A stretch of 62,545 bases of DNA, filler included. It is 5 parts of 5 records of this genome, joined end to end, with 100 filler letters (N's around TTAATTAATTAA, not from the genome) between each part and the next. Parts side by side here need not be neighbours in the genome. Positions count along the whole stretch, not along the records: positions 13,096 to 35,121 come from SRR31156797_3007; 4 more parts are not named here. One strand, written 5' to 3'. The notes beneath the pieces were generated by a model that saw nothing but the letters and a program-made list of their open reading frames with translations, ran no database searches and had not been told where the DNA came from. The position numbers were made by a program, and so were the translations under genes. How positions within the stretch are numbered: position 1 is the stretch's first letter; every line of letters begins with the position of its first letter. This document shows, piece after piece, positions 1-62,545 of this stretch.

Positions 1-9630: not shown

Positions 9631-10818
9631 ATGAATCAAAAATCAAAATATCCATTTCATATTTTAGCAAAACCAATAGGACCAATTTGTAACCTTGATT
9701 GCGAATACTGCTTTTACTTAGATAAAAAAGACGAAATGTTTTCAGATGTTTCAAATTTCAAAATTCCGGATGATACTCTTGAAAAATTCATAAAATCATA
9801 TATCGAAGCTCAACCTGATCAAGTACAGGAAATCAACTTTGCTTGGCAAGGTGGAGAACCAACTCTTATGGGAGTTGATTTTTTCCAGAAAGTTTTGGAG
9901 TTACAGAAAAAATATAAACCAAATAATAAAAGAATCGTAAATGCTATGCAAACTAACGGAACTCTATTAGATGATACATGGGGAGAATTTTTACATAAAA
10001 ATAATTTCCTGATAGGAATCAGTATCGATGGACCGCGAGAATTACATGATAAATATAGAAAATGTAATGATGGATCAGGTTCATTTGATGATGTAATGAA
10101 AGGTCTGGAAATTCTAAAAAAACATAAAGTTGAATTCAATATCTTAACTGTTGTTCAATCTGATAATTCCAGATATCCGGAGAAGGTGTATCGATTTCTA
10201 AAAAGTACAGGTGCAAAATATTTTCAGTTCATTCCAATTGTAGAACCAGATGCTACATCAAAGAAGAAGGTGAGTCGTAGATCAGTCACTCCGGAAAGAT
10301 GGGGTAACTTCTTGAACAAGATGTTTGACCTTTGGATCAAAAAAGATACTGATACAATTTATGTTCAACATTTTCATCTAATGATCGAAATGGCAATGGG
10401 CTATCCATCAAGTTTATGTGTTCACAGTCCGGTTTGTGGTAGAGCAGTTGCACTTGAACATAATGGAAATATTTATAGTTGTGACCATTTCGTTTTCCCT
10501 GAATATTTTCTTGGAAACATAAATACTGATTCAATTATCGATATGGTTGATGGAGATATGCAAATGAAATTCGGGCAAGACAAATATGATAAACTACCGC
10601 AACATTGTCTTGATTGTAAATATCTGAAAATTTGCTACGGAGGCTGTCCGTCACATAGGCTAATCCGAACTCCTGATAACAAACCGGGACTAAATTATCT
10701 ATGTGAAGGCTATAAAATGTTTTATAAACATAGTGAAAAATACATAAGAGCACTAGCTAAATGCGGCTCTATGAGAGCTCCTCTAAGCCATTTTAAAAAA
10801 TTTCTTAACGTTAGATAA
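9631..10818 (+). CDS. Anaerobic sulfatase maturase (radical SAM/SPASM, AslB/ChuR family)
   Basis: KPIGPICNLDCEYCFY, AWQGGEPTL, YSCDHFV, CLDCKYLKICYGGCP. Confidence 0.93.
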   Translation: MNQKSKYPFHILAKPIGPICNLDCEYCFYLDKKDEMFSDVSNFKIPDDTLEKFIKSYIEAQPDQVQEINFAWQGGEPTLMGVDFFQKVLELQKKYKPNNKRIVNAMQTNGTLLDDTWGEFLHKNNFLIGISIDGPRELHDKYRKCNDGSGSFDDVMKGLEILKKHKVEFNILTVVQSDNSRYPEKVYRFLKSTGAKYFQFIPIVEPDATSKKKVSRRSVTPERWGNFLNKMFDLWIKKDTDTIYVQHFHLMIEMAMGYPSSLCVHSPVCGRAVALEHNGNIYSCDHFVFPEYFLGNINTDSIIDMVDGDMQMKFGQDKYDKLPQHCLDCKYLKICYGGCPSHRLIRTPDNKPGLNYLCEGYKMFYKHSEKYIRALAKCGSMRAPLSHFKKFLNVR

Positions 10819-10892
10819 GTATAAAATTAAAATTTCGTAAATTACAGCTTCGATACTTAAAAACTCAATAAAATCAATACTTCAAGAAATCC

Positions 10893-10939
10893 AAACTCCT
10901 TTATTAAAGTGTTTTTTACTTTTATAAAGGAGTTTTTTT
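10893..10939 (+). terminator. Intrinsic terminator
   Basis: AAACTCCTTTAT ... ATAAAGGAGTTT followed by a T-run. Confidence 0.75.
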
Positions 10940-11624
10940 GCTATTTTAGCGTATTAAGCGTGTATTTTTAGAGATAAATCATAAAATAAACACCTTTAAA
11001 ATAACTTATTATTAATTTTTTTACTCTAAACAACTGAAATTTTCATACTCTCTTTTAACTCTTCCTTAAAATATATATTTTACTTTTCTCTTTTAATAAT
11101 CTCTATTGGAACATGCTGTCCATACACATTCAATGCCCACTCTGCAAAAATATCTTCCTAATATAAAAAAACTACCTAAGCAACATTATCGGACAATTTT
11201 TATATTAGGAAATTTTACCTACAGATATATCGCAGGGACTACTCGATTCTAAATATTTTCTCAAAATCCTCCCTTTTTCTACTCTACACCCCTTGAAATA
11301 TTATACTAAGTTTTATTATTGATGATTTTTTAATCAAACAATCTAATAAAATATTTATTTAAAATCAAGTCAAGAATAAATTTTCACTGCTAAATATTCG
11401 ATAATATACATTATACTAAGATTAAAATTGCAGAATATAAAATTTAACTTTATTATTAAACTATCTTTTAATAATCCAGACTTTATTACTTAATAAAAGT
11501 TAAATTTATTTCGACAAAAGCACTCAAGTATTCAAATTAAAATATGCAAAAATTAGACACCTTTTCAACTTTTGGAAGATAGTCTGAATTTCAGATCGTA
11601 TTTCAGAAAAAAAACAGTTTGTGC

Positions 11625-11653
11625 TTGAATTTTTCACATTTATGTTATATAAT
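11625..11653 (+). promoter_or_regulatory. Putative sigma70 promoter of the HTH-TPR regulator
   Basis: TTGAAT-17 nt-TATAAT. Confidence 0.5.
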
Positions 11654-11730
11654 AAATGTAATGTAATTTACTATTAATTTGGGGATTTATAGTCACGATT
11701 TCATTAAACATATTTACAAAGGAGGCTAAA

Positions 11731-12978
11731 GTGGATATATTGTCGCCAGTTGAAAAACTGATATACTACAGAAAAATGTACAAAATTAGTCAGGAAGAGT
11801 TAGTACGTGACAGCATTGCTAGAAGTTACCTTGCAATGATAGAATCAAAGCGGAAAAAATTAAACAACAAAATTGCGGGAATTCTTGTGGATAACTTCAA
11901 CACTATTTTAGAGGAAAAGGAAATTAATTTTTCACTTTCACTTGATTATTTATTAGAGGAAAAAGAAACGCAGATTACGCAAATTACGGAGACTATGCTG
12001 ACTAAACTAAATAATGATAAAGTTGATTCAATAGCATTTGAAGCAGAAAAATTATTTTTAGAAGAAGAGTCAAAGGATAACAAAAAAAGAATATACATGG
12101 AAATAGGTAACACATATTTCGAAAAGAATGATTATTCGAATTCTAATAAATTTTATCAGGAAATTTTAGGAATTATAATCAAAGATAAAGAGAAAGATTT
12201 ACTTGAAGAAGTTGTCTTGAAAATGCTAAGAGGTAATTTAGAAATTGAAGCTTATGCTAATAATTTACTTCTAAGTAAAAAAATTGAAAAATTTGTGGAA
12301 TCGTTTACTAAAAGTGGAAAAAGAGAATATTTATATTCGGTTGCTGTTTCCTCTTTAAAAACTAAAAATTGTACAAGACCTTTAGAGGTATTTAAAGAGC
12401 TTGAAAAATCATCAACATTAGATGAAATTTTTGAACTAAAAATGCTTCAGGCAGAATGCTGTACTAAATCAAAAGATTATGATGAAGCAGCTTCAATTTA
12501 TAGAGGCGCACTTCTTAAATTTAAAGATAAAAGTAAAAAATTAGTTGTTAATTATAATCTATTAAAATTAGCTAGATCACTAGATGATGCTGAAAAAATC
12601 GCCTTATATCTGAGAAAAATATTTATTCTATTAGATGAACTCGATTTAAGCGAAATTGATTCTTCAGATAATATTTTATATCAAGTTGGTATAACATCAA
12701 AAGAGCTAGGGAAAAGAAAGAAAGCTCTTACTTGTTTCCAAGAACTATTAGCTAACTCTGATAATATTGATTTGAAATTCGAGGCAATCAATAATTCATT
12801 AGATATGCTAAGAAAGCAGGAGTTAAGACAAGTTAAAATTTTAGAAGAATCATTTTTTAATCTACTTGAGCAAAAAGAGAATTATAAAATTGGATATAAA
12901 TTTATCCTATTCTATTCTTCAAATTCATTAGAAAAATGTGAAGAAAGATTTAAAACTAAAATTGAAAAATTTATATAA
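11731..12978 (+). CDS. XRE-HTH + TPR-like transcriptional regulator (RRNPP-like architecture)
   Basis: N-terminal YRKMYKISQEEL..IARSYLAMIESK HTH followed by helical TPR-like repeats; GGAGG RBS, GTG start. Confidence 0.75.
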   Translation: MDILSPVEKLIYYRKMYKISQEELVRDSIARSYLAMIESKRKKLNNKIAGILVDNFNTILEEKEINFSLSLDYLLEEKETQITQITETMLTKLNNDKVDSIAFEAEKLFLEEESKDNKKRIYMEIGNTYFEKNDYSNSNKFYQEILGIIIKDKEKDLLEEVVLKMLRGNLEIEAYANNLLLSKKIEKFVESFTKSGKREYLYSVAVSSLKTKNCTRPLEVFKELEKSSTLDEIFELKMLQAECCTKSKDYDEAASIYRGALLKFKDKSKKLVVNYNLLKLARSLDDAEKIALYLRKIFILLDELDLSEIDSSDNILYQVGITSKELGKRKKALTCFQELLANSDNIDLKFEAINNSLDMLRKQELRQVKILEESFFNLLEQKENYKIGYKFILFYSSNSLEKCEERFKTKIEKFI

Positions 12979-12995
12979 CATTAAAAAAGGAAGTC

Positions 12996-13095
12996 NNNNN
13001 NNNNNNNNNNNNNNNNNNNNNNNNNNNNNNNNNNNNNNNTTAATTAATTAANNNNNNNNNNNNNNNNNNNNNNNNNNNNNNNNNNNNNNNNNNNN
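12996..13095. other. Artificial contig linker
   Basis: N-run + TTAATTAATTAA + N-run; composition and gene content change across it. Confidence 0.98.
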
Positions 13096-14598
13096 AACTA
13101 CAGCAAACCCTTTACCAGCTTCTCCTGCAGTTGCTGCTTCTACGGCGGCATTTAAAGAAAGAATATTTGTCTGAAATGCGATTTGGTCAATCACTGTGAT
13201 TGCTTCATTTATTGAAGTAACTTCATTGTTAATCTCTTCCATTGCTTGAGTCGTTTGACTTGCTAAACTTTTTCCATTTTTTGCAGAAAGTGTTAATTCA
13301 TGTGCATATTCAGACATTTTTACAACTTTATTAGTACTTGTTGAGATATTTGATGTGATTTCATCAATTGCAGCAGCAGTTTCTTCAAGTGATACTGCCG
13401 CTTCATTTGAGTTTTTATTGAGTATATCAACATTTTTAAGTAAAATATCACTGCTATTATTAAGAGTCAATCCATTGGCTTTATTTTCAACAAGCATAGC
13501 GTTTATAGCTTCTCTTAAAGTATTAATATTTATTAGCATTGAATAAAAAACACCAGTTGGATTGATATTTTTTATCTCTAACTCTTTTGTATAGTCTAAC
13601 TTCGAATAAACTTCTAAAACATCATTGATACTTAAAATTCTTGTTTTTAAGTTATCTAAAGCAACATTAATTGTGTCTTTTAATTGATCAAGTGCTTCAC
13701 TATTTGTATTTGTCTCTATACGTCCAGAAAAACAACAATTTGACACTCCATCCATAATCTGTTGCACTTCATCAATAAAAATATTCTCTTCATATATCGA
13801 TTTTTTCACTTTTTCAATATTTTGATTTACCACTAAGGCCATCTGCCCTATTTCATCTTTACCATCTTTTAATACTGAAACATCCCCTTTCTCTTTATTT
13901 AAAAATTTAAAGAACTCTAATAAACCAACTTGAAACTCATTAACTGAAGATATAATTCTTTTTGATAAAAGTAGAAAAACAATCGCTACAAAAACAATTA
14001 CAAATGAACCAAAAAGTAGCGTAATAGTCTCCATTGAGTTTAACGTTGATTCAATAATTTTTCCTCTTTCATCATTTTCGTTTCTATGTTCTACTAGCCA
14101 AATTTCAAGTGGTTTAAAGAGTTTTTCAGCAAATGGATCCAATTGAAGCATAAGTTTATTTCCTTCATCTTCACCAAATTTTATATAAGTATTGGCCATC
14201 TTAATACCAATAGTATAAAACTTTTCAAAGTTTGCTTTAAACTCTTCTAATTCACCAACCATCTGCGGTTCATTATATCTTTTATGTTCACTAATAAGGT
14301 GATCTAAAATTTTATTTCCATCTTCAAAGTATTTTTTAGCTTCATCAAAACCATCATCAAACCCCTCTTTCGCACGAGTTGCTGATATATCAGTAAGCCA
14401 TTGTTGTACTTGTATAACATCAAGTTTTAAATGCAGAAAATTAAACGCATGTGGCAAGATCTCATGCTCTTTTTCTACAATCATACCTTTTGCATCATCA
14501 ATTTGTTTGTAGTTAAACACAATATTAAAAATAACTGCAACTACAATTGCAGCTCCCACAAATCTTAGCGTCACTTTTAAAGAGAAGTTCTTTAACAT
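13096..14598 (-). CDS. Methyl-accepting chemotaxis protein (3' truncated by contig end)
   Basis: 2 TM helices, [32 protein letters not shown] signalling motif. Confidence 0.93.
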
Positions 14599-14889
14599 CT
14601 ACTTTTCCTTTTTATCTTGATGTTTCTTTTTATATTTTTTATACGCTTCACTATTACTCACATAAAATATTCCATCAGAATCTTTTAATATGTAATCACC
14701 TAAATTTACCCTTTTACCACATTGCAATACAGTAAGTTTTAAAAATGGTTTCGTTTTATCAACAGCTTTGACTTTTACATCATCACTCTTAATAAATTTT
14801 TTAATTTTTTCTATGGTTGTGCTTGAAGTATCTTTAAAGCGAATATCATCAATGATTTCAACTTTTTTAATATTACATTTTTTTTCCAT
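14599..14889 (-). CDS. Small hypothetical protein abutting the MCP
   Basis: 96-aa ORF whose TAG directly precedes the MCP ATG. Confidence 0.55.
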   Translation of the reverse strand: MEKKCNIKKVEIIDDIRFKDTSSTTIEKIKKFIKSDDVKVKAVDKTKPFLKLTVLQCGKRVNLGDYILKDSDGIFYVSNSEAYKKYKKKHQDKKEK

Positions 14890-15021
14890 TTTTTACTCTT
14901 TATATTATTTTGAATTATAACTTTCATAAGTTACAATTTAGCTACAAGTATCTCATTGTAAAAATATACTAAAATTACTACTAAGATAGAATGGGGAGAA
15001 GATAAAAGATTGAAGAAAAGT

Positions 15022-15049
15022 GTAATTAGCAATGAGACTTGCTAATTAC
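15022..15049 (-). terminator. Hairpin after clpP
   Basis: GTAATTAGCAA / TTGCTAATTAC perfect 11-bp stem. Confidence 0.7.
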
Positions 15050-15055
15050 GTTATA

Positions 15056-15640
15056 TTATGGATTTTTACTAATAACTTTATCTACAAGCCCATAGTCACT
15101 AGCTTCTTCGGCACTCATAAAATTATCACGTTCTGTATCTTTTTCAATTTTTTTGAGGGTTTGACCTGTTTGTTTTGATAAAAGTTTATTTAATACCTCT
15201 TTCATTCGTAAAATCTCTTTTGCTTGAATAGCAATATCAGTAGCTTGCCCTTGAGCTCCACCTAAAGGTTGATGGATCATAATTCTAGCATGAGGGAGAG
15301 AATATCTTTTTCCTGGAGTTCCTGAACTTAAAAGAAAAGCTCCCATAGACGCTGCTTGTCCTATACAAATAGTACAAATATCAGGTTTAATATAATTCAT
15401 CGTATCATAGATAGACATACCACTTGTGATAACTCCACCTGGAGAGTTGATATAAAGATAGATATCTTTATCAGGATCTTCTGCTTCTAAAAATAAAAGT
15501 TGCGCTACAATTGTTGAAGCTACTTGGTCATTTACTTCACCACTTAACATGATGATTCTATCTTTTAGAAGTCTTGAATAGATATCATAACTTCTCTCAC
15601 CTCTTCCTGTTTGTTCTACTACAAATGGTATATAACTCAT
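15056..15640 (-). CDS. clpP: ATP-dependent Clp protease proteolytic subunit
   Basis: [35 protein letters not shown]. Confidence 0.97.
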
Positions 15641-15666
15641 CTTTTCTTTTCCTTTAATTTAAATTG

Positions 15667-16008
15667 TTAACTAGTACATTGTCCACCAAAGCATGTGATT
15701 TGATCTTTACAATCCTCACATGCAGGTGCTACTTCCCCAATACTATCATAAATGAATTTTTTCCAAAGTTTTATAGCAGGTTTCATCTCTGCTAATTTTG
15801 GAAAGTGCTCATTCATATATTTTCCCATTTGAACTCTATTATTAAATCCAAGATCTTGGTATAAATGGTTTGGTTCAAGTGAGATTTTTGCTACATGAGG
15901 AGCTATTTCATTTTTTGAGTATTCATCTTTTGCATATGACTGTAAAAGAGTTGTGACTTTACTTTCTAAAGTATCAAGGTCAGTTGTTTGTACTATTTTA
16001 GTTTCCAT
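15667..16008 (-). CDS. nifQ: Nitrogen fixation protein NifQ
   Basis: NHLYQDLG, HFPKLA, WKKFIY and C-terminal APACEDCKDQITCF. Confidence 0.85.
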   Translation of the reverse strand: METKIVQTTDLDTLESKVTTLLQSYAKDEYSKNEIAPHVAKISLEPNHLYQDLGFNNRVQMGKYMNEHFPKLAEMKPAIKLWKKFIYDSIGEVAPACEDCKDQITCFGGQCTS

Positions 16009-16018
16009 ATTCACTTCT

Positions 16019-16035
16019 ATTCAAAATCTATTCCT
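16019..16035 (-). promoter_or_regulatory. Variant sigma54 promoter (nifQ-clpP)
   Basis: AGG-AATAGATTTT-GA (GG-N10-GA in place of GC). Confidence 0.55.
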
Positions 16036-16116
16036 AGTATAATCAATAGAAGTTATTTTTCTAAAATGTGTTTTAATTAGTCTTTAAAATTTAATTTAAA
16101 TTAAGTAGAAATTATA

Positions 16117-17343
16117 CTAAAGAGTCATCTCTATCATTTTTCCATTGACAACTTCACCAAACTCATAACCAAAATCATAGCAGTTTAACAGCTCGATTTT
16201 TGTAGGAATAAGTTTTACTTTTTGAGGAGCTAAAGGAACTCTAAACTTTAGGTTTTTAAGTCTACTTTGCATCATATCAACAGCTTCCCCACTCCATCCA
16301 TAACTTCCAAAACATCCACCAAACTTTCCTTTTTTCTCTAAAAGCATCATACATGAAAGTAGATCCCAAACAGGCTTTGGAACATCTCCATTAATAGTTG
16401 GAGCACCTATAAGTATCCCTGTACTTTCTTCTAAAATTGTGATCATATTTTGCTCATCAAGAGCTGTTAGATCATAGATATTTGCTATTAAAGATTCATT
16501 AGCTTCTATACCATTAAAAATAGCATCTGCCATATCTTTTGTATTTTTATAACTTGTTACATAAAAAATAGAGACCACTTTTTTCCCATGGAGACGCTCT
16601 TCTTTTGTACTCCATTTCAGATAGGCATCAAGATATTTTTGCGGATTGTTTCTAATAATCGGACCATGGAGATTACAAATCATGTCAATTTCATACTTCT
16701 CATATAATCTTAAAGCATTTAAAACATCAGTTTTAAAAGGTCTCATAATATGATCATAGTAGTATTTAAAAGCGTAATCAAAATCCCCCACAAGATCATC
16801 AAACAATCTATCATCAAAATAGTGACTTCCAAATACATCTCCACTAAAAAGGATTTGATCCTCTACTAGATAACTACTCATAGTTTCTGGCCAGTGTAGA
16901 TTTGGAGTACTTAAAAACTTGAGAGTCTTTCCACCAAATTGAAGCTCTTTATTGGTCCAAACATTTTCTAGGTTTTCAAGCTCTAGATTTCCAGCAATTG
17001 ATTTTAACATAGGTCTTGCTTGTGGAGAGATAAATACTTTTGCATCTTTTGTACGTGCAGTAAGTTCAGCTAAAGCTCCACTATGATCTGGTTCTAGGTG
17101 GTGCATAACGATATATTTAATATCTTCATATTTGCACACTGACTCTACTTTTTCAAAGAACTCTTTTGAAAACTCTTTTTTTACAGTATCAAAGATGATA
17201 ACACCTTCATCAGTTTTTAATAGATAGGCATTATATGTAGTACCATTAGCTGTTTTCATAATAATATCAAAAGTTCTGATATCTGGGTCACTGACACCGA
17301 TGTAATATAAATTGTTTTTTATTTTTATTGCTTCATTCTTCAT
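16117..17343 (-). CDS. fprA: Flavodiiron protein (FprA/Roo family O2/NO reductase)
   Basis: GTTYNAYL, HHLEPDHSG, LHWPE, FSGDVFGSH, C-terminal flavodoxin FGSYGWSGEA. Confidence 0.93.
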   Translation of the reverse strand: MKNEAIKIKNNLYYIGVSDPDIRTFDIIMKTANGTTYNAYLLKTDEGVIIFDTVKKEFSKEFFEKVESVCKYEDIKYIVMHHLEPDHSGALAELTARTKDAKVFISPQARPMLKSIAGNLELENLENVWTNKELQFGGKTLKFLSTPNLHWPETMSSYLVEDQILFSGDVFGSHYFDDRLFDDLVGDFDYAFKYYYDHIMRPFKTDVLNALRLYEKYEIDMICNLHGPIIRNNPQKYLDAYLKWSTKEERLHGKKVVSIFYVTSYKNTKDMADAIFNGIEANESLIANIYDLTALDEQNMITILEESTGILIGAPTINGDVPKPVWDLLSCMMLLEKKGKFGGCFGSYGWSGEAVDMMQSRLKNLKFRVPLAPQKVKLIPTKIELLNCYDFGYEFGEVVNGKMIEMTL

Positions 17344-17353
17344 ACTTTAGTAG

Positions 17354-17370
17354 ATGCATAAATTATTCCT
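17354..17370 (-). promoter_or_regulatory. Sigma54 promoter of fprA
   Basis: AGG-AATAATTTAT-GCAT. Confidence 0.75.
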
Positions 17371-17379
17371 AAATGAAGA

Positions 17380-18279
17380 TTATTTAAGTTGTAGTGCTGT
17401 TTGTACACATCCATCAAGTGATGTATTGTCTGAAATGATAGGTTGAATATATTCTGGGAAATACGAAGCAGTTGTTTTTCCTATACTAATAGCTTTAAAA
17501 CTATCATCCCAATGAGCATTTTGTAAAAAGCATTCTATCGTAGAAGGAGACGAAAAAATGATAATAGAGTTTTTTGGAAGCTGTATTTTTTTTGGATATT
17601 TTTTACAAAGAGTTTCATAGATCGCTTTTTGATCACACTCCACTCCATTATCGTTTAAGATCTGAACCAAATTGGAAACAATCTTTTTTCCACCTAGATA
17701 TAATACTTTTTTCCCCTTCAATAAAGGGATTAGTTCATGTGCAAACTCATCTCCATGTTTATGTTTCCCAACATATTCTAAAGTTCCACCCAACCATTTA
17801 AGATTTTTTGCAGTTTGTGGTGCAATAACATATGAGGGGATCTTCTCCCATTGATTACTGATAGAATCTAAAGTTTTGATAGCGTTTTTTGAAGTGAATA
17901 TCAAAGCATCATATCCACTAAGATCTATCTCTTTTTCTATTGGCTGCGTAGTAATTACAGGAAAATTTTGTGCGTATTTAACTTTTTTATCACTAAGGAT
18001 AAAAATATTTTTTTGGCTATTTTTGATCCCAAAAACTATATTTTTAAGCTTTTGAGCTATTTTTGAAAAAAATCCATCATCTTCTACGATCGTGATATCT
18101 TTATTTTCATCAACTAAAAACTTAATATCATTATTAGTAAGTGTATATGTGATCTTAATAAACTCTTGATATACCTCATCTTGAGTACATATCTTATCGA
18201 CAATAAGCTTTTGAGTGCTTTTGTCATATTCGTAATATAATAGATCTAGATTGTTCAAAATTGTAACCATTTTTTCCAT
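17380..18279 (-). CDS. hemD: Uroporphyrinogen-III synthase with ~90-aa N-terminal extension
   Basis: YDALIFTSKNA, IYET, IIFSSPSTIECF, ISIGKTTA. Confidence 0.85.
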   Translation of the reverse strand: MEKMVTILNNLDLLYYEYDKSTQKLIVDKICTQDEVYQEFIKITYTLTNNDIKFLVDENKDITIVEDDGFFSKIAQKLKNIVFGIKNSQKNIFILSDKKVKYAQNFPVITTQPIEKEIDLSGYDALIFTSKNAIKTLDSISNQWEKIPSYVIAPQTAKNLKWLGGTLEYVGKHKHGDEFAHELIPLLKGKKVLYLGGKKIVSNLVQILNDNGVECDQKAIYETLCKKYPKKIQLPKNSIIIFSSPSTIECFLQNAHWDDSFKAISIGKTTASYFPEYIQPIISDNTSLDGCVQTALQLK

Positions 18280-18344
18280 AAAGGATATGGTACAATAAGC
18301 GCTCTAAATTTGAACTAAATAGAACTATAAAACATATATTTAAG

Positions 18345-18707
18345 TTATTTTAATAATATTCTTTTAAGCCATAATGGAGCGTTTCCATTAATCATCTTTT
18401 GTAAAGAGTTTAATATATTTTCTATAGTCTCCTCCTCAGATGAGCTTCTCATAGGATATATCCCCACACTTTGTACCATATTAGCAGCTTTTGGCCCAAT
18501 TTGAGTTACACAGATAATATCACAATCTTCAATACACTCTATTTTATAAGTAAGCTTTTCAATCTCATCATCATGCTTTAAAGATGAGTCCACCTCTTCA
18601 AGAAGTTTAAACCCCTCACCATCTACTTCATATTTATAAAACTTTTCACACCATCCAAAATGCTGATTTACGTGTATCCCATCAAGTGAAGCGAATGCTA
18701 TTTTCAT
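18345..18707 (-). CDS. NifX/NifB-family FeMo-cofactor carrier protein
   Basis: MKIAFASLDGIHVNQHFG, IGPKAA; start moved to ATG 18707. Confidence 0.85.
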   Translation of the reverse strand: MKIAFASLDGIHVNQHFGWCEKFYKYEVDGEGFKLLEEVDSSLKHDDEIEKLTYKIECIEDCDIICVTQIGPKAANMVQSVGIYPMRSSSEEETIENILNSLQKMINGNAPLWLKRILLK

Positions 18708-18737
18708 TTGAACCCTTTTTCTTTTTGTTATTATAGT

Positions 18738-18754
18738 ATGCAATAGTTATTCCT
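18738..18754 (-). promoter_or_regulatory. Sigma54 promoter
   Basis: AGG-AATAACTATT-GCAT. Confidence 0.75.
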
Positions 18755-18872
18755 AATTTAAAATACAACTCTCTTTCAAAATTTAAAAAATAAATCAACT
18801 TAAAAGAATAACTTTTACTTAAGGGAATATCTTATAGAGTTATGGATAATATTTTTCCTTTAAGGAGTCAAA

Positions 18873-19829
18873 ATGAAAGAGATATATGATATAGCAGTTA
18901 TTGGAGCTGGACCAGCAGGGATTGCAGCCTCTTGTGAAGCGATGATTTTAGGGATGGAAAAAATCATTGTATTTGAAAAAAGCTCTAATCATTCAGATAC
19001 TATTAGAAAATATTTTAAAGATAACAAACCAGTAGATAAAAACTGGAAAGGGATCGATGTAGAGGTGATCGGAAATATCAGATTTGATGGAGGAACAAAA
19101 GAGAGTACTCTTGATCTTTTTGATGATGCCTTAGAAAAACACCTAATAGAAGCACGATTTCATACTGAAGTAGCTGGAGTCAAAAAAGAGGATAGTTTCT
19201 TTATCATTGAAACCAATACCAATGAAACCTATAAAGCTAAAAATATAGTCGTAGCTATTGGAAAAATGGGGAAACCAAATAAACCTGAGTATGATCTTCC
19301 AAAGACACTAAAAAATGTGATCAACTTTAACATCAGTGATTGTAAAGAGGATGAGGATATACTCGTTGTAGGTGGCGGTGATAGTGCTGTAGAATTTGCT
19401 TATTTTATTCATGAAGAGAATCGTGTAACACTTAACTATAGAAAAGAAAAGTTTACAAGAGCTAATCAAAAAAATGTAGATAATATAATGGGTAAAGCTC
19501 GTGAAGAAAAGATTAAACTTAAACTTGGAGTCGATATAGAATCTATTGAAGATGAAAATGGAAAAATAAAAGTAACCTATAAAGATAACTCAACGGCCAC
19601 TTACGATAGAGTGATATATGCACTTGGAGGCTCTACTCCACAAGAGTTTTTACTTAACTGTGATATAAAACTTGATGAAAAAAACAAACCTCTAGTAAAT
19701 GATCATAATCTAAACTCAAAAGGCATTTATATAGCAGGTGATATAGCTGGACATCTTGGAGGCTCGATTGCAAGCGCATTGAACCATGGATATGTGATAG
19801 TCAATGATATAAAAGCTAGTGCTGCATAA
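18873..19829 (+). CDS. fqrB: TrxB-like flavoprotein lacking CxxC; FqrB-type flavodoxin/ferredoxin:NADPH reductase
   Basis: GAGPAG, VDKNWKG..FDGGTKESTL, VGGGDSA, YIAGD; recalled similarity to Campylobacter/Helicobacter FqrB. Confidence 0.65.
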   Translation: MKEIYDIAVIGAGPAGIAASCEAMILGMEKIIVFEKSSNHSDTIRKYFKDNKPVDKNWKGIDVEVIGNIRFDGGTKESTLDLFDDALEKHLIEARFHTEVAGVKKEDSFFIIETNTNETYKAKNIVVAIGKMGKPNKPEYDLPKTLKNVINFNISDCKEDEDILVVGGGDSAVEFAYFIHEENRVTLNYRKEKFTRANQKNVDNIMGKAREEKIKLKLGVDIESIEDENGKIKVTYKDNSTATYDRVIYALGGSTPQEFLLNCDIKLDEKNKPLVNDHNLNSKGIYIAGDIAGHLGGSIASALNHGYVIVNDIKASAA

Positions 19830-19852
19830 GCTCTAGCTTTTACACTCAATTC

Positions 19853-20806
19853 TTAGATAATGAAAATACTAATATTTTCATCAATAACTTGAGATAAAGT
19901 CCCTTTAATAAGATCATATGTGTTTGTTGCACCAAGTGAACATCCAGCACAGTTTCCTAAGTATGCAAGTCTGATCTCAATATCTGGATCATTTACATAA
20001 TCTAAGATCATAATATCTCCACCATCTTTAACTAAGATAGGTCTGATATATCTATCAATAGCATCTTGAATTACTTCAAATTGATCATCTTTTGATTTCG
20101 CTCTAAATACTTTATTTGGCTCGCAGGCTCTATTTGGCTCTTTATCAACACCACCCATTTGAGCTAGTGCCATAGGATGCCCACTTTTTGCGGCACTTAA
20201 CATACACTCAAAACCTTCAGCTACAAGATCAGTATTTGTTCTATCTTTTAAAAGTAAAAGTCCAAGTCTGAAACTTGCCCCTTGGTGATCTTTTTTTACA
20301 GCCCTTCTAAAGTAATCAATCGCTTTTTCTTGATCTTCAGGGATCCCAATAGCTCCTTGATACATAAGTGCTAAATTATAGTTTGCTGAATCATTTTCAT
20401 AAACACTTGCTTGCTCGAACCACTCTTTTGCTTGAAGGAAATCTTTCTCTACCCCTTCACCTTTTAAGTACATCAATCCAAGATTTGCCATCGCTTGATC
20501 ATTTTTAAGCTTTGCTTCCTCACTCCAAATATTTAATGCTTTTTCAAAATCTTTTGCTCTATATGCACTTAGTGCCTCTCTGTGACTCATAAATCTTCTC
20601 CCCTCACCTGGTTTTGGAAGTTCTCTTCCATGTTCTAATTCGTTTTTAATATGTTTATGCAGATATTCATAAGCAAGCTCTACTGCTTCATCATAATCTT
20701 CACTTGAAGCTTTTACATCAAAATCTAAAAACTCTGCAAGGTAAGCATCACCTATCTCATGCTCACCACCATACACCTCTAATGGATAATCATATACATT
20801 GATCAT
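19853..20806 (-). CDS. HicB-like + Sel1 repeats + NifU C-terminal (NfuA-like) fusion
   Basis: YPLEV..YLAEFLDF..ELPKP; Sel1 repeats (NLGLMYLKGEGVEKD); IRPILVKDGGD..GNCAGC; ATG 20806 one base after the upstream stop. Confidence 0.8.
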   Translation of the reverse strand: MINVYDYPLEVYGGEHEIGDAYLAEFLDFDVKASSEDYDEAVELAYEYLHKHIKNELEHGRELPKPGEGRRFMSHREALSAYRAKDFEKALNIWSEEAKLKNDQAMANLGLMYLKGEGVEKDFLQAKEWFEQASVYENDSANYNLALMYQGAIGIPEDQEKAIDYFRRAVKKDHQGASFRLGLLLLKDRTNTDLVAEGFECMLSAAKSGHPMALAQMGGVDKEPNRACEPNKVFRAKSKDDQFEVIQDAIDRYIRPILVKDGGDIMILDYVNDPDIEIRLAYLGNCAGCSLGATNTYDLIKGTLSQVIDENISIFII

Positions 20807-20807
20807 T

Positions 20808-21194
20808 TTAGTCGTTACACCCACATTTACAAGTTTCACCCTCACCTGGGTCAAGTAGTTTATCGCAGTTTGTATTATCTACTTTTGTAAGATTGTCACT
20901 TAATGCATTGTTGAATATCTCTTCAATGCTAAAGGCATTATAATCTGCACAAAATACATCCATATTGTTTTTCTCAAATGATTTATAAACACCCTCACCC
21001 ATATGATAATAGATCGTAGATGTAGCCCCTTGGCTTTTTAGAAAGTCAGCACTTTTTGGACCTTGCCCTTTTACCTCATTTTCTACTACTTTAAATCCAC
21101 CTGTTTGTGTATCTAAAAGTGCAAAAAATGGAGCTTTTCCATAAAGTTTTGAAAGTGTTGTAGCTTGTTCGTTGTCTAGTGGTATAGCTATCAT
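20808..21194 (-). CDS. NifB/NifX-family (COG1433) protein
   Basis: MIAIPLD..LYGKAPFF, HMGEG, C-terminal CKCGC. Confidence 0.75.
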   Translation of the reverse strand: MIAIPLDNEQATTLSKLYGKAPFFALLDTQTGGFKVVENEVKGQGPKSADFLKSQGATSTIYYHMGEGVYKSFEKNNMDVFCADYNAFSIEEIFNNALSDNLTKVDNTNCDKLLDPGEGETCKCGCND

Positions 21195-21237
21195 AAAAAT
21201 CCCCTTACGTATATACTAAATATTATGTAAGGAGATA

Positions 21238-21254
21238 ATGCATAAAATGTTCCG
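21238..21254 (-). promoter_or_regulatory. Sigma54 promoter
   Basis: CGG-AACATTTTAT-GCAT. Confidence 0.72.
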
Positions 21255-21255
21255 T

Positions 21256-22146
21256 TTATTTTTTTCTGTTTTGGAACCCTTTATCCATAAGTTCAAGTTC
21301 TCTCTCAGCAGAGATAACAATATCTTTATCCACAGTAAAATCTAGATCAGGATTTCTCCCCTCATAATCTACCTTATTTAAAATAGTTTTAATAGCATTT
21401 ACACGAGCTAAAAATTTACTATCACTCCTTATAATAGTCCAAGGAGACTTTTCTGTATTAGTGCGTTTAAGCATATTGAATTTCTTCTCAGTAAACTCAT
21501 CCCATCGCTCTTGCATCTGTACATCGATCTCACTTAGTTTCCATTGTTTTAAAGGATTTACTTCTCTCTCATCAAATCTTCTAGCTTGTTCATCTTTTGT
21601 AACAGAAAAATACATCTTTAAAAAGTGAAACCCATGAGCGATAAGATCTTCTTCAAATTTTGGAACTGATTGCATAAACACTTCATGCTGTTCAGGTGTA
21701 CAAAATCCAAATACAGGCTCTACCATAGCTCTATTGTACCAACTTCTATCAAAAATGACTATCTCTCCACCATGAGGAAACTGCTCCACATATCTTTGAA
21801 AATACCATTGTGTCGTTTGTACACTTGATGGTTTTCCTAAAGCTACTACACGGTAATGTTTTTCATTCATATATCGTGTGATTCTTCGAATCGCTCCACC
21901 TTTTCCTGAAGCATCACGCCCTTCTACTAATACGATCATCTTTTCATCATATTTTTCTAAATGATCTTGTAACTTGATAAGCTCAGCCTGCAGTGGTGCT
22001 AGAACTCTCTCTTGAGTTCTATACAAATATTTATTATAAAGATCATTTGTAAACTCCTCATTAGGATCCTTTAATTTTTCTAAAAACTCTTCATAAGTTA
22101 TTGTAGGATCATGTTTTTCATAAAACTGTTCAAATTTATTTGACAT
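21256..22146 (-). CDS. ppk2: Polyphosphate kinase 2
   Basis: EGRDASGKGG, FDRSWYNRAMVE, PLKQWKLS. Confidence 0.95.
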   Translation of the reverse strand: MSNKFEQFYEKHDPTITYEEFLEKLKDPNEEFTNDLYNKYLYRTQERVLAPLQAELIKLQDHLEKYDEKMIVLVEGRDASGKGGAIRRITRYMNEKHYRVVALGKPSSVQTTQWYFQRYVEQFPHGGEIVIFDRSWYNRAMVEPVFGFCTPEQHEVFMQSVPKFEEDLIAHGFHFLKMYFSVTKDEQARRFDEREVNPLKQWKLSEIDVQMQERWDEFTEKKFNMLKRTNTEKSPWTIIRSDSKFLARVNAIKTILNKVDYEGRNPDLDFTVDKDIVISAERELELMDKGFQNRKK

Positions 22147-22218
22147 TATTAAACTCCAAAATTAAGATATATGTTTGCAATGTTACTATAATATGTTTAC
22201 AAATGGGTAACAGACCTT

Positions 22219-22236
22219 TTGGAATAGGTCTTGCAT
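22219..22236 (+). promoter_or_regulatory. Sigma54 promoter of nifE
   Basis: TTGG-AATAGGTCTT-GCAT. Confidence 0.8.
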
Positions 22237-22270
22237 AAAGTATAATTATATAAAAAATGGGAGAAATACC

Positions 22271-23629
22271 ATGGTAAATAAAAAACAAATCAGAGAACTA
22301 CTCAACGAATCTGCATGTTCTCACAATGAAAAGAAAAAATCAAGCTGTGATAAACCAAAACCAGGAGCTACGAGTGGTGGATGTGCCTTTGAAGGAGCAC
22401 AAATCGCCCTCTTTCCATATGCTGATGCAGTACACTTAGTACACGCTCCTGCTACTTGCCAAGGAGCCTCATGGGAAACAAGAGCCACACCAACTAGCTG
22501 GGAAGGTGAAAACAACACCCCTCTTGGATACTACACAGATGTCACGACTAATGACGTGATCTTTGGTGGAGATCAAAAGCTAGAAGACTCTATCACGTAT
22601 ATAGTAGAACATAAAAACCCAAAAGCGATCTTTATCTATGAAACATGTGTAACTGCAATGATTGGGGATAATATCGATAATGTAGCAAAAAGAATGCAAG
22701 AAAAGTTTAATATCCCAATGGTTGTAGTTCATGCCCCAGGATTTGTAGGAAGTAAAAACCTTGGAAGTAGACTAGCAGGGGAAGCAGTCCTCAACCAACT
22801 TATAGGAACAAGAGAACCTGAAGAGATCCACCCATATGGAATCAACCTCATCGGTGAATATAACGTAACAGGTGATATGTGGCAATACACTCCAATCCTA
22901 GAAAAGATCGGAATAAAAGTAGTCTCAACTCTAGCTGGTGATGGAAGAATAGAGAATATCCAAACAGCCCATAGAGCAAAACTAAACGTAATCGTATGTG
23001 CAAAATCACTTGTAACGTTAGTGCGAAAGATGGAAGAGAGATACCAAATCCCACATATCTCTATTTCATTTTACGGAAAAAGAGATACAACCAATGCCAT
23101 CATGTCTATCGTCAATGCCTTTGGAGATGAAAAACTTATCAAAAAAGCAAAAGAAGTAATCGCAGAAGAGGAAGCAGCACTAGAAAAAAGACTAGAACCA
23201 TATAGAAAAATCCTAGCAGGGAAAAAAGCGATCCTCAACACAGGTGGAAATAAATCATGGTCAATCGCTTCAGCTCTCCAAGATATAGGAATAGAAGTAG
23301 TTGCTACAAGTATTAGAAAAGCAACACTTGAAGATATAGAAATCGCAAAACAATACGTAGATATCCTTATGAAAGTTCCAGCTCAAGAGCAAGGAAAACT
23401 TATAGATGAACATAATGTAGATATCTTACTAGCAGGTGGAAGAAGTCTTTACACTGCTATTAAGAAAAAAGTTGCCTTTGTAGATGTAAATCAAGAGAAA
23501 AAAGTAAGCTATGGAGCTTATGGTGGATTAGAAAACTTAGCAAAAGATGTATGTGCAGCAGTTCTTAATCCAGTCTTTAGAACAGTTGGGGAGCCTGCTC
23601 CTTGGGATGAGGAAGAGAAAGCTAGTTAA
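22271..23629 (+). CDS. nifE: Nitrogenase FeMo-cofactor scaffold NifE
   Basis: PGATSGGCAFEGA, HLVHAPATC, TCVTAMIGD, PGFVGSKNLG, TGGNKSWS. Confidence 0.96.
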   Translation: MVNKKQIRELLNESACSHNEKKKSSCDKPKPGATSGGCAFEGAQIALFPYADAVHLVHAPATCQGASWETRATPTSWEGENNTPLGYYTDVTTNDVIFGGDQKLEDSITYIVEHKNPKAIFIYETCVTAMIGDNIDNVAKRMQEKFNIPMVVVHAPGFVGSKNLGSRLAGEAVLNQLIGTREPEEIHPYGINLIGEYNVTGDMWQYTPILEKIGIKVVSTLAGDGRIENIQTAHRAKLNVIVCAKSLVTLVRKMEERYQIPHISISFYGKRDTTNAIMSIVNAFGDEKLIKKAKEVIAEEEAALEKRLEPYRKILAGKKAILNTGGNKSWSIASALQDIGIEVVATSIRKATLEDIEIAKQYVDILMKVPAQEQGKLIDEHNVDILLAGGRSLYTAIKKKVAFVDVNQEKKVSYGAYGGLENLAKDVCAAVLNPVFRTVGEPAPWDEEEKAS

Positions 23630-23642
23630 GATCAGAAAATAA

Positions 23643-23671
23643 AAAAAGGTGAGCTAAAACCCCACCTTTTT
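23643..23671 (+). terminator. Bidirectional terminator after nifE
   Basis: AAAAAGGTG ... CACCTTTTT. Confidence 0.75.
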
Positions 23672-23793
23672 ATCTGTGTATATCTAGCAAGTAGTCACTC
23701 TTACAAAATAAACAATCCATTTCCTAAATTGGTATCATTTCATATAAGTTTTGTATAAAAGTCAATAACAAATACTTTGGAAGTTTATTTAAT

Positions 23794-23898
23794 ATATAAC
23801 GGTTGAATACATTGCATTTCTTTCACCTGCCATGAAAGAGTGAACTACTTTCGTTCTTCTATAGATTTATCTATTCCGTGCTAGGGTTTGCTATAGGT
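23794..23898 (-). mobile_element. Degenerate or hybrid integron attC site downstream of brnA
   Basis: Minus strand ACCTATAGC (R'', one mismatch to the complement of cassette start GTTATAGGT) ... GTTATAT (R'). Confidence 0.55.
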
Positions 23899-24139
23899 TT
23901 GTATTCCCATGACTATGATTTGCTGCATACATATCCAATAGATTTCTTATCATTTTTTGATATTGAGTATGATGTTTTTTTGCTTCACTCTTAAAAAATT
24001 CTATACTCTCTTTTGTCAATGAAATTGTAACTTTTACATTCTCGTCTTTTAAAACTAAATCTTTTGGAGATGGCAAAAAATCTTCAATAATTTTAATATC
24101 TCCAATTGGTTCATCTGTGTATTTAATTGTTTTCTTCAT
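23891..24139 (-). CDS. brnA: BrnA/CopG-type antitoxin
   Basis: DFLPSPKDLV..VKVTISL..IEFFK..YQKMIRNLLD; start ATG 24139 overlapping the brnT end. Confidence 0.85.
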   Translation of the reverse strand: MKKTIKYTDEPIGDIKIIEDFLPSPKDLVLKDENVKVTISLTKESIEFFKSEAKKHHTQYQKMIRNLLDMYAANHSHGNTNL

Positions 24140-24401
24140 AAATCTTTTTCCCCTTTCTCCAGTATCCTGCACCGTAAATTCTGATTTTGTTGTTACGATA
24201 AACAAATCTTACAGTTAAAATTGCTTCATCAACTTTACCAAAACAAAAATATCTTTTTTCATTTTGGCTATGTTCTAAATCTTCGGCAATAATTCTATTT
24301 TCATCTAAAAAAGCATGTTGCGCTTTTTCAAAAGAAACATTATGTTTTTTTTGATTGGATTTATTTTTGTTCGCATCCCATTCAAAGTTTACTTTATTCA
24401 T
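24123..24401 (-). CDS. brnT: BrnT toxin
   Basis: FEWDANKNKSNQKKHNVSFEKA..HSQNEKRY..KIRIYGA. Confidence 0.92.
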   Translation of the reverse strand: MNKVNFEWDANKNKSNQKKHNVSFEKAQHAFLDENRIIAEDLEHSQNEKRYFCFGKVDEAILTVRFVYRNNKIRIYGAGYWRKGKKIYEENN

Positions 24402-24472
24402 AAGATGATTATAGCTAAATATTTATAAAATAGCAATACTTTTTTATGTATATTATTTGTGAGAAGTTGTAC

Positions 24473-24542
24473 CTATAACGTTTGACTTGAGAAGTAAGTT
24501 GCCCGATAGGGTCACTTATTTCTCTCCGAGGTTTTGTTAGCA
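24473..24542 (-). mobile_element. Integron attC site (70 bp)
   Basis: Minus strand TGCTAAC-AAAAC..GAGAAATAAGTGACCC-TATC-GGGCAACTTACTTCTC..AAAC-GTTATAG: AAC/GTT cores around an imperfect palindrome. Confidence 0.8.
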
Positions 24543-24543
24543 T

Positions 24544-24626
24544 TTATGACTCTTTGCTTACTAATTTTAATTCATCTTTATATTGCTTATTTTGTAAAAA
24601 CCCTCATTTTGATCTTGTGTTTCCAT
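24544..24626 (-). pseudogene. Remnant of a preceding cassette gene
   Basis: TGtTATAAT-6 nt-ATG start of a 19-codon ORF, overlapping out of frame a tail (..KDELKLVSKES*) that stops just before the attC R'' box. Confidence 0.4.
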
Positions 24627-24681
24627 GGTTGTATTATAACATAAAATATAATGTAACTCTTAATCTTAAAAAGTAGTTTAT

Positions 24682-24714
24682 AAGATTGCGGTCACAAATT
24701 GTGACCGCAATCTT
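24682..24714. repeat. Perfect 16-bp inverted repeat with 1-nt spacer
   Basis: AAGATTGCGGTCACAA-A-TTGTGACCGCAATCTT. Confidence 0.9.
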
Positions 24715-24717
24715 TAT

Positions 24718-24734
24718 AGGAACATTTATTGCAT
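24718..24734 (+). promoter_or_regulatory. Sigma54 promoter of nifN
   Basis: AGG-AACATTTATT-GCAT. Confidence 0.8.
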
Positions 24735-24787
24735 TTTTACTACAATAAACCAAAATATAAAAGTAACTATAAAAACGGATAAACACT

Positions 24788-26083
24788 ATGAAACAATCTC
24801 AAAAACCAAATAAACCACTTCAAATAAACCCTATTAAACTCTCTCAACCAATGGGAGCATTACTTTGTTTTTTAGGGATAAAAAACTGTATGCCCCTTAT
24901 GCATGGAGCACAAGGGTGTGCTTCATTTTCTAAGGTGTTTTTTACTAGACACTTTAGTGATCCAATTGCTATCCAAACTACAGCAGTAAATGATATCACT
25001 GCAGTTATTGATGGAGGAGATTATTCCATCTCTGAGGCTGTAAAAAATATCACTAAAAAAGTAAAGCCTGATCTTGTGGGTCTTTTTACTACGGGTATGA
25101 CAGAGACAAAAGGGGATGATATCAAGGGAGCTACTTATCTTTTAAGAGATAAGCAAAAGATGGTATATGTTCATACTCCTGATTTTGAGGGTGGATTGGA
25201 AAGTGGTTATGCTCATTCTATTGAAGCTATTATTGAGCAATTAGTTGAAGAAAAAACTGAGATCGATACAAAAAAAGCTCTTCTTATTCCTCATGTGAGT
25301 TTAACTCCTATTGAAGTTGAGAAGATCAAAGAGCAGATCGATCTTTTTGGCTTTGAGACTTTAGCACTTCCTGATATCTCACTCTCTTTAGATGGACACT
25401 TGGGATTAAAGCAAGGAGCACTTAGTTCTGGTGGGATTAGCATGGATGAGATCCAAGGTCTAGGAGATAGTAATATTGTAGTGACTATTGGAAATAGTGT
25501 TGAAAAGTCTGGAACTCTTTTAAAAGGGAAAAATGAGAAGATCACACACCTTCACTTTGATACAGTAAGTGGACTACTTAAAGCTGATAAGTTTTATAAA
25601 GCTTTAATGGAAGTAAAAAAGATCACAAAGCCTAGCCCAAGTGTTGTAAGATGGAGAAAGCGTCTCCAAGATGCTCTTCTTGATACACATTTTGCACTTG
25701 GAGGTACGGAAGTGATTATAGCAGCTGAACCTGATCAGTTACTCTCACTTGCTACTACTATTAATGAAGTAGGAGCACATATCAAAATGGTAGTAAGTCC
25801 TACCAAAAGTGTAAGTTTGGATACAATACCTTGCGAAAATGTAGTAATTGGTGACTTTGATGATGTGGAGAAAGCTTTACCTGAGGCTGATCTTCTTATC
25901 TCAAACTTTCATGGAGAAAGATTAACAAATCAATATAAAAAAGCACTTCTTTTAAGAGGATTTCCAAATTATGAAATAGTTGGAAACAATCTTATTAATG
26001 ACACCTTATATGAGGGAAGTTGTTATCTTCTTTTTGAGACAGCAAATATTATGAATCACCATAATCATGGAGCACACCACTAA
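24788..26083 (+). CDS. nifN: Nitrogenase FeMo-cofactor scaffold NifN
   Basis: NPIKLSQPMGA, MHGAQGCASF, RHFSDPIAIQTTA, ETKGDD, TPDFEGGLESG. Confidence 0.96.
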   Translation: MKQSQKPNKPLQINPIKLSQPMGALLCFLGIKNCMPLMHGAQGCASFSKVFFTRHFSDPIAIQTTAVNDITAVIDGGDYSISEAVKNITKKVKPDLVGLFTTGMTETKGDDIKGATYLLRDKQKMVYVHTPDFEGGLESGYAHSIEAIIEQLVEEKTEIDTKKALLIPHVSLTPIEVEKIKEQIDLFGFETLALPDISLSLDGHLGLKQGALSSGGISMDEIQGLGDSNIVVTIGNSVEKSGTLLKGKNEKITHLHFDTVSGLLKADKFYKALMEVKKITKPSPSVVRWRKRLQDALLDTHFALGGTEVIIAAEPDQLLSLATTINEVGAHIKMVVSPTKSVSLDTIPCENVVIGDFDDVEKALPEADLLISNFHGERLTNQYKKALLLRGFPNYEIVGNNLINDTLYEGSCYLLFETANIMNHHNHGAHH

Positions 26084-26469
26084 TGGAGTTTCAAAACGAA
26101 AAACATCTTTTAAACTATGATGGGATAGATAAGTATCATGTAGAATTTGTAGAGATCTACAATAGTGTTGATACTCATTCTAACGAATCTTACATAAATG
26201 TAATGAAAAAACTATTTGAGCAAACAAAAGTACATTTTAGTAGTGAAGAAGATCTAATGTTACAATATAACTATACTCGAAAAAAAGAGCATATGGATGA
26301 ACATGCAAAAGTTTTAGCAGAGATGGAGTACTTTTTAAATAAGGCAAATACAAAAATGGGAATTATAATGCTAAAGTCCTACTTTAAAGAGAAACTCCCT
26401 TCGTGGTTTGATCTTCATCTTATCAGTATGGATAGTGACTTAGCTCACCATATTAAAAACAATTCTTAG
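26083..26469 (+). CDS. Hemerythrin, translationally coupled to nifN
   Basis: DKYH, HFSSEE, EHMDEH, HLISMD; TAATG overlap. Confidence 0.9.
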   Translation: MEFQNEKHLLNYDGIDKYHVEFVEIYNSVDTHSNESYINVMKKLFEQTKVHFSSEEDLMLQYNYTRKKEHMDEHAKVLAEMEYFLNKANTKMGIIMLKSYFKEKLPSWFDLHLISMDSDLAHHIKNNS

Positions 26470-26500
26470 TATTCTTTCTTTAGATTCTTTTTAGAAATTA

Positions 26501-26517
26501 TGGAACAGTTTATGCAA
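26501..26517 (+). promoter_or_regulatory. Sigma54 promoter of nifX operon
   Basis: TGG-AACAGTTTAT-GCAA. Confidence 0.8.
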
Positions 26518-26553
26518 TTATTTATAATATAATTTCTAAAAAGGAGATCACCC

Positions 26554-26952
26554 ATGGGATCAACAATCAAAGTTACTTCTAATGATAGCGGAACAGGAAG
26601 TATAAGAGTTGCTTTTGCAACAAATGATAATGAGAATATCGATGCACACTTTGGTAGTGCAAAACAGTTCAATATATATGATATCTCTCCAGATGGTCAT
26701 GAAATTTCTACGATCATTAAGATTGAAGAGAAAGATGTAGATAAAACTGTAGAGCTTTTAAAAGATGTGGATATCGTATATTTTGTAAATATTGGAGCAA
26801 CAGCTGCTGCAAAGATCATCAATAGTGGGATCTTCCCAATCAAATACAAAGAGGTTGTAGGTATTGATGAAGAGATCAAAAAGCTTACTGAAATGTTAAA
26901 TGGACAACCAGCTCCATTTATTAAAAAAATATTAGAAAAAAAGGCTGCTTAA
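26554..26952 (+). CDS. nifX: Nitrogen fixation protein NifX
   Basis: RVAFATNDNENIDAHFGSAKQF, IGATAAAK; position after nifEN. Confidence 0.88.
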   Translation: MGSTIKVTSNDSGTGSIRVAFATNDNENIDAHFGSAKQFNIYDISPDGHEISTIIKIEEKDVDKTVELLKDVDIVYFVNIGATAAAKIINSGIFPIKYKEVVGIDEEIKKLTEMLNGQPAPFIKKILEKKAA

Positions 26953-26954
26953 TT

Positions 26955-27377
26955 ATGGAAAACTTATTTATTGAAACACTTATCGGACAAGTAAGAGCAC
27001 TTGATCAATTTGGAACATGGGCAAACAAAGAGGATAAAGATATCTTAGTTGAAAAATATGTAAAAACAAAAGAACAATTAAAAGATATCCCTGTGATTGC
27101 AGATATTGATGAGATGCAAGTTCAAGATATTAGACTGATCTTTCAAGCAATTGCTTTAGCATTTGAGAAAAAAACTGGTGTAATGTGTTCTGTTGTAATG
27201 GAGATGAGTCACGAAGGTTTTGGACGAGCTGTAGTGATCGCTGATAAAATTGTAATCGTAAATAAGTTTTTTAAAGATGCACATAGATACTCTTTTAGAA
27301 CCTATGAAGATCTAATCAAAGAGGGTGATAAGATGCTTGATAATGCAATCAAAATTTATGAAGAGTATACAAAATAA
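26955..27377 (+). CDS. NifX-associated protein (DUF269)
   Basis: RALDQFGTW, MSHEGFGRAVV, KDAHRYSF. Confidence 0.88.
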   Translation: MENLFIETLIGQVRALDQFGTWANKEDKDILVEKYVKTKEQLKDIPVIADIDEMQVQDIRLIFQAIALAFEKKTGVMCSVVMEMSHEGFGRAVVIADKIVIVNKFFKDAHRYSFRTYEDLIKEGDKMLDNAIKIYEEYTK

Positions 27378-27429
27378 TAAAATAATCTAAATCAATCAAA
27401 CATATTAAATAAAAGGAGAATAAAAAAAT

Positions 27430-27948
27430 ATGGCAAAAATGGGAATTTTCGTAGGAACTGCTGGTGGAACTTCAATGAAGATAGCAGATGCAATAGCCGA
27501 AGAGTTTGGAATCGAAGAAGATGATATAATCAATATGGAAGAGGATTTTGATGATATTGAAGATCAAATGATGGAATATGATGTTCTTTTTATCGGAAGT
27601 TCAACTTGGGGACAAGGGGATGTTCACTTTTCATGGGTTGATCCACAATTAGAAATTGAAGATGAAGATTTTGATTTTAGTGGAAAAACTGTTGCATTTT
27701 TTGGAGCAGGAGATTGTAAAAAACATGGTGAACATTTTTGTAGTGCCTTAGGAAAACTACATAAAACTTTTACTGAAGCTGGTGCTAAAGCAATTGGTGC
27801 TATTCCTAAAGAAGGATACACTTACGAGTTCTCTTTAGCGGAAATGGGTGATAAACTATGTGGTTGTGCGATTGATGAGCACAATGAATCAGAAAAATCA
27901 GATGAGAGAATCGCTCTTTGGATTGAGACTTTAAAATCTGAGTTATAA
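27430..27948 (+). CDS. Long-chain acidic flavodoxin (NifF-like)
   Basis: GTAGGTS, GSSTWGQG, VAFFGAGD, RIALWIETL. Confidence 0.9.
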   Translation: MAKMGIFVGTAGGTSMKIADAIAEEFGIEEDDIINMEEDFDDIEDQMMEYDVLFIGSSTWGQGDVHFSWVDPQLEIEDEDFDFSGKTVAFFGAGDCKKHGEHFCSALGKLHKTFTEAGAKAIGAIPKEGYTYEFSLAEMGDKLCGCAIDEHNESEKSDERIALWIETLKSEL

Positions 27949-27977
27949 AATAAATTAAGCTTTAAAAGGAGTGTAAG

Positions 27978-28379
27978 ATGTATATGGTAATTGCGGTTTT
28001 TAATCATTACGATCTTCAAAATGTTTTAAGTGATCTTTTTTCAAATAATATTGAAGGAGTCACAGTATCTCAAGTAATAGGAAAAGGTTCATTTGGCCTT
28101 AAAGAGGGTGACAATAACCCAGTGGATCTTTTTGAAAAAGTAAAAGTAGAGATTGTTGTATCGAATGAGAAAAATAGAGAGACAGCTATGGAGTGTATCA
28201 GAGCCAACTGCCAAGATCTTGGTCGAGGAGCTGGTAAGATGTGGTGGGTAACTGTTGGAGGCGTTGAGCGAATCCGAACAGGTGAAAAAGACATTGATGC
28301 TTTAACCACTCAAGTTGATAAAAAAGTACCAAATGTACCTGTAGCATACACAACTGCTATAGATACTCCATGTAGCTAG
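27978..28379 (+). CDS. Atypical P-II family protein
   Basis: GVTVSQVIGKG, KVKVEIVV, GAGKMW, RIRTGE. Confidence 0.85.
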   Translation: MYMVIAVFNHYDLQNVLSDLFSNNIEGVTVSQVIGKGSFGLKEGDNNPVDLFEKVKVEIVVSNEKNRETAMECIRANCQDLGRGAGKMWWVTVGGVERIRTGEKDIDALTTQVDKKVPNVPVAYTTAIDTPCS

Positions 28380-28392
28380 AAAGGAATAGAAA

Positions 28393-28734
28393 ATGCAAAT
28401 AGAGACAAAGTCATTAGATGAGTTTTATGAACTGACTGATGCGGAAGATTATTTTGATTTTTTTGATCTAGAGTATGATCAAAGTTTAGTAAATGTGAAG
28501 AGATTTCATATGTTAAAAGAGTATGGAACCTTGATCGAAACTGGTTTTGAGAACCTAAAAGATGATGAGGAAAAACTCCTTGACTTTTTGAAGTTTTCAC
28601 TTTTAAAAGTATATGGTGACTATAAAAACGGTCATGCGCCAAGTGCAGCTGAAGTTTGGAGCATGTTCGAGAATGGAAAACTTAGCGGTTGTACAAGCTG
28701 TACTCCAACACCAGGAAATAGTTGTGGCTGCTAA
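28393..28734 (+). CDS. nifW: Nitrogenase-stabilizing protein NifW
   Basis: LTDAEDYFDFFDLEYDQSLVNVKRFHMLK. Confidence 0.88.
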   Translation: MQIETKSLDEFYELTDAEDYFDFFDLEYDQSLVNVKRFHMLKEYGTLIETGFENLKDDEEKLLDFLKFSLLKVYGDYKNGHAPSAAEVWSMFENGKLSGCTSCTPTPGNSCGC

Positions 28735-29119
28735 TAAAGAGTTTTCAGTTGATCCTAATGTTGTATTACACGATAGTGTAACTGCAACTAGATCAGGACG
28801 TGATGAAGAGGAACCTTTATTTAAAGAGGGTCAAAAAGTTGAGCTTCTTGAAGATGTTGTAAATGATGGAACATATCCACACTCAAAGATAGGTGAATTA
28901 ATGATGCCAAAAGGCGCTATTGGATACATTAAATCTATGGGTGAGTTTTTACAGGTCATCCGAGTTTACGAGGTTCATTTTATAGATACAGGTATGGAGC
29001 TAGAGATCATTGGTTGTAGAGAGCATGAGCTTAAAGCAGTTGATGATGGTTGTGATAAAGACACAACTGAATCACCATTATTTAGAGCTATGATTGAAAA
29101 GAGAAAAAATAAGCAATAA
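28724..29119 (+). CDS. nifZ: Nitrogen fixation protein NifZ
   Basis: NDGTYP, GYIKSMGEFLQ, YEVHF, GCREHEL; GTG start at 28724 with AGGA RBS. Confidence 0.9.
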   Translation: MAANKEFSVDPNVVLHDSVTATRSGRDEEEPLFKEGQKVELLEDVVNDGTYPHSKIGELMMPKGAIGYIKSMGEFLQVIRVYEVHFIDTGMELEIIGCREHELKAVDDGCDKDTTESPLFRAMIEKRKNKQ

Positions 29120-29211
29120 ACAAATTGTTCATATTTCCATGCTTGTAGTATAGTGATATATTGCAGGCGTGAATTTATGTTTTATATCTTAAACAAAGGA
29201 GAGAGGACGTT

Positions 29212-29556
29212 ATGGCAAAAGTTATTTTTATGCACTTCAATGAAGAGAAAGATGGTGTTTATGAGGGGAAAATTGGTGAGCCTTTAGTTACATTAGCAAA
29301 AGCTAATGGTGTTACATTACCAATTGATTGTCAAGATGGTCAATGTGGAAGTTGTTTAGTAAATGTTGAAAACTTAGCAAGTGAAGAACCTACAAGTTAT
29401 ATGGAAGATATGGAACTTGAAAAGTTAGTTGAGCTTGGAGCTATTACTCAAAAAGAGGCTAATACATGCCAACAATTTACTGTAGCTCCAAAAGTAAGAC
29501 TAGCATGTCAAACACTTATCAAGGGTGACATTTTAGTTAAACCTTATAAGGGTTAA
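29212..29556 (+). CDS. [2Fe-2S] ferredoxin, FeSII/Shethna protein II-like
   Basis: NGVTLPIDCQDGQCGSCLV ... long insert ... PKVRLACQT. Confidence 0.75.
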   Translation: MAKVIFMHFNEEKDGVYEGKIGEPLVTLAKANGVTLPIDCQDGQCGSCLVNVENLASEEPTSYMEDMELEKLVELGAITQKEANTCQQFTVAPKVRLACQTLIKGDILVKPYKG

Positions 29557-29594
29557 TATACAATTTAAATCTAAACTAACAAAAAGGAAAATAA

Positions 29595-29891
29595 ATGACA
29601 ACTAGAGTAGAAATTATCAATGATTTTTTAGCAATCAATGTTAAAGAAGGTAGCACAATCCAAGATATCGTAGAAGCGAGTGGATCAGCACTTCCATTTG
29701 GATGTAGAGATGGAGAATGTGGTACATGTGTTGTTGAAGTTGAAGCTGGTATGGAATTTTTATCTGATAAAACAGATAAAGAAGTAAAAGTTTTAAAAGA
29801 GATCTGTTCAGGAACATGTACTCCAAAATCTAGACTTTCTTGTCAAATGAAAATTGCTAGACCAAATGGTGTAGTAAGACTTAAATACTAA
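29595..29891 (+). CDS. [2Fe-2S] ferredoxin
   Basis: LPFGCRDGECGTCVV, SRLSCQ. Confidence 0.92.
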   Translation: MTTRVEIINDFLAINVKEGSTIQDIVEASGSALPFGCRDGECGTCVVEVEAGMEFLSDKTDKEVKVLKEICSGTCTPKSRLSCQMKIARPNGVVRLKY

Positions 29892-29949
29892 TTATATAAT
29901 CATTGTATAATTAACATACAAAAGAATTGCTCCATATAAAACTTTTATA

Positions 29950-29965
29950 TGGTACAATTCTTGCA
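29950..29965 (+). promoter_or_regulatory. Overlapping sigma54 site and sigma70 extended -10 at the rpoN start
   Basis: TGG-TACAATTCTT-GC-ATG; the same bases read TGgTACAAT. Confidence 0.7.
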
Positions 29966-31221
29966 TGACTAACAATATACGACTTAATGTAAAACAAAAA
30001 CAAACTTTACAACTTTCGTTAAAGACTTGGCTGCCGCTTTTACAAGCACCATTACAAGAACTTGACACGCTATTTAAAGAATATTCATACGAAAATCCAT
30101 TTTTAGAAGTAAATTCACATTTTGAATCAAACAATTTTTCAGCTCAATCTATTGGTGGAGGGGATGGAGAAACTGATAAAAGAGGTTTTATAGAAAATAT
30201 GAGCATCTATCATGAATCAGTTTATGATAAGATAGATGAGCAGATCTGTGCTCCACTTTTCCCTACTCCAAACTCACAAAAAGTTGCTAATGAGATTTTA
30301 TACTATATTAATGATGAGGGGTATTTTGAGGGGAATATCGTCAAAATAGCTGAACAATGCAATGTAACCAATGAATTTGCAGAGAGTATTCGACAAAGAT
30401 TTAAATATATCGAACCAATTGGTGTAGGGGCATATGATCTTAAAGAGTCATTTCTTTTTCAGATCAGTGAAATAGAGATGGATCAATCTTTAGAAGAGCT
30501 TGTTGTAAAGATCATCAATAATCTTAAAAACATTGATAAATACTGTACACACCATAAGTTTGAAGAAGCAAAAGAGATCATTAAAAAACTAAAATCTCCT
30601 CCTGCAGTTGAATATCTTGCAGATCAACCTTATATTATCCCAGATTTTTTTGTAGAAGTGGATGATGATATTCGAATTAAGATTAATAATAACTATTATC
30701 CTGATATTATCGTAAGTGATCCATTTAAAACAAAAAATGATGATATTAAAGCAAAATTAAAAGAAGCACGTGACCTTGTAAATCTTTTAGAACTTCGAAA
30801 ATCAACTCTATATAAACTGATTCTACTAATCGTAGAAAAACAAATCGGATTTTTTATAGGAAGTGAGCTAAAGCCTCTTACTATGTCTGAGATTGCAAAT
30901 GAACTTGGTTTTGAAGAATCAACGATTAGTAGAGCTGTATCAAATAAATATATTAAATGCTCACGAGGAACTTTCTCTTTAAAATCATTTTTTACCAATG
31001 CAGTTTCAAAAAATCTTTCATCATCTGAGATTAAAAACTATCTTGCTAGTGTAGTGGAGAGAGAAAACCATTTAGAGCCATATACAGATCAAGATTTAGT
31101 AGAGATGGTACAAAAAAGGTATGGAGTCGATATGGTAAGAAGAACCATTACAAAATATCGAAAACTTCTTGATATCCCATCATCTAAAGAGCGTAAGAAG
31201 ATCTATAAACTTCAAGATTAA
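29965..31221 (+). CDS. rpoN: RNA polymerase sigma-54 factor
   Basis: Q-rich region I, ENPFLE, LKPLTM..ESTISRAVSNKY, RpoN box RRTITKYR. Confidence 0.96.
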   Translation: MTNNIRLNVKQKQTLQLSLKTWLPLLQAPLQELDTLFKEYSYENPFLEVNSHFESNNFSAQSIGGGDGETDKRGFIENMSIYHESVYDKIDEQICAPLFPTPNSQKVANEILYYINDEGYFEGNIVKIAEQCNVTNEFAESIRQRFKYIEPIGVGAYDLKESFLFQISEIEMDQSLEELVVKIINNLKNIDKYCTHHKFEEAKEIIKKLKSPPAVEYLADQPYIIPDFFVEVDDDIRIKINNNYYPDIIVSDPFKTKNDDIKAKLKEARDLVNLLELRKSTLYKLILLIVEKQIGFFIGSELKPLTMSEIANELGFEESTISRAVSNKYIKCSRGTFSLKSFFTNAVSKNLSSSEIKNYLASVVERENHLEPYTDQDLVEMVQKRYGVDMVRRTITKYRKLLDIPSSKERKKIYKLQD

Positions 31222-31246
31222 CTCCATATATGGTAAGATTACACTT

Positions 31247-31537
31247 ATGTTTACAAAGAGTGTCTATTTTTTTCTTACCATAACATTTGTTCTTCTTGTA
31301 TTATTACTACAATCGCTCTATATCTATTTAAATAACTCCGTATCACAAGAAGAGATAAAAAAGAAACAATACTTTGTACAAACGACAGGTCTTCCTGATC
31401 TTTCACTCTCAACTGATGCAAGCTATATACGTCATAGATCCCTTAGTCATATATCCACCATTTTAAATGAAGATGGTACTTTAAGAGAGTATTTCCCTTC
31501 AACTTTTAGTTACTCAGTTACTCAAGGAAACAAATGA
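31247..31537 (+). CDS. Small membrane-anchored protein, first gene of ABC operon
   Basis: N-terminal TM, GLPDLSLSTDASYIRHRSLS; ATG 31247 7 nt after TGgTAAGAT. Confidence 0.7.
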   Translation: MFTKSVYFFLTITFVLLVLLLQSLYIYLNNSVSQEEIKKKQYFVQTTGLPDLSLSTDASYIRHRSLSHISTILNEDGTLREYFPSTFSYSVTQGNK

Positions 31538-32706
31538 ATAAAAAAATCAATTTTTATCTTTTAGAATATGCTTTAAAAGCAATTTTACGAAATAGATTAA
31601 AAAATAGTTTTATCCTCTTTATTTTTACACTACTAATCTTTTTTTTAAGTGCTATTTTTTTTATCACGAACTCTATTAAGAGTGAACTTAACCTGAGCGT
31701 AGATTCACTTCCACAGATAATCGTACAACAATTAGATGGTGGACGTGTCTCTAATATAGAGAGTGAAAGACTTGATGAGATTCTTACTATCACCGGGGTA
31801 AAAAATGCCAATGCTAGAATCTGGGGATATTACTACTTTGCCAATGCGGGAGTCAATTTTACTCTTGTAGGACTTGATAGTTATGAAACCCAATATAAAG
31901 GGCTTTATAAAAAACTTCTCAATGATCACTCACTTGATGATGGAATGCTAGTAGGAGATGGGGTAAAAAAGCTTATGTCAAAGTATTATTATAAAAACTA
32001 TTTTAACTTTATAAAAAGTGATGGGGAGTTTAAAAAGCTTGATATTGTAGGAGTATTTGATAGCGATATCTCTTTAGAAGCCAATGATATTATTGTGATG
32101 TCAAAAAGTGATGCTTATGAGATCTTAGGACTTGAAGAAGACAAAGCAACAGATATAGTAGTCACTATTGCTAATCCTGAAGAGATAGATACCATTCGAG
32201 ATAAAATCTTGACACTATTTCCAGATACTAGGGTGATCACACAAAATGATCTTAAAGTAAGCTATCAAAATATCTTTGATTATAAAAGTGGAGTATTTTT
32301 AGCTCTTTTTTGTATAGCGATATTTACTTTTTTTATGATCGTATTTGATAAAGCTACAGGAGTGAGTTCCAATGAAAAAAAAGAGATCGGGATACTCAAG
32401 TCTCTTGGATGGAGTATCGATGATATTTTAAAAGAGAAATTCTATGAATCTTTTATCATCTCATTTTTAGCCTATCTTTTAGGAATTACTTTGGCTTTAT
32501 TTTTTGTCTATATCTTACAAGCTCCATTATTAAAAGAGATATTTATGGGATATTCACAGTTAAAACCTAAATTTGTACTTCCCTTTATCATAGATTTTCA
32601 AACACTCTTTTTAGTTTTCTTTTTAAGTGTTCCAGTTTATATACTCTCTACTATTATCCCCTCTTGGAAAATAGCAACCCTTGATGCATGGGAGGTGATA
32701 CGATGA
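31534..32706 (+). CDS. FtsX/MacB-type ABC permease
   Basis: TM + periplasmic domain (RIWGYY) + EKKEIGILKSLGW + 3 TM. Confidence 0.9.
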   Translation: MNKKINFYLLEYALKAILRNRLKNSFILFIFTLLIFFLSAIFFITNSIKSELNLSVDSLPQIIVQQLDGGRVSNIESERLDEILTITGVKNANARIWGYYYFANAGVNFTLVGLDSYETQYKGLYKKLLNDHSLDDGMLVGDGVKKLMSKYYYKNYFNFIKSDGEFKKLDIVGVFDSDISLEANDIIVMSKSDAYEILGLEEDKATDIVVTIANPEEIDTIRDKILTLFPDTRVITQNDLKVSYQNIFDYKSGVFLALFCIAIFTFFMIVFDKATGVSSNEKKEIGILKSLGWSIDDILKEKFYESFIISFLAYLLGITLALFFVYILQAPLLKEIFMGYSQLKPKFVLPFIIDFQTLFLVFFLSVPVYILSTIIPSWKIATLDAWEVIR

Positions 32707-33359
32707 TTGAACTTAAAAATATCTCAAAAGTCTATAAAGAGACTACTGCACTTGAAAATATTAATATCTCTTTTAACGAAGGGGAACTTATAGTACTCCA
32801 AGGAGCAAGTGGGAGTGGGAAAAGTACCCTACTCTCACTTATTGCTGCACTTCATAAACCAACAAGTGGCGAGGTGATCGTTAATAATGAGCCTATTTCA
32901 AAACTTAGTGATCGTTTTGCCTCAAAATATAGACAAAACAATATTGGTTTTATCTTTCAAAAATATAACCTTATCCCTAATTTAAGTGTAAAAGAGAATA
33001 TTATCGCTCCACTTATTCCACAAAATTTAGATACTAAAGAAGTAGAAGAGAAACTCCAAAGTGTAATGAAACGGTTTTCTATAGAGCATAAAAAGGATGA
33101 AGAGATCCAAAACCTCTCAGGTGGAGAGCAACAGCGTGTTGCTATTGCAAGAGCACATATCAATGATCCAAGAATTATCATTGCAGATGAGCCTACAGCA
33201 AATCTTGATCAGAAGCTTTCTAGTAGTTTCATAGAAATTTTAAAAGAACTAAAATCTCAAAATAAAACGATAATAATAGCAACTCACGATCCAATCTTTT
33301 TTAATCTAGAATTTGTAGACAAAACTATTCAAATGGAACATGGAAAACTTATCAAATGA
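32703..33359 (+). CDS. ABC ATP-binding protein (LolD-like)
   Basis: GASGSGKS, LSGGEQQR, IIADEPT. Confidence 0.95.
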   Translation: MIELKNISKVYKETTALENINISFNEGELIVLQGASGSGKSTLLSLIAALHKPTSGEVIVNNEPISKLSDRFASKYRQNNIGFIFQKYNLIPNLSVKENIIAPLIPQNLDTKEVEEKLQSVMKRFSIEHKKDEEIQNLSGGEQQRVAIARAHINDPRIIIADEPTANLDQKLSSSFIEILKELKSQNKTIIIATHDPIFFNLEFVDKTIQMEHGKLIK

Positions 33360-34300
33360 TTCTCATCCCAGAAGTTCTCTCTATCCTTTTTTTAAACCTT
33401 TTTTTCCTTATCTTTGGAACAATCGCTTTTTTTATTAGTCTTAATATTGTAAAAAGTTGGGATTTTGATGCAAATACTCAAAAACAATATAAACTTGAAA
33501 AACAAAGTTATCTTATTGCAACTATTATTAAATATATTCTTATTATAAAAATACCACTATTTTTATTTTTTGTTTTTACTCTTGATAAACTCTCCTTAAG
33601 TGTTACTGGTGCTATGTGCGCAGCAGGAATCGTTGATGCTACCCCTTATGGAAACTATCTTTTTATTTTAAAGGTCATTAACCTTTATCTTTTTGGGTTT
33701 TGGCTTTTGCTGCACTCATATGATATGAATCTAAAAGTGCCTAGATATACAAAGATAAAGTTTACTTTATTTATCATCGCTTTTATCCTTTTATGTAGTG
33801 AGATAATTTTAGAAACTATGATGTTTTACTCAATCGACCCTAGTAAAATAGTAAGTTGCTGTGGGACTCTATTTTCTTCCAATCAAGGTAGTTATATCTC
33901 AAGCTTTTTTCAGATAAAGACCCCTATTCTCCTTAGCACTTTTTATGGAACATATCTTTTAATAATCCCTCTTTATCTTTTTAAAAGAAAACATCTTTTT
34001 GCCATTTCAAATGTTGCATTTTTGATCATCTCTATTATTAGTCTTATTTTATTTTTTGGAACCTATATCTATGAACTTCCTACCCACCACTGTCCATTTT
34101 GTTTTTTACAAAAAGACTATTATTATGTGGGATACCTTTTGTATAGTTTACTTTTTTTAGGGACTTTCTTTGGAATAGTAAGTGCTTTTAAAACAAACAC
34201 GATCTTTTTAAAAAGATCATTACTTTTTAACACTCTTTATCTTCTTATTGTTACAGCTTATCCACTAAGCTATTATATAAGAAATGGGGTGTGGTTATAA
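33356..34300 (+). CDS. Polytopic membrane protein with Cys/His motifs
   Basis: About 8 TM; GAMCAAG, SCCG, PTHHCPFC. Confidence 0.75.
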   Translation: MILIPEVLSILFLNLFFLIFGTIAFFISLNIVKSWDFDANTQKQYKLEKQSYLIATIIKYILIIKIPLFLFFVFTLDKLSLSVTGAMCAAGIVDATPYGNYLFILKVINLYLFGFWLLLHSYDMNLKVPRYTKIKFTLFIIAFILLCSEIILETMMFYSIDPSKIVSCCGTLFSSNQGSYISSFFQIKTPILLSTFYGTYLLIIPLYLFKRKHLFAISNVAFLIISIISLILFFGTYIYELPTHHCPFCFLQKDYYYVGYLLYSLLFLGTFFGIVSAFKTNTIFLKRSLLFNTLYLLIVTAYPLSYYIRNGVWL

Positions 34301-34341
34301 ATTTTAATTTCAGATAAAAAAACTTTTTATATAATACCCTT

Positions 34342-35121
34342 ATGAAAACAAAAATTGCACAAATCAAACAAGAGATATCAAAAAAGATAATCGGACAAGA
34401 GCATATGATAGATGCTCTTTTAATAGGACTTTTTACCAATGGACATATCCTTTTAGAGGGAGTTCCTGGACTTGCTAAAACAACTACAATTAATACTTTA
34501 GCAAAATCGCTCAACCTAAACTTTAAAAGGGTTCAATTCACTCCTGATCTACTCCCATCAGATATTATAGGAGCTCAGATATATGATATGAAAAGTGGAG
34601 ACTTTAAAATAAAACATGGTCCAATCTTTACTAATCTTCTTTTAGCTGATGAGATTAATCGTGCTCCAGCAAAAGTACAATCAGCACTTTTAGAAGTGAT
34701 GGCTGAACGTCAAGTTACTATAGGGGAAGAATCATATAAAATAGATGATCCTTTTTTAGTGCTAGCTACCCAAAACCCAGTGGAGCAAGAGGGAGCGTAT
34801 AATCTTCCCGAAGCACAACTTGATAGGTTTATGTTTAAAATAGTAGTAGGATACAATACAAAAGAAGAAGAGTACCAAATAGCAAAGATGTCAGCCTCTT
34901 CAGCAATTACAACGATCAATGCTATTTTAAATAAAGAGGATATTGCAACCATTAAACAAGAGGTTGAAAATGTTCATATTGATAAAGAACTTGAAGAGTA
35001 TATCGTAGAGCTTATCTTTGCTTCACGGTATCCTGAACAATATGGACTAGAAGAGCTTAAAGAGTATATTAGCTTTGGAGCAAGTCCAAGAGCTACAATT
35101 GATATGTTTAAAGCAGTAAAA
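34342..35121 (+). CDS. MoxR-family AAA+ ATPase (3' truncated)
   Basis: LEGVPGLAKT, RVQFTPDLLPSD, ADEINRAPAKVQSALL. Confidence 0.95.
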
Positions 35122-35221
35122 NNNNNNNNNNNNNNNNNNNNNNNNNNNNNNNNNNNNNNNNNNNNTTAATTAATTAANNNNNNNNNNNNNNNNNNNNNNN
35201 NNNNNNNNNNNNNNNNNNNNN
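35122..35221. other. Artificial contig linker
   Basis: N-run + TTAATTAATTAA + N-run. Confidence 0.98.
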
Positions 35222-36312
35222 TCGCCCCTCCCCCCCATTCAGAATGTTCCGCGAACCATACCCCCTTCATGGATCAAGGTTTCATCAACCCGGACACAGG
35301 ATCCGGCATGGTGCATGTGGGATCCATTGGTGAAATGCCTGACGGACAGCTTGGGGCTGTCTGGTATGGCGGAACCCGGGAAGGCGCCAGAGATGTGGCG
35401 ATCTTTTTTTCAAAAAAACGTCAGGGTGTCAGCACACCATGGTCAACCCCCAGGATCATTGTGGACCGCGCATCCGCCACCCGGGAACTCAACCGGTATA
35501 TCCGCAAGGTGGGCAATCCGATCCTTTTTTCAGGCCCGGAAAAACATCTCCGGATGATTTATGTGACCATCACCTTAGGCGGATGGTCCGGCAGTTCCCT
35601 GAACGTCAAATCTTCCCGGGACGGCGGCCGCACCTGGACCGACAGCCGAAGGCTCACCCTCAGCCCCTTTTTCAATATCAGTGAACTGGTTAAAGGCCGC
35701 CCCCTGTGCGTCAACATGACGGGAGAAAATGAAAGCAGGCATCATTTTGCCGTTCCCATTTACCACGAATTCCTGGGCTATTTCCCTGAAATCCTGTGGA
35801 TCGCCTTTTCCCGAAAAAATCAGAATATTATTTATGAAAAAAGCCGCATGGCCGGGGGGACGTCCTTCATACAGCCTTCAATTGCACCTGAAAACAGTGA
35901 TTCCGCCACCGCCTTTTACCGATGCCTTTCCAAAGCCCGACACATCGCCATGGCCCGGACTGAGGATGCCGGAAAAAGCTGGTCTTGGCCGCGCTTTCTC
36001 CGTCTGCCGAACCCTGATTCAGCCGTGGACGCGCTGCCTCTGTCGAACGGTCGCATCCTCCTGGCCTTTAATGACAGCCGGAACACCCGGGAAACGCTTC
36101 AACTGGCCGTTTCCCTAGATCGTGGTCTCAACTGGATTCCCATCCACACCCTTGAAAACAGCCCGGATCAGGAATTCTCCTACCCTTATATGATCAGGGG
36201 GCGGAACGGATTGATTCACCTGGTCTATACCTGGAGGCGAAAACGGATCAAGCACGTGGTCTTTAACGAGGCCTGGGTTGATCAAAAACTCAAACGGGCA
36301 CCCAAAAAATGA
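35222..36312 (+). CDS. BNR/Asp-box sialidase-like beta-propeller (probably 5' truncated)
   Basis: Asp-boxes SRDGGRTW, TEDAGKSW, SLDRGLNW; EFSYP; frame open to the contig start. Confidence 0.85.
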
Positions 36313-36911
36313 CAACGGCATTCTCATTTCTTTTTCCATTTCTTCTCATGATGGCCCTGTGCCAAAGGGTCATGATGTCATGGGGAAAACACGCCACGGG
36401 ATGGATCCCCACCGTTATCCTCGCTTCGGCCTCGGCGATCATGGTTATCCTGCCCGTTGGAGGCCTCCCCCTGGGACGCTGGTTGGTCAGCCTTTTCCCC
36501 AACCCCAGTATTCCGCTGACAGCCCTTCTACTCTCCCGGATTCTGAATAATGCATTTCAAATTACCCTTTTAGACACAAAAGCCATTCAAACATGCCGGT
36601 TTTTTTCCCTATCCGCTGGTATTGTACTGTATCCCATGGCTTTGGGTGCCGGCACATTCGATCCTTATGGTGCAGGCTGGCATTTCTCCTGGCTTTTTGT
36701 TCTTCTCCTTACAATCACTTTACTCCTTCTTTTCCTAAAAAATCGATTTTCCGTGCTCCTTCTGGCAACCATTCTAGCCTTTAACCTTCATCTTCTGGAG
36801 TCCAATAATCTCTGGGATTACCTGGTGGACCCGATTCTGGTTATGGTATCGGTCGGTGCCATGTTGGGAAGCGCTTTGAAACGATTTAATAGGCCCGCTT
36901 CAATAAAATAA
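36309..36911 (+). CDS. Hypothetical membrane protein
   Basis: Hydrophobic; LYPMALG..FDPY, ESNNLWDYLVDP; ATGA overlap. Confidence 0.75.
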   Translation: MTTAFSFLFPFLLMMALCQRVMMSWGKHATGWIPTVILASASAIMVILPVGGLPLGRWLVSLFPNPSIPLTALLLSRILNNAFQITLLDTKAIQTCRFFSLSAGIVLYPMALGAGTFDPYGAGWHFSWLFVLLLTITLLLLFLKNRFSVLLLATILAFNLHLLESNNLWDYLVDPILVMVSVGAMLGSALKRFNRPASIK

Positions 36912-36924
36912 CGGACATTCACAG

Positions 36925-38757
36925 ATGATGCATAATTCAGAAACCCATATTATCGGCATTTCATGTTTTTACCATGACAGCGCCGCATGTATTCTAAAAA
37001 ATGGCGCCATACTTGCTGCAGCGCAGGAGGAGAGATTTTCAAGAAAAAAACACGACCCGAGATTCCCCTTAAAAGCGATTGATTATTGTCTGGAAGAAGC
37101 CGAAATCGGCATCAAAGATGTCGATTTTATTGTTTACTATGACAAGCCGTTTATGACGTTTGAACGGCTCTTGATGAGTTGCCTCACGACCGCGCCAAAG
37201 GGATTGCGCGCCTGGCTTGAGGCGATGCCCCTATGGCTGGGTAAAAAGCTCCATATTCCAAAGGTTGTCAAAAAGGAATTGGACTATGAAGGGGATGTTC
37301 TTTTTACAGAGCATCATGAATCTCATGCCGCCTCGGCCTTCTACCCATCCCCCTTTGAAGAAGCGGCAATCTTGACCATGGATGGTGTTGGCGAATGGGC
37401 AACCGCCAGCTTCGGATTTGGAAGGGACAAAGACCTCCACCTGTTAAAAGAGCTGCATTTCCCGGATTCACTGGGATTACTATACTCCGCCTTTACTTAT
37501 TTCGCCGGATTCAGAGTCAACTCAGGAGAATATAAACTCATGGGCCTGGCCCCGTACGGTGAGCCCCGCTATAAAGATCTAATTTTGACCGAATTAATTG
37601 ATTTGAAGGAAGATGGATCCTTAAGGATGGATTTATCGTATTTCGATTTTTTAAACGGATTACGGATGACCAACCGTAAGTTTTCGAAACTTTTCAATGG
37701 ACCACCCCGCAAACCGGAAACCGAGATTACCCAGCGCGAAATGGATATTGCCGCCAGCATCCAGGCAGTCACCGAAGAAGCCATAATGAAAATGGTGCAT
37801 CATGTGCACCAAGAAACCGGGCAACAAAATCTATGTCTTGCAGGCGGGGTTGCCCTCAACTGTGTCGCCAACAGCAAAATATTAACAAACGGACCTTTTG
37901 AAAACATCTGGATACAGCCCGCCGCCGGCGACGCAGGCGGAGCATTGGGTGCGGCATTGAGTATTTGGCATCGGTTTCTTGGAAATGAGCGGACTGTTTC
38001 GAAGCCCCAAAAAGCACAGAAATCATCCTACCTGGGACCCTGTTTTTCAAATGAACAGGTCGAGGAATTTCTGATCCGAAATGGTTACCCTTACAAGAAA
38101 TTGACTGCTGACAACAGAGCCATCACCATTGCTCAGGAGATTGCCCATGGAAAAATCGTGGGATACATGGCCGGGCGTATGGAATTCGGACCACGAGCAT
38201 TGGGTGCCAGAAGTATTCTAGGGGACCCCCGTAGCAGGGACACCCAGACAATCATGAACCTGAAAATAAAATACAGAGAATCGTTCAGGCCATTTGCACC
38301 CTCTGTACTGGAAGAAAAGGCCTCCGACTACTTTAAAATGGATAGACCCAGTCCATACATGCTTTTCGTTGCGACAGTAAATAAGGAGCGATGCCTCCCT
38401 CAGCCTTCCACCGATGATCTGCCCATGCTCGATCGACTTAAAAAAAAGCGGAGTGATATCCCGGCTGTTACCCACCTGGACTATACGGCCAGGCTACAAA
38501 CCGTAAATGAAACCGACAAAAAAGACTTTTACGATGTCATTTCCGCGTTTCAGGATCTAACCGGATACGGCGTTATCGTGAATACCAGTTTTAACGTCCG
38601 TGGTGAGCCGATTGTTTGTTCTCCGGAAGATGCATACCGGTGCTTCATGAGAACGGATATGGACATTTTGGTTTTAGAAGACTTTTTATTGCTCAAAGAA
38701 AAACAATCCAAATGGCTGGAAAAGGAAAACTGGCGAGATGAACTCCAACTCGACTGA
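36925..38757 (+). CDS. O-carbamoyltransferase (NodU/CmcH family)
   Basis: YHDSAA, EHHESHAASAF, GEYKLMGLAPYG, AGGVALN, EFGPRALGARS, NTSFN. Confidence 0.95.
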   Translation: MMHNSETHIIGISCFYHDSAACILKNGAILAAAQEERFSRKKHDPRFPLKAIDYCLEEAEIGIKDVDFIVYYDKPFMTFERLLMSCLTTAPKGLRAWLEAMPLWLGKKLHIPKVVKKELDYEGDVLFTEHHESHAASAFYPSPFEEAAILTMDGVGEWATASFGFGRDKDLHLLKELHFPDSLGLLYSAFTYFAGFRVNSGEYKLMGLAPYGEPRYKDLILTELIDLKEDGSLRMDLSYFDFLNGLRMTNRKFSKLFNGPPRKPETEITQREMDIAASIQAVTEEAIMKMVHHVHQETGQQNLCLAGGVALNCVANSKILTNGPFENIWIQPAAGDAGGALGAALSIWHRFLGNERTVSKPQKAQKSSYLGPCFSNEQVEEFLIRNGYPYKKLTADNRAITIAQEIAHGKIVGYMAGRMEFGPRALGARSILGDPRSRDTQTIMNLKIKYRESFRPFAPSVLEEKASDYFKMDRPSPYMLFVATVNKERCLPQPSTDDLPMLDRLKKKRSDIPAVTHLDYTARLQTVNETDKKDFYDVISAFQDLTGYGVIVNTSFNVRGEPIVCSPEDAYRCFMRTDMDILVLEDFLLLKEKQSKWLEKENWRDELQLD

Positions 38758-39139
38758 CCCTACAGAAATAAGAAAATTCGGATGGATTGCTTTTATTTTT
38801 TTTGGGTCTATTTTTTCTTTGTGTTTGTGGCTTAAAAAACCCTTTTCGCCTTATTTTTTTGGTGTTTTAACCCTGCTTGGGGCCGGATTCGTGATGATCC
38901 CCATGGGGATGAAACCGGTTTACCGTATCTGGCTGCGTATTGCCCATTTAATCGGCAGGGTGATTACAACCATTATGCTGACGTGCGGGTTTTATCTCGT
39001 GATGACACCGGCCGGCTTGCTCAAACGTATCTTCGGAGGTCGCCCTTTACCCACAAAGCCGGATAGAAATGCAACAACATACTGGATAAAACGGGATGAA
39101 CCCGCTCAGCCGAAAGACAGGTTTATCAAAAGATATTAG
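38738..39139 (+). CDS. SxtJ-family membrane protein
   Basis: EIRKFG..W..IG..FY..TP..TYW pattern directly after the carbamoyltransferase. Confidence 0.8.
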   Translation: MNSNSTDPTEIRKFGWIAFIFFGSIFSLCLWLKKPFSPYFFGVLTLLGAGFVMIPMGMKPVYRIWLRIAHLIGRVITTIMLTCGFYLVMTPAGLLKRIFGGRPLPTKPDRNATTYWIKRDEPAQPKDRFIKRY

Positions 39140-39150
39140 AGGTAAATAAT

Positions 39151-39309
39151 ATGGGAAACCAATCCATAATATCAGAGTTCTGGGAATTTTTGAAGTTTAG
39201 AAAACGTTACTGGCTGCTCCCTATTGTTATCGTTTTGGGACTCTTCAGTCTTCTAATCGTTTTTACGGAGGGGAGTGCGGTAGCCCCCTTTATCTATGCC
39301 CTTTTTTGA
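39151..39309 (+). CDS. SxtK/DUF5989-family small membrane protein (52 aa; absent from ORF track)
   Basis: MGNQSIISEFWEFLKFRKRYWLLPIVIVLGLFSLLIVFTEGSAVAPFIYALF; GAGG RBS. Confidence 0.88.
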   Translation: MGNQSIISEFWEFLKFRKRYWLLPIVIVLGLFSLLIVFTEGSAVAPFIYALF

Positions 39310-39547
39310 AAGCGATTGATCATGAGAGGCCATGGAAATCTATTCTCTTGTCTATTATTGAAAGAATATTAGAAATCGGTATCCTTTTATGTTTGGTGAC
39401 CATTGTATCCGACCCATAAGGTACAAATCCGTACGCCGAACTCCGTAATTGTTACAGTTTACTTTTTAAACAATATCATATACATTCGGCAAAAATAGAG
39501 ATTTTGAAATTGAAACCCCGGAAAAATGGGAGGTTTCGGAGATATTT

Positions 39548-40504
39548 ATGAGCGGAAGCCCTGCCCCGAAGATTTCGGTTATCGTCCCGGTATACAACGA
39601 GGCCCCCAATTTAAAACCTCTGATAGAACGGATCCTTCATGTGATGCGTTCCCTGGGCGATACCTTTGAACTGATCCTGGTGGACGACGGCAGCACGGAC
39701 CGCAGCCGAACCCTGTTTGTGGAAATAAAAAGAAACTGCCCTGAATTGCTTGTGGTTTTTCTGCGTCGAAACTTCGGTCAGAGCGCTGCCATGACCGCCG
39801 GATTTGATTATGCCAGAGGAAAAATCGTGGTCACCATGGATGGGGATCTTCAAAATGACCCTCGCAATATCCCGCAGCTCATGACCAAACTGGCGGAAGG
39901 GTACGATCTGGTGAACGGATGGCGCAAGGACCGGCAGGACGCGTTTGTCTCAAGACGACTGCCGTCGATCATCGCCAACCGGCTCATCGGAATGGCCACC
40001 GGCGTCAAGCTGCACGACTATGGCTGCTCCCTTAAGGCTTATACCGGCGATCTGGCGAAAAACCTGTTGCTTTATGGAGAACTTCACCGGTTTATTCCCG
40101 TTCTGGCCCGATTCTACGGCGCCCGCATCGGTGAAGTGGTGGTCACCCACCACCCCCGCACCATGGGCAAAAGCAAATACGGCATCGGTCGTACTTTCCG
40201 GGTGATCCTGGACCTGATCCTGATGCTCTTTTTCCAGCGTTTCGCCACCCGACCCCTTCAGCTTTTTGGTCTCAGCGGCGGATTTCTATTGTCCGCCGGC
40301 GTGGTCATCGAGCTCTATCTCACATGGATCAAGCTTTTTCAGGGAGAGCATATCGGTGGCAGACCCCTGCTCCTTCTGGGAGCGCTGTTGATTATCACGG
40401 GGATCGTTCTGCTGGGCATCGGTCTTTGCGCTGAATTGGTCATCCGTACCTACTATGAATCCTCCGGAAAGCGCATATATACGGTTCGAGAGGTTTTGGG
40501 GTGA
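39548..40504 (+). CDS. GT2 polyprenol-phosphate glycosyltransferase (ArnC/GtrB-like)
   Basis: VPVYNE, VDDGSTD, RNFGQ, MDGDLQNDP, 2 C-terminal TM. Confidence 0.92.
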   Translation: MSGSPAPKISVIVPVYNEAPNLKPLIERILHVMRSLGDTFELILVDDGSTDRSRTLFVEIKRNCPELLVVFLRRNFGQSAAMTAGFDYARGKIVVTMDGDLQNDPRNIPQLMTKLAEGYDLVNGWRKDRQDAFVSRRLPSIIANRLIGMATGVKLHDYGCSLKAYTGDLAKNLLLYGELHRFIPVLARFYGARIGEVVVTHHPRTMGKSKYGIGRTFRVILDLILMLFFQRFATRPLQLFGLSGGFLLSAGVVIELYLTWIKLFQGEHIGGRPLLLLGALLIITGIVLLGIGLCAELVIRTYYESSGKRIYTVREVLG

Positions 40505-41439
40505 GCGATAACCTGCGAAAAAAAATCACGAAACTGATCCGGATCGGCATCAGTTTGGGTCTCATACTCTGGCTCTTTTCGCGATTCGACCTTCAAGGGG
40601 TCTGGCATGCCCTTGAAAAACTTCCGGTCTCCTTATGGATCGCTGCCTGCACTATTTTACTCATGGCCCAGATACTGAGCAGCGTCCGATGGTGGATACT
40701 CTCAACGGCCCTTCAGTTCAAAGGGGCCTGGCCAACATACCTGGGATATTATTTCGTGGGCATGTTTTTCAACCTGTTTCTACCGACGGGCATAGGGGGA
40801 GACATTTTCAAAGTGCACTTCCTTTCAAGAGGTATCGGCAGAAAATTTGCCGCCACCTTGACGGTTTTAGGTGATCGTTTTTTCGGCCTTGCCGCCATGG
40901 TACTGATTGGATCGATGACTGTTTTGATTCAACCGGGCCTTTTGCCGAAAGCCTTTGAAAACGGTCTGGTGATCAGTGGAAGCGCCATTCTTCTGTCATT
41001 GGTTACAATGCCGTTTATCTTTAATTTTTTGAAGGGCATGGATTTTTCAATTTTGAACGCTGTTCCAGCCTCCATAACCCAATTATGGAAACCGAACAAT
41101 CTGTTGCCGATCCTGGGGCTCTCCTTCTGCCTTCAGGCCATGGGCATGGGGGCCGTGGCCATTATGGGAAACGGGATGGGGATCCATGTCCCCCCGGCCT
41201 TTTATTTCGCGGCCCTTCCCATTGTCAATATCATGACCATGATCCCCATTACATTTAACGGCATCGGTGTCAGGGAAGGGGCCTTTGTTTATTTTCTCGG
41301 GATTAAGGGGATTGAACCCGAACCGGCGCTTGCCCTGGGACTTTTATTCTTTTCCATACAAGTGGCCATCAGCCTCATGGGTGGCGTGGCCTATGCCCTG
41401 GGCTTCCATCGCCACTCAACCCGTGAGCAACCCACATAG
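40501..41439 (+). CDS. Lysylphosphatidylglycerol-synthase-TM (flippase-like, UPF0104) protein
   Basis: RWW, FNLFLPTGIGGD, DRFFG, PITFNGIGVREG. Confidence 0.88.
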   Translation: MSDNLRKKITKLIRIGISLGLILWLFSRFDLQGVWHALEKLPVSLWIAACTILLMAQILSSVRWWILSTALQFKGAWPTYLGYYFVGMFFNLFLPTGIGGDIFKVHFLSRGIGRKFAATLTVLGDRFFGLAAMVLIGSMTVLIQPGLLPKAFENGLVISGSAILLSLVTMPFIFNFLKGMDFSILNAVPASITQLWKPNNLLPILGLSFCLQAMGMGAVAIMGNGMGIHVPPAFYFAALPIVNIMTMIPITFNGIGVREGAFVYFLGIKGIEPEPALALGLLFFSIQVAISLMGGVAYALGFHRHSTREQPT

Positions 41440-41446
41440 ATCGCGC

Positions 41447-42604
41447 ATGACCCTATACAGATATATAATCAGGGAAATATGGCCCACTTTTCTGGCGAGC
41501 CTCTTTGTTTTTATCTTCATCATGATGGCAGCCCGGATGCTGTCCATCACTGAATTGATTGTAACCAGAGGCGTTCATGCTTCGCAGGTGGCCGGCATGG
41601 TTCTTTTCCTGCTCCCCGACATTCTGACCTTTGCACTACCGGCGGTCACGCTCATGAGCGTGGTTGTGGCATTCCTTCGTCTCTCGGCGGACAGCGAGAT
41701 TATTGCCATGAAATCTTCCGGTATCAGCCTCTACCAGATGTTGCCGCCGGTGATCTTTTTCTCCCTGGCGGCTTTTCTGTTCTGCCTGGCCATCACCGTC
41801 TTCGCGGCTCCCTGGGGGAATCGATCCTTCAAAGACCTGCTATTCAAAATCGCCGAGACAAAAGCGGATCTCGGAATTAAAGAGCGGATATTCTGTGAAC
41901 CTTTTGGGAACCTGGTCTTCTATGTGAATAACTTTTCACGGGAGGAAAGGGTATTGAAAGACGTTTTTGTGGTGGACAGACGGGACGAGGAAATGACAAA
42001 CACCATCGTCTCCGATGAAGCCCGTATCATCATGAGACCGGCCGAAAGAACCATTACCCTGCTCTTTCTGAGAGGGACCATCTTTCTGGTGGAAAAAAAC
42101 CTTGAAGGGTCCCGGACCATCAAATTCAACACCTATGCCCTGAATATAGGGCTCAAAGATGTTCTGGCCGACCTGGCCTCCAGAAAGAAAGCCCCCCATG
42201 AACTTTCCGTGGGACAACTGGTTGATCAATTGAAAAGCACTCCGGATACCCATAAGGAATACAGCCGGATCATGCGGGAGCTCCTTGAAAAGCTTTCCAT
42301 TCCTCTGGCTGTGTTTTTCATGGGAATCATCGGCGTTCCCCTTGGCGCTCAAATACGGGGCCGGGGGCGCTCCACCGGAATCGGGATCAGCCTTATGGTG
42401 TTTTCACTGTTTTACCTGTTTCTGATGATCATTCGAAGTGTCTGCTCCACGGGTGCCCTTTCTCCGGTTTTCGGGATATGGATTCCGGATCTTTTTCTGA
42501 TTGCATCCGTTATTTATCTTCTTCGCCGTGCCGCCAATGAACAGCCGATCCATCTTCTTCCCCGACTTCCCTTTTCATGGAAGAAACCGGGGGGGCTACA
42601 ATGA
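41447..42604 (+). CDS. lptF: LPS export permease LptF/LptG family
   Basis: LYRYIIREI, RLSADSEIIAMKSSGIS, WIPD; start ATG 41447. Confidence 0.85.
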   Translation: MTLYRYIIREIWPTFLASLFVFIFIMMAARMLSITELIVTRGVHASQVAGMVLFLLPDILTFALPAVTLMSVVVAFLRLSADSEIIAMKSSGISLYQMLPPVIFFSLAAFLFCLAITVFAAPWGNRSFKDLLFKIAETKADLGIKERIFCEPFGNLVFYVNNFSREERVLKDVFVVDRRDEEMTNTIVSDEARIIMRPAERTITLLFLRGTIFLVEKNLEGSRTIKFNTYALNIGLKDVLADLASRKKAPHELSVGQLVDQLKSTPDTHKEYSRIMRELLEKLSIPLAVFFMGIIGVPLGAQIRGRGRSTGIGISLMVFSLFYLFLMIIRSVCSTGALSPVFGIWIPDLFLIASVIYLLRRAANEQPIHLLPRLPFSWKKPGGLQ

Positions 42605-42617
42605 AAAAGGATGTCCA

Positions 42618-44444
42618 ATGCCGTTATATCTCTCTTTTTTTGGGATAAGCTTTGCCCTTGCACTCATCTTAACGCCTTTCATCAGAAAACTGGCATTGAA
42701 GTCAGGGCAAGTGGCCGTGCCCAGGGAAAACCGGTGGCACCGCAAGGAAACCGCCCTTCTGGGCGGTGTGGGAATTTTTTCAGCCACCATAATCGTATGG
42801 TTCTCGGGCGCACTGTGGGCGGATTGGACCACTTTCGGTCGGCCCTATCTTCCCATGGTACTTTGCGCCTCCGGTATATTCCTGCTGGGCCTGGCGGATG
42901 ACATTTTCAACATGGACCCCCAGCACAAGCTGGCCGGACAGGTCATCATCACCGCCATCCTTCTCTTTTTCGGTTTTCGCCTCGGATGGACCGATTCAAA
43001 AACCCTCGACCTGTTTCTGTCCATTCTCTGGATTGTGGGCATCACCAATGCTTTCAACCTTCTCGACAACATGGACGGTCTTTCATGCGGTATCGCCTTC
43101 ATTGCCGGTGCGTTTCTTTTTCTATATCAATATCTCAACCCGTCCCCGGATCATTTCTCAGGCCCCGGACTCTTACTACTGTGTGCCTACCTGGGATCCA
43201 TCCTGGGATTTCTGGTGTACAATTTCAACCCCGCCTCCATCTTCATGGGGGATGCGGGCAGTCTCTTCATTGGGTTTGTTCTGGCCTGTCTGGCCATGGC
43301 GGGGAACACCTCGGCAGCAGGAGGCGAAAGCAGCTTTTTTCACCTGCTCTCGGTTATTCTGATACCGGTGTTGATCCTCTTTATCCCCATACTGGATACC
43401 GGTTTTGTCAGCCTCATGCGCAAGCTTTTCCGCAGACCCATCTCTCAAGGGGGGCGGGATCATTCCTCCCACCGCCTGGTGGCCATCGGCTTTTCCGAGA
43501 AAAGGGCGGTACTGGTTCTCTATGCATTTTCCGTTGCCTCCGGCCTGCTGGCCCTCGCCATAAACCGTCTTAATACAGGCACCAGTGCGGTCCTTATCGT
43601 ACTATACCTGTTGTTTATCCTCTTTTTCTGGATTTATCTGGCCAAAGTCAAAGTCTATTCGGAAAAATCCATCGTCTCTGATCATCCCTCCGGCATGATT
43701 ACGCCCCTGCTCATCCAAATGACCTACCGAAGAAGGCTTTTTGAAGTGCTCCTCGATCTGGTTCTCATTACCGTGGCCTATTATACGGCCTATCTTCTCC
43801 GCTTTGAGGGCGTTCCCGGCCCCAATTTTGATTTTTTCCTCAAATCACTCCCCATTGTCATTGCCGGCCAGATTTTGTTCTTTTTCCTTTTCGGTGTTTA
43901 TCGCGGGGTATGGGAAAACACCAGTTTACGGGATCTGATCTCCTATGGAAAAGCCATCACCGCAGGAACCGTTGCGCCCATCCTGATCCTCTTGTTCCTT
44001 TATCGGTTCTACAGTTTCTCGCGAGCTGTTTTTGTGATTTACTGGGGACTCATGCTGATGCTGGTAAGCCTTACCCGCCTCTCTTTCCGCCTGCTGGATG
44101 AGGGGGTCCGCCGGGGAAATCAAAAGGGCAAACCCGTCCTGGTATACGGGGCCGGACTTGGCGGCCAGATGCTCCTTAGAGAAATCGAAACCAACGAAAC
44201 CCTTTGCATGACAATCAAAGGTTTCATTGACGATAACCGGGATATTCAGCGAAAAAGAGTCCGCGGTTACCCGGTGCTGGGCGGAATGAATGATCTGGAG
44301 AAAATCCTGGAGGCGCATCCCGTTAAGGAAATCATCATTTCTTTCAGAGAAGACAGTTCCGATAAAAGACGGGAAATAAAGCGGTTATTGGAAAATATCG
44401 GTACTGAAGTGGATGTTCGGGAAATGAAGCTTACCATCAGTTAG
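42618..44444 (+). CDS. WecA/MraY-family phosphoglycosyl transferase fused to a PglF/CapD-type N-terminal module (4 TM + CoA-binding-like fold)
   Basis: GLADD, NAFNLLDNMDG, FMGDAG, DHSSHRL; then YRGVW, VYGAGLGG, GFIDD. Confidence 0.85.
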   Translation: MPLYLSFFGISFALALILTPFIRKLALKSGQVAVPRENRWHRKETALLGGVGIFSATIIVWFSGALWADWTTFGRPYLPMVLCASGIFLLGLADDIFNMDPQHKLAGQVIITAILLFFGFRLGWTDSKTLDLFLSILWIVGITNAFNLLDNMDGLSCGIAFIAGAFLFLYQYLNPSPDHFSGPGLLLLCAYLGSILGFLVYNFNPASIFMGDAGSLFIGFVLACLAMAGNTSAAGGESSFFHLLSVILIPVLILFIPILDTGFVSLMRKLFRRPISQGGRDHSSHRLVAIGFSEKRAVLVLYAFSVASGLLALAINRLNTGTSAVLIVLYLLFILFFWIYLAKVKVYSEKSIVSDHPSGMITPLLIQMTYRRRLFEVLLDLVLITVAYYTAYLLRFEGVPGPNFDFFLKSLPIVIAGQILFFFLFGVYRGVWENTSLRDLISYGKAITAGTVAPILILLFLYRFYSFSRAVFVIYWGLMLMLVSLTRLSFRLLDEGVRRGNQKGKPVLVYGAGLGGQMLLREIETNETLCMTIKGFIDDNRDIQRKRVRGYPVLGGMNDLEKILEAHPVKEIIISFREDSSDKRREIKRLLENIGTEVDVREMKLTIS

Positions 44445-45456
44445 TGACGCGGCGTTTTCGCGCCAACTCCTGTTTATCCGCGACCTCATCCGTTTCGTCC
44501 ACGATCTCGCGGCCCAGGATTTCCTCGAGGATGTCTTCAAGAGAGATCAATCCGGCCAGCCCCCCATACTCGTCAATCACCGCAAAAAGATGCTGCCTTA
44601 ATTCCAGAAACTCACCCAGAACCATGTTCAGACGGGCAGACTCCGCCACAAAATGGATCGGACGCATGAGGTTCGCCAGCAGGTCGTCCGTCCGGTCTTT
44701 GGCAAGGGCCACCAGGACATCCTTGGTGTGAACAATTCCCACCACGTCCTCCGGGCTTTTGTCAAACACCGGAATACGGCTGTGTTCCCATCTGCCGGCA
44801 GCCTTGACGGCTTCCGATAATGTAAGCTGCTGGTTCAGAGAAAATATGACGGTCCTCGGTGTCATCACTTCCTTGGCTGTTTTTTCCTGGAGGGTCAGCA
44901 CCCGCTCAATGGCCTGCTCCTGGAATATTTTGATCCCCCCCGTCCGCCGACTCAAGCGGGCCATGACCTGAATCTCTTCAGCCGTTACGGCCTCATCTCT
45001 CGATCCCCGACCGATCAGGCGTGTTATGCGACCCATGAACCATATGATCGGCGTCATTGCCCAAACCAGCCCTTTCAGGGGGTATGCCACCGGTCCCGCA
45101 AGGGATCTGCCATACACCACACCGGCCGTTTTGGGAATGATTTCCGAAAAAATCAAAATGGCCAGGGTAAAAATTGCTGAAAAATATCCCAGCCACTGGT
45201 GGCCGAAGACCGCAGTGGCCGCGGCACCGGCAAATGCGGCGCCGGCTGTATTGGCAATGGTATTGAGGGACAGGATGGCGGCAATGGGCCGCTCCACATG
45301 TTGGCGAAGGTGCCTGAAGGTTCTGCCCCCGAATATTCCATCTTGAATCATGGCCTCCACCTGCCGCAAGGGAACAGAATAAAGCACAGCTTCAAAAAGA
45401 GAGCATACGGCAGATATCAAAATGGCAAAACCAACGGCAAGAATCAACTGTAACAC
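44437..45456 (-). CDS. CNNM/CBS-domain (CorC/HlyC) protein
   Basis: CSLFEA, SEIIPK, VMTPR, HSRIPV, DEYGG, EILGREIVDE. Confidence 0.9.
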   Translation of the reverse strand: MLQLILAVGFAILISAVCSLFEAVLYSVPLRQVEAMIQDGIFGGRTFRHLRQHVERPIAAILSLNTIANTAGAAFAGAAATAVFGHQWLGYFSAIFTLAILIFSEIIPKTAGVVYGRSLAGPVAYPLKGLVWAMTPIIWFMGRITRLIGRGSRDEAVTAEEIQVMARLSRRTGGIKIFQEQAIERVLTLQEKTAKEVMTPRTVIFSLNQQLTLSEAVKAAGRWEHSRIPVFDKSPEDVVGIVHTKDVLVALAKDRTDDLLANLMRPIHFVAESARLNMVLGEFLELRQHLFAVIDEYGGLAGLISLEDILEEILGREIVDETDEVADKQELARKRRVTN

Positions 45457-45484
45457 GGTTCTACCTCATATATATTTTAAGCGG

Positions 45485-46093
45485 TTAACAATCAAAAGAA
45501 TTGAAGGCCATTCTTCGTAGTTCTTCAGGTTTGTTGATATTGGAAAAGGATTTGAGTTCGGGGTCAAACCGTCGAATCTCCCGCTCTTCCACATACCGGA
45601 CGGATACAGCGTGATACAGCTGAATGGTCTGATATACGCCGGCATGAATCATCCGCTCAATTTCCGGCAGACAGTTTTGGGTATAGAGGGCATGGAGCGC
45701 TTCAAATTTTCCGGAGAACATGGGCACCACCACATCAAAGCCCTGCCGAGCCGTCGCCTGATAACGGATCAGATCAGGATTGAGAAAAGGCATGTCGCAG
45801 GCCACAAAAAAACCGGCTTTTTCAGAGATGGCCTTCAAACCCGTGAAAATCCCCCCCAACGGGCCAAGCCCCTTAATTCTGTCCTCAAACATGGGAAGGT
45901 TCAAAAATGCATAGGTATCGGGGGTATTGGTGATGAGTATAATGGAAGGAAACAGGTTTTCCATAACCCCCAGAACCCTTTTGATGAGGGGAATACCGTT
46001 GATATTGACCAGGGCTTTGTTCCGTCCATAACGTCTGCTCTTCCCTCCCGCAAGAATTACCCCTGAAACACCGTGTATAAACCGGTCATCCAT
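45485..46093 (-). CDS. mobA: Molybdenum cofactor guanylyltransferase
   Basis: ILAGGKSRRYGRNKA, GPLGG, ACDMPF, NINKPE. Confidence 0.92.
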   Translation of the reverse strand: MDDRFIHGVSGVILAGGKSRRYGRNKALVNINGIPLIKRVLGVMENLFPSIILITNTPDTYAFLNLPMFEDRIKGLGPLGGIFTGLKAISEKAGFFVACDMPFLNPDLIRYQATARQGFDVVVPMFSGKFEALHALYTQNCLPEIERMIHAGVYQTIQLYHAVSVRYVEEREIRRFDPELKSFSNINKPEELRRMAFNSFDC

Positions 46094-46115
46094 ATCAATA
46101 TCCCTTGATTTTCAT

Positions 46116-46143
46116 TGACATCCACCCACAAAATGTTATGGTT
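46116..46143 (+). promoter_or_regulatory. Putative sigma70 promoter of infA
   Basis: TTGACA ... TGtTATGGT. Confidence 0.5.
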
Positions 46144-46236
46144 AGACGATTTTTCAAGCGGTTCGGGCATTCCAAAAATGGAAAGGCCCATGTTCATAAA
46201 ATCCAAATCAGGCTTTGCTGTCGAGAAAGGAACATT

Positions 46237-46452
46237 TTGAGTCGAAACGATTTAATTCAACTGGAAGGCGTCGTTGCCAAGGTCCTCGGCGGTGGTACCA
46301 TGGAAATTCACTGCAAAAATGACATCACGGTGAGAGGTGTTCTATCAGGCAGGATGAAAAAACACCGGATCAAGGTGATGGTTGGCGACCGTGTTCAGGT
46401 CAGTGTATCTCCCTACGATACAACCCATGGCTTGATTACCTACCGCTTTTAG
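46237..46452 (+). CDS. infA: Translation initiation factor IF-1
   Basis: IQLEGVV, SGRMKKHRIKVMVGDRVQV..SPYD..GLITYR; TTG start after AAGGA. Confidence 0.92.
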   Translation: MSRNDLIQLEGVVAKVLGGGTMEIHCKNDITVRGVLSGRMKKHRIKVMVGDRVQVSVSPYDTTHGLITYRF

Positions 46453-46474
46453 GCCGTCGCCCGGCCGGCATCAA

Positions 46475-46879
46475 TCAATCCCGCTCACAGATTTCCACCA
46501 AGACGCCATTGGTTTCTTTGGGATGGATGAACGCAATTTTTGCACCCCCGGCGCCGTGGCGCGGCATCTGATCAATGAGTCGGACGCCCTTTGCCTTGAG
46601 TTCCTCAAGGCATTGGTTAATATCGTCCACGCGAAAAGCGATATGTTGGATCCCTTCACCCCGTTTTTCAATATATTTTGCCACCGGCCCATCGGGTTCC
46701 ACGGACTCCAACAGTTCCAATTCGCTGTCAGTGATGGGAATAAACGCCACATTCACTTTCTGTTCCGCCACGGTTTCGACATCTTCAATGTCAAGCCCCA
46801 ACACATCCGTGTAGAATTTCCCTGCCTGTTCAATACTTTTGACTGCAATGCCGATGTGATCGATATTCCTGATTTTCAT
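46475..46879 (-). CDS. mce: Methylmalonyl-CoA epimerase
   Basis: IDHIGIAV, ELELLE, GEGIQHIAF, AFIHPKETNGVLVE. Confidence 0.92.
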   Translation of the reverse strand: MKIRNIDHIGIAVKSIEQAGKFYTDVLGLDIEDVETVAEQKVNVAFIPITDSELELLESVEPDGPVAKYIEKRGEGIQHIAFRVDDINQCLEELKAKGVRLIDQMPRHGAGGAKIAFIHPKETNGVLVEICERD

Positions 46880-47124
46880 TTTGTTTCCTCCTTGAGGATA
46901 CTGCAAGACGAAAAATATCCCAAAGTGCACCTTAATGAAGCGAACCTTCTCAATAAGGCCTTGCCTTTGGCTTTTGAGACCATTATTATATCGCTCACTG
47001 TACCGAATTGAAAGAAAGAAATCCTGTAACCCGAATGCATTTCTTTACGATATACATTTAATGTGAATCCCAAAACGTGGCCCTTGGCCCGGCGGAAATT
47101 GTTCCCTCAAACTTTGAAAGGACT

Positions 47125-48333
47125 ATGATGAAAGCCAAAAAAACCGTTTTTACCTTAACCCTTTTTGTTTTATCCATGCTTTTTCTGTTGCGCCCTCTAC
47201 CCTCTTTTTCAGAGGAACCACCTCAAAAACTGGCCATCCTTCCCTTCACCATGAATTCCGACCGCGACCTTAATTTTCTTCGGGAAGGGATCATGGACAT
47301 GCTGAGTTCCAGGCTCGCCTGGAAAGACAAACTGGAAATCATTGAAAAGGGTGTCGTCAAAAAGGAATTTGCAGCCGTACCGGGCCCCATGAATGAGGAA
47401 AAAGCGCTCAAAATCGGAAAGGCCCTTGGGGCAGACTATACTATTTTCGGCAGCCTGACCGTGTTTGGAGAAAGCGTCAGCCTGGATGCCAAAATCCTGG
47501 ATGTGAAAAATTCCGAAGTCCTCATCACCGCCTACGACCAGTCCAAGGGGATGGACGGGGTCATTCCCACCGTCAACCAGTTCGCGGAAAACATCAACGC
47601 GAAAATCATGGGAAAAGATATCCCTTATCAGGAACACAGGCCCGGTGAATTTGCCCAACAAGGTCGTGACGAGGGTGCCCTGATCAACGTGGGCAAGGAT
47701 GCGTCAGGTTCTTCTCACAAAAAGCCTTCCTTCGTTAAACGGTTTAAGCTTGAAATCAGAGGCCTGGACGTGGGGGACCTGGACGGCGATGGTAAAACCG
47801 AAATGGTTTTCATCGATAAAACGAATGTTTACGTTTACAAATGGCAAAAAAAAGGGCCCTACCTTTTTAAAACCATTGAAGGCACCTGGTCTCCCAATTA
47901 CATCTACATGAATGTGGCGGATCTTGACGGTAACGGCAAGGCTGAGATCTACGTCTGTAATCTCACCGCAACCAATGCCGGTTCCTTTGTCCTGGAATGG
48001 GACGGTGCAAAATTCAAGGAGATTATCCGTGATCAGACATGGCTCATCCGCGTGGTGGATCTGCCGGGCAAAGGGAAGGTGCTCCTGGGCCAAAGACGAA
48101 ACGCCGAGGGGAATTATATTGGAGGTGTTCACATCCTGAAACGCCAGGGAACAGACCTTGTTTCAGCAGGGACCCTTAACCTTCCCCGTTTCAACAATGT
48201 GTTCAATTTTATTCAGTGCGATCTTTCGGGAAAAGGATCTGTTTTCACGACGCTACTAGGTCCCTGGGAACATCTGCAGGTATACAACCCGACCGGGGAA
48301 CGTTTGTGGAAAAGCGACGACTATTTCGGCGGA
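47125..48333 (+). CDS. Exported FG-GAP/VCBS-repeat protein (3' truncated)
   Basis: Signal peptide, TolB-N-like LAILPF domain, GDLDGDG and ADLDGNG repeats. Confidence 0.8.
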
Positions 48334-48433
48334 NNNNNNNNNNNNNNNNNNNNNNNNNNNNNNNNNNNNNNNNNNNNTTAATTAATTAANNNNNNNNNNN
48401 NNNNNNNNNNNNNNNNNNNNNNNNNNNNNNNNN
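48334..48433. other. Artificial contig linker
   Basis: N-run + TTAATTAATTAA + N-run. Confidence 0.98.
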
Positions 48434-49331
48434 GAAGATGGTCGAGAACATGGAGGCCAGGGGCGGCGTGGTTGCGGAAGGGTGCCATCCCGGCTGCATC
48501 ATGAAGTGTTCCCAGGCCTACCATGACAAGGACGGCAAGTACCTCACCTCCGGATTCGAGTACGAGACCCTCTGGGCCTTTGGCGCCCACTGCCTGATCA
48601 AGGACCTGGACGACATCGCCATGATGGACCGTCTCTGTGACGACTTTGGTGTGGACACCATCGACACCGGTGTTGCCATCGGTATGGCCATGGAGGGAGG
48701 TCTCATCGAGTGGGGCGACAGCAAGGCCGCCGTGGAACTTGTCAAGGAGATCGGCCAGGGAACCCCCATGGGCAAGATCCTCGGCAACGGCACCGCATTC
48801 ACGGCGGACGCCCTGGGTGTGGACCGGATTCCCGCTGTCAAGCGCCAGGCCTTCCCCGCCTATGACCCGAGATCGGTCAAGGGTGTGGGCGTCACCTATG
48901 CAACCACCCCCATGGGTGCCGACCATACTGCCGGCTACGGTGTTACGGCCAACATCCTCGCCGTGGGCGGCTCCATTGACGCCCTGAAAAAAGAGGGCAA
49001 CCTGGAGCTGTCCAGGAACCTCCAGATCGCCACGGCCGCCATTGACGCGGCAGGCCTCTGCCTCTTTGTCGCCTTTGCCGTCCTTGACAACGAGGACGGG
49101 GTCCAGACCATCGTTGACATGCTCAACGCCCAGTACGGCCTCAGCCTTACTCCGGACGACGTGGTCAGCCTTGGTCAGTCCATCCTCAACGACGAGAAGG
49201 AGTTCAACCGCCGGGCCGGTTTCACCAAGAAAGACGACCAGCTCCCGGAGATGTTCAAGGAGACCTTTCCTCCCCACGACACCACCTGGGATTTCTCAAC
49301 CGACGAGCTCCAGGAGACCCTGAAGTTCTAA
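48434..49331 (+). CDS. aor: Tungsten aldehyde:ferredoxin oxidoreductase, C-terminal part (5' truncated)
   Basis: GCHPGCIMKC, EYET, CDDFGVDTI, YDPR, MGADH. Confidence 0.9.
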
Positions 49332-49364
49332 GGCTGACGCCTGGTAATAAATAAAAGAAGACCC

Positions 49365-49396
49365 AAAAAAGGGGGGGCGCTTGCCCTCCCTTTTTT
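49365..49396 (+). terminator. Intrinsic terminator after aor
   Basis: AAAAAAGGGGGGGC-GCTT-GCCCTCCCTTTTTT. Confidence 0.85.
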
Positions 49397-49506
49397 GTTT
49401 GCCCGGTTCCAGGGGGCAAAAGTGTCCCTTGATCTTGTGTCCCTGGTGCTGTAAAAGGCTTCCATGAAATTACAATGGACGACCGCCACTGACCTAAAAG
49501 AGGAGA

Positions 49507-52176
49507 ATGCCCGGCATGGCCGCTGAGAAAGGCAAGGAACTGAATGTGGAGATCATGCCCACCCATGACCTCCGGCTCACCTGGGAGAGCTGTGTCGGGC
49601 GGATCGGCAAGAAGCGGCAGCTGCTGAACCTGGAGATCTCCAAGCGATATGCCGGCAACCATCCGGAGTGGCTGCTCTTTCTCGGCTGTTCCGATCCGAA
49701 AATCGCCCTTTCTCCCTCCCTGGACTTCTTCAGGGGGCTTTCACGGCTGTTTGTGGAAAAGCTCAGGAAGAGGCCCGATTTGGAAGCGCTCCGGGAACAG
49801 GCCTTCGTTGAATACGACGAGCATGAACTCCTGGACCTTGTCCATGCCGCTCCCTTGATGGTCGGGTCCGAGTACCTGAACCTGGAATTCATGATCCGTG
49901 TGTGGAATGAGTTCAACCACGGGTTCAGCCAGGGGATCAAAGCGTACAAGGGAAGTGTCACAGGGTACTTCCAGGATTTCAGCCCCCACATTCATCTGGC
50001 CGGACGGGTTTATTTTCATCTGGTGGAGAGCCGGGAGGAGGAGTATCCGTTCCAGTTCCTTGCCACCTACACCGACAGGGATACGGCCAAGCACCGGCCC
50101 CTCCACTGGGCCCTGGAAGCGTACAGGGATGACCGGGACCGGATGATCAAGCTGCTCACCACGGTCCATGCCGCGGCAAAGAAAAGCGATCTCCTCCAGG
50201 AGCTCCTGGACACGGGTGAACTCTTTCACCACCTTGCCTGGGACGCCCGGGACGCGTTTGCGTTCCTGAAGCAGGTGGAACACTTTGAGCAGTGCGGCAT
50301 CATCTGCCGCATTCCCGACTGGTGGAAAACGCGGGGCTCGAAAACCGCCCTCAAGATAAGCCTTGGCACCAAGGCGCCGTCCCTGGTCGGCATAAACGCC
50401 CTCATCGATGTGGATGCCGCCCTCTTTATCGGGGACGATCCCATCTCTCCCGAAGAGGTGCGGGCGCTCCTCCGCCAGAGCCATGGGTTGGCCTGGATCA
50501 AGAACAGATGGATCGAGGTGGACAAGGAGCGCCTCAAGAACCTGCTTTCCGCCTATGAGGCCGCCATGGAGATGACAGGGGACGCGGCCCTTTCCATAAG
50601 CGAGGCCTTGCAATTGCAGCTTCACCCCGAAAGACTGGCTGCCATTGAAAACCTCACGGATCTTGAGATCTCCAATGGCCAATGGCTGGACCAGGTGGTT
50701 GCCAGGCTCAAGCGGCCGGAGTTGGTAAAAGCGGTCAAGCCCGGCAAGGGGTTCTCGGCAGAACTTCGCCCATACCAGCAGAACGGACTGAACTGGCTTG
50801 CCTTTCTGGACAGCCTTGGATTCGGCGCCTGTCTTGCCGATGACATGGGCCTTGGCAAAACCGTGCAGGTGTTGGCCTTCCTGAGTGTGCTGAAGGCTAA
50901 AGAACCGGGCCGGACCTCCCTTTTGATCGTTCCCGCTTCCCTTCTCTCAAACTGGGAGGGGGAGATCCGCCGGTTCCTGCCGGACCTCAATTATCTTATG
51001 GCCCATCCCGGGTACAAAAAGGAGAAACGGGGGAAAGACAGCCCGGCGGTCCAATGGCAGGCGTTTGACCTTGTCATCACCACCTACGCCATGGTCCAGC
51101 GCCATGGATGGATGCACGAGGTGCCATGGCGGGCGCTGATCCTGGATGAGGCCCAGGCCATCAAGAATCCCGTAACCAAGCAGTCAAAGATCGTTAAACA
51201 GCTGTCTTCTGAGATCCGGATCACCATGACCGGCACCCCCATCGAGAATTCCCTGTCCGATCTCTGGTCCCTGTTTGATTTCATCAACCCGGGACTGCTG
51301 GGAAGTGCCGCCGAGTTCAAGGCCTTTTCAAAGTCACTCAAATCTGATCCCGCCGGCTACGGCCGGTTGAAGCGGGTGGTCTCCCCTTATATATTGCGGC
51401 GGATGAAGACCGACAAGCGCATTGCACCGGATCTTCCGGACAAGGTGGAGATGCGGACATTCCCTGAGCTCTCCAGGCAGCAGCGGGTGCTTTACATGGA
51501 TTTTGTCCGGGAGCTTGAAAAACGGCTGGCGGAATCGGAGTCGGGGATCCAGCGAAAAGGGCTTGTCCTTTCGGCCCTCATGAAGTTCAAGCAGATCTGC
51601 AACCATCCGGACCAGTTCCTTGGCACCGGCGATTTCTCCCCCCGGGAGAGCGGGAAATTCGAGCGCCTTGGCCAGCTTTGTGAGATCATCCACTCAAAGC
51701 GGGAACGGGTGCTGGTGTTTACCCAGTTTAAAGAGATGGTGGCCCCCATTCAACGCTTTCTTGCGACTGTGTTCGGGCAGCAGGGGGGCGTCCTCCACGG
51801 CAGTCTCAGTGTCAGGAAGCGGCAGCAGGCCATTGACCTGTTCCAGGGCAGGGAGTATCTTCCCTTTATGGTGCTCTCCCTCAAGGCCGGGGGAACCGGG
51901 CTCAACCTCACCCGGGCCAACCATGTGATCCATTTTGACCGGTGGTGGAACCCGGCCGTGGAGAATCAGGCAACGGACCGGGCCTTTCGCATCGGCCAGA
52001 CAAAGGGGGTGGTTGTGCACAAGTTCGTCACCAAAGGCACCATTGAAGAGAAGATCGATCTTATGATAGAGCAGAAAAAGGCGCTTGCCGACCAGATCAT
52101 CACCGATTCCCAAGGCTCCTGGATTACGGAGATGGGCGACCGGGAGCTTATGGAATTGTTCACCCTTAAGATTTAA
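49507..52176 (+). CDS. SNF2-family ATPase (YwqA/SSO1653-like)
   Basis: LADDMGLGKT, LDEAQAIKN, TGTPIEN, KQICNHP, WWNPAVENQATDRAFRIGQ. Confidence 0.95.
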   Translation: MPGMAAEKGKELNVEIMPTHDLRLTWESCVGRIGKKRQLLNLEISKRYAGNHPEWLLFLGCSDPKIALSPSLDFFRGLSRLFVEKLRKRPDLEALREQAFVEYDEHELLDLVHAAPLMVGSEYLNLEFMIRVWNEFNHGFSQGIKAYKGSVTGYFQDFSPHIHLAGRVYFHLVESREEEYPFQFLATYTDRDTAKHRPLHWALEAYRDDRDRMIKLLTTVHAAAKKSDLLQELLDTGELFHHLAWDARDAFAFLKQVEHFEQCGIICRIPDWWKTRGSKTALKISLGTKAPSLVGINALIDVDAALFIGDDPISPEEVRALLRQSHGLAWIKNRWIEVDKERLKNLLSAYEAAMEMTGDAALSISEALQLQLHPERLAAIENLTDLEISNGQWLDQVVARLKRPELVKAVKPGKGFSAELRPYQQNGLNWLAFLDSLGFGACLADDMGLGKTVQVLAFLSVLKAKEPGRTSLLIVPASLLSNWEGEIRRFLPDLNYLMAHPGYKKEKRGKDSPAVQWQAFDLVITTYAMVQRHGWMHEVPWRALILDEAQAIKNPVTKQSKIVKQLSSEIRITMTGTPIENSLSDLWSLFDFINPGLLGSAAEFKAFSKSLKSDPAGYGRLKRVVSPYILRRMKTDKRIAPDLPDKVEMRTFPELSRQQRVLYMDFVRELEKRLAESESGIQRKGLVLSALMKFKQICNHPDQFLGTGDFSPRESGKFERLGQLCEIIHSKRERVLVFTQFKEMVAPIQRFLATVFGQQGGVLHGSLSVRKRQQAIDLFQGREYLPFMVLSLKAGGTGLNLTRANHVIHFDRWWNPAVENQATDRAFRIGQTKGVVVHKFVTKGTIEEKIDLMIEQKKALADQIITDSQGSWITEMGDRELMELFTLKI

Positions 52177-52198
52177 CATTAATCCAGGCGAGGCAGGA

Positions 52199-53278
52199 AT
52201 GGGTCGTTACAGGTATGGATTCCCAAAATATGTGAGTGTGGCTGAGAAACGGGCAAAGGCCGAGAAGAAACTCAAGCAGCTGAAGAAGAAAAAAACGGAT
52301 ATCGCTCCCATTGAGATAAAGGGACGAAAGCTTGCCGAGTCCTGGTGGGGCATCTCCTGGAACAGGAATCTCGAAAGCTATGCCGACTTTTCCAACCGCA
52401 TTGGAAGGGGCCGGTCCTATGTGCGCCACGGTGCGGTGCTGGACCTCAAGATCGAAGAGGGCAGGATCACCTCCCTTGTCCAGGGCTCCGCATCCAGTCC
52501 CTACACCGTGGAGATCTCCATCAAAAAACTGAAACCCAAGGTCTGGAAAACCATCATCCGGGAGTGCCGGGGGGAGATCGGCTCCCTTGGGCTGCTGGTG
52601 GAAGGAAAACTGCCCAAGGCCATGGCGGCCGTGTTGACTGATCCTGAAAACGGGATCTTTCCTTCCCCGTCGGAGATCCGTTTTGATTGCTCCTGCCCGG
52701 ACTGGGCGTTGATGTGCAAGCATGTGGCCGCTACCCTCTATGGCGTGGGCGCACGGCTTGACCAGGACCCCGCCCTGTTTTTCACCCTCAGGGGGGTGAA
52801 GATGGAAGACCTTGTTTCCCAGGCGGTCAAGGACGAGGCGGATGCGCTGATCAAACGAGCCAAATCAAAGGGGTCCAGGCGGATCATCCAGGACGCCGAC
52901 CTGTCATCGGCCTTTGGCATCGATATGGACGATCTGCCGGCGCCCCCAAAAAAACGATCCAAGCCAAAGAAAAAGGCTGCCGGGACAGTCAGGACCGTGG
53001 CAGTCCCGGTAAAGGGCAGGAAAAAACCGGAAAAGAAGAGCACCGGGAGCGTTGCACTGTCAAAAAAGCGCAAAAAAATCTCCGCAAAAAAGGGAACCGA
53101 CTACGATATCGTGGTGGCCATCATACGGAGAAGGCGGGTTACAGGGATTGGTGTCAAGGAGATCAAAGAGCGCACCGCCATGGAGGAAACAAAGATCCGG
53201 AACATCATCTATCGGGCAAGGCAGAAGAACGAGATTCAAACTATCAGCCGCGGCTTCTACATCAAGGGAGAAAAATAG
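52199..53278 (+). CDS. SWIM zinc-finger protein (YwqB-like) with Lys-rich linker and C-terminal wHTH-like domain
   Basis: RIGRGRSY, VQGS..PY, CSCPDWALMCKH; start ATG 52199. Confidence 0.88.
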   Translation: MGRYRYGFPKYVSVAEKRAKAEKKLKQLKKKKTDIAPIEIKGRKLAESWWGISWNRNLESYADFSNRIGRGRSYVRHGAVLDLKIEEGRITSLVQGSASSPYTVEISIKKLKPKVWKTIIRECRGEIGSLGLLVEGKLPKAMAAVLTDPENGIFPSPSEIRFDCSCPDWALMCKHVAATLYGVGARLDQDPALFFTLRGVKMEDLVSQAVKDEADALIKRAKSKGSRRIIQDADLSSAFGIDMDDLPAPPKKRSKPKKKAAGTVRTVAVPVKGRKKPEKKSTGSVALSKKRKKISAKKGTDYDIVVAIIRRRRVTGIGVKEIKERTAMEETKIRNIIYRARQKNEIQTISRGFYIKGEK

Positions 53279-54439
53279 GTGTCCATGGCCAAAAAACTGA
53301 CGGGGAACCCCATGTACGTCTACCTGATGGTGCTCACCATTGCCGCCACTGCGGGGCTCCATGTATGGCGAACCCTGTTTGACAATTTTGCCGTGAATAC
53401 GGTTAACCTGGACGGCCACCATATCGGCGTTTTGCAATCCATCCGGGAGATTCCGGGATTTCTTGCTTTGCTGGTGGTGTATCTTCTGTTTATCATCAGG
53501 GAACACAAGCTCTCCGCCCTCTCCATCGTGGTGCTCGGGATCGGTGTGTCAGTAACGGGGCTCTTTCCCTCCTTTTACGGGCTGATCCTCACCACCCTGG
53601 TGATGAGCTTTGGATTTCACTATTTCGAAACCACGAACAAATCCCTGACCCTCCAGTATTTTGATCAGGATACCGCTCCCTTGGTATTTGGCAAACTGAG
53701 AAGCTATGCCGCCGTGAGCAATATGGCCGCAGGCGCCATGATCTTCATGGCCGCGTCTTTTCTCTCCTACACCCAGCTCTACCTGGTATTCGGCTGTTTC
53801 GTTGTGGGTGCCGGGGCATGGGCCTTTCTGAAAAATCCCGCTTCTGAGGGGATGACACCCCAGCATCGGAAGATGATCCTGAAAAGGCGATACTGGCTTT
53901 ACTATCTCCTGACCTTCATGGCCGGTGCCAGGCGCCAGATCTTCATCGCCTTTGCCGTATTCCTCCTTGTGAAGAAATTTGATTTTTCCGTACAGGCCAT
54001 TGCGGCCCTGTTTTTTTTTAACAATGTGGTCAACTATTTTCTGAGCCCGTTCATCGGCAGGTGCATCATCCGGTTCGGCGAGAGAAAAGTGCTTTCTCTT
54101 GAATACCTGAGCCTGATCTTCATTTTCATCGCCTATGCCCTGGTGGACTCAAAGGTGCTGGTGGCTCTGCTCTATGTGGCGGACCATATCTTTTTCAACT
54201 TTGCCATTGCCATCAACACCTTTTTTCAGAAGATTGCCGATCCCAGGGATATTGCTCCGAGCATGGCCGTGGGGTTCACCATCAACCATATTGCGGCGGT
54301 GGTGCTGCCGACCATCGGCGGGATGCTGTGGCTCGTGGACTACCGGATTCCCTTTATCGGGGGGGCCGTATTGAGCCTTATCTCCCTTGGGCTGGTACAG
54401 CTGATCACAGGAGAGCTGGAAAAGAGCAAAGTTTCCTGA
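53279..54439 (+). CDS. MFS transporter
   Basis: About 12 TM; REIPGFL, GARRQIF, GFTINHIAAV. Confidence 0.85.
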   Translation: MSMAKKLTGNPMYVYLMVLTIAATAGLHVWRTLFDNFAVNTVNLDGHHIGVLQSIREIPGFLALLVVYLLFIIREHKLSALSIVVLGIGVSVTGLFPSFYGLILTTLVMSFGFHYFETTNKSLTLQYFDQDTAPLVFGKLRSYAAVSNMAAGAMIFMAASFLSYTQLYLVFGCFVVGAGAWAFLKNPASEGMTPQHRKMILKRRYWLYYLLTFMAGARRQIFIAFAVFLLVKKFDFSVQAIAALFFFNNVVNYFLSPFIGRCIIRFGERKVLSLEYLSLIFIFIAYALVDSKVLVALLYVADHIFFNFAIAINTFFQKIADPRDIAPSMAVGFTINHIAAVVLPTIGGMLWLVDYRIPFIGGAVLSLISLGLVQLITGELEKSKVS

Positions 54440-54533
54440 TGCCGGCGGTCAGTCTATCTTTTTTCATTTAATTCTGATATTCACCTCCAGCTGATGAAAT
54501 CCGTGTAACTGATATCAATGACTAAAGGGAGTT

Positions 54534-55940
54534 ATGAAAAAAGGAACCGATTTAACAGAGGGGAACATTCTGCCCAAAATAATTGGCCTGACCCTGCCGA
54601 TTATCGGGACCTCTTTTGTCCAGATGGCGTACAATCTTACCGATGTGATCTGGCTGGGCCGGAGCGGATCGGCAACGGTGACGGCCGTCACCACCGCCGG
54701 TTTTTTCATGTGGCTGCTTTTGAGTATCTTTTACTGCACCAAAGCCGGTACCGAAACCCTGGTTGCCCAGGCGGTGGGGAAAAAAGATCTGAAAATGGCC
54801 GGGCGGGTCGCTGAAAATGCATCCACCTTTGCCATCTATGGTTCCATCTTGCTCAACCTGTTGGTACTGGCCAGTTCCGGTCATCTGCTCAATTTCTTCA
54901 AGCTTGCACCGGAGGTGATGGGGCAAGCCCTGGGGTATCTGAGACTTGTTTCCTTTGGGATGTTCTTTGCCGTGATAAATCCCACTTTCAGCGCGGTCTT
55001 TATCGGATTTGGCAACAGCCGGACCCCGTTTGTCGTGAGTTCAATGGGACTGGGGTTGAACATTGTCCTTGACCCCATATTGATTTTCGGATTGGGGCCG
55101 ATCCCGGCCCTGGGGGCCAACGGCGCCGCCATGGCCACCGTGTTTGCCAATGTGCTGGTCTTTTCGGTGTTCCTGTTTCAGCTGAAATCCGGCAACTCCG
55201 TACTGAAACGGTTCCGGCTGTTTGCTCCCATGGACAAAAAGATCCTGGGTAACCTGTTAACGATCGGCATTCCCGTCACCATTCAACAGGTGGCCTTTTG
55301 TTTGATCTCCATGTATATTGGCAGGATCGTCTCCGCCTTTGGTACCATTCCCCTGGGGGTCCAGAATGTGGGGGCAAGCATCGAGGCATTGTCCTGGAAT
55401 ACCGCCTTGGGGTTTTCCACCGCCCTGGGGGCGTTTACCGGTCAGAATTACGGTGCGTTCAAATTCGACCGGATCAGGAAAGGTTACTTTATCGTTCTCT
55501 CTTTGAGCCTCAGTCTGGGGCTTGTGGCGACCCTGGGGTTTTATTTTTTCGGGGACCGGATTTTTTCATTGTTTACCCGTGAACCGGTCATGGAAGCGAC
55601 CGGGGCGCAGTATCTTAAAATTCTTGCGATATCACAAATGTTCATGTGCCTTGAAATTATTTCAGCCGGCGGGTTTTATGGGTTGGGAAGAACACGGCCG
55701 CCCTCACTGACAAGTGTCCTCTTCACCGGATTGAGAATTCCGGCGGCCCTTGTGGTGGTGGCTTTTACCCCCTGGGGATATGCCGGGGTGTGGTGGTGTA
55801 TCAGCATCAGCAGCGTGTTCAAAGGGGTGATCGTGTCATCGTGGTATATGGTTGTCTTGAACGCCTTATCCCGGGTGGATTTGGGATTTCCCCACAACCC
55901 GTTGCCCGTTGAAGATAAGTTGTTGACGTCAAATCAATGA
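54534..55940 (+). CDS. MATE-family efflux transporter
   Basis: DLTEG, YNLTDVIWLG, NIVLDPILIFG, GAAMAT, GQNYGA. Confidence 0.92.
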   Translation: MKKGTDLTEGNILPKIIGLTLPIIGTSFVQMAYNLTDVIWLGRSGSATVTAVTTAGFFMWLLLSIFYCTKAGTETLVAQAVGKKDLKMAGRVAENASTFAIYGSILLNLLVLASSGHLLNFFKLAPEVMGQALGYLRLVSFGMFFAVINPTFSAVFIGFGNSRTPFVVSSMGLGLNIVLDPILIFGLGPIPALGANGAAMATVFANVLVFSVFLFQLKSGNSVLKRFRLFAPMDKKILGNLLTIGIPVTIQQVAFCLISMYIGRIVSAFGTIPLGVQNVGASIEALSWNTALGFSTALGAFTGQNYGAFKFDRIRKGYFIVLSLSLSLGLVATLGFYFFGDRIFSLFTREPVMEATGAQYLKILAISQMFMCLEIISAGGFYGLGRTRPPSLTSVLFTGLRIPAALVVVAFTPWGYAGVWWCISISSVFKGVIVSSWYMVVLNALSRVDLGFPHNPLPVEDKLLTSNQ

Positions 55941-56093
55941 TTTTGTATAAAAAAGATCATCCTTTTTTTAATTACCTAGATCAATTACATACGCCCGACC
56001 CTTAGATCTCAAACGGTTTTTACGGCCCTTGGTTAATCCTGAACCCTGCCTGGACACGACTGCATAAACCGTGGCGGATTTATGGAGGGGGTT

Positions 56094-56706
56094 ATGATAA
56101 AAAATGATTACATTCATTTTCAGATAAAACAACTTGCGGCCTCCCTTGAGGCAAATATCAGAAGTTGCCACGATACCCTCAACGAACTCAAGCGGCTCTC
56201 CCAGCTGCTTTTTTCCGAGATCCGGGTCGACCGGTCCGATATCGAGCGCTGGTTTGAAGCCGAGGGGTTTGGCGTGGATGATGCCGGATTCTGGCTCCGG
56301 CTTCCCCTCCAGGAGGCGTTCCGGTCCAACAGGGCACCCGAAGGAGCCATCTCCTACTCCTGGCACCCCGGGCGACGGAACGATCCGGAAGCCTGTTTTC
56401 GCATGTATTGTCTTCGAAATATCGGTACCCACCTGGACGAAATGCGAACCCGGTTGCCGGGCAGTGCCTGGTTCTATTACCAGGATGTGACAAACACCTC
56501 GGTTCAGTTTCCCTATATCGACCAGCGGGAAGCCATCGAACCCGGGTTTGACTGGAGTTCCTACCACACCTTTCTATCGGTGACGCCAGCCAACAATCCG
56601 GAAAGAAAGATACGGTGGACCAAACCGACCATTGATTACGCAGGAGAGGGGCTGATCATTTCGGCCTCGGTTCCCATCTATCTGGCAGATGCGTTCGTGG
56701 GGCTCT
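56094..56706 (+). CDS. Cache/PDC-like sensor domain protein (3' truncated)
   Basis: WTKPTIDYAGEGLIISASVPIY; GGAGG RBS. Confidence 0.65.
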
Positions 56707-56806
56707 NNNNNNNNNNNNNNNNNNNNNNNNNNNNNNNNNNNNNNNNNNNNTTAATTAATTAANNNNNNNNNNNNNNNNNNNNNNNNNNNNNNNNNNNNNN
56801 NNNNNN
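56707..56806. other. Artificial contig linker
   Basis: N-run + TTAATTAATTAA + N-run. Confidence 0.98.
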
Positions 56807-57636
56807 GAGTGCATCATCATCTTTACATCCGGCTTTTTACTCTTGATAAACCGGACAAGCTTCACAAGCCGGGGTTTGATCAGCTCCTTATACATATCCG
56901 GCGAGATCAGAAGGTTGATCTGGGTTCCCATATCGTCCAGCTCCTTGACCACATCAATCCTGTCACCGAAACGGGTAAGCACCTCATCCCAGAAGGCAAT
57001 CTTCATCTCCAGGATCCGGTCCAGCATCCACTCGGCCTTGGCCTCACCCAGGGCCATCGCCATAAGGAAGGTATCGTAGCCCATCAGCTGATTACAAGTC
57101 TGGAAGATCCCGTTTCCAAAGCAGTTATCGAAAACCACAGGAAAAGCCTCGGGATCAACCTGATCCAGATAGGGCGGAATATGGGCAAACCGCCGTTCAT
57201 CACGGGGGTCCGGAAAGGGATAATTCTGGATTTCATCCAGATCGAGACCCCCCAGGGGGTGTTTGAAGATATCGAAGTAAAGCCCCCCGTCCAGAGACTT
57301 CCGCCAGAGCATCCCGAACTCATCGGTGAAGAGCTTATACTCCCCTTCAGTGGTGTATTCAATCTCTGCCCTGTTGGCGGGATAGGGAAATATTCCCCTG
57401 ACATCGGCCCCAACAGCCTCCTGCACATCCTGATCCACCCGGGCAAAACCGGCGGTTTCAAGCATGTAAGCCGCCTCCCGATCGATACAAATACCAAGCT
57501 CATTTTTAAGCGCTCTGTAGGCATTCTGATGAATGGTCGTTTCCATCGTAGCCCCGAAGTCAATCGGAAGCCGGTCCGGCTCGTTATGAGCCAAAGTTGT
57601 CAATACACGTTCTTTTGAAGTCATAATTTTCCCCAT
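56807..57636 (-). CDS. Uroporphyrinogen-decarboxylase/MtaA-CmuA-family protein (3' truncated)
   Basis: MTSKERV..EPDRLP, DEFG..W, DDMGTQ..LISP..IKP, MMHS. Confidence 0.85.
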
Positions 57637-57641
57637 GGCAG

Positions 57642-58628
57642 CTAATGCATCGCCTTGCTGGATCGTGAGGTTATCCGAATTGTCAGCGAGTTGCCGATAA
57701 AGATTAAAAGTCCCAGAATAATAAACTGGTCGTAGAACTCGACATGGAGCCGATCCAGACCTTGAGTCAGAACAGCCAGAAGAATAATACCAATCAGGGT
57801 CCGGAGCACCGAACCTTCTCCACCGGTCATACTTGTTCCCCCGAGGACCACTGCGGCGATAATGATAAGGAGGAGTTTGTCGCCGACACCCGGGATTCCG
57901 GCGCCCAGATTGATAACACTGATAAAGCCGGCTATCCCGGCCAGTAGACCGCTCAGAAGGTAGACACTCATCTCGGTCCTTTCCGTATTGATTCCGGAAT
58001 ACTTGGCCGCCGTCCGGTTGGAGCCGGTCAGAAGAACCCGGCGGCCCCAGAAGGTCTGCTTCAGAAGAATCGTAAAGATTACCACCAGTGCCAGACCGAT
58101 AAGAGTAAAGAGAGGGATGTTCAGGAAATCCTTGAACCCGAATCGGATAAGGTCTTTAGAGGCCTTCACCCCGCGGCCTTCGGACGACATGATAAAGGCA
58201 ACTCCCCGGGCGACAAGGTTGGTACCCATGGTCGTGATAAAAGGTGTCATCCGGCCGTAGCCGATAAGAATTCCATTGATGGCGCCGAAAATCAGACCGA
58301 CGCCTATTGCGGCCAGGACACCGACCAGTACATTGGCCCCGGCCATATCCATCAGTGTCGCGCTGATAACCGCACTGACACTGATCACCGTTGAGACCGA
58401 GAGGTCGATGCCCCCGGTCAGAAGAACGAAGGTTTCTCCTATTGCGGCAACCAGGGAGACCGTATTTCCAGCCATCATAGTCCGGATGGTCCCGGAGGAT
58501 AAAAAGTTATTGGTCGTAAGAGAGAATCCCAGGATCATCACCAGGATGATGGGGATGGTGGGATAACTCTTTACGAAATCACCGAGCCTTGTTTTATAGT
58601 TTATCTTCACAGGTTTCATATCTGCCAT
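57642..58628 (-). CDS. Sugar ABC permease (RbsC family)
   Basis: TGGIDLSV, PFITTMG, AAVVLGGTSMTGGEG. Confidence 0.92.
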   Translation of the reverse strand: MADMKPVKINYKTRLGDFVKSYPTIPIILVMILGFSLTTNNFLSSGTIRTMMAGNTVSLVAAIGETFVLLTGGIDLSVSTVISVSAVISATLMDMAGANVLVGVLAAIGVGLIFGAINGILIGYGRMTPFITTMGTNLVARGVAFIMSSEGRGVKASKDLIRFGFKDFLNIPLFTLIGLALVVIFTILLKQTFWGRRVLLTGSNRTAAKYSGINTERTEMSVYLLSGLLAGIAGFISVINLGAGIPGVGDKLLLIIIAAVVLGGTSMTGGEGSVLRTLIGIILLAVLTQGLDRLHVEFYDQFIILGLLIFIGNSLTIRITSRSSKAMH

Positions 58629-58643
58629 TTAATCCTCCCCTGC

Positions 58644-59657
58644 CTAAACCGACTGCTTTGCAGTGCGGACGATTGTGCTTCCGATGCGGATGGCCTTCTG
58701 TTCCAGAAGCATCTTTGCCTGCCTTGCCGTGGAAAGCCTGTCGACGCTGACAGCTGCCAGTAGAACAACACCCCGGACGGCATCATAGATGAACGGAGAA
58801 GCCTGCAGCAGATTCAATCCGTTGTCGATAAGGATAAGGAAGACAGCACCGAAGACGCTTCCCACAACCGAACCGGAGCCGCCGGAGAGGGCTGTACCGC
58901 CGAGGACTACAGCAGCAATACAGGTAAACTCCGTGCCGACTCCAAGGGAGTTCTGAAGTCCCGCTGTTCGGGAGATAAGGAGCACACCGGCTATACCAGC
59001 GGTCAAACCCGCCAGCAGGTAGGCGGTGATAATCGTCTGCTGTGTAGGCAGATTGCTCTCCTTCGCCGATTCAACCGAGTTCCCGACGGCCCGAACGTAG
59101 GTTCCAAACCTTGTCCTTGAAAGGAGGTAGGATCCGACCAGGACCGCGGCAAAAAGAATCAGCAGAGGAACCGGAACATCAAGAATCCGGCCATTCCCCA
59201 GAAAAGTATAGCTCCTGTCTATGGGCACATTTTCGGTCTTGCTTATATGGAGGGCAATCCCGTTGTAGATATTGTAGGTCGCCAGAGTGGTGATCATAGG
59301 CGCCATTTTGAAATGATAGACAAGCAAGCCGTTTATGATTCCCGCCAGGCTGGCCGTCGAAACCGCAGCGATGAAGGCCACAATAAAGGATTCGGTACCG
59401 TTTACTGTGTAGGCAAATACGGTGGCCGCCAGCAGGAGAATGGCTCCTATGGATATATCGATTCCTCCGGTCATAATTACGAAACAGAGGCCGACAGCCA
59501 TAATCCCGGTAATGGAAGACTGGACCAGAACCGCCTGAAAATTGCTCCACTGAAGAAAAACGGGAGACAGGATCGAAAAGACAACACAGAGAACTATTGT
59601 GGCGATTACAACAGACAGCCACAGCTTTGATGAAAGGTATTCTTTTATTTTCAGCAT
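58644..59657 (-). CDS. Sugar ABC permease (RbsC family)
   Basis: TGGIDIS, ITTLAT, IAAVVLGGTALSGGSG. Confidence 0.92.
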   Translation of the reverse strand: MLKIKEYLSSKLWLSVVIATIVLCVVFSILSPVFLQWSNFQAVLVQSSITGIMAVGLCFVIMTGGIDISIGAILLLAATVFAYTVNGTESFIVAFIAAVSTASLAGIINGLLVYHFKMAPMITTLATYNIYNGIALHISKTENVPIDRSYTFLGNGRILDVPVPLLILFAAVLVGSYLLSRTRFGTYVRAVGNSVESAKESNLPTQQTIITAYLLAGLTAGIAGVLLISRTAGLQNSLGVGTEFTCIAAVVLGGTALSGGSGSVVGSVFGAVFLILIDNGLNLLQASPFIYDAVRGVVLLAAVSVDRLSTARQAKMLLEQKAIRIGSTIVRTAKQSV

Positions 59658-59669
59658 AATAAACCTCGC

Positions 59670-61175
59670 CTATTGTTCATGCGCGGAACTCGCCGCCAGG
59701 GAAATCATTTTCACCGAATCGAAATCTTCCCTCATGAATTCGCCGACCACATGCCCCGTCCGCATCACCAATATCCGGTGAGAAAGATGGAGCAACTCCG
59801 GAAGATCCGAAGAGGCCAGAATAACGGCGACTCCTTCCCGGGCCAAAGCCGCAACGGCATCATGAATATCCGACTTGGCACCGATATCCACACCCTTTGT
59901 AGGCTCATCGAGGATGACAATCTCCGGCCGGGTTGCAAGCCAGCGGCCAATGATGACCTTCTGCTGGTTACCGCCGGAGAGGTTAGTGATCTTCGATTCT
60001 ATATGAGGAATGGAAATATTCCGTTCCTCAACAACCTTGCCCGTATTTTCCTCTTCCTTTCGGAATCCCAGACCTTTGAGTTTTCTATGAACAAAACGCT
60101 TTATGTCGGCTACCGAAATATTCTCCCGGACAGATCGGTTGGGAAAGATACCGCTGACCTTCCGGTCCTCGGTCACAAAGGCGACTTTTTTATCAAGGAC
60201 CTTCCTTGTGGTGATCGGAGAAACCTCCTCACCATGGATATACATCTTTCCCTGGGAATCACGCAGGCCCATAATCGCCTCCACGACCTCGGTACGGCCG
60301 GCTCCGATGAGACCTGAAAGCCCGAGGATCTCCCCTTTTTTCACTGAAAAGGAAATATCCGTAAAATCATAGGAAGCGAAGTTCTCAACCCGGAGGGCTT
60401 CTTCTTTCCGTGGAGTCCCGATCTCCTTATCCATCTCACCGATGGATCGGCCGACCATCAGCTCCTCCAGAGCCAGGCGTTCAATATCAGCAATCATTCC
60501 GATTCCCACCTGAAATCCGTCCCGGAGGACAATATATTTATCCCCCATGCTCATAACCTCATCCATAAAGTGAGAGATGAAGATTATCGCCACCCCCTCC
60601 TTACGGAGCTTGTCCATTATCTTAAAGAGTTTCTCTCTCTCCGTAGAAGTCAGAGAAGTGGTTGGCTCATCCAGAATCAGCAGGCGATCGGAATGGAGAA
60701 GCGCCTTGGCAATTTCTACAATCTGCTGTTTCCCCGTCCCCAGAGAGGCGACTGTCGCCTTCGGATCAATATCCATCCCTAAAAAATCGAGCTGTTCACC
60801 GGCGATCTGTTCCGCCTTTTTCCAGTTGACATTCACTGAATTTCCCGGCAGTGATGAGATACAGATATTCGCCCCAACCGAAAGGCTTGGAAAGAGGCTC
60901 AACTCCTGATGAACCGCGGAGATACCGTGCTCCATCGGGATGATCTTCTTTTCCGCCTTGCCGTCGATAAGAATTTCCCCTTCCGTCGGCTCAAGCAATC
61001 CACACAGCATATTCTTCAGGGTGGATTTCCCTGCGCCGTTCTCACCAACCAGGGTGATAATTTCCCCGGGAAAGACATCGAAAGAAACATCATTTACGAC
61101 TGTTTTCGACCCGAAAGCCTTTTTTAGATTTCTTACTGAAAGAATAGGGGGTACCCCATCTTTTGCCATTCTCAT
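59670..61175 (-). CDS. Sugar ABC ATP-binding protein (RbsA family)
   Basis: GENGAGKS, LDEPT twice, EDRK, LSGGNQQK. Confidence 0.95.
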   Translation of the reverse strand: MRMAKDGVPPILSVRNLKKAFGSKTVVNDVSFDVFPGEIITLVGENGAGKSTLKNMLCGLLEPTEGEILIDGKAEKKIIPMEHGISAVHQELSLFPSLSVGANICISSLPGNSVNVNWKKAEQIAGEQLDFLGMDIDPKATVASLGTGKQQIVEIAKALLHSDRLLILDEPTTSLTSTEREKLFKIMDKLRKEGVAIIFISHFMDEVMSMGDKYIVLRDGFQVGIGMIADIERLALEELMVGRSIGEMDKEIGTPRKEEALRVENFASYDFTDISFSVKKGEILGLSGLIGAGRTEVVEAIMGLRDSQGKMYIHGEEVSPITTRKVLDKKVAFVTEDRKVSGIFPNRSVRENISVADIKRFVHRKLKGLGFRKEEENTGKVVEERNISIPHIESKITNLSGGNQQKVIIGRWLATRPEIVILDEPTKGVDIGAKSDIHDAVAALAREGVAVILASSDLPELLHLSHRILVMRTGHVVGEFMREDFDSVKMISLAASSAHEQ

Positions 61176-61217
61176 AACCCCTTATCAAAATATATGGCCC
61201 AATTATAGCCTATGAAA

Positions 61218-61258
61218 AAGGCGGTCCCCGCATAAACGAACCCTGCGAAAACCGCCTT
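61218..61258 (-). terminator. Intercistronic stem-loop after binding-protein gene
   Basis: Minus RNA AAGGCGGUUUUCGCA...UGCGGGGACCGCCUUUUU with G-U pairs. Confidence 0.65.
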
Positions 61259-61283
61259 ATGAAATCACTGCAAAACCATTTTT

Positions 61284-62279
61284 TTAGTCGAGTGAAAGCT
61301 CCTGGTAACCCCAGATATCGGCTTTGTTGGACTCAATCTCTTCGGGAGTGGAGTAATAGTCTCCGGCAACGAGAACATACTCACGTTTGACGGATTCACC
61401 ATTAACCAGTTTGTCTGCCAGCTGAGCAGCCTTGACTCCAGTAGCGGTGGTTCCCATGACAACAACACCGTCACAGGTTCCGGCGATAACGGAATCACAG
61501 GCACCCTTTTCACCATTAATACCGTTCACAACAACGTGATCCGGATGTCCCACGGGATGAAGCTTACCAAGATCGGAAAGTACGGTTTCAATACCGGCTA
61601 CGAAGAAACAGGCGGGAGCAAAGACACCGGCGATGTCGGGATCGGCCTGATAGGCATCCTGCACAGCTTTCAGGGCAATATCGAGCTGCCAGGCACCGGT
61701 AGGAGCCTGAACGATGTTAACGTTTGTGGCGGATTTAAGACCGTCGTTGAAACCACGGCTTCTTTCAATACCATTCTGGTCGTTCAACGCACCAAGGAGT
61801 TCGAGGACAGTCACATCGCCCTTATCCTTAAGAAGTTCAGCCATATGTTCTCCGCAGTACAGACCGTCGGAGTAGGAGTCGGGACCAACAGAAACACTGA
61901 TGGCTTCACTTTCGGGAAGATCCCGGTCATAGGAAACAATAGGAATCCCCGCGGCCTCGGCCTTCATAAGGGCCACCTCAATGGTGTCCATATCAACGGC
62001 ACAGACAAGAATGGCTTCCACGCCTTCATTGATCAGACTTTCCACATCGGCATTCTGCTTCTGGGCATCACCGTTGGCATTGTATTTTACAACCTCATAA
62101 CCCATGGCTTCCGCTTCGCTGATAATTCCCATTACGGTTGAAATTCGGCTGGGGAAGGCATTATCGATGGAAATACCCATAACCTTCTGATCGTCCTGCT
62201 GACCGCCGGCGGTGACGGGCATAACAAATACGAGCGCTGCAATCAGTACAACGAATACTGCGAGAACATTTCTCTTCAT
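61284..62279 (-). CDS. Sugar ABC substrate-binding protein (RbsB family)
   Basis: Spirochaete-style signal (..VTAGGQQD), AAGIPIVSYDR, ERSRGF. Confidence 0.9.
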   Translation of the reverse strand: MKRNVLAVFVVLIAALVFVMPVTAGGQQDDQKVMGISIDNAFPSRISTVMGIISEAEAMGYEVVKYNANGDAQKQNADVESLINEGVEAILVCAVDMDTIEVALMKAEAAGIPIVSYDRDLPESEAISVSVGPDSYSDGLYCGEHMAELLKDKGDVTVLELLGALNDQNGIERSRGFNDGLKSATNVNIVQAPTGAWQLDIALKAVQDAYQADPDIAGVFAPACFFVAGIETVLSDLGKLHPVGHPDHVVVNGINGEKGACDSVIAGTCDGVVVMGTTATGVKAAQLADKLVNGESVKREYVLVAGDYYSTPEEIESNKADIWGYQELSLD

Positions 62280-62384
62280 TCTCTTTCTCCTTTTCTTTTC
62301 TCAATTTGATTTATATCAATTGCCTGGAAACCTCAGGCTTCCAAACAATTCACATCCAATTTCTGGCTTGTCAGTAATCTGATT

Positions 62385-62441
62385 ATTGTTAACAATCTAC
62401 AATTACTAATTTACAATAGCATGGGTTTATGGAGCTGTCAA
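62385..62441 (-). promoter_or_regulatory. Sigma70 promoter plus palindromic operator of ABC operon
   Basis: TTGACA-17 nt-TATTGT; ATTGTTAACAAT palindrome at 62385-62396. Confidence 0.65.
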
Positions 62442-62545
62442 ATTTTTTTTTGAAGAAAATTCAGGGCAATGAAAGGTATCGATTCCTTTCGACCCCGACG
62501 CTCGACTGCCCTCTCGGCAGTTTCGGGAATGACAGGAGAAATACT

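Follow-up and report, generated by a model that had tools for sequence, protein, structure and literature searches.

In Anabaena heterocysts a flavodiiron protein, Flv3B, is expressed together with nitrogenase and is credited with lowering nearby O2; cyanobacterial flavodiiron proteins (FDPs) take electrons directly from NAD(P)H and have a flavin-reductase domain in addition. The closest known system to the locus described here is the NifA/RpoN regulon of Rhodobacter capsulatus, which includes an fprA-fdxCN-...-prxS operon, fdxD (encoding a "Shethna ferredoxin") and nifW. Hemerythrins have also been linked to O2 defense: those of Campylobacter jejuni are described as protecting the O2-labile Fe-S enzymes Por and Oor (PMC4257069), and a hemerythrin located between the nif clusters of Cand. 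Thalassolituus haligoni, a marine heterotrophic diazotroph, has been proposed to act in O2 defense (PMC11290528).

We analyzed a window of 62,545 nucleotides, composed of several contigs joined by N-linkers, whose nif contig spans positions 13096-35121 (Table 1). Sequence comparison showed the encoded NifE to be 88-93% identical to that of Arcobacteraceae MAGs, and we therefore assign the organism to this family. nifHDK is absent from the window. Our best explanation, to which we give a probability of about 60%, is that the 15.6-31.2 kb region is the half of an Arcobacteraceae nif regulon that carries accessory genes, with O2 defense built into it. The five genes on which a sequence-only reading had based such a proposal are all real and lie where it put them, and its identifications of the FDP, hemerythrin, NifW and FeSII-like ferredoxin hold. 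Its "NfuA-like" label is only partly right: the protein is a Sel1-repeat-Nfu fusion that shares the C-terminal Nfu domain and CxxC motif with NfuA, but where NfuA has an A-type carrier domain it has ~75 amino acids without assignment followed by Sel1 repeats. We rejected NfuA identity because this carrier domain is absent and the score of 20 with the NfuA model falls far below its cut-off of 269.

Table 1. Genes and promoter motifs of the nif accessory region, in window coordinates
Feature	Position	Strand	Evidence or remark
NifQ, short, C-terminal part of family	15667..16014	-	PF04891 7.5e-19; follows FDP in relatives
Class A FDP, MBL-like diiron and flavodoxin domains, 408 aa	16117..17343	-	Pfam, PDB relatives
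HemD-like protein, 100-aa N-terminus without assignment	17380..18279	-	PF02602 3.9e-30
NifX-like protein	18345..18707	-	TIGR02663 3e-28, below cut-off
Sigma-54 -24/-12 motif AGGAATAACTATTGCA	18739..18754	-	before NifX-like/HemD-like/FDP/NifQ
FAD/NAD(P)H oxidoreductase, thioredoxin-reductase fold without CxxC	18873..19829	+	Pyr_redox_3 2.6e-45
Sel1-repeat and Nfu fusion (NifU C-terminal, CAGC)	19853..20806	-	profile matches, sequence
NifB/X-like Nitro_FeMo-Co domain protein	20808..21194	-	PF02579 8.7e-10; first gene of leftward arm
Sigma-54 motif CGGAACATTTTATGCA	21239..21254	-	before NifB/X-like gene; strict motif in 20/31 relatives
Sigma-54 motif TGGAATAGGTCTTGCA	22220..22235	+	before nifE; strict motif in 41/51 relatives
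NifE	22271..23629	+	TIGR01283 498.6 bits
Sigma-54-like motif AGGAACATTTATTGCA	24718..24733	+	before nifN; 15/34 relatives
NifN	24788..26083	+	TIGR01285 403.8 bits, above cut-off
Hemerythrin	26083..26469	+	TIGR02481 55.5, cut-off 51.75
Sigma-54-like motif TGGAACAGTTTATGCA	26501..26516	+	before nifX
NifX and NifX-associated DUF269 protein	26554..27377	+	TIGR02663 113.3, TIGR02935 144.1, both above cut-off
Long-chain flavodoxin, candidate electron carrier	27430..27948	+	Flavodoxin_1 (Pfam) 73.1, above cut-off; below NCBIfam cut-offs (NF006739 158.8 bits vs 175, TIGR01752 146.0 vs 146.75)
P-II-like protein	27978..28379	+	PF00543 1.8e-16
NifW	28393..28734	+	PF03206 58.7 bits, cut-off 23
NifZ, start probably downstream of that listed	28613..29119	+	PF04319 2.7e-24, domain at residues 67-141
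FeSII (Shethna protein II)-like [2Fe-2S] ferredoxin, Cys40/45/48/99 and N-loop	29212..29556	+	PDB, AF2
FdC-like [2Fe-2S] ferredoxin, candidate FDP electron donor	29595..29891	+	PDB 9i2a, 1.7e-13
RpoN (sigma-54)	29965..31221	+	NF004602 512.1 bits, above cut-off; closes nif cluster

The region consists of two divergent arms whose gene orders are kept in loci of Arcobacteraceae, Sulfurovaceae, Sulfurospirillaceae and Sulfurimonadaceae: leftward from the NifB/X-like gene through Sel1-Nfu, the NifX-like gene and FDP to NifQ, and rightward from NifE through NifN, hemerythrin where present, and NifX, then NifW, NifZ and the FeSII-like and FdC-like ferredoxins to RpoN. ClpP and then an MCP gene lie downstream of NifQ on the nif contig. 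The FAD/NAD(P)H oxidoreductase is an insert that splits the leftward arm, with a 50% relative in a single locus (L008), and the HemD-like gene is an insert in the FDP operon shared, among the loci examined, with locus G115 only. A TTG start at 18743 was rejected for the NifX-like gene, as it coincides with the promoter -12 element TTGCA, and the start was revised to the ATG at 18707.

Membership of a sigma-54 regulon, predicted in the sequence-only reading, is supported by motifs in the intergenic DNA ahead of nifE, nifN, nifX, the NifB/X-like gene and the group formed by the NifX-like, HemD-like, FDP and NifQ genes; the last of these promoter arrangements recurs in another locus (L043), where the leftward arm is also split. 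In a sample of Arcobacteraceae, rpoN was found in 24/24 nifH-positive versus 0/57 nifH-negative genomes, and each of three complete genomes encodes one sigma-54 activator (EBP), located near nif. Given this confinement of rpoN and the single activator, sigma-54 promoters probably mark the nif regulon in Arcobacteraceae; for A. butzleri, RpoN and NtrC-type partners are reported to be missing. From relatives' genomes we infer that NifA drives the window cluster, the one activator scanned (that of G001) being NifA by score. For 14/14 hemerythrin orthologues situated 185 kb or more from nifH, a sigma-54 motif precedes either the gene itself or the operon containing it, these 14 being among 19 motif matches in the 89 kb scanned.

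Rarity in non-diazotrophs had been set beforehand as a test, and the FDP, FeSII-like ferredoxin, Sel1-Nfu and hemerythrin all proved near-exclusive to nifH-positive genomes. Among 184 Arcobacteraceae species genomes (66 nifH-positive and 118 nifH-negative, species being non-independent samples), FDP orthologues were present in 63 and 1 of the two groups, respectively, the FeSII-like ferredoxin and Sel1-Nfu each in 64 and 2, and hemerythrin orthologues in 48 and 1, with the PPK2 control in 183/184. Hemerythrin matches in non-diazotrophic Arcobacteraceae reached only 27-33%. In a phylum-wide sample of 401 genomes, 31/51 nifH-positive and 0/350 nifH-negative genomes encoded FDP orthologues. The FDP is thus missing from 20/51 nifH-positive genomes of the phylum and the hemerythrin from 18/66 of the family, and therefore neither is essential. 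Any gene inside a mobile nif cluster co-occurs with nifH regardless of its role. The near-confinement of the five genes to nitrogen-fixing relatives makes it probable that the FDP, Shethna-type ferredoxin, hemerythrin, NifW and Fe-S carrier shield nitrogenase from O2, much as in Rhodobacter.

We hypothesize that the sigma-54 borne on the nif cluster and NifA would drive expression, and that the class A FDP would turn incoming O2 into water with electrons probably supplied by the neighboring FdC-like ferredoxin or the nif flavodoxin. The FeSII-like ferredoxin, whose four cluster cysteines are kept in the window, would sense oxidation and, once oxidized, lock nitrogenase in an inactive, O2-tolerant complex. 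The hemerythrin, co-made with NifN, may bind O2 or otherwise shield the O2-labile NifEN/FeMo-co assembly line, while NifW and the Sel1-Nfu carrier could aid Fe-S cluster maturation and re-supply. The "buffer," "lock" and "repair" roles named in the sequence-only reading are likewise putative. Weighing against this reading are the lack of a rubredoxin gene in the inspected neighborhood of the FDP, the absence of nifHDK from the nif contig and the fact that, even in R. capsulatus, FprA is described as having no assigned role as yet.

The hemerythrin is weakly matched by Pfam alone (0.0044) and retains 7/7 diiron ligands (H19, H51, E55, H70, H74, H112 and D117). The TAATG through which it is proposed to be coupled to nifN is present in the sequence, the hemerythrin start codon overlapping the stop codon of nifN. 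A hemerythrin lies inside the nifE-nifX interval in 9 of the 34 loci with both nifE and nifN, other families have a second hemerythrin type between nifE and nifN, and in one relative a hemerythrin is fused to PAS-GGDEF-EAL, a sensor architecture.

The top PDB sequence matches of the FeSII-like ferredoxin are FeSII entries (1e-14, covering the N-loop insertion), and its AF2 model (pLDDT 85.5) is closest to complex-bound FeSII (9cu1_N; TM 0.83, rmsd 2.2, 113 columns). The predicted structure thus resembles FeSII of Azotobacter vinelandii, which acts in conformational protection, in fold, in the four cluster cysteines and in two N-loop helices (residues 66-74 and 80-89 in the model; hN1 69-78 and hN2 84-91 in FeSII). 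The two differ in that identity is ~30%, the FeSII contacts are replaced (R24 by I21, K53 by N51, K63 by T61/S62 and R92/D93 by F89/T90), and the window protein has an extra Cys86 in the N-loop and is encoded within the nif cluster. Most Campylobacterota orthologues, unlike FeSII, have lost the cluster ligands, which makes a cluster-based switch doubtful as the core function of the family; this clade without cluster cysteines appears to be new. In the tree of the FeSII-like gene, sequences do not group by family.

The FDP matches ODP (6.5e-24) and Flavodoxin_1 in Pfam, and was found in 25/56 Campylobacterota loci, many of which end at contig ends; in G115 and G001 its gene shares a strand with nifH and is located 2.4-3.5 kb upstream of it. 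Its ligands (H82, E84, D86, H87, H150, D169 and H226) and the second-sphere residues K55/Y265 are kept in 25/25 orthologues. K55/Y265 are the residues of O2-selective FDPs and mildly favor O2 over NO reduction; thus, of the earlier "O2/NO reductase" assignment, the family stands, with its O2 side slightly preferred. The reverse swap at these positions left the selectivity of the E. coli enzyme unchanged, and selectivity is therefore not deducible from sequence, which leaves room for an FDP that chiefly clears NO arising from the cell's own or its neighbors' nitrate/nitrite reduction, protecting nitrogenase in this way while the other genes act as proposed above. The best solved relatives, E. 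coli NorV (3e-71) and Moorella FprA (3.9e-58), followed by D. gigas ROO, include NO reductases in the first two places, and the top NCBIfam models are named "anaerobic nitric oxide reductase flavorubredoxin." Those models score far under their equivalog cut-offs (276 vs 635), however, the rubredoxin domain of NorV is missing, and K55/Y265 are invariant, so that we regard NO removal as distinctly unlikely to be the main role.

It is also conceivable, if rather unlikely, that the genes encode ordinary accessory factors of the nif system, serving electron delivery and cofactor assembly without dedicated protection: the two ferredoxins as electron carriers, Sel1-Nfu and NifW as maturation factors, the hemerythrin as an iron/redox sensor or NifEN iron donor, and the FDP as a redox-balancing flavoprotein. 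All of the genes lie among those for FeMo-co assembly (NifEN, NifX, NifQ and NifZ), in the 9/34 loci the hemerythrin shows a specific association with nifE/nifN, and the PAS-GGDEF-EAL fusion and the cluster-free FeSII-like majority fit such roles, as does the need of R. capsulatus N2 fixation for FdC, by a route not yet explained. Against this, the FDP has an intact catalytic site in an O2/NO-reducing family, the FeSII-like model is closest to FeSII in its complex-bound form, and the Shethna-type FdD of R. capsulatus is reported to be an O2 protector of nitrogenase and not an electron donor to it. That the extra genes are merely passengers of a horizontally mobile nif island, with no tie to N2 fixation, is very improbable. 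Unrelated inserts have indeed entered the region (BrnT/BrnA, PPK2 and the oxidoreductase in the window), kinases, transporters and RhuM are inserted in other loci, and the FeSII-like tree crosses family boundaries, but true inserts are lineage specific or, like PPK2, universal, whereas the FDP, Sel1-Nfu and FeSII-like genes hold fixed places in sigma-54 operons across four families, and hemerythrin orthologues distant from nif remain confined to nifH-positive genomes and keep their sigma-54 promoters.

The O2-defense reading can be set against the known systems in turn. In contrast to Anabaena Flv3B, the window FDP, of class A, has two domains and requires an external donor. The C. jejuni hemerythrins, which have been linked to protecting O2-labile Fe-S enzymes (PMC4257069), are, like that of the window, single-domain proteins of this phylum, but belong to another orthogroup, while the window hemerythrin has a sigma-54 promoter and a link to nifN or the nif regulon. 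Cand. T. haligoni is a gammaproteobacterium, and the available part of its description reports neither translational coupling to nifN nor regulon evidence (PMC11290528). As a kind of system, the set is not new, given fprA-fdxCN, FdxD and NifW of R. capsulatus; a search of a limited literature collection found no description of such an O2-protection set for Campylobacterota. With R. capsulatus the locus shares an FDP (FprA, which is NifA dependent in that species), a [2Fe-2S] ferredoxin of the FdC type, suggested there to be its donor (the top PDB match of the window protein, 9i2a, is R. capsulatus FdC itself), a ferredoxin of the Shethna type, to which O2 protection of Mo-nitrogenase is ascribed in R. 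capsulatus, and NifW. It differs in phylum, in the restriction of rpoN to nifH-positive Arcobacteraceae with a single activator near nif in three complete genomes, and in the placement of the FDP in a nifB/X-like-nfu-nifX-like-FDP-nifQ operon rather than with fdxC/fdxN. The window further adds the Sel1-Nfu fusion and a hemerythrin layer, the latter of which appears to be new in this setting.

We interpret the nif contig of the window as the accessory half of an Arcobacteraceae nif regulon with built-in oxygen-defense functions, a reading to which we assign a probability of roughly 0.6. Four N44-TTAATTAATTAA-N44 linkers (12996-13095, 35122-35221, 48334-48433, and 56707-56806) show that the window consists of five contigs and is not one molecule. 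The nif cluster lies on the contig spanning 13096-35121, with a GC content of ~0.31; GC is ~0.29-0.35 in the contigs up to 35121 and ~0.46-0.59 from 35222 on, and this split suggests that two organisms may be mixed in the bin. The encoded NifE is 88-93% identical to that of Arcobacteraceae metagenome-assembled genomes (MAGs), and contig 249 of the nearest species representative (G140; the same record as locus L056) matches the Sel1-Nfu fusion, the NifB/X-like protein, and PPK2 of the window at 94-99% identity. The label "Campylobacterota diazotroph" proposed in the sequence-only reading is therefore a fair one, with nifHDK itself absent from the 62.5 kb of the five contigs.

Features of the nif cluster and of a second hemerythrin locus, from Pfam and NCBIfam scans of the window
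Feature	Position	Strand	Remark
Second canonical hemerythrin	257-658		other contig
Cache-GAF-HD-GYP protein	689-3727		1012 aa
MCP gene		(-)	truncated by contig end
96-aa ORF		(-)	beside MCP gene
ClpP	15022-15640 (region)	(-)	beside 96-aa ORF; follows NifQ
NifQ	15667-16014	(-)	
Flavodiiron protein	16117-17343	(-)	
HemD-like protein	17380-18279	(-)	
NifX-like protein	18345-18707	(-)	ATG start at 18707
FAD/NAD(P)H oxidoreductase	18873-19829	(+)	
Sel1-Nfu	19853-20806	(-)	
NifB/X-like protein	20808-21194	(-)	
PPK2	21256-22146	(-)	
NifE		(+)	
BrnT/BrnA-like pair		(-)	in gap 3' of NifE
NifN		(+)	
Hemerythrin	26083-26469	(+)	follows NifN
NifX, DUF269, flavodoxin		(+)	downstream of hemerythrin
P-II-like protein	27978-28379	(+)	between flavodoxin and NifW
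NifW	28393-28734	(+)	
NifZ		(+)	follows NifW
FeSII-like ferredoxin	29212-29556	(+)	
FdC-like ferredoxin	29595-29891	(+)	
RpoN	29965-31221	(+)	end of nif cluster

Regulation is a stronger argument for this reading than co-occurrence. Motifs of the -24/-12 type (GG-N10-GC) lie 5' of nifE, nifN, nifX, and the NifB/X-like and NifX-like genes; a TTG considered as the start of the last of these was rejected, as it is part of the -12 TTGCA; the gene starts at the ATG instead. Among relatives, a strict motif stands before the NifB/X-like gene in 20/31 loci and before nifE in 41/51, as against only 1/35 for the NifX-like gene and 0/25 for the flavodiiron protein (FDP) gene. Because the motif stands before the NifB/X-like gene, seldom before the NifX-like gene, and never before the FDP gene, the leftward arm is normally a single sigma-54 operon that includes FDP. 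The sole relative with a motif before the NifX-like gene (L043) has its arm split by an insertion, as in the window. Of 81 family genomes sampled, 24 carry rpoN; they are exactly the nifH-positive ones (24/24 versus 0/57), and each copy lies beside nif. Each of three complete diazotroph genomes (G001, G002, and G090) encodes just one Sigma54_activat protein, at a distance of 14-19 kb from nifH. The activator of G001, the one of the three that was scanned, passes the NifA equivalog cutoff (534.3 versus 528.85), so that NifA is known here from a relative rather than from the window's organism. RpoN, FliA, and NtrC-type partners are described as missing in a passage of the A. butzleri genome paper. 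Given the restriction of rpoN to nifH-positive genomes, the single activator, and this lack in A. butzleri, we infer that a sigma-54 promoter in this family means NifA/RpoN control. By eye, no clear TGT-N10-ACA site was seen 5' of nifE or nifN. The sigma-54 regulon predicted from the sequence is thus corroborated by motifs in the window and its relatives and by an rpoN gene that sits in the cluster and is confined to nifH-positive genomes. A perfect sigma-54 motif, TGGTACAATTCTTGCA, also occurs at 29950-29965, its last base being the A that opens the rpoN start codon; it could be due to chance, a miscalled rpoN start, or autoregulation.

Co-occurrence with nif had been proposed as a test of the sequence-only reading, and the genes proved nearly confined to nifH-positive genomes. 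Among 184 Arcobacteraceae species genomes, 66 carry nifH at an E value of ≤1e-60 (63 exceed the curated cutoff) and 118 are nifH negative. FDP orthologues (at least 63% identity) occur in 64 genomes, comprising 63 of the 66 nifH-positive genomes (all except G075, G129, and G152) and one nifH-negative genome, the fragmentary MAG G124, in a sample whose species are phylogenetically related and in which genes within a nif cluster track nifH through linkage alone. The distribution of the FeSII-like ferredoxin (64/66 versus 2/118; G124 and G146) and of Sel1-Nfu (64/66 versus 2/118; G124 and G140) is similar, and hemerythrin orthologues (at least 47% identity) were found in 48/66 versus 1/118 (G124), with ten further genomes, eight of them nifH negative, giving matches of only 27-33%. 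All of the nifH-negative exceptions contain other pieces of the nif cluster and are therefore probably incomplete diazotroph bins, and a control gene from the same region, PPK2, was detected in 183/184 genomes, so the searches were able to find genes in nifH-negative genomes. Across the phylum, 401 genomes were sampled evenly, 51 of them with nifH. All 31 genomes with FDP orthologues (at least 56% identity) were nifH positive, and none of the 350 nifH-negative genomes had one; four genomes of the sample contain only paralogues at 34-39%. These genes are embedded in the nif regulon and restricted to diazotrophs. In G152, nifH, rpoN, and a shortened Sel1-Nfu gene lie close together and window queries found no FDP, FeSII-like, or hemerythrin orthologues; its nif cluster may be stripped down.

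Searches (tblastn) with the window proteins against 80 NifE-centered loci, 56 of them from Campylobacterota, revealed one architecture common to Arcobacteraceae, Sulfurovaceae, Sulfurospirillaceae, and Sulfurimonadaceae. The leftward arm runs NifB/X-like > Sel1-Nfu > NifX-like > FDP > NifQ, and divergent from it are NifE > NifN > NifX > DUF269 > flavodoxin > (P-II) > NifW > NifZ > FeSII-like > FdC-like > RpoN. FDP was found in 25/56 Campylobacterota loci, a set with many members incomplete at contig ends, and is missing from some complete-looking Sulfurovum/Sulfurospirillum loci (L024, L031, L032, L037, and L038). The genome with the closest FDP (G115; 92%) has the order NifX-like > HemD-like > FDP > NifQ > two ORFs > nifH > nifD > nifK, with a 130-aa ORF between nifH and nifD (L098, 7241-7633), and in G001 the distance from FDP to nifH is 3.5 kb.

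The window departs from the shared order in having ClpP after NifQ, an oxidoreductase that splits the arm, and inserted PPK2 and BrnTA genes. A gap of 26 nt separates NifQ from ClpP, the next gene on that strand; the first terminator-like hairpin past NifQ comes only after ClpP (15049-15022), and transcripts of the FDP operon may extend into ClpP. The oxidoreductase is a thioredoxin-reductase-fold flavoprotein without CxxC, with a relative only in L008 (50%); a role as a ferredoxin/flavodoxin-NAD(P)H reductase that supplies FDP or nitrogenase is possible. The HemD-like protein, between NifX-like and FDP, combines a uroporphyrinogen-III synthase fold with a 100-aa N terminus without a family, and among the loci examined its counterpart occurs only in G115 (71%; L098, 1591-2511). 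The 1.1 kb between nifE and nifN (23630-24787) holds the opposite-strand toxin-antitoxin pair, a hairpin directly behind nifE (23643-23671), and a perfect palindrome of 29 nt (24684-24712) shortly 5' of the sigma-54 motif of nifN; among relatives the gap measures anywhere from 0 to >10 kb and carries hybrid kinase, RhuM, ORF6N, AI-2E transporter, or hemerythrin genes. The P-II-like protein, kept in many relatives, is possibly a NifI-like switch-off factor.

Family models, ligand residues, and alignments confirmed four of the five protein labels of the sequence-only reading, those of FDP, hemerythrin, NifW, and the FeSII-like ferredoxin. FDP (408 aa) consists of an ODP domain (37-227) and Flavodoxin_1 (259-376) with no further Pfam domains, as in class A, and its residues 6-395 align to residues 3-392 of E. 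coli NorV, the rubredoxin domain of which is absent. The diiron ligands H82, E84, D86, H87, H150, D169, and H226 correspond to NorV H79, E81, D83, H84, H147, D166, and H227. At the two selectivity positions the NorV alignment places K55 and Y265, which were located through an alignment to solved relatives whose top entry has K at 52 and Y at 262 (counted by hand), and these two residues and the seven ligands are kept in 25/25 full-length orthologues of the loci. Lys and Tyr are reported for O2-selective FDPs (E. histolytica K53/Y271) versus D52/S262 in the NO-selective E. coli NorV, in a source that also describes the Lys/Tyr positions as not sufficient for O2 selectivity (PMC13133992). The residues lean toward an O2 rather than an NO reductase but cannot settle the choice. 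A scan with the narrow pattern C..CG-x20-40-CP.C found no rubredoxin in the window or in 57 loci; by analogy with Rhodobacter capsulatus, the electron donor would be the FdC-like ferredoxin (Fer2b) or the nif flavodoxin.

The hemerythrin gene is coupled to nifN by a stop/start overlap, TAATG. The predicted assignment rests on NCBIfam (TIGR02481, above cutoff) and on seven diiron ligands (H19, H51/E55, H70/H74, and H112/D117), which are kept in 18/18 orthologues; a PDB sequence search returned only DcrH (E value of ~0.8). In most family genomes the orthologue is distant from nif, with neighbors that are not nif related (ankyrin, GNAT, glutaredoxin-like, SfsA, and LuxS). The motif [ATG]GG[ATC]A[TCA]-N5-TTGCA occurs closely upstream of every one of 14 copies situated 185 kb to 2 Mb away from nifH, before the gene itself in 11 and before a preceding operon gene in 3, and these account for 14 of the 19 matches across 89 kb on both strands. 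In other families a different hemerythrin of ~157 aa lies between nifE and nifN (L013, L020, L035, L042, and L048), and the gap of L047 holds a hemerythrin-PAS-GGDEF-EAL protein. A hidden Markov model built from five hemerythrins found a hemerythrin ORF in 10 of the 56 Campylobacterota loci, nine of the ten within the nifE-nifX interval (nifE and nifN are both present in 34 loci). The occurrence of two types at NifEN, along with unlinked copies that are sigma-54 driven and confined to diazotrophs, speaks for a genuine functional tie, which may concern FeMo-co assembly and not bulk O2 buffering. Precedents are the hemerythrins of C. jejuni, reported to protect Fe-S enzymes (PMC4257069), and a hemerythrin between the nif clusters of "Candidatus Thalassolituus haligoni," proposed to act in O2 defense (PMC11290528). 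The second canonical hemerythrin of the window (Pfam, 2e-15), on another contig, adjoins the Cache-GAF-HD-GYP gene.

The closest solved relatives of the FeSII-like ferredoxin by sequence are entries for Azotobacter FeSII (Shethna protein II; 1e-14 to 8e-14), and the alignment passes through the N-loop insertion that separates FeSII from plain [2Fe-2S] ferredoxins. C40, C45, and C48 align to FeSII C42, C47, and C50, which are named as cluster ligands (PMC11754109), and C99 aligns to Cys102 (counted by hand through the alignment), completing the four-cysteine core. An AlphaFold2 model from an alignment of 13 homologues (pLDDT, 85.5) predicts helices at 66-74 and 80-89, which correspond to the FeSII lid helices hN1 (69-78) and hN2 (84-91) (PMC11754109). 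Foldseek ranks 1 to 11 for the model are all FeSII chains, the best being 9cu1_N, from the MoFeP:FeP:FeSII filament (TM, 0.83/0.79; rmsd, 2.2 Å; 113 columns). The A. vinelandii contacts to NifH/NifDK (R24, K53, K63, R92, and D93) are replaced by I21, N51, T61/S62, F89, and T90, a difference that speaks against carrying the Azotobacter mechanism over unchanged and is not decisive, as the partner nitrogenase differs too. A complex prediction with two FeSII-like copies scored 0.31, versus a mark of 0.42, and carries no weight either way. A C48-C86 disulfide switch was dropped from consideration because Cys86 maps to helix hN2 and not to the lid helix over the cluster.

The cluster cysteines are missing from most homologues in the alignment behind the AlphaFold2 model. 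The full set of four survives in only 5/20 Campylobacterota loci and in 8/20 family genomes sampled, and at least two are lost in 15/20 and 12/20, respectively (loci L013-L053 and L106-L118). Both forms share a nearly invariant N-loop, whose extra Cys86 is found in 18/20 Campylobacterota loci and 0/7 Pseudomonadota homologues. A tree of 48 rows places all 27 cysteine-less rows in a single clade (support, 100/98), to which the loss maps; this clade is nested among cysteine-bearing Campylobacterota rows and lies across the midpoint root from a cysteine-bearing Pseudomonadota group. The window protein belongs to the cysteine-bearing group and is 95% identical to that of G085; G115, the nearest genome by FDP, has the cysteine-less form. 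The culturable relatives Arcobacter iocasae KX21116 (L053/G002) and A. nitrofigilis share the arm of the window, and the ferredoxin of A. iocasae is of the cysteine-less form as well.

NifW scores 58.7 against PF03206 (cutoff, 23) and lies next to nifZ, a position kept in relatives, and is below cutoff for the NCBIfam equivalogs (63.8 versus 115). The fifth label, an NfuA-like carrier fusion, needs correction for Sel1-Nfu, which has Sel1 repeats and a CAGC Nfu domain (PF01106) with no A-type carrier domain and reaches only 20 bits against TIGR03341, versus 269 for the cutoff. Its N-terminal ~75 aa have no assignment; a Pfam scan that covered its first 90 aa and the N terminus of the HemD-like protein found no significant family, and a HicB-like match (E value of 0.12) was dismissed.

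A more specific joint reading, which we hold only tentatively and consider unlikely as a whole, is that of a NifA/sigma-54-controlled anti-oxygen module in Campylobacterota diazotrophs with two features not known elsewhere. The hemerythrin, recruited to NifEN at least twice, would guard FeMo-cofactor assembly and not the finished enzyme, and an FeSII lineage mostly without the [2Fe-2S] sensor would keep a near-invariant N-loop and a new cysteine. If true, this would mean a cluster-independent (thiol-based or constitutive) locking or chaperoning of nitrogenase. Because the same nif slot is filled by sister proteins that either have or lack the Fe-S sensor, nature offers an experiment on the Shethna mechanism. 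How nitrogenase survives near oxygen in noncyanobacterial microaerophilic diazotrophs is poorly known, and Arcobacteraceae and related groups are frequent inhabitants of oxic-sulfidic interfaces, with nifH in 66 of 184 family species genomes. The outcome is a concrete, testable parts list on a very simple circuit of one sigma-54 and one activator in the genomes checked, together with comparative data that bear on what nif-regulated flavodiiron proteins of the FprA type do. Small protective modules like this one are of interest in efforts to transfer nitrogen fixation to aerobic hosts.

The earlier interpretation of layered nitrogenase protection is partly supported, with a protective mechanism that we infer for these genes. 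A known comparator is Flv3B of heterocysts, a flavodiiron protein made alongside nitrogenase and credited with reducing the O2 near it. We found no description of such a cluster for Campylobacterota in the literature searched, which left out most subscription journals; the layered idea itself is of an already known kind, since the NifA regulon of R. capsulatus is described as including an fprA-fdxCN-...-prxS operon, fdxD, and nifW. In the passages on that organism, fdxD, a "Shetna ferredoxin," is credited with O2 protection of Mo-nitrogenase, FdC is suggested as the FprA donor, and the role of FprA is still termed unknown. The window cluster is the counterpart of this system in another phylum, to which a hemerythrin, Sel1-Nfu, and a sigma factor travelling with nif have been added.
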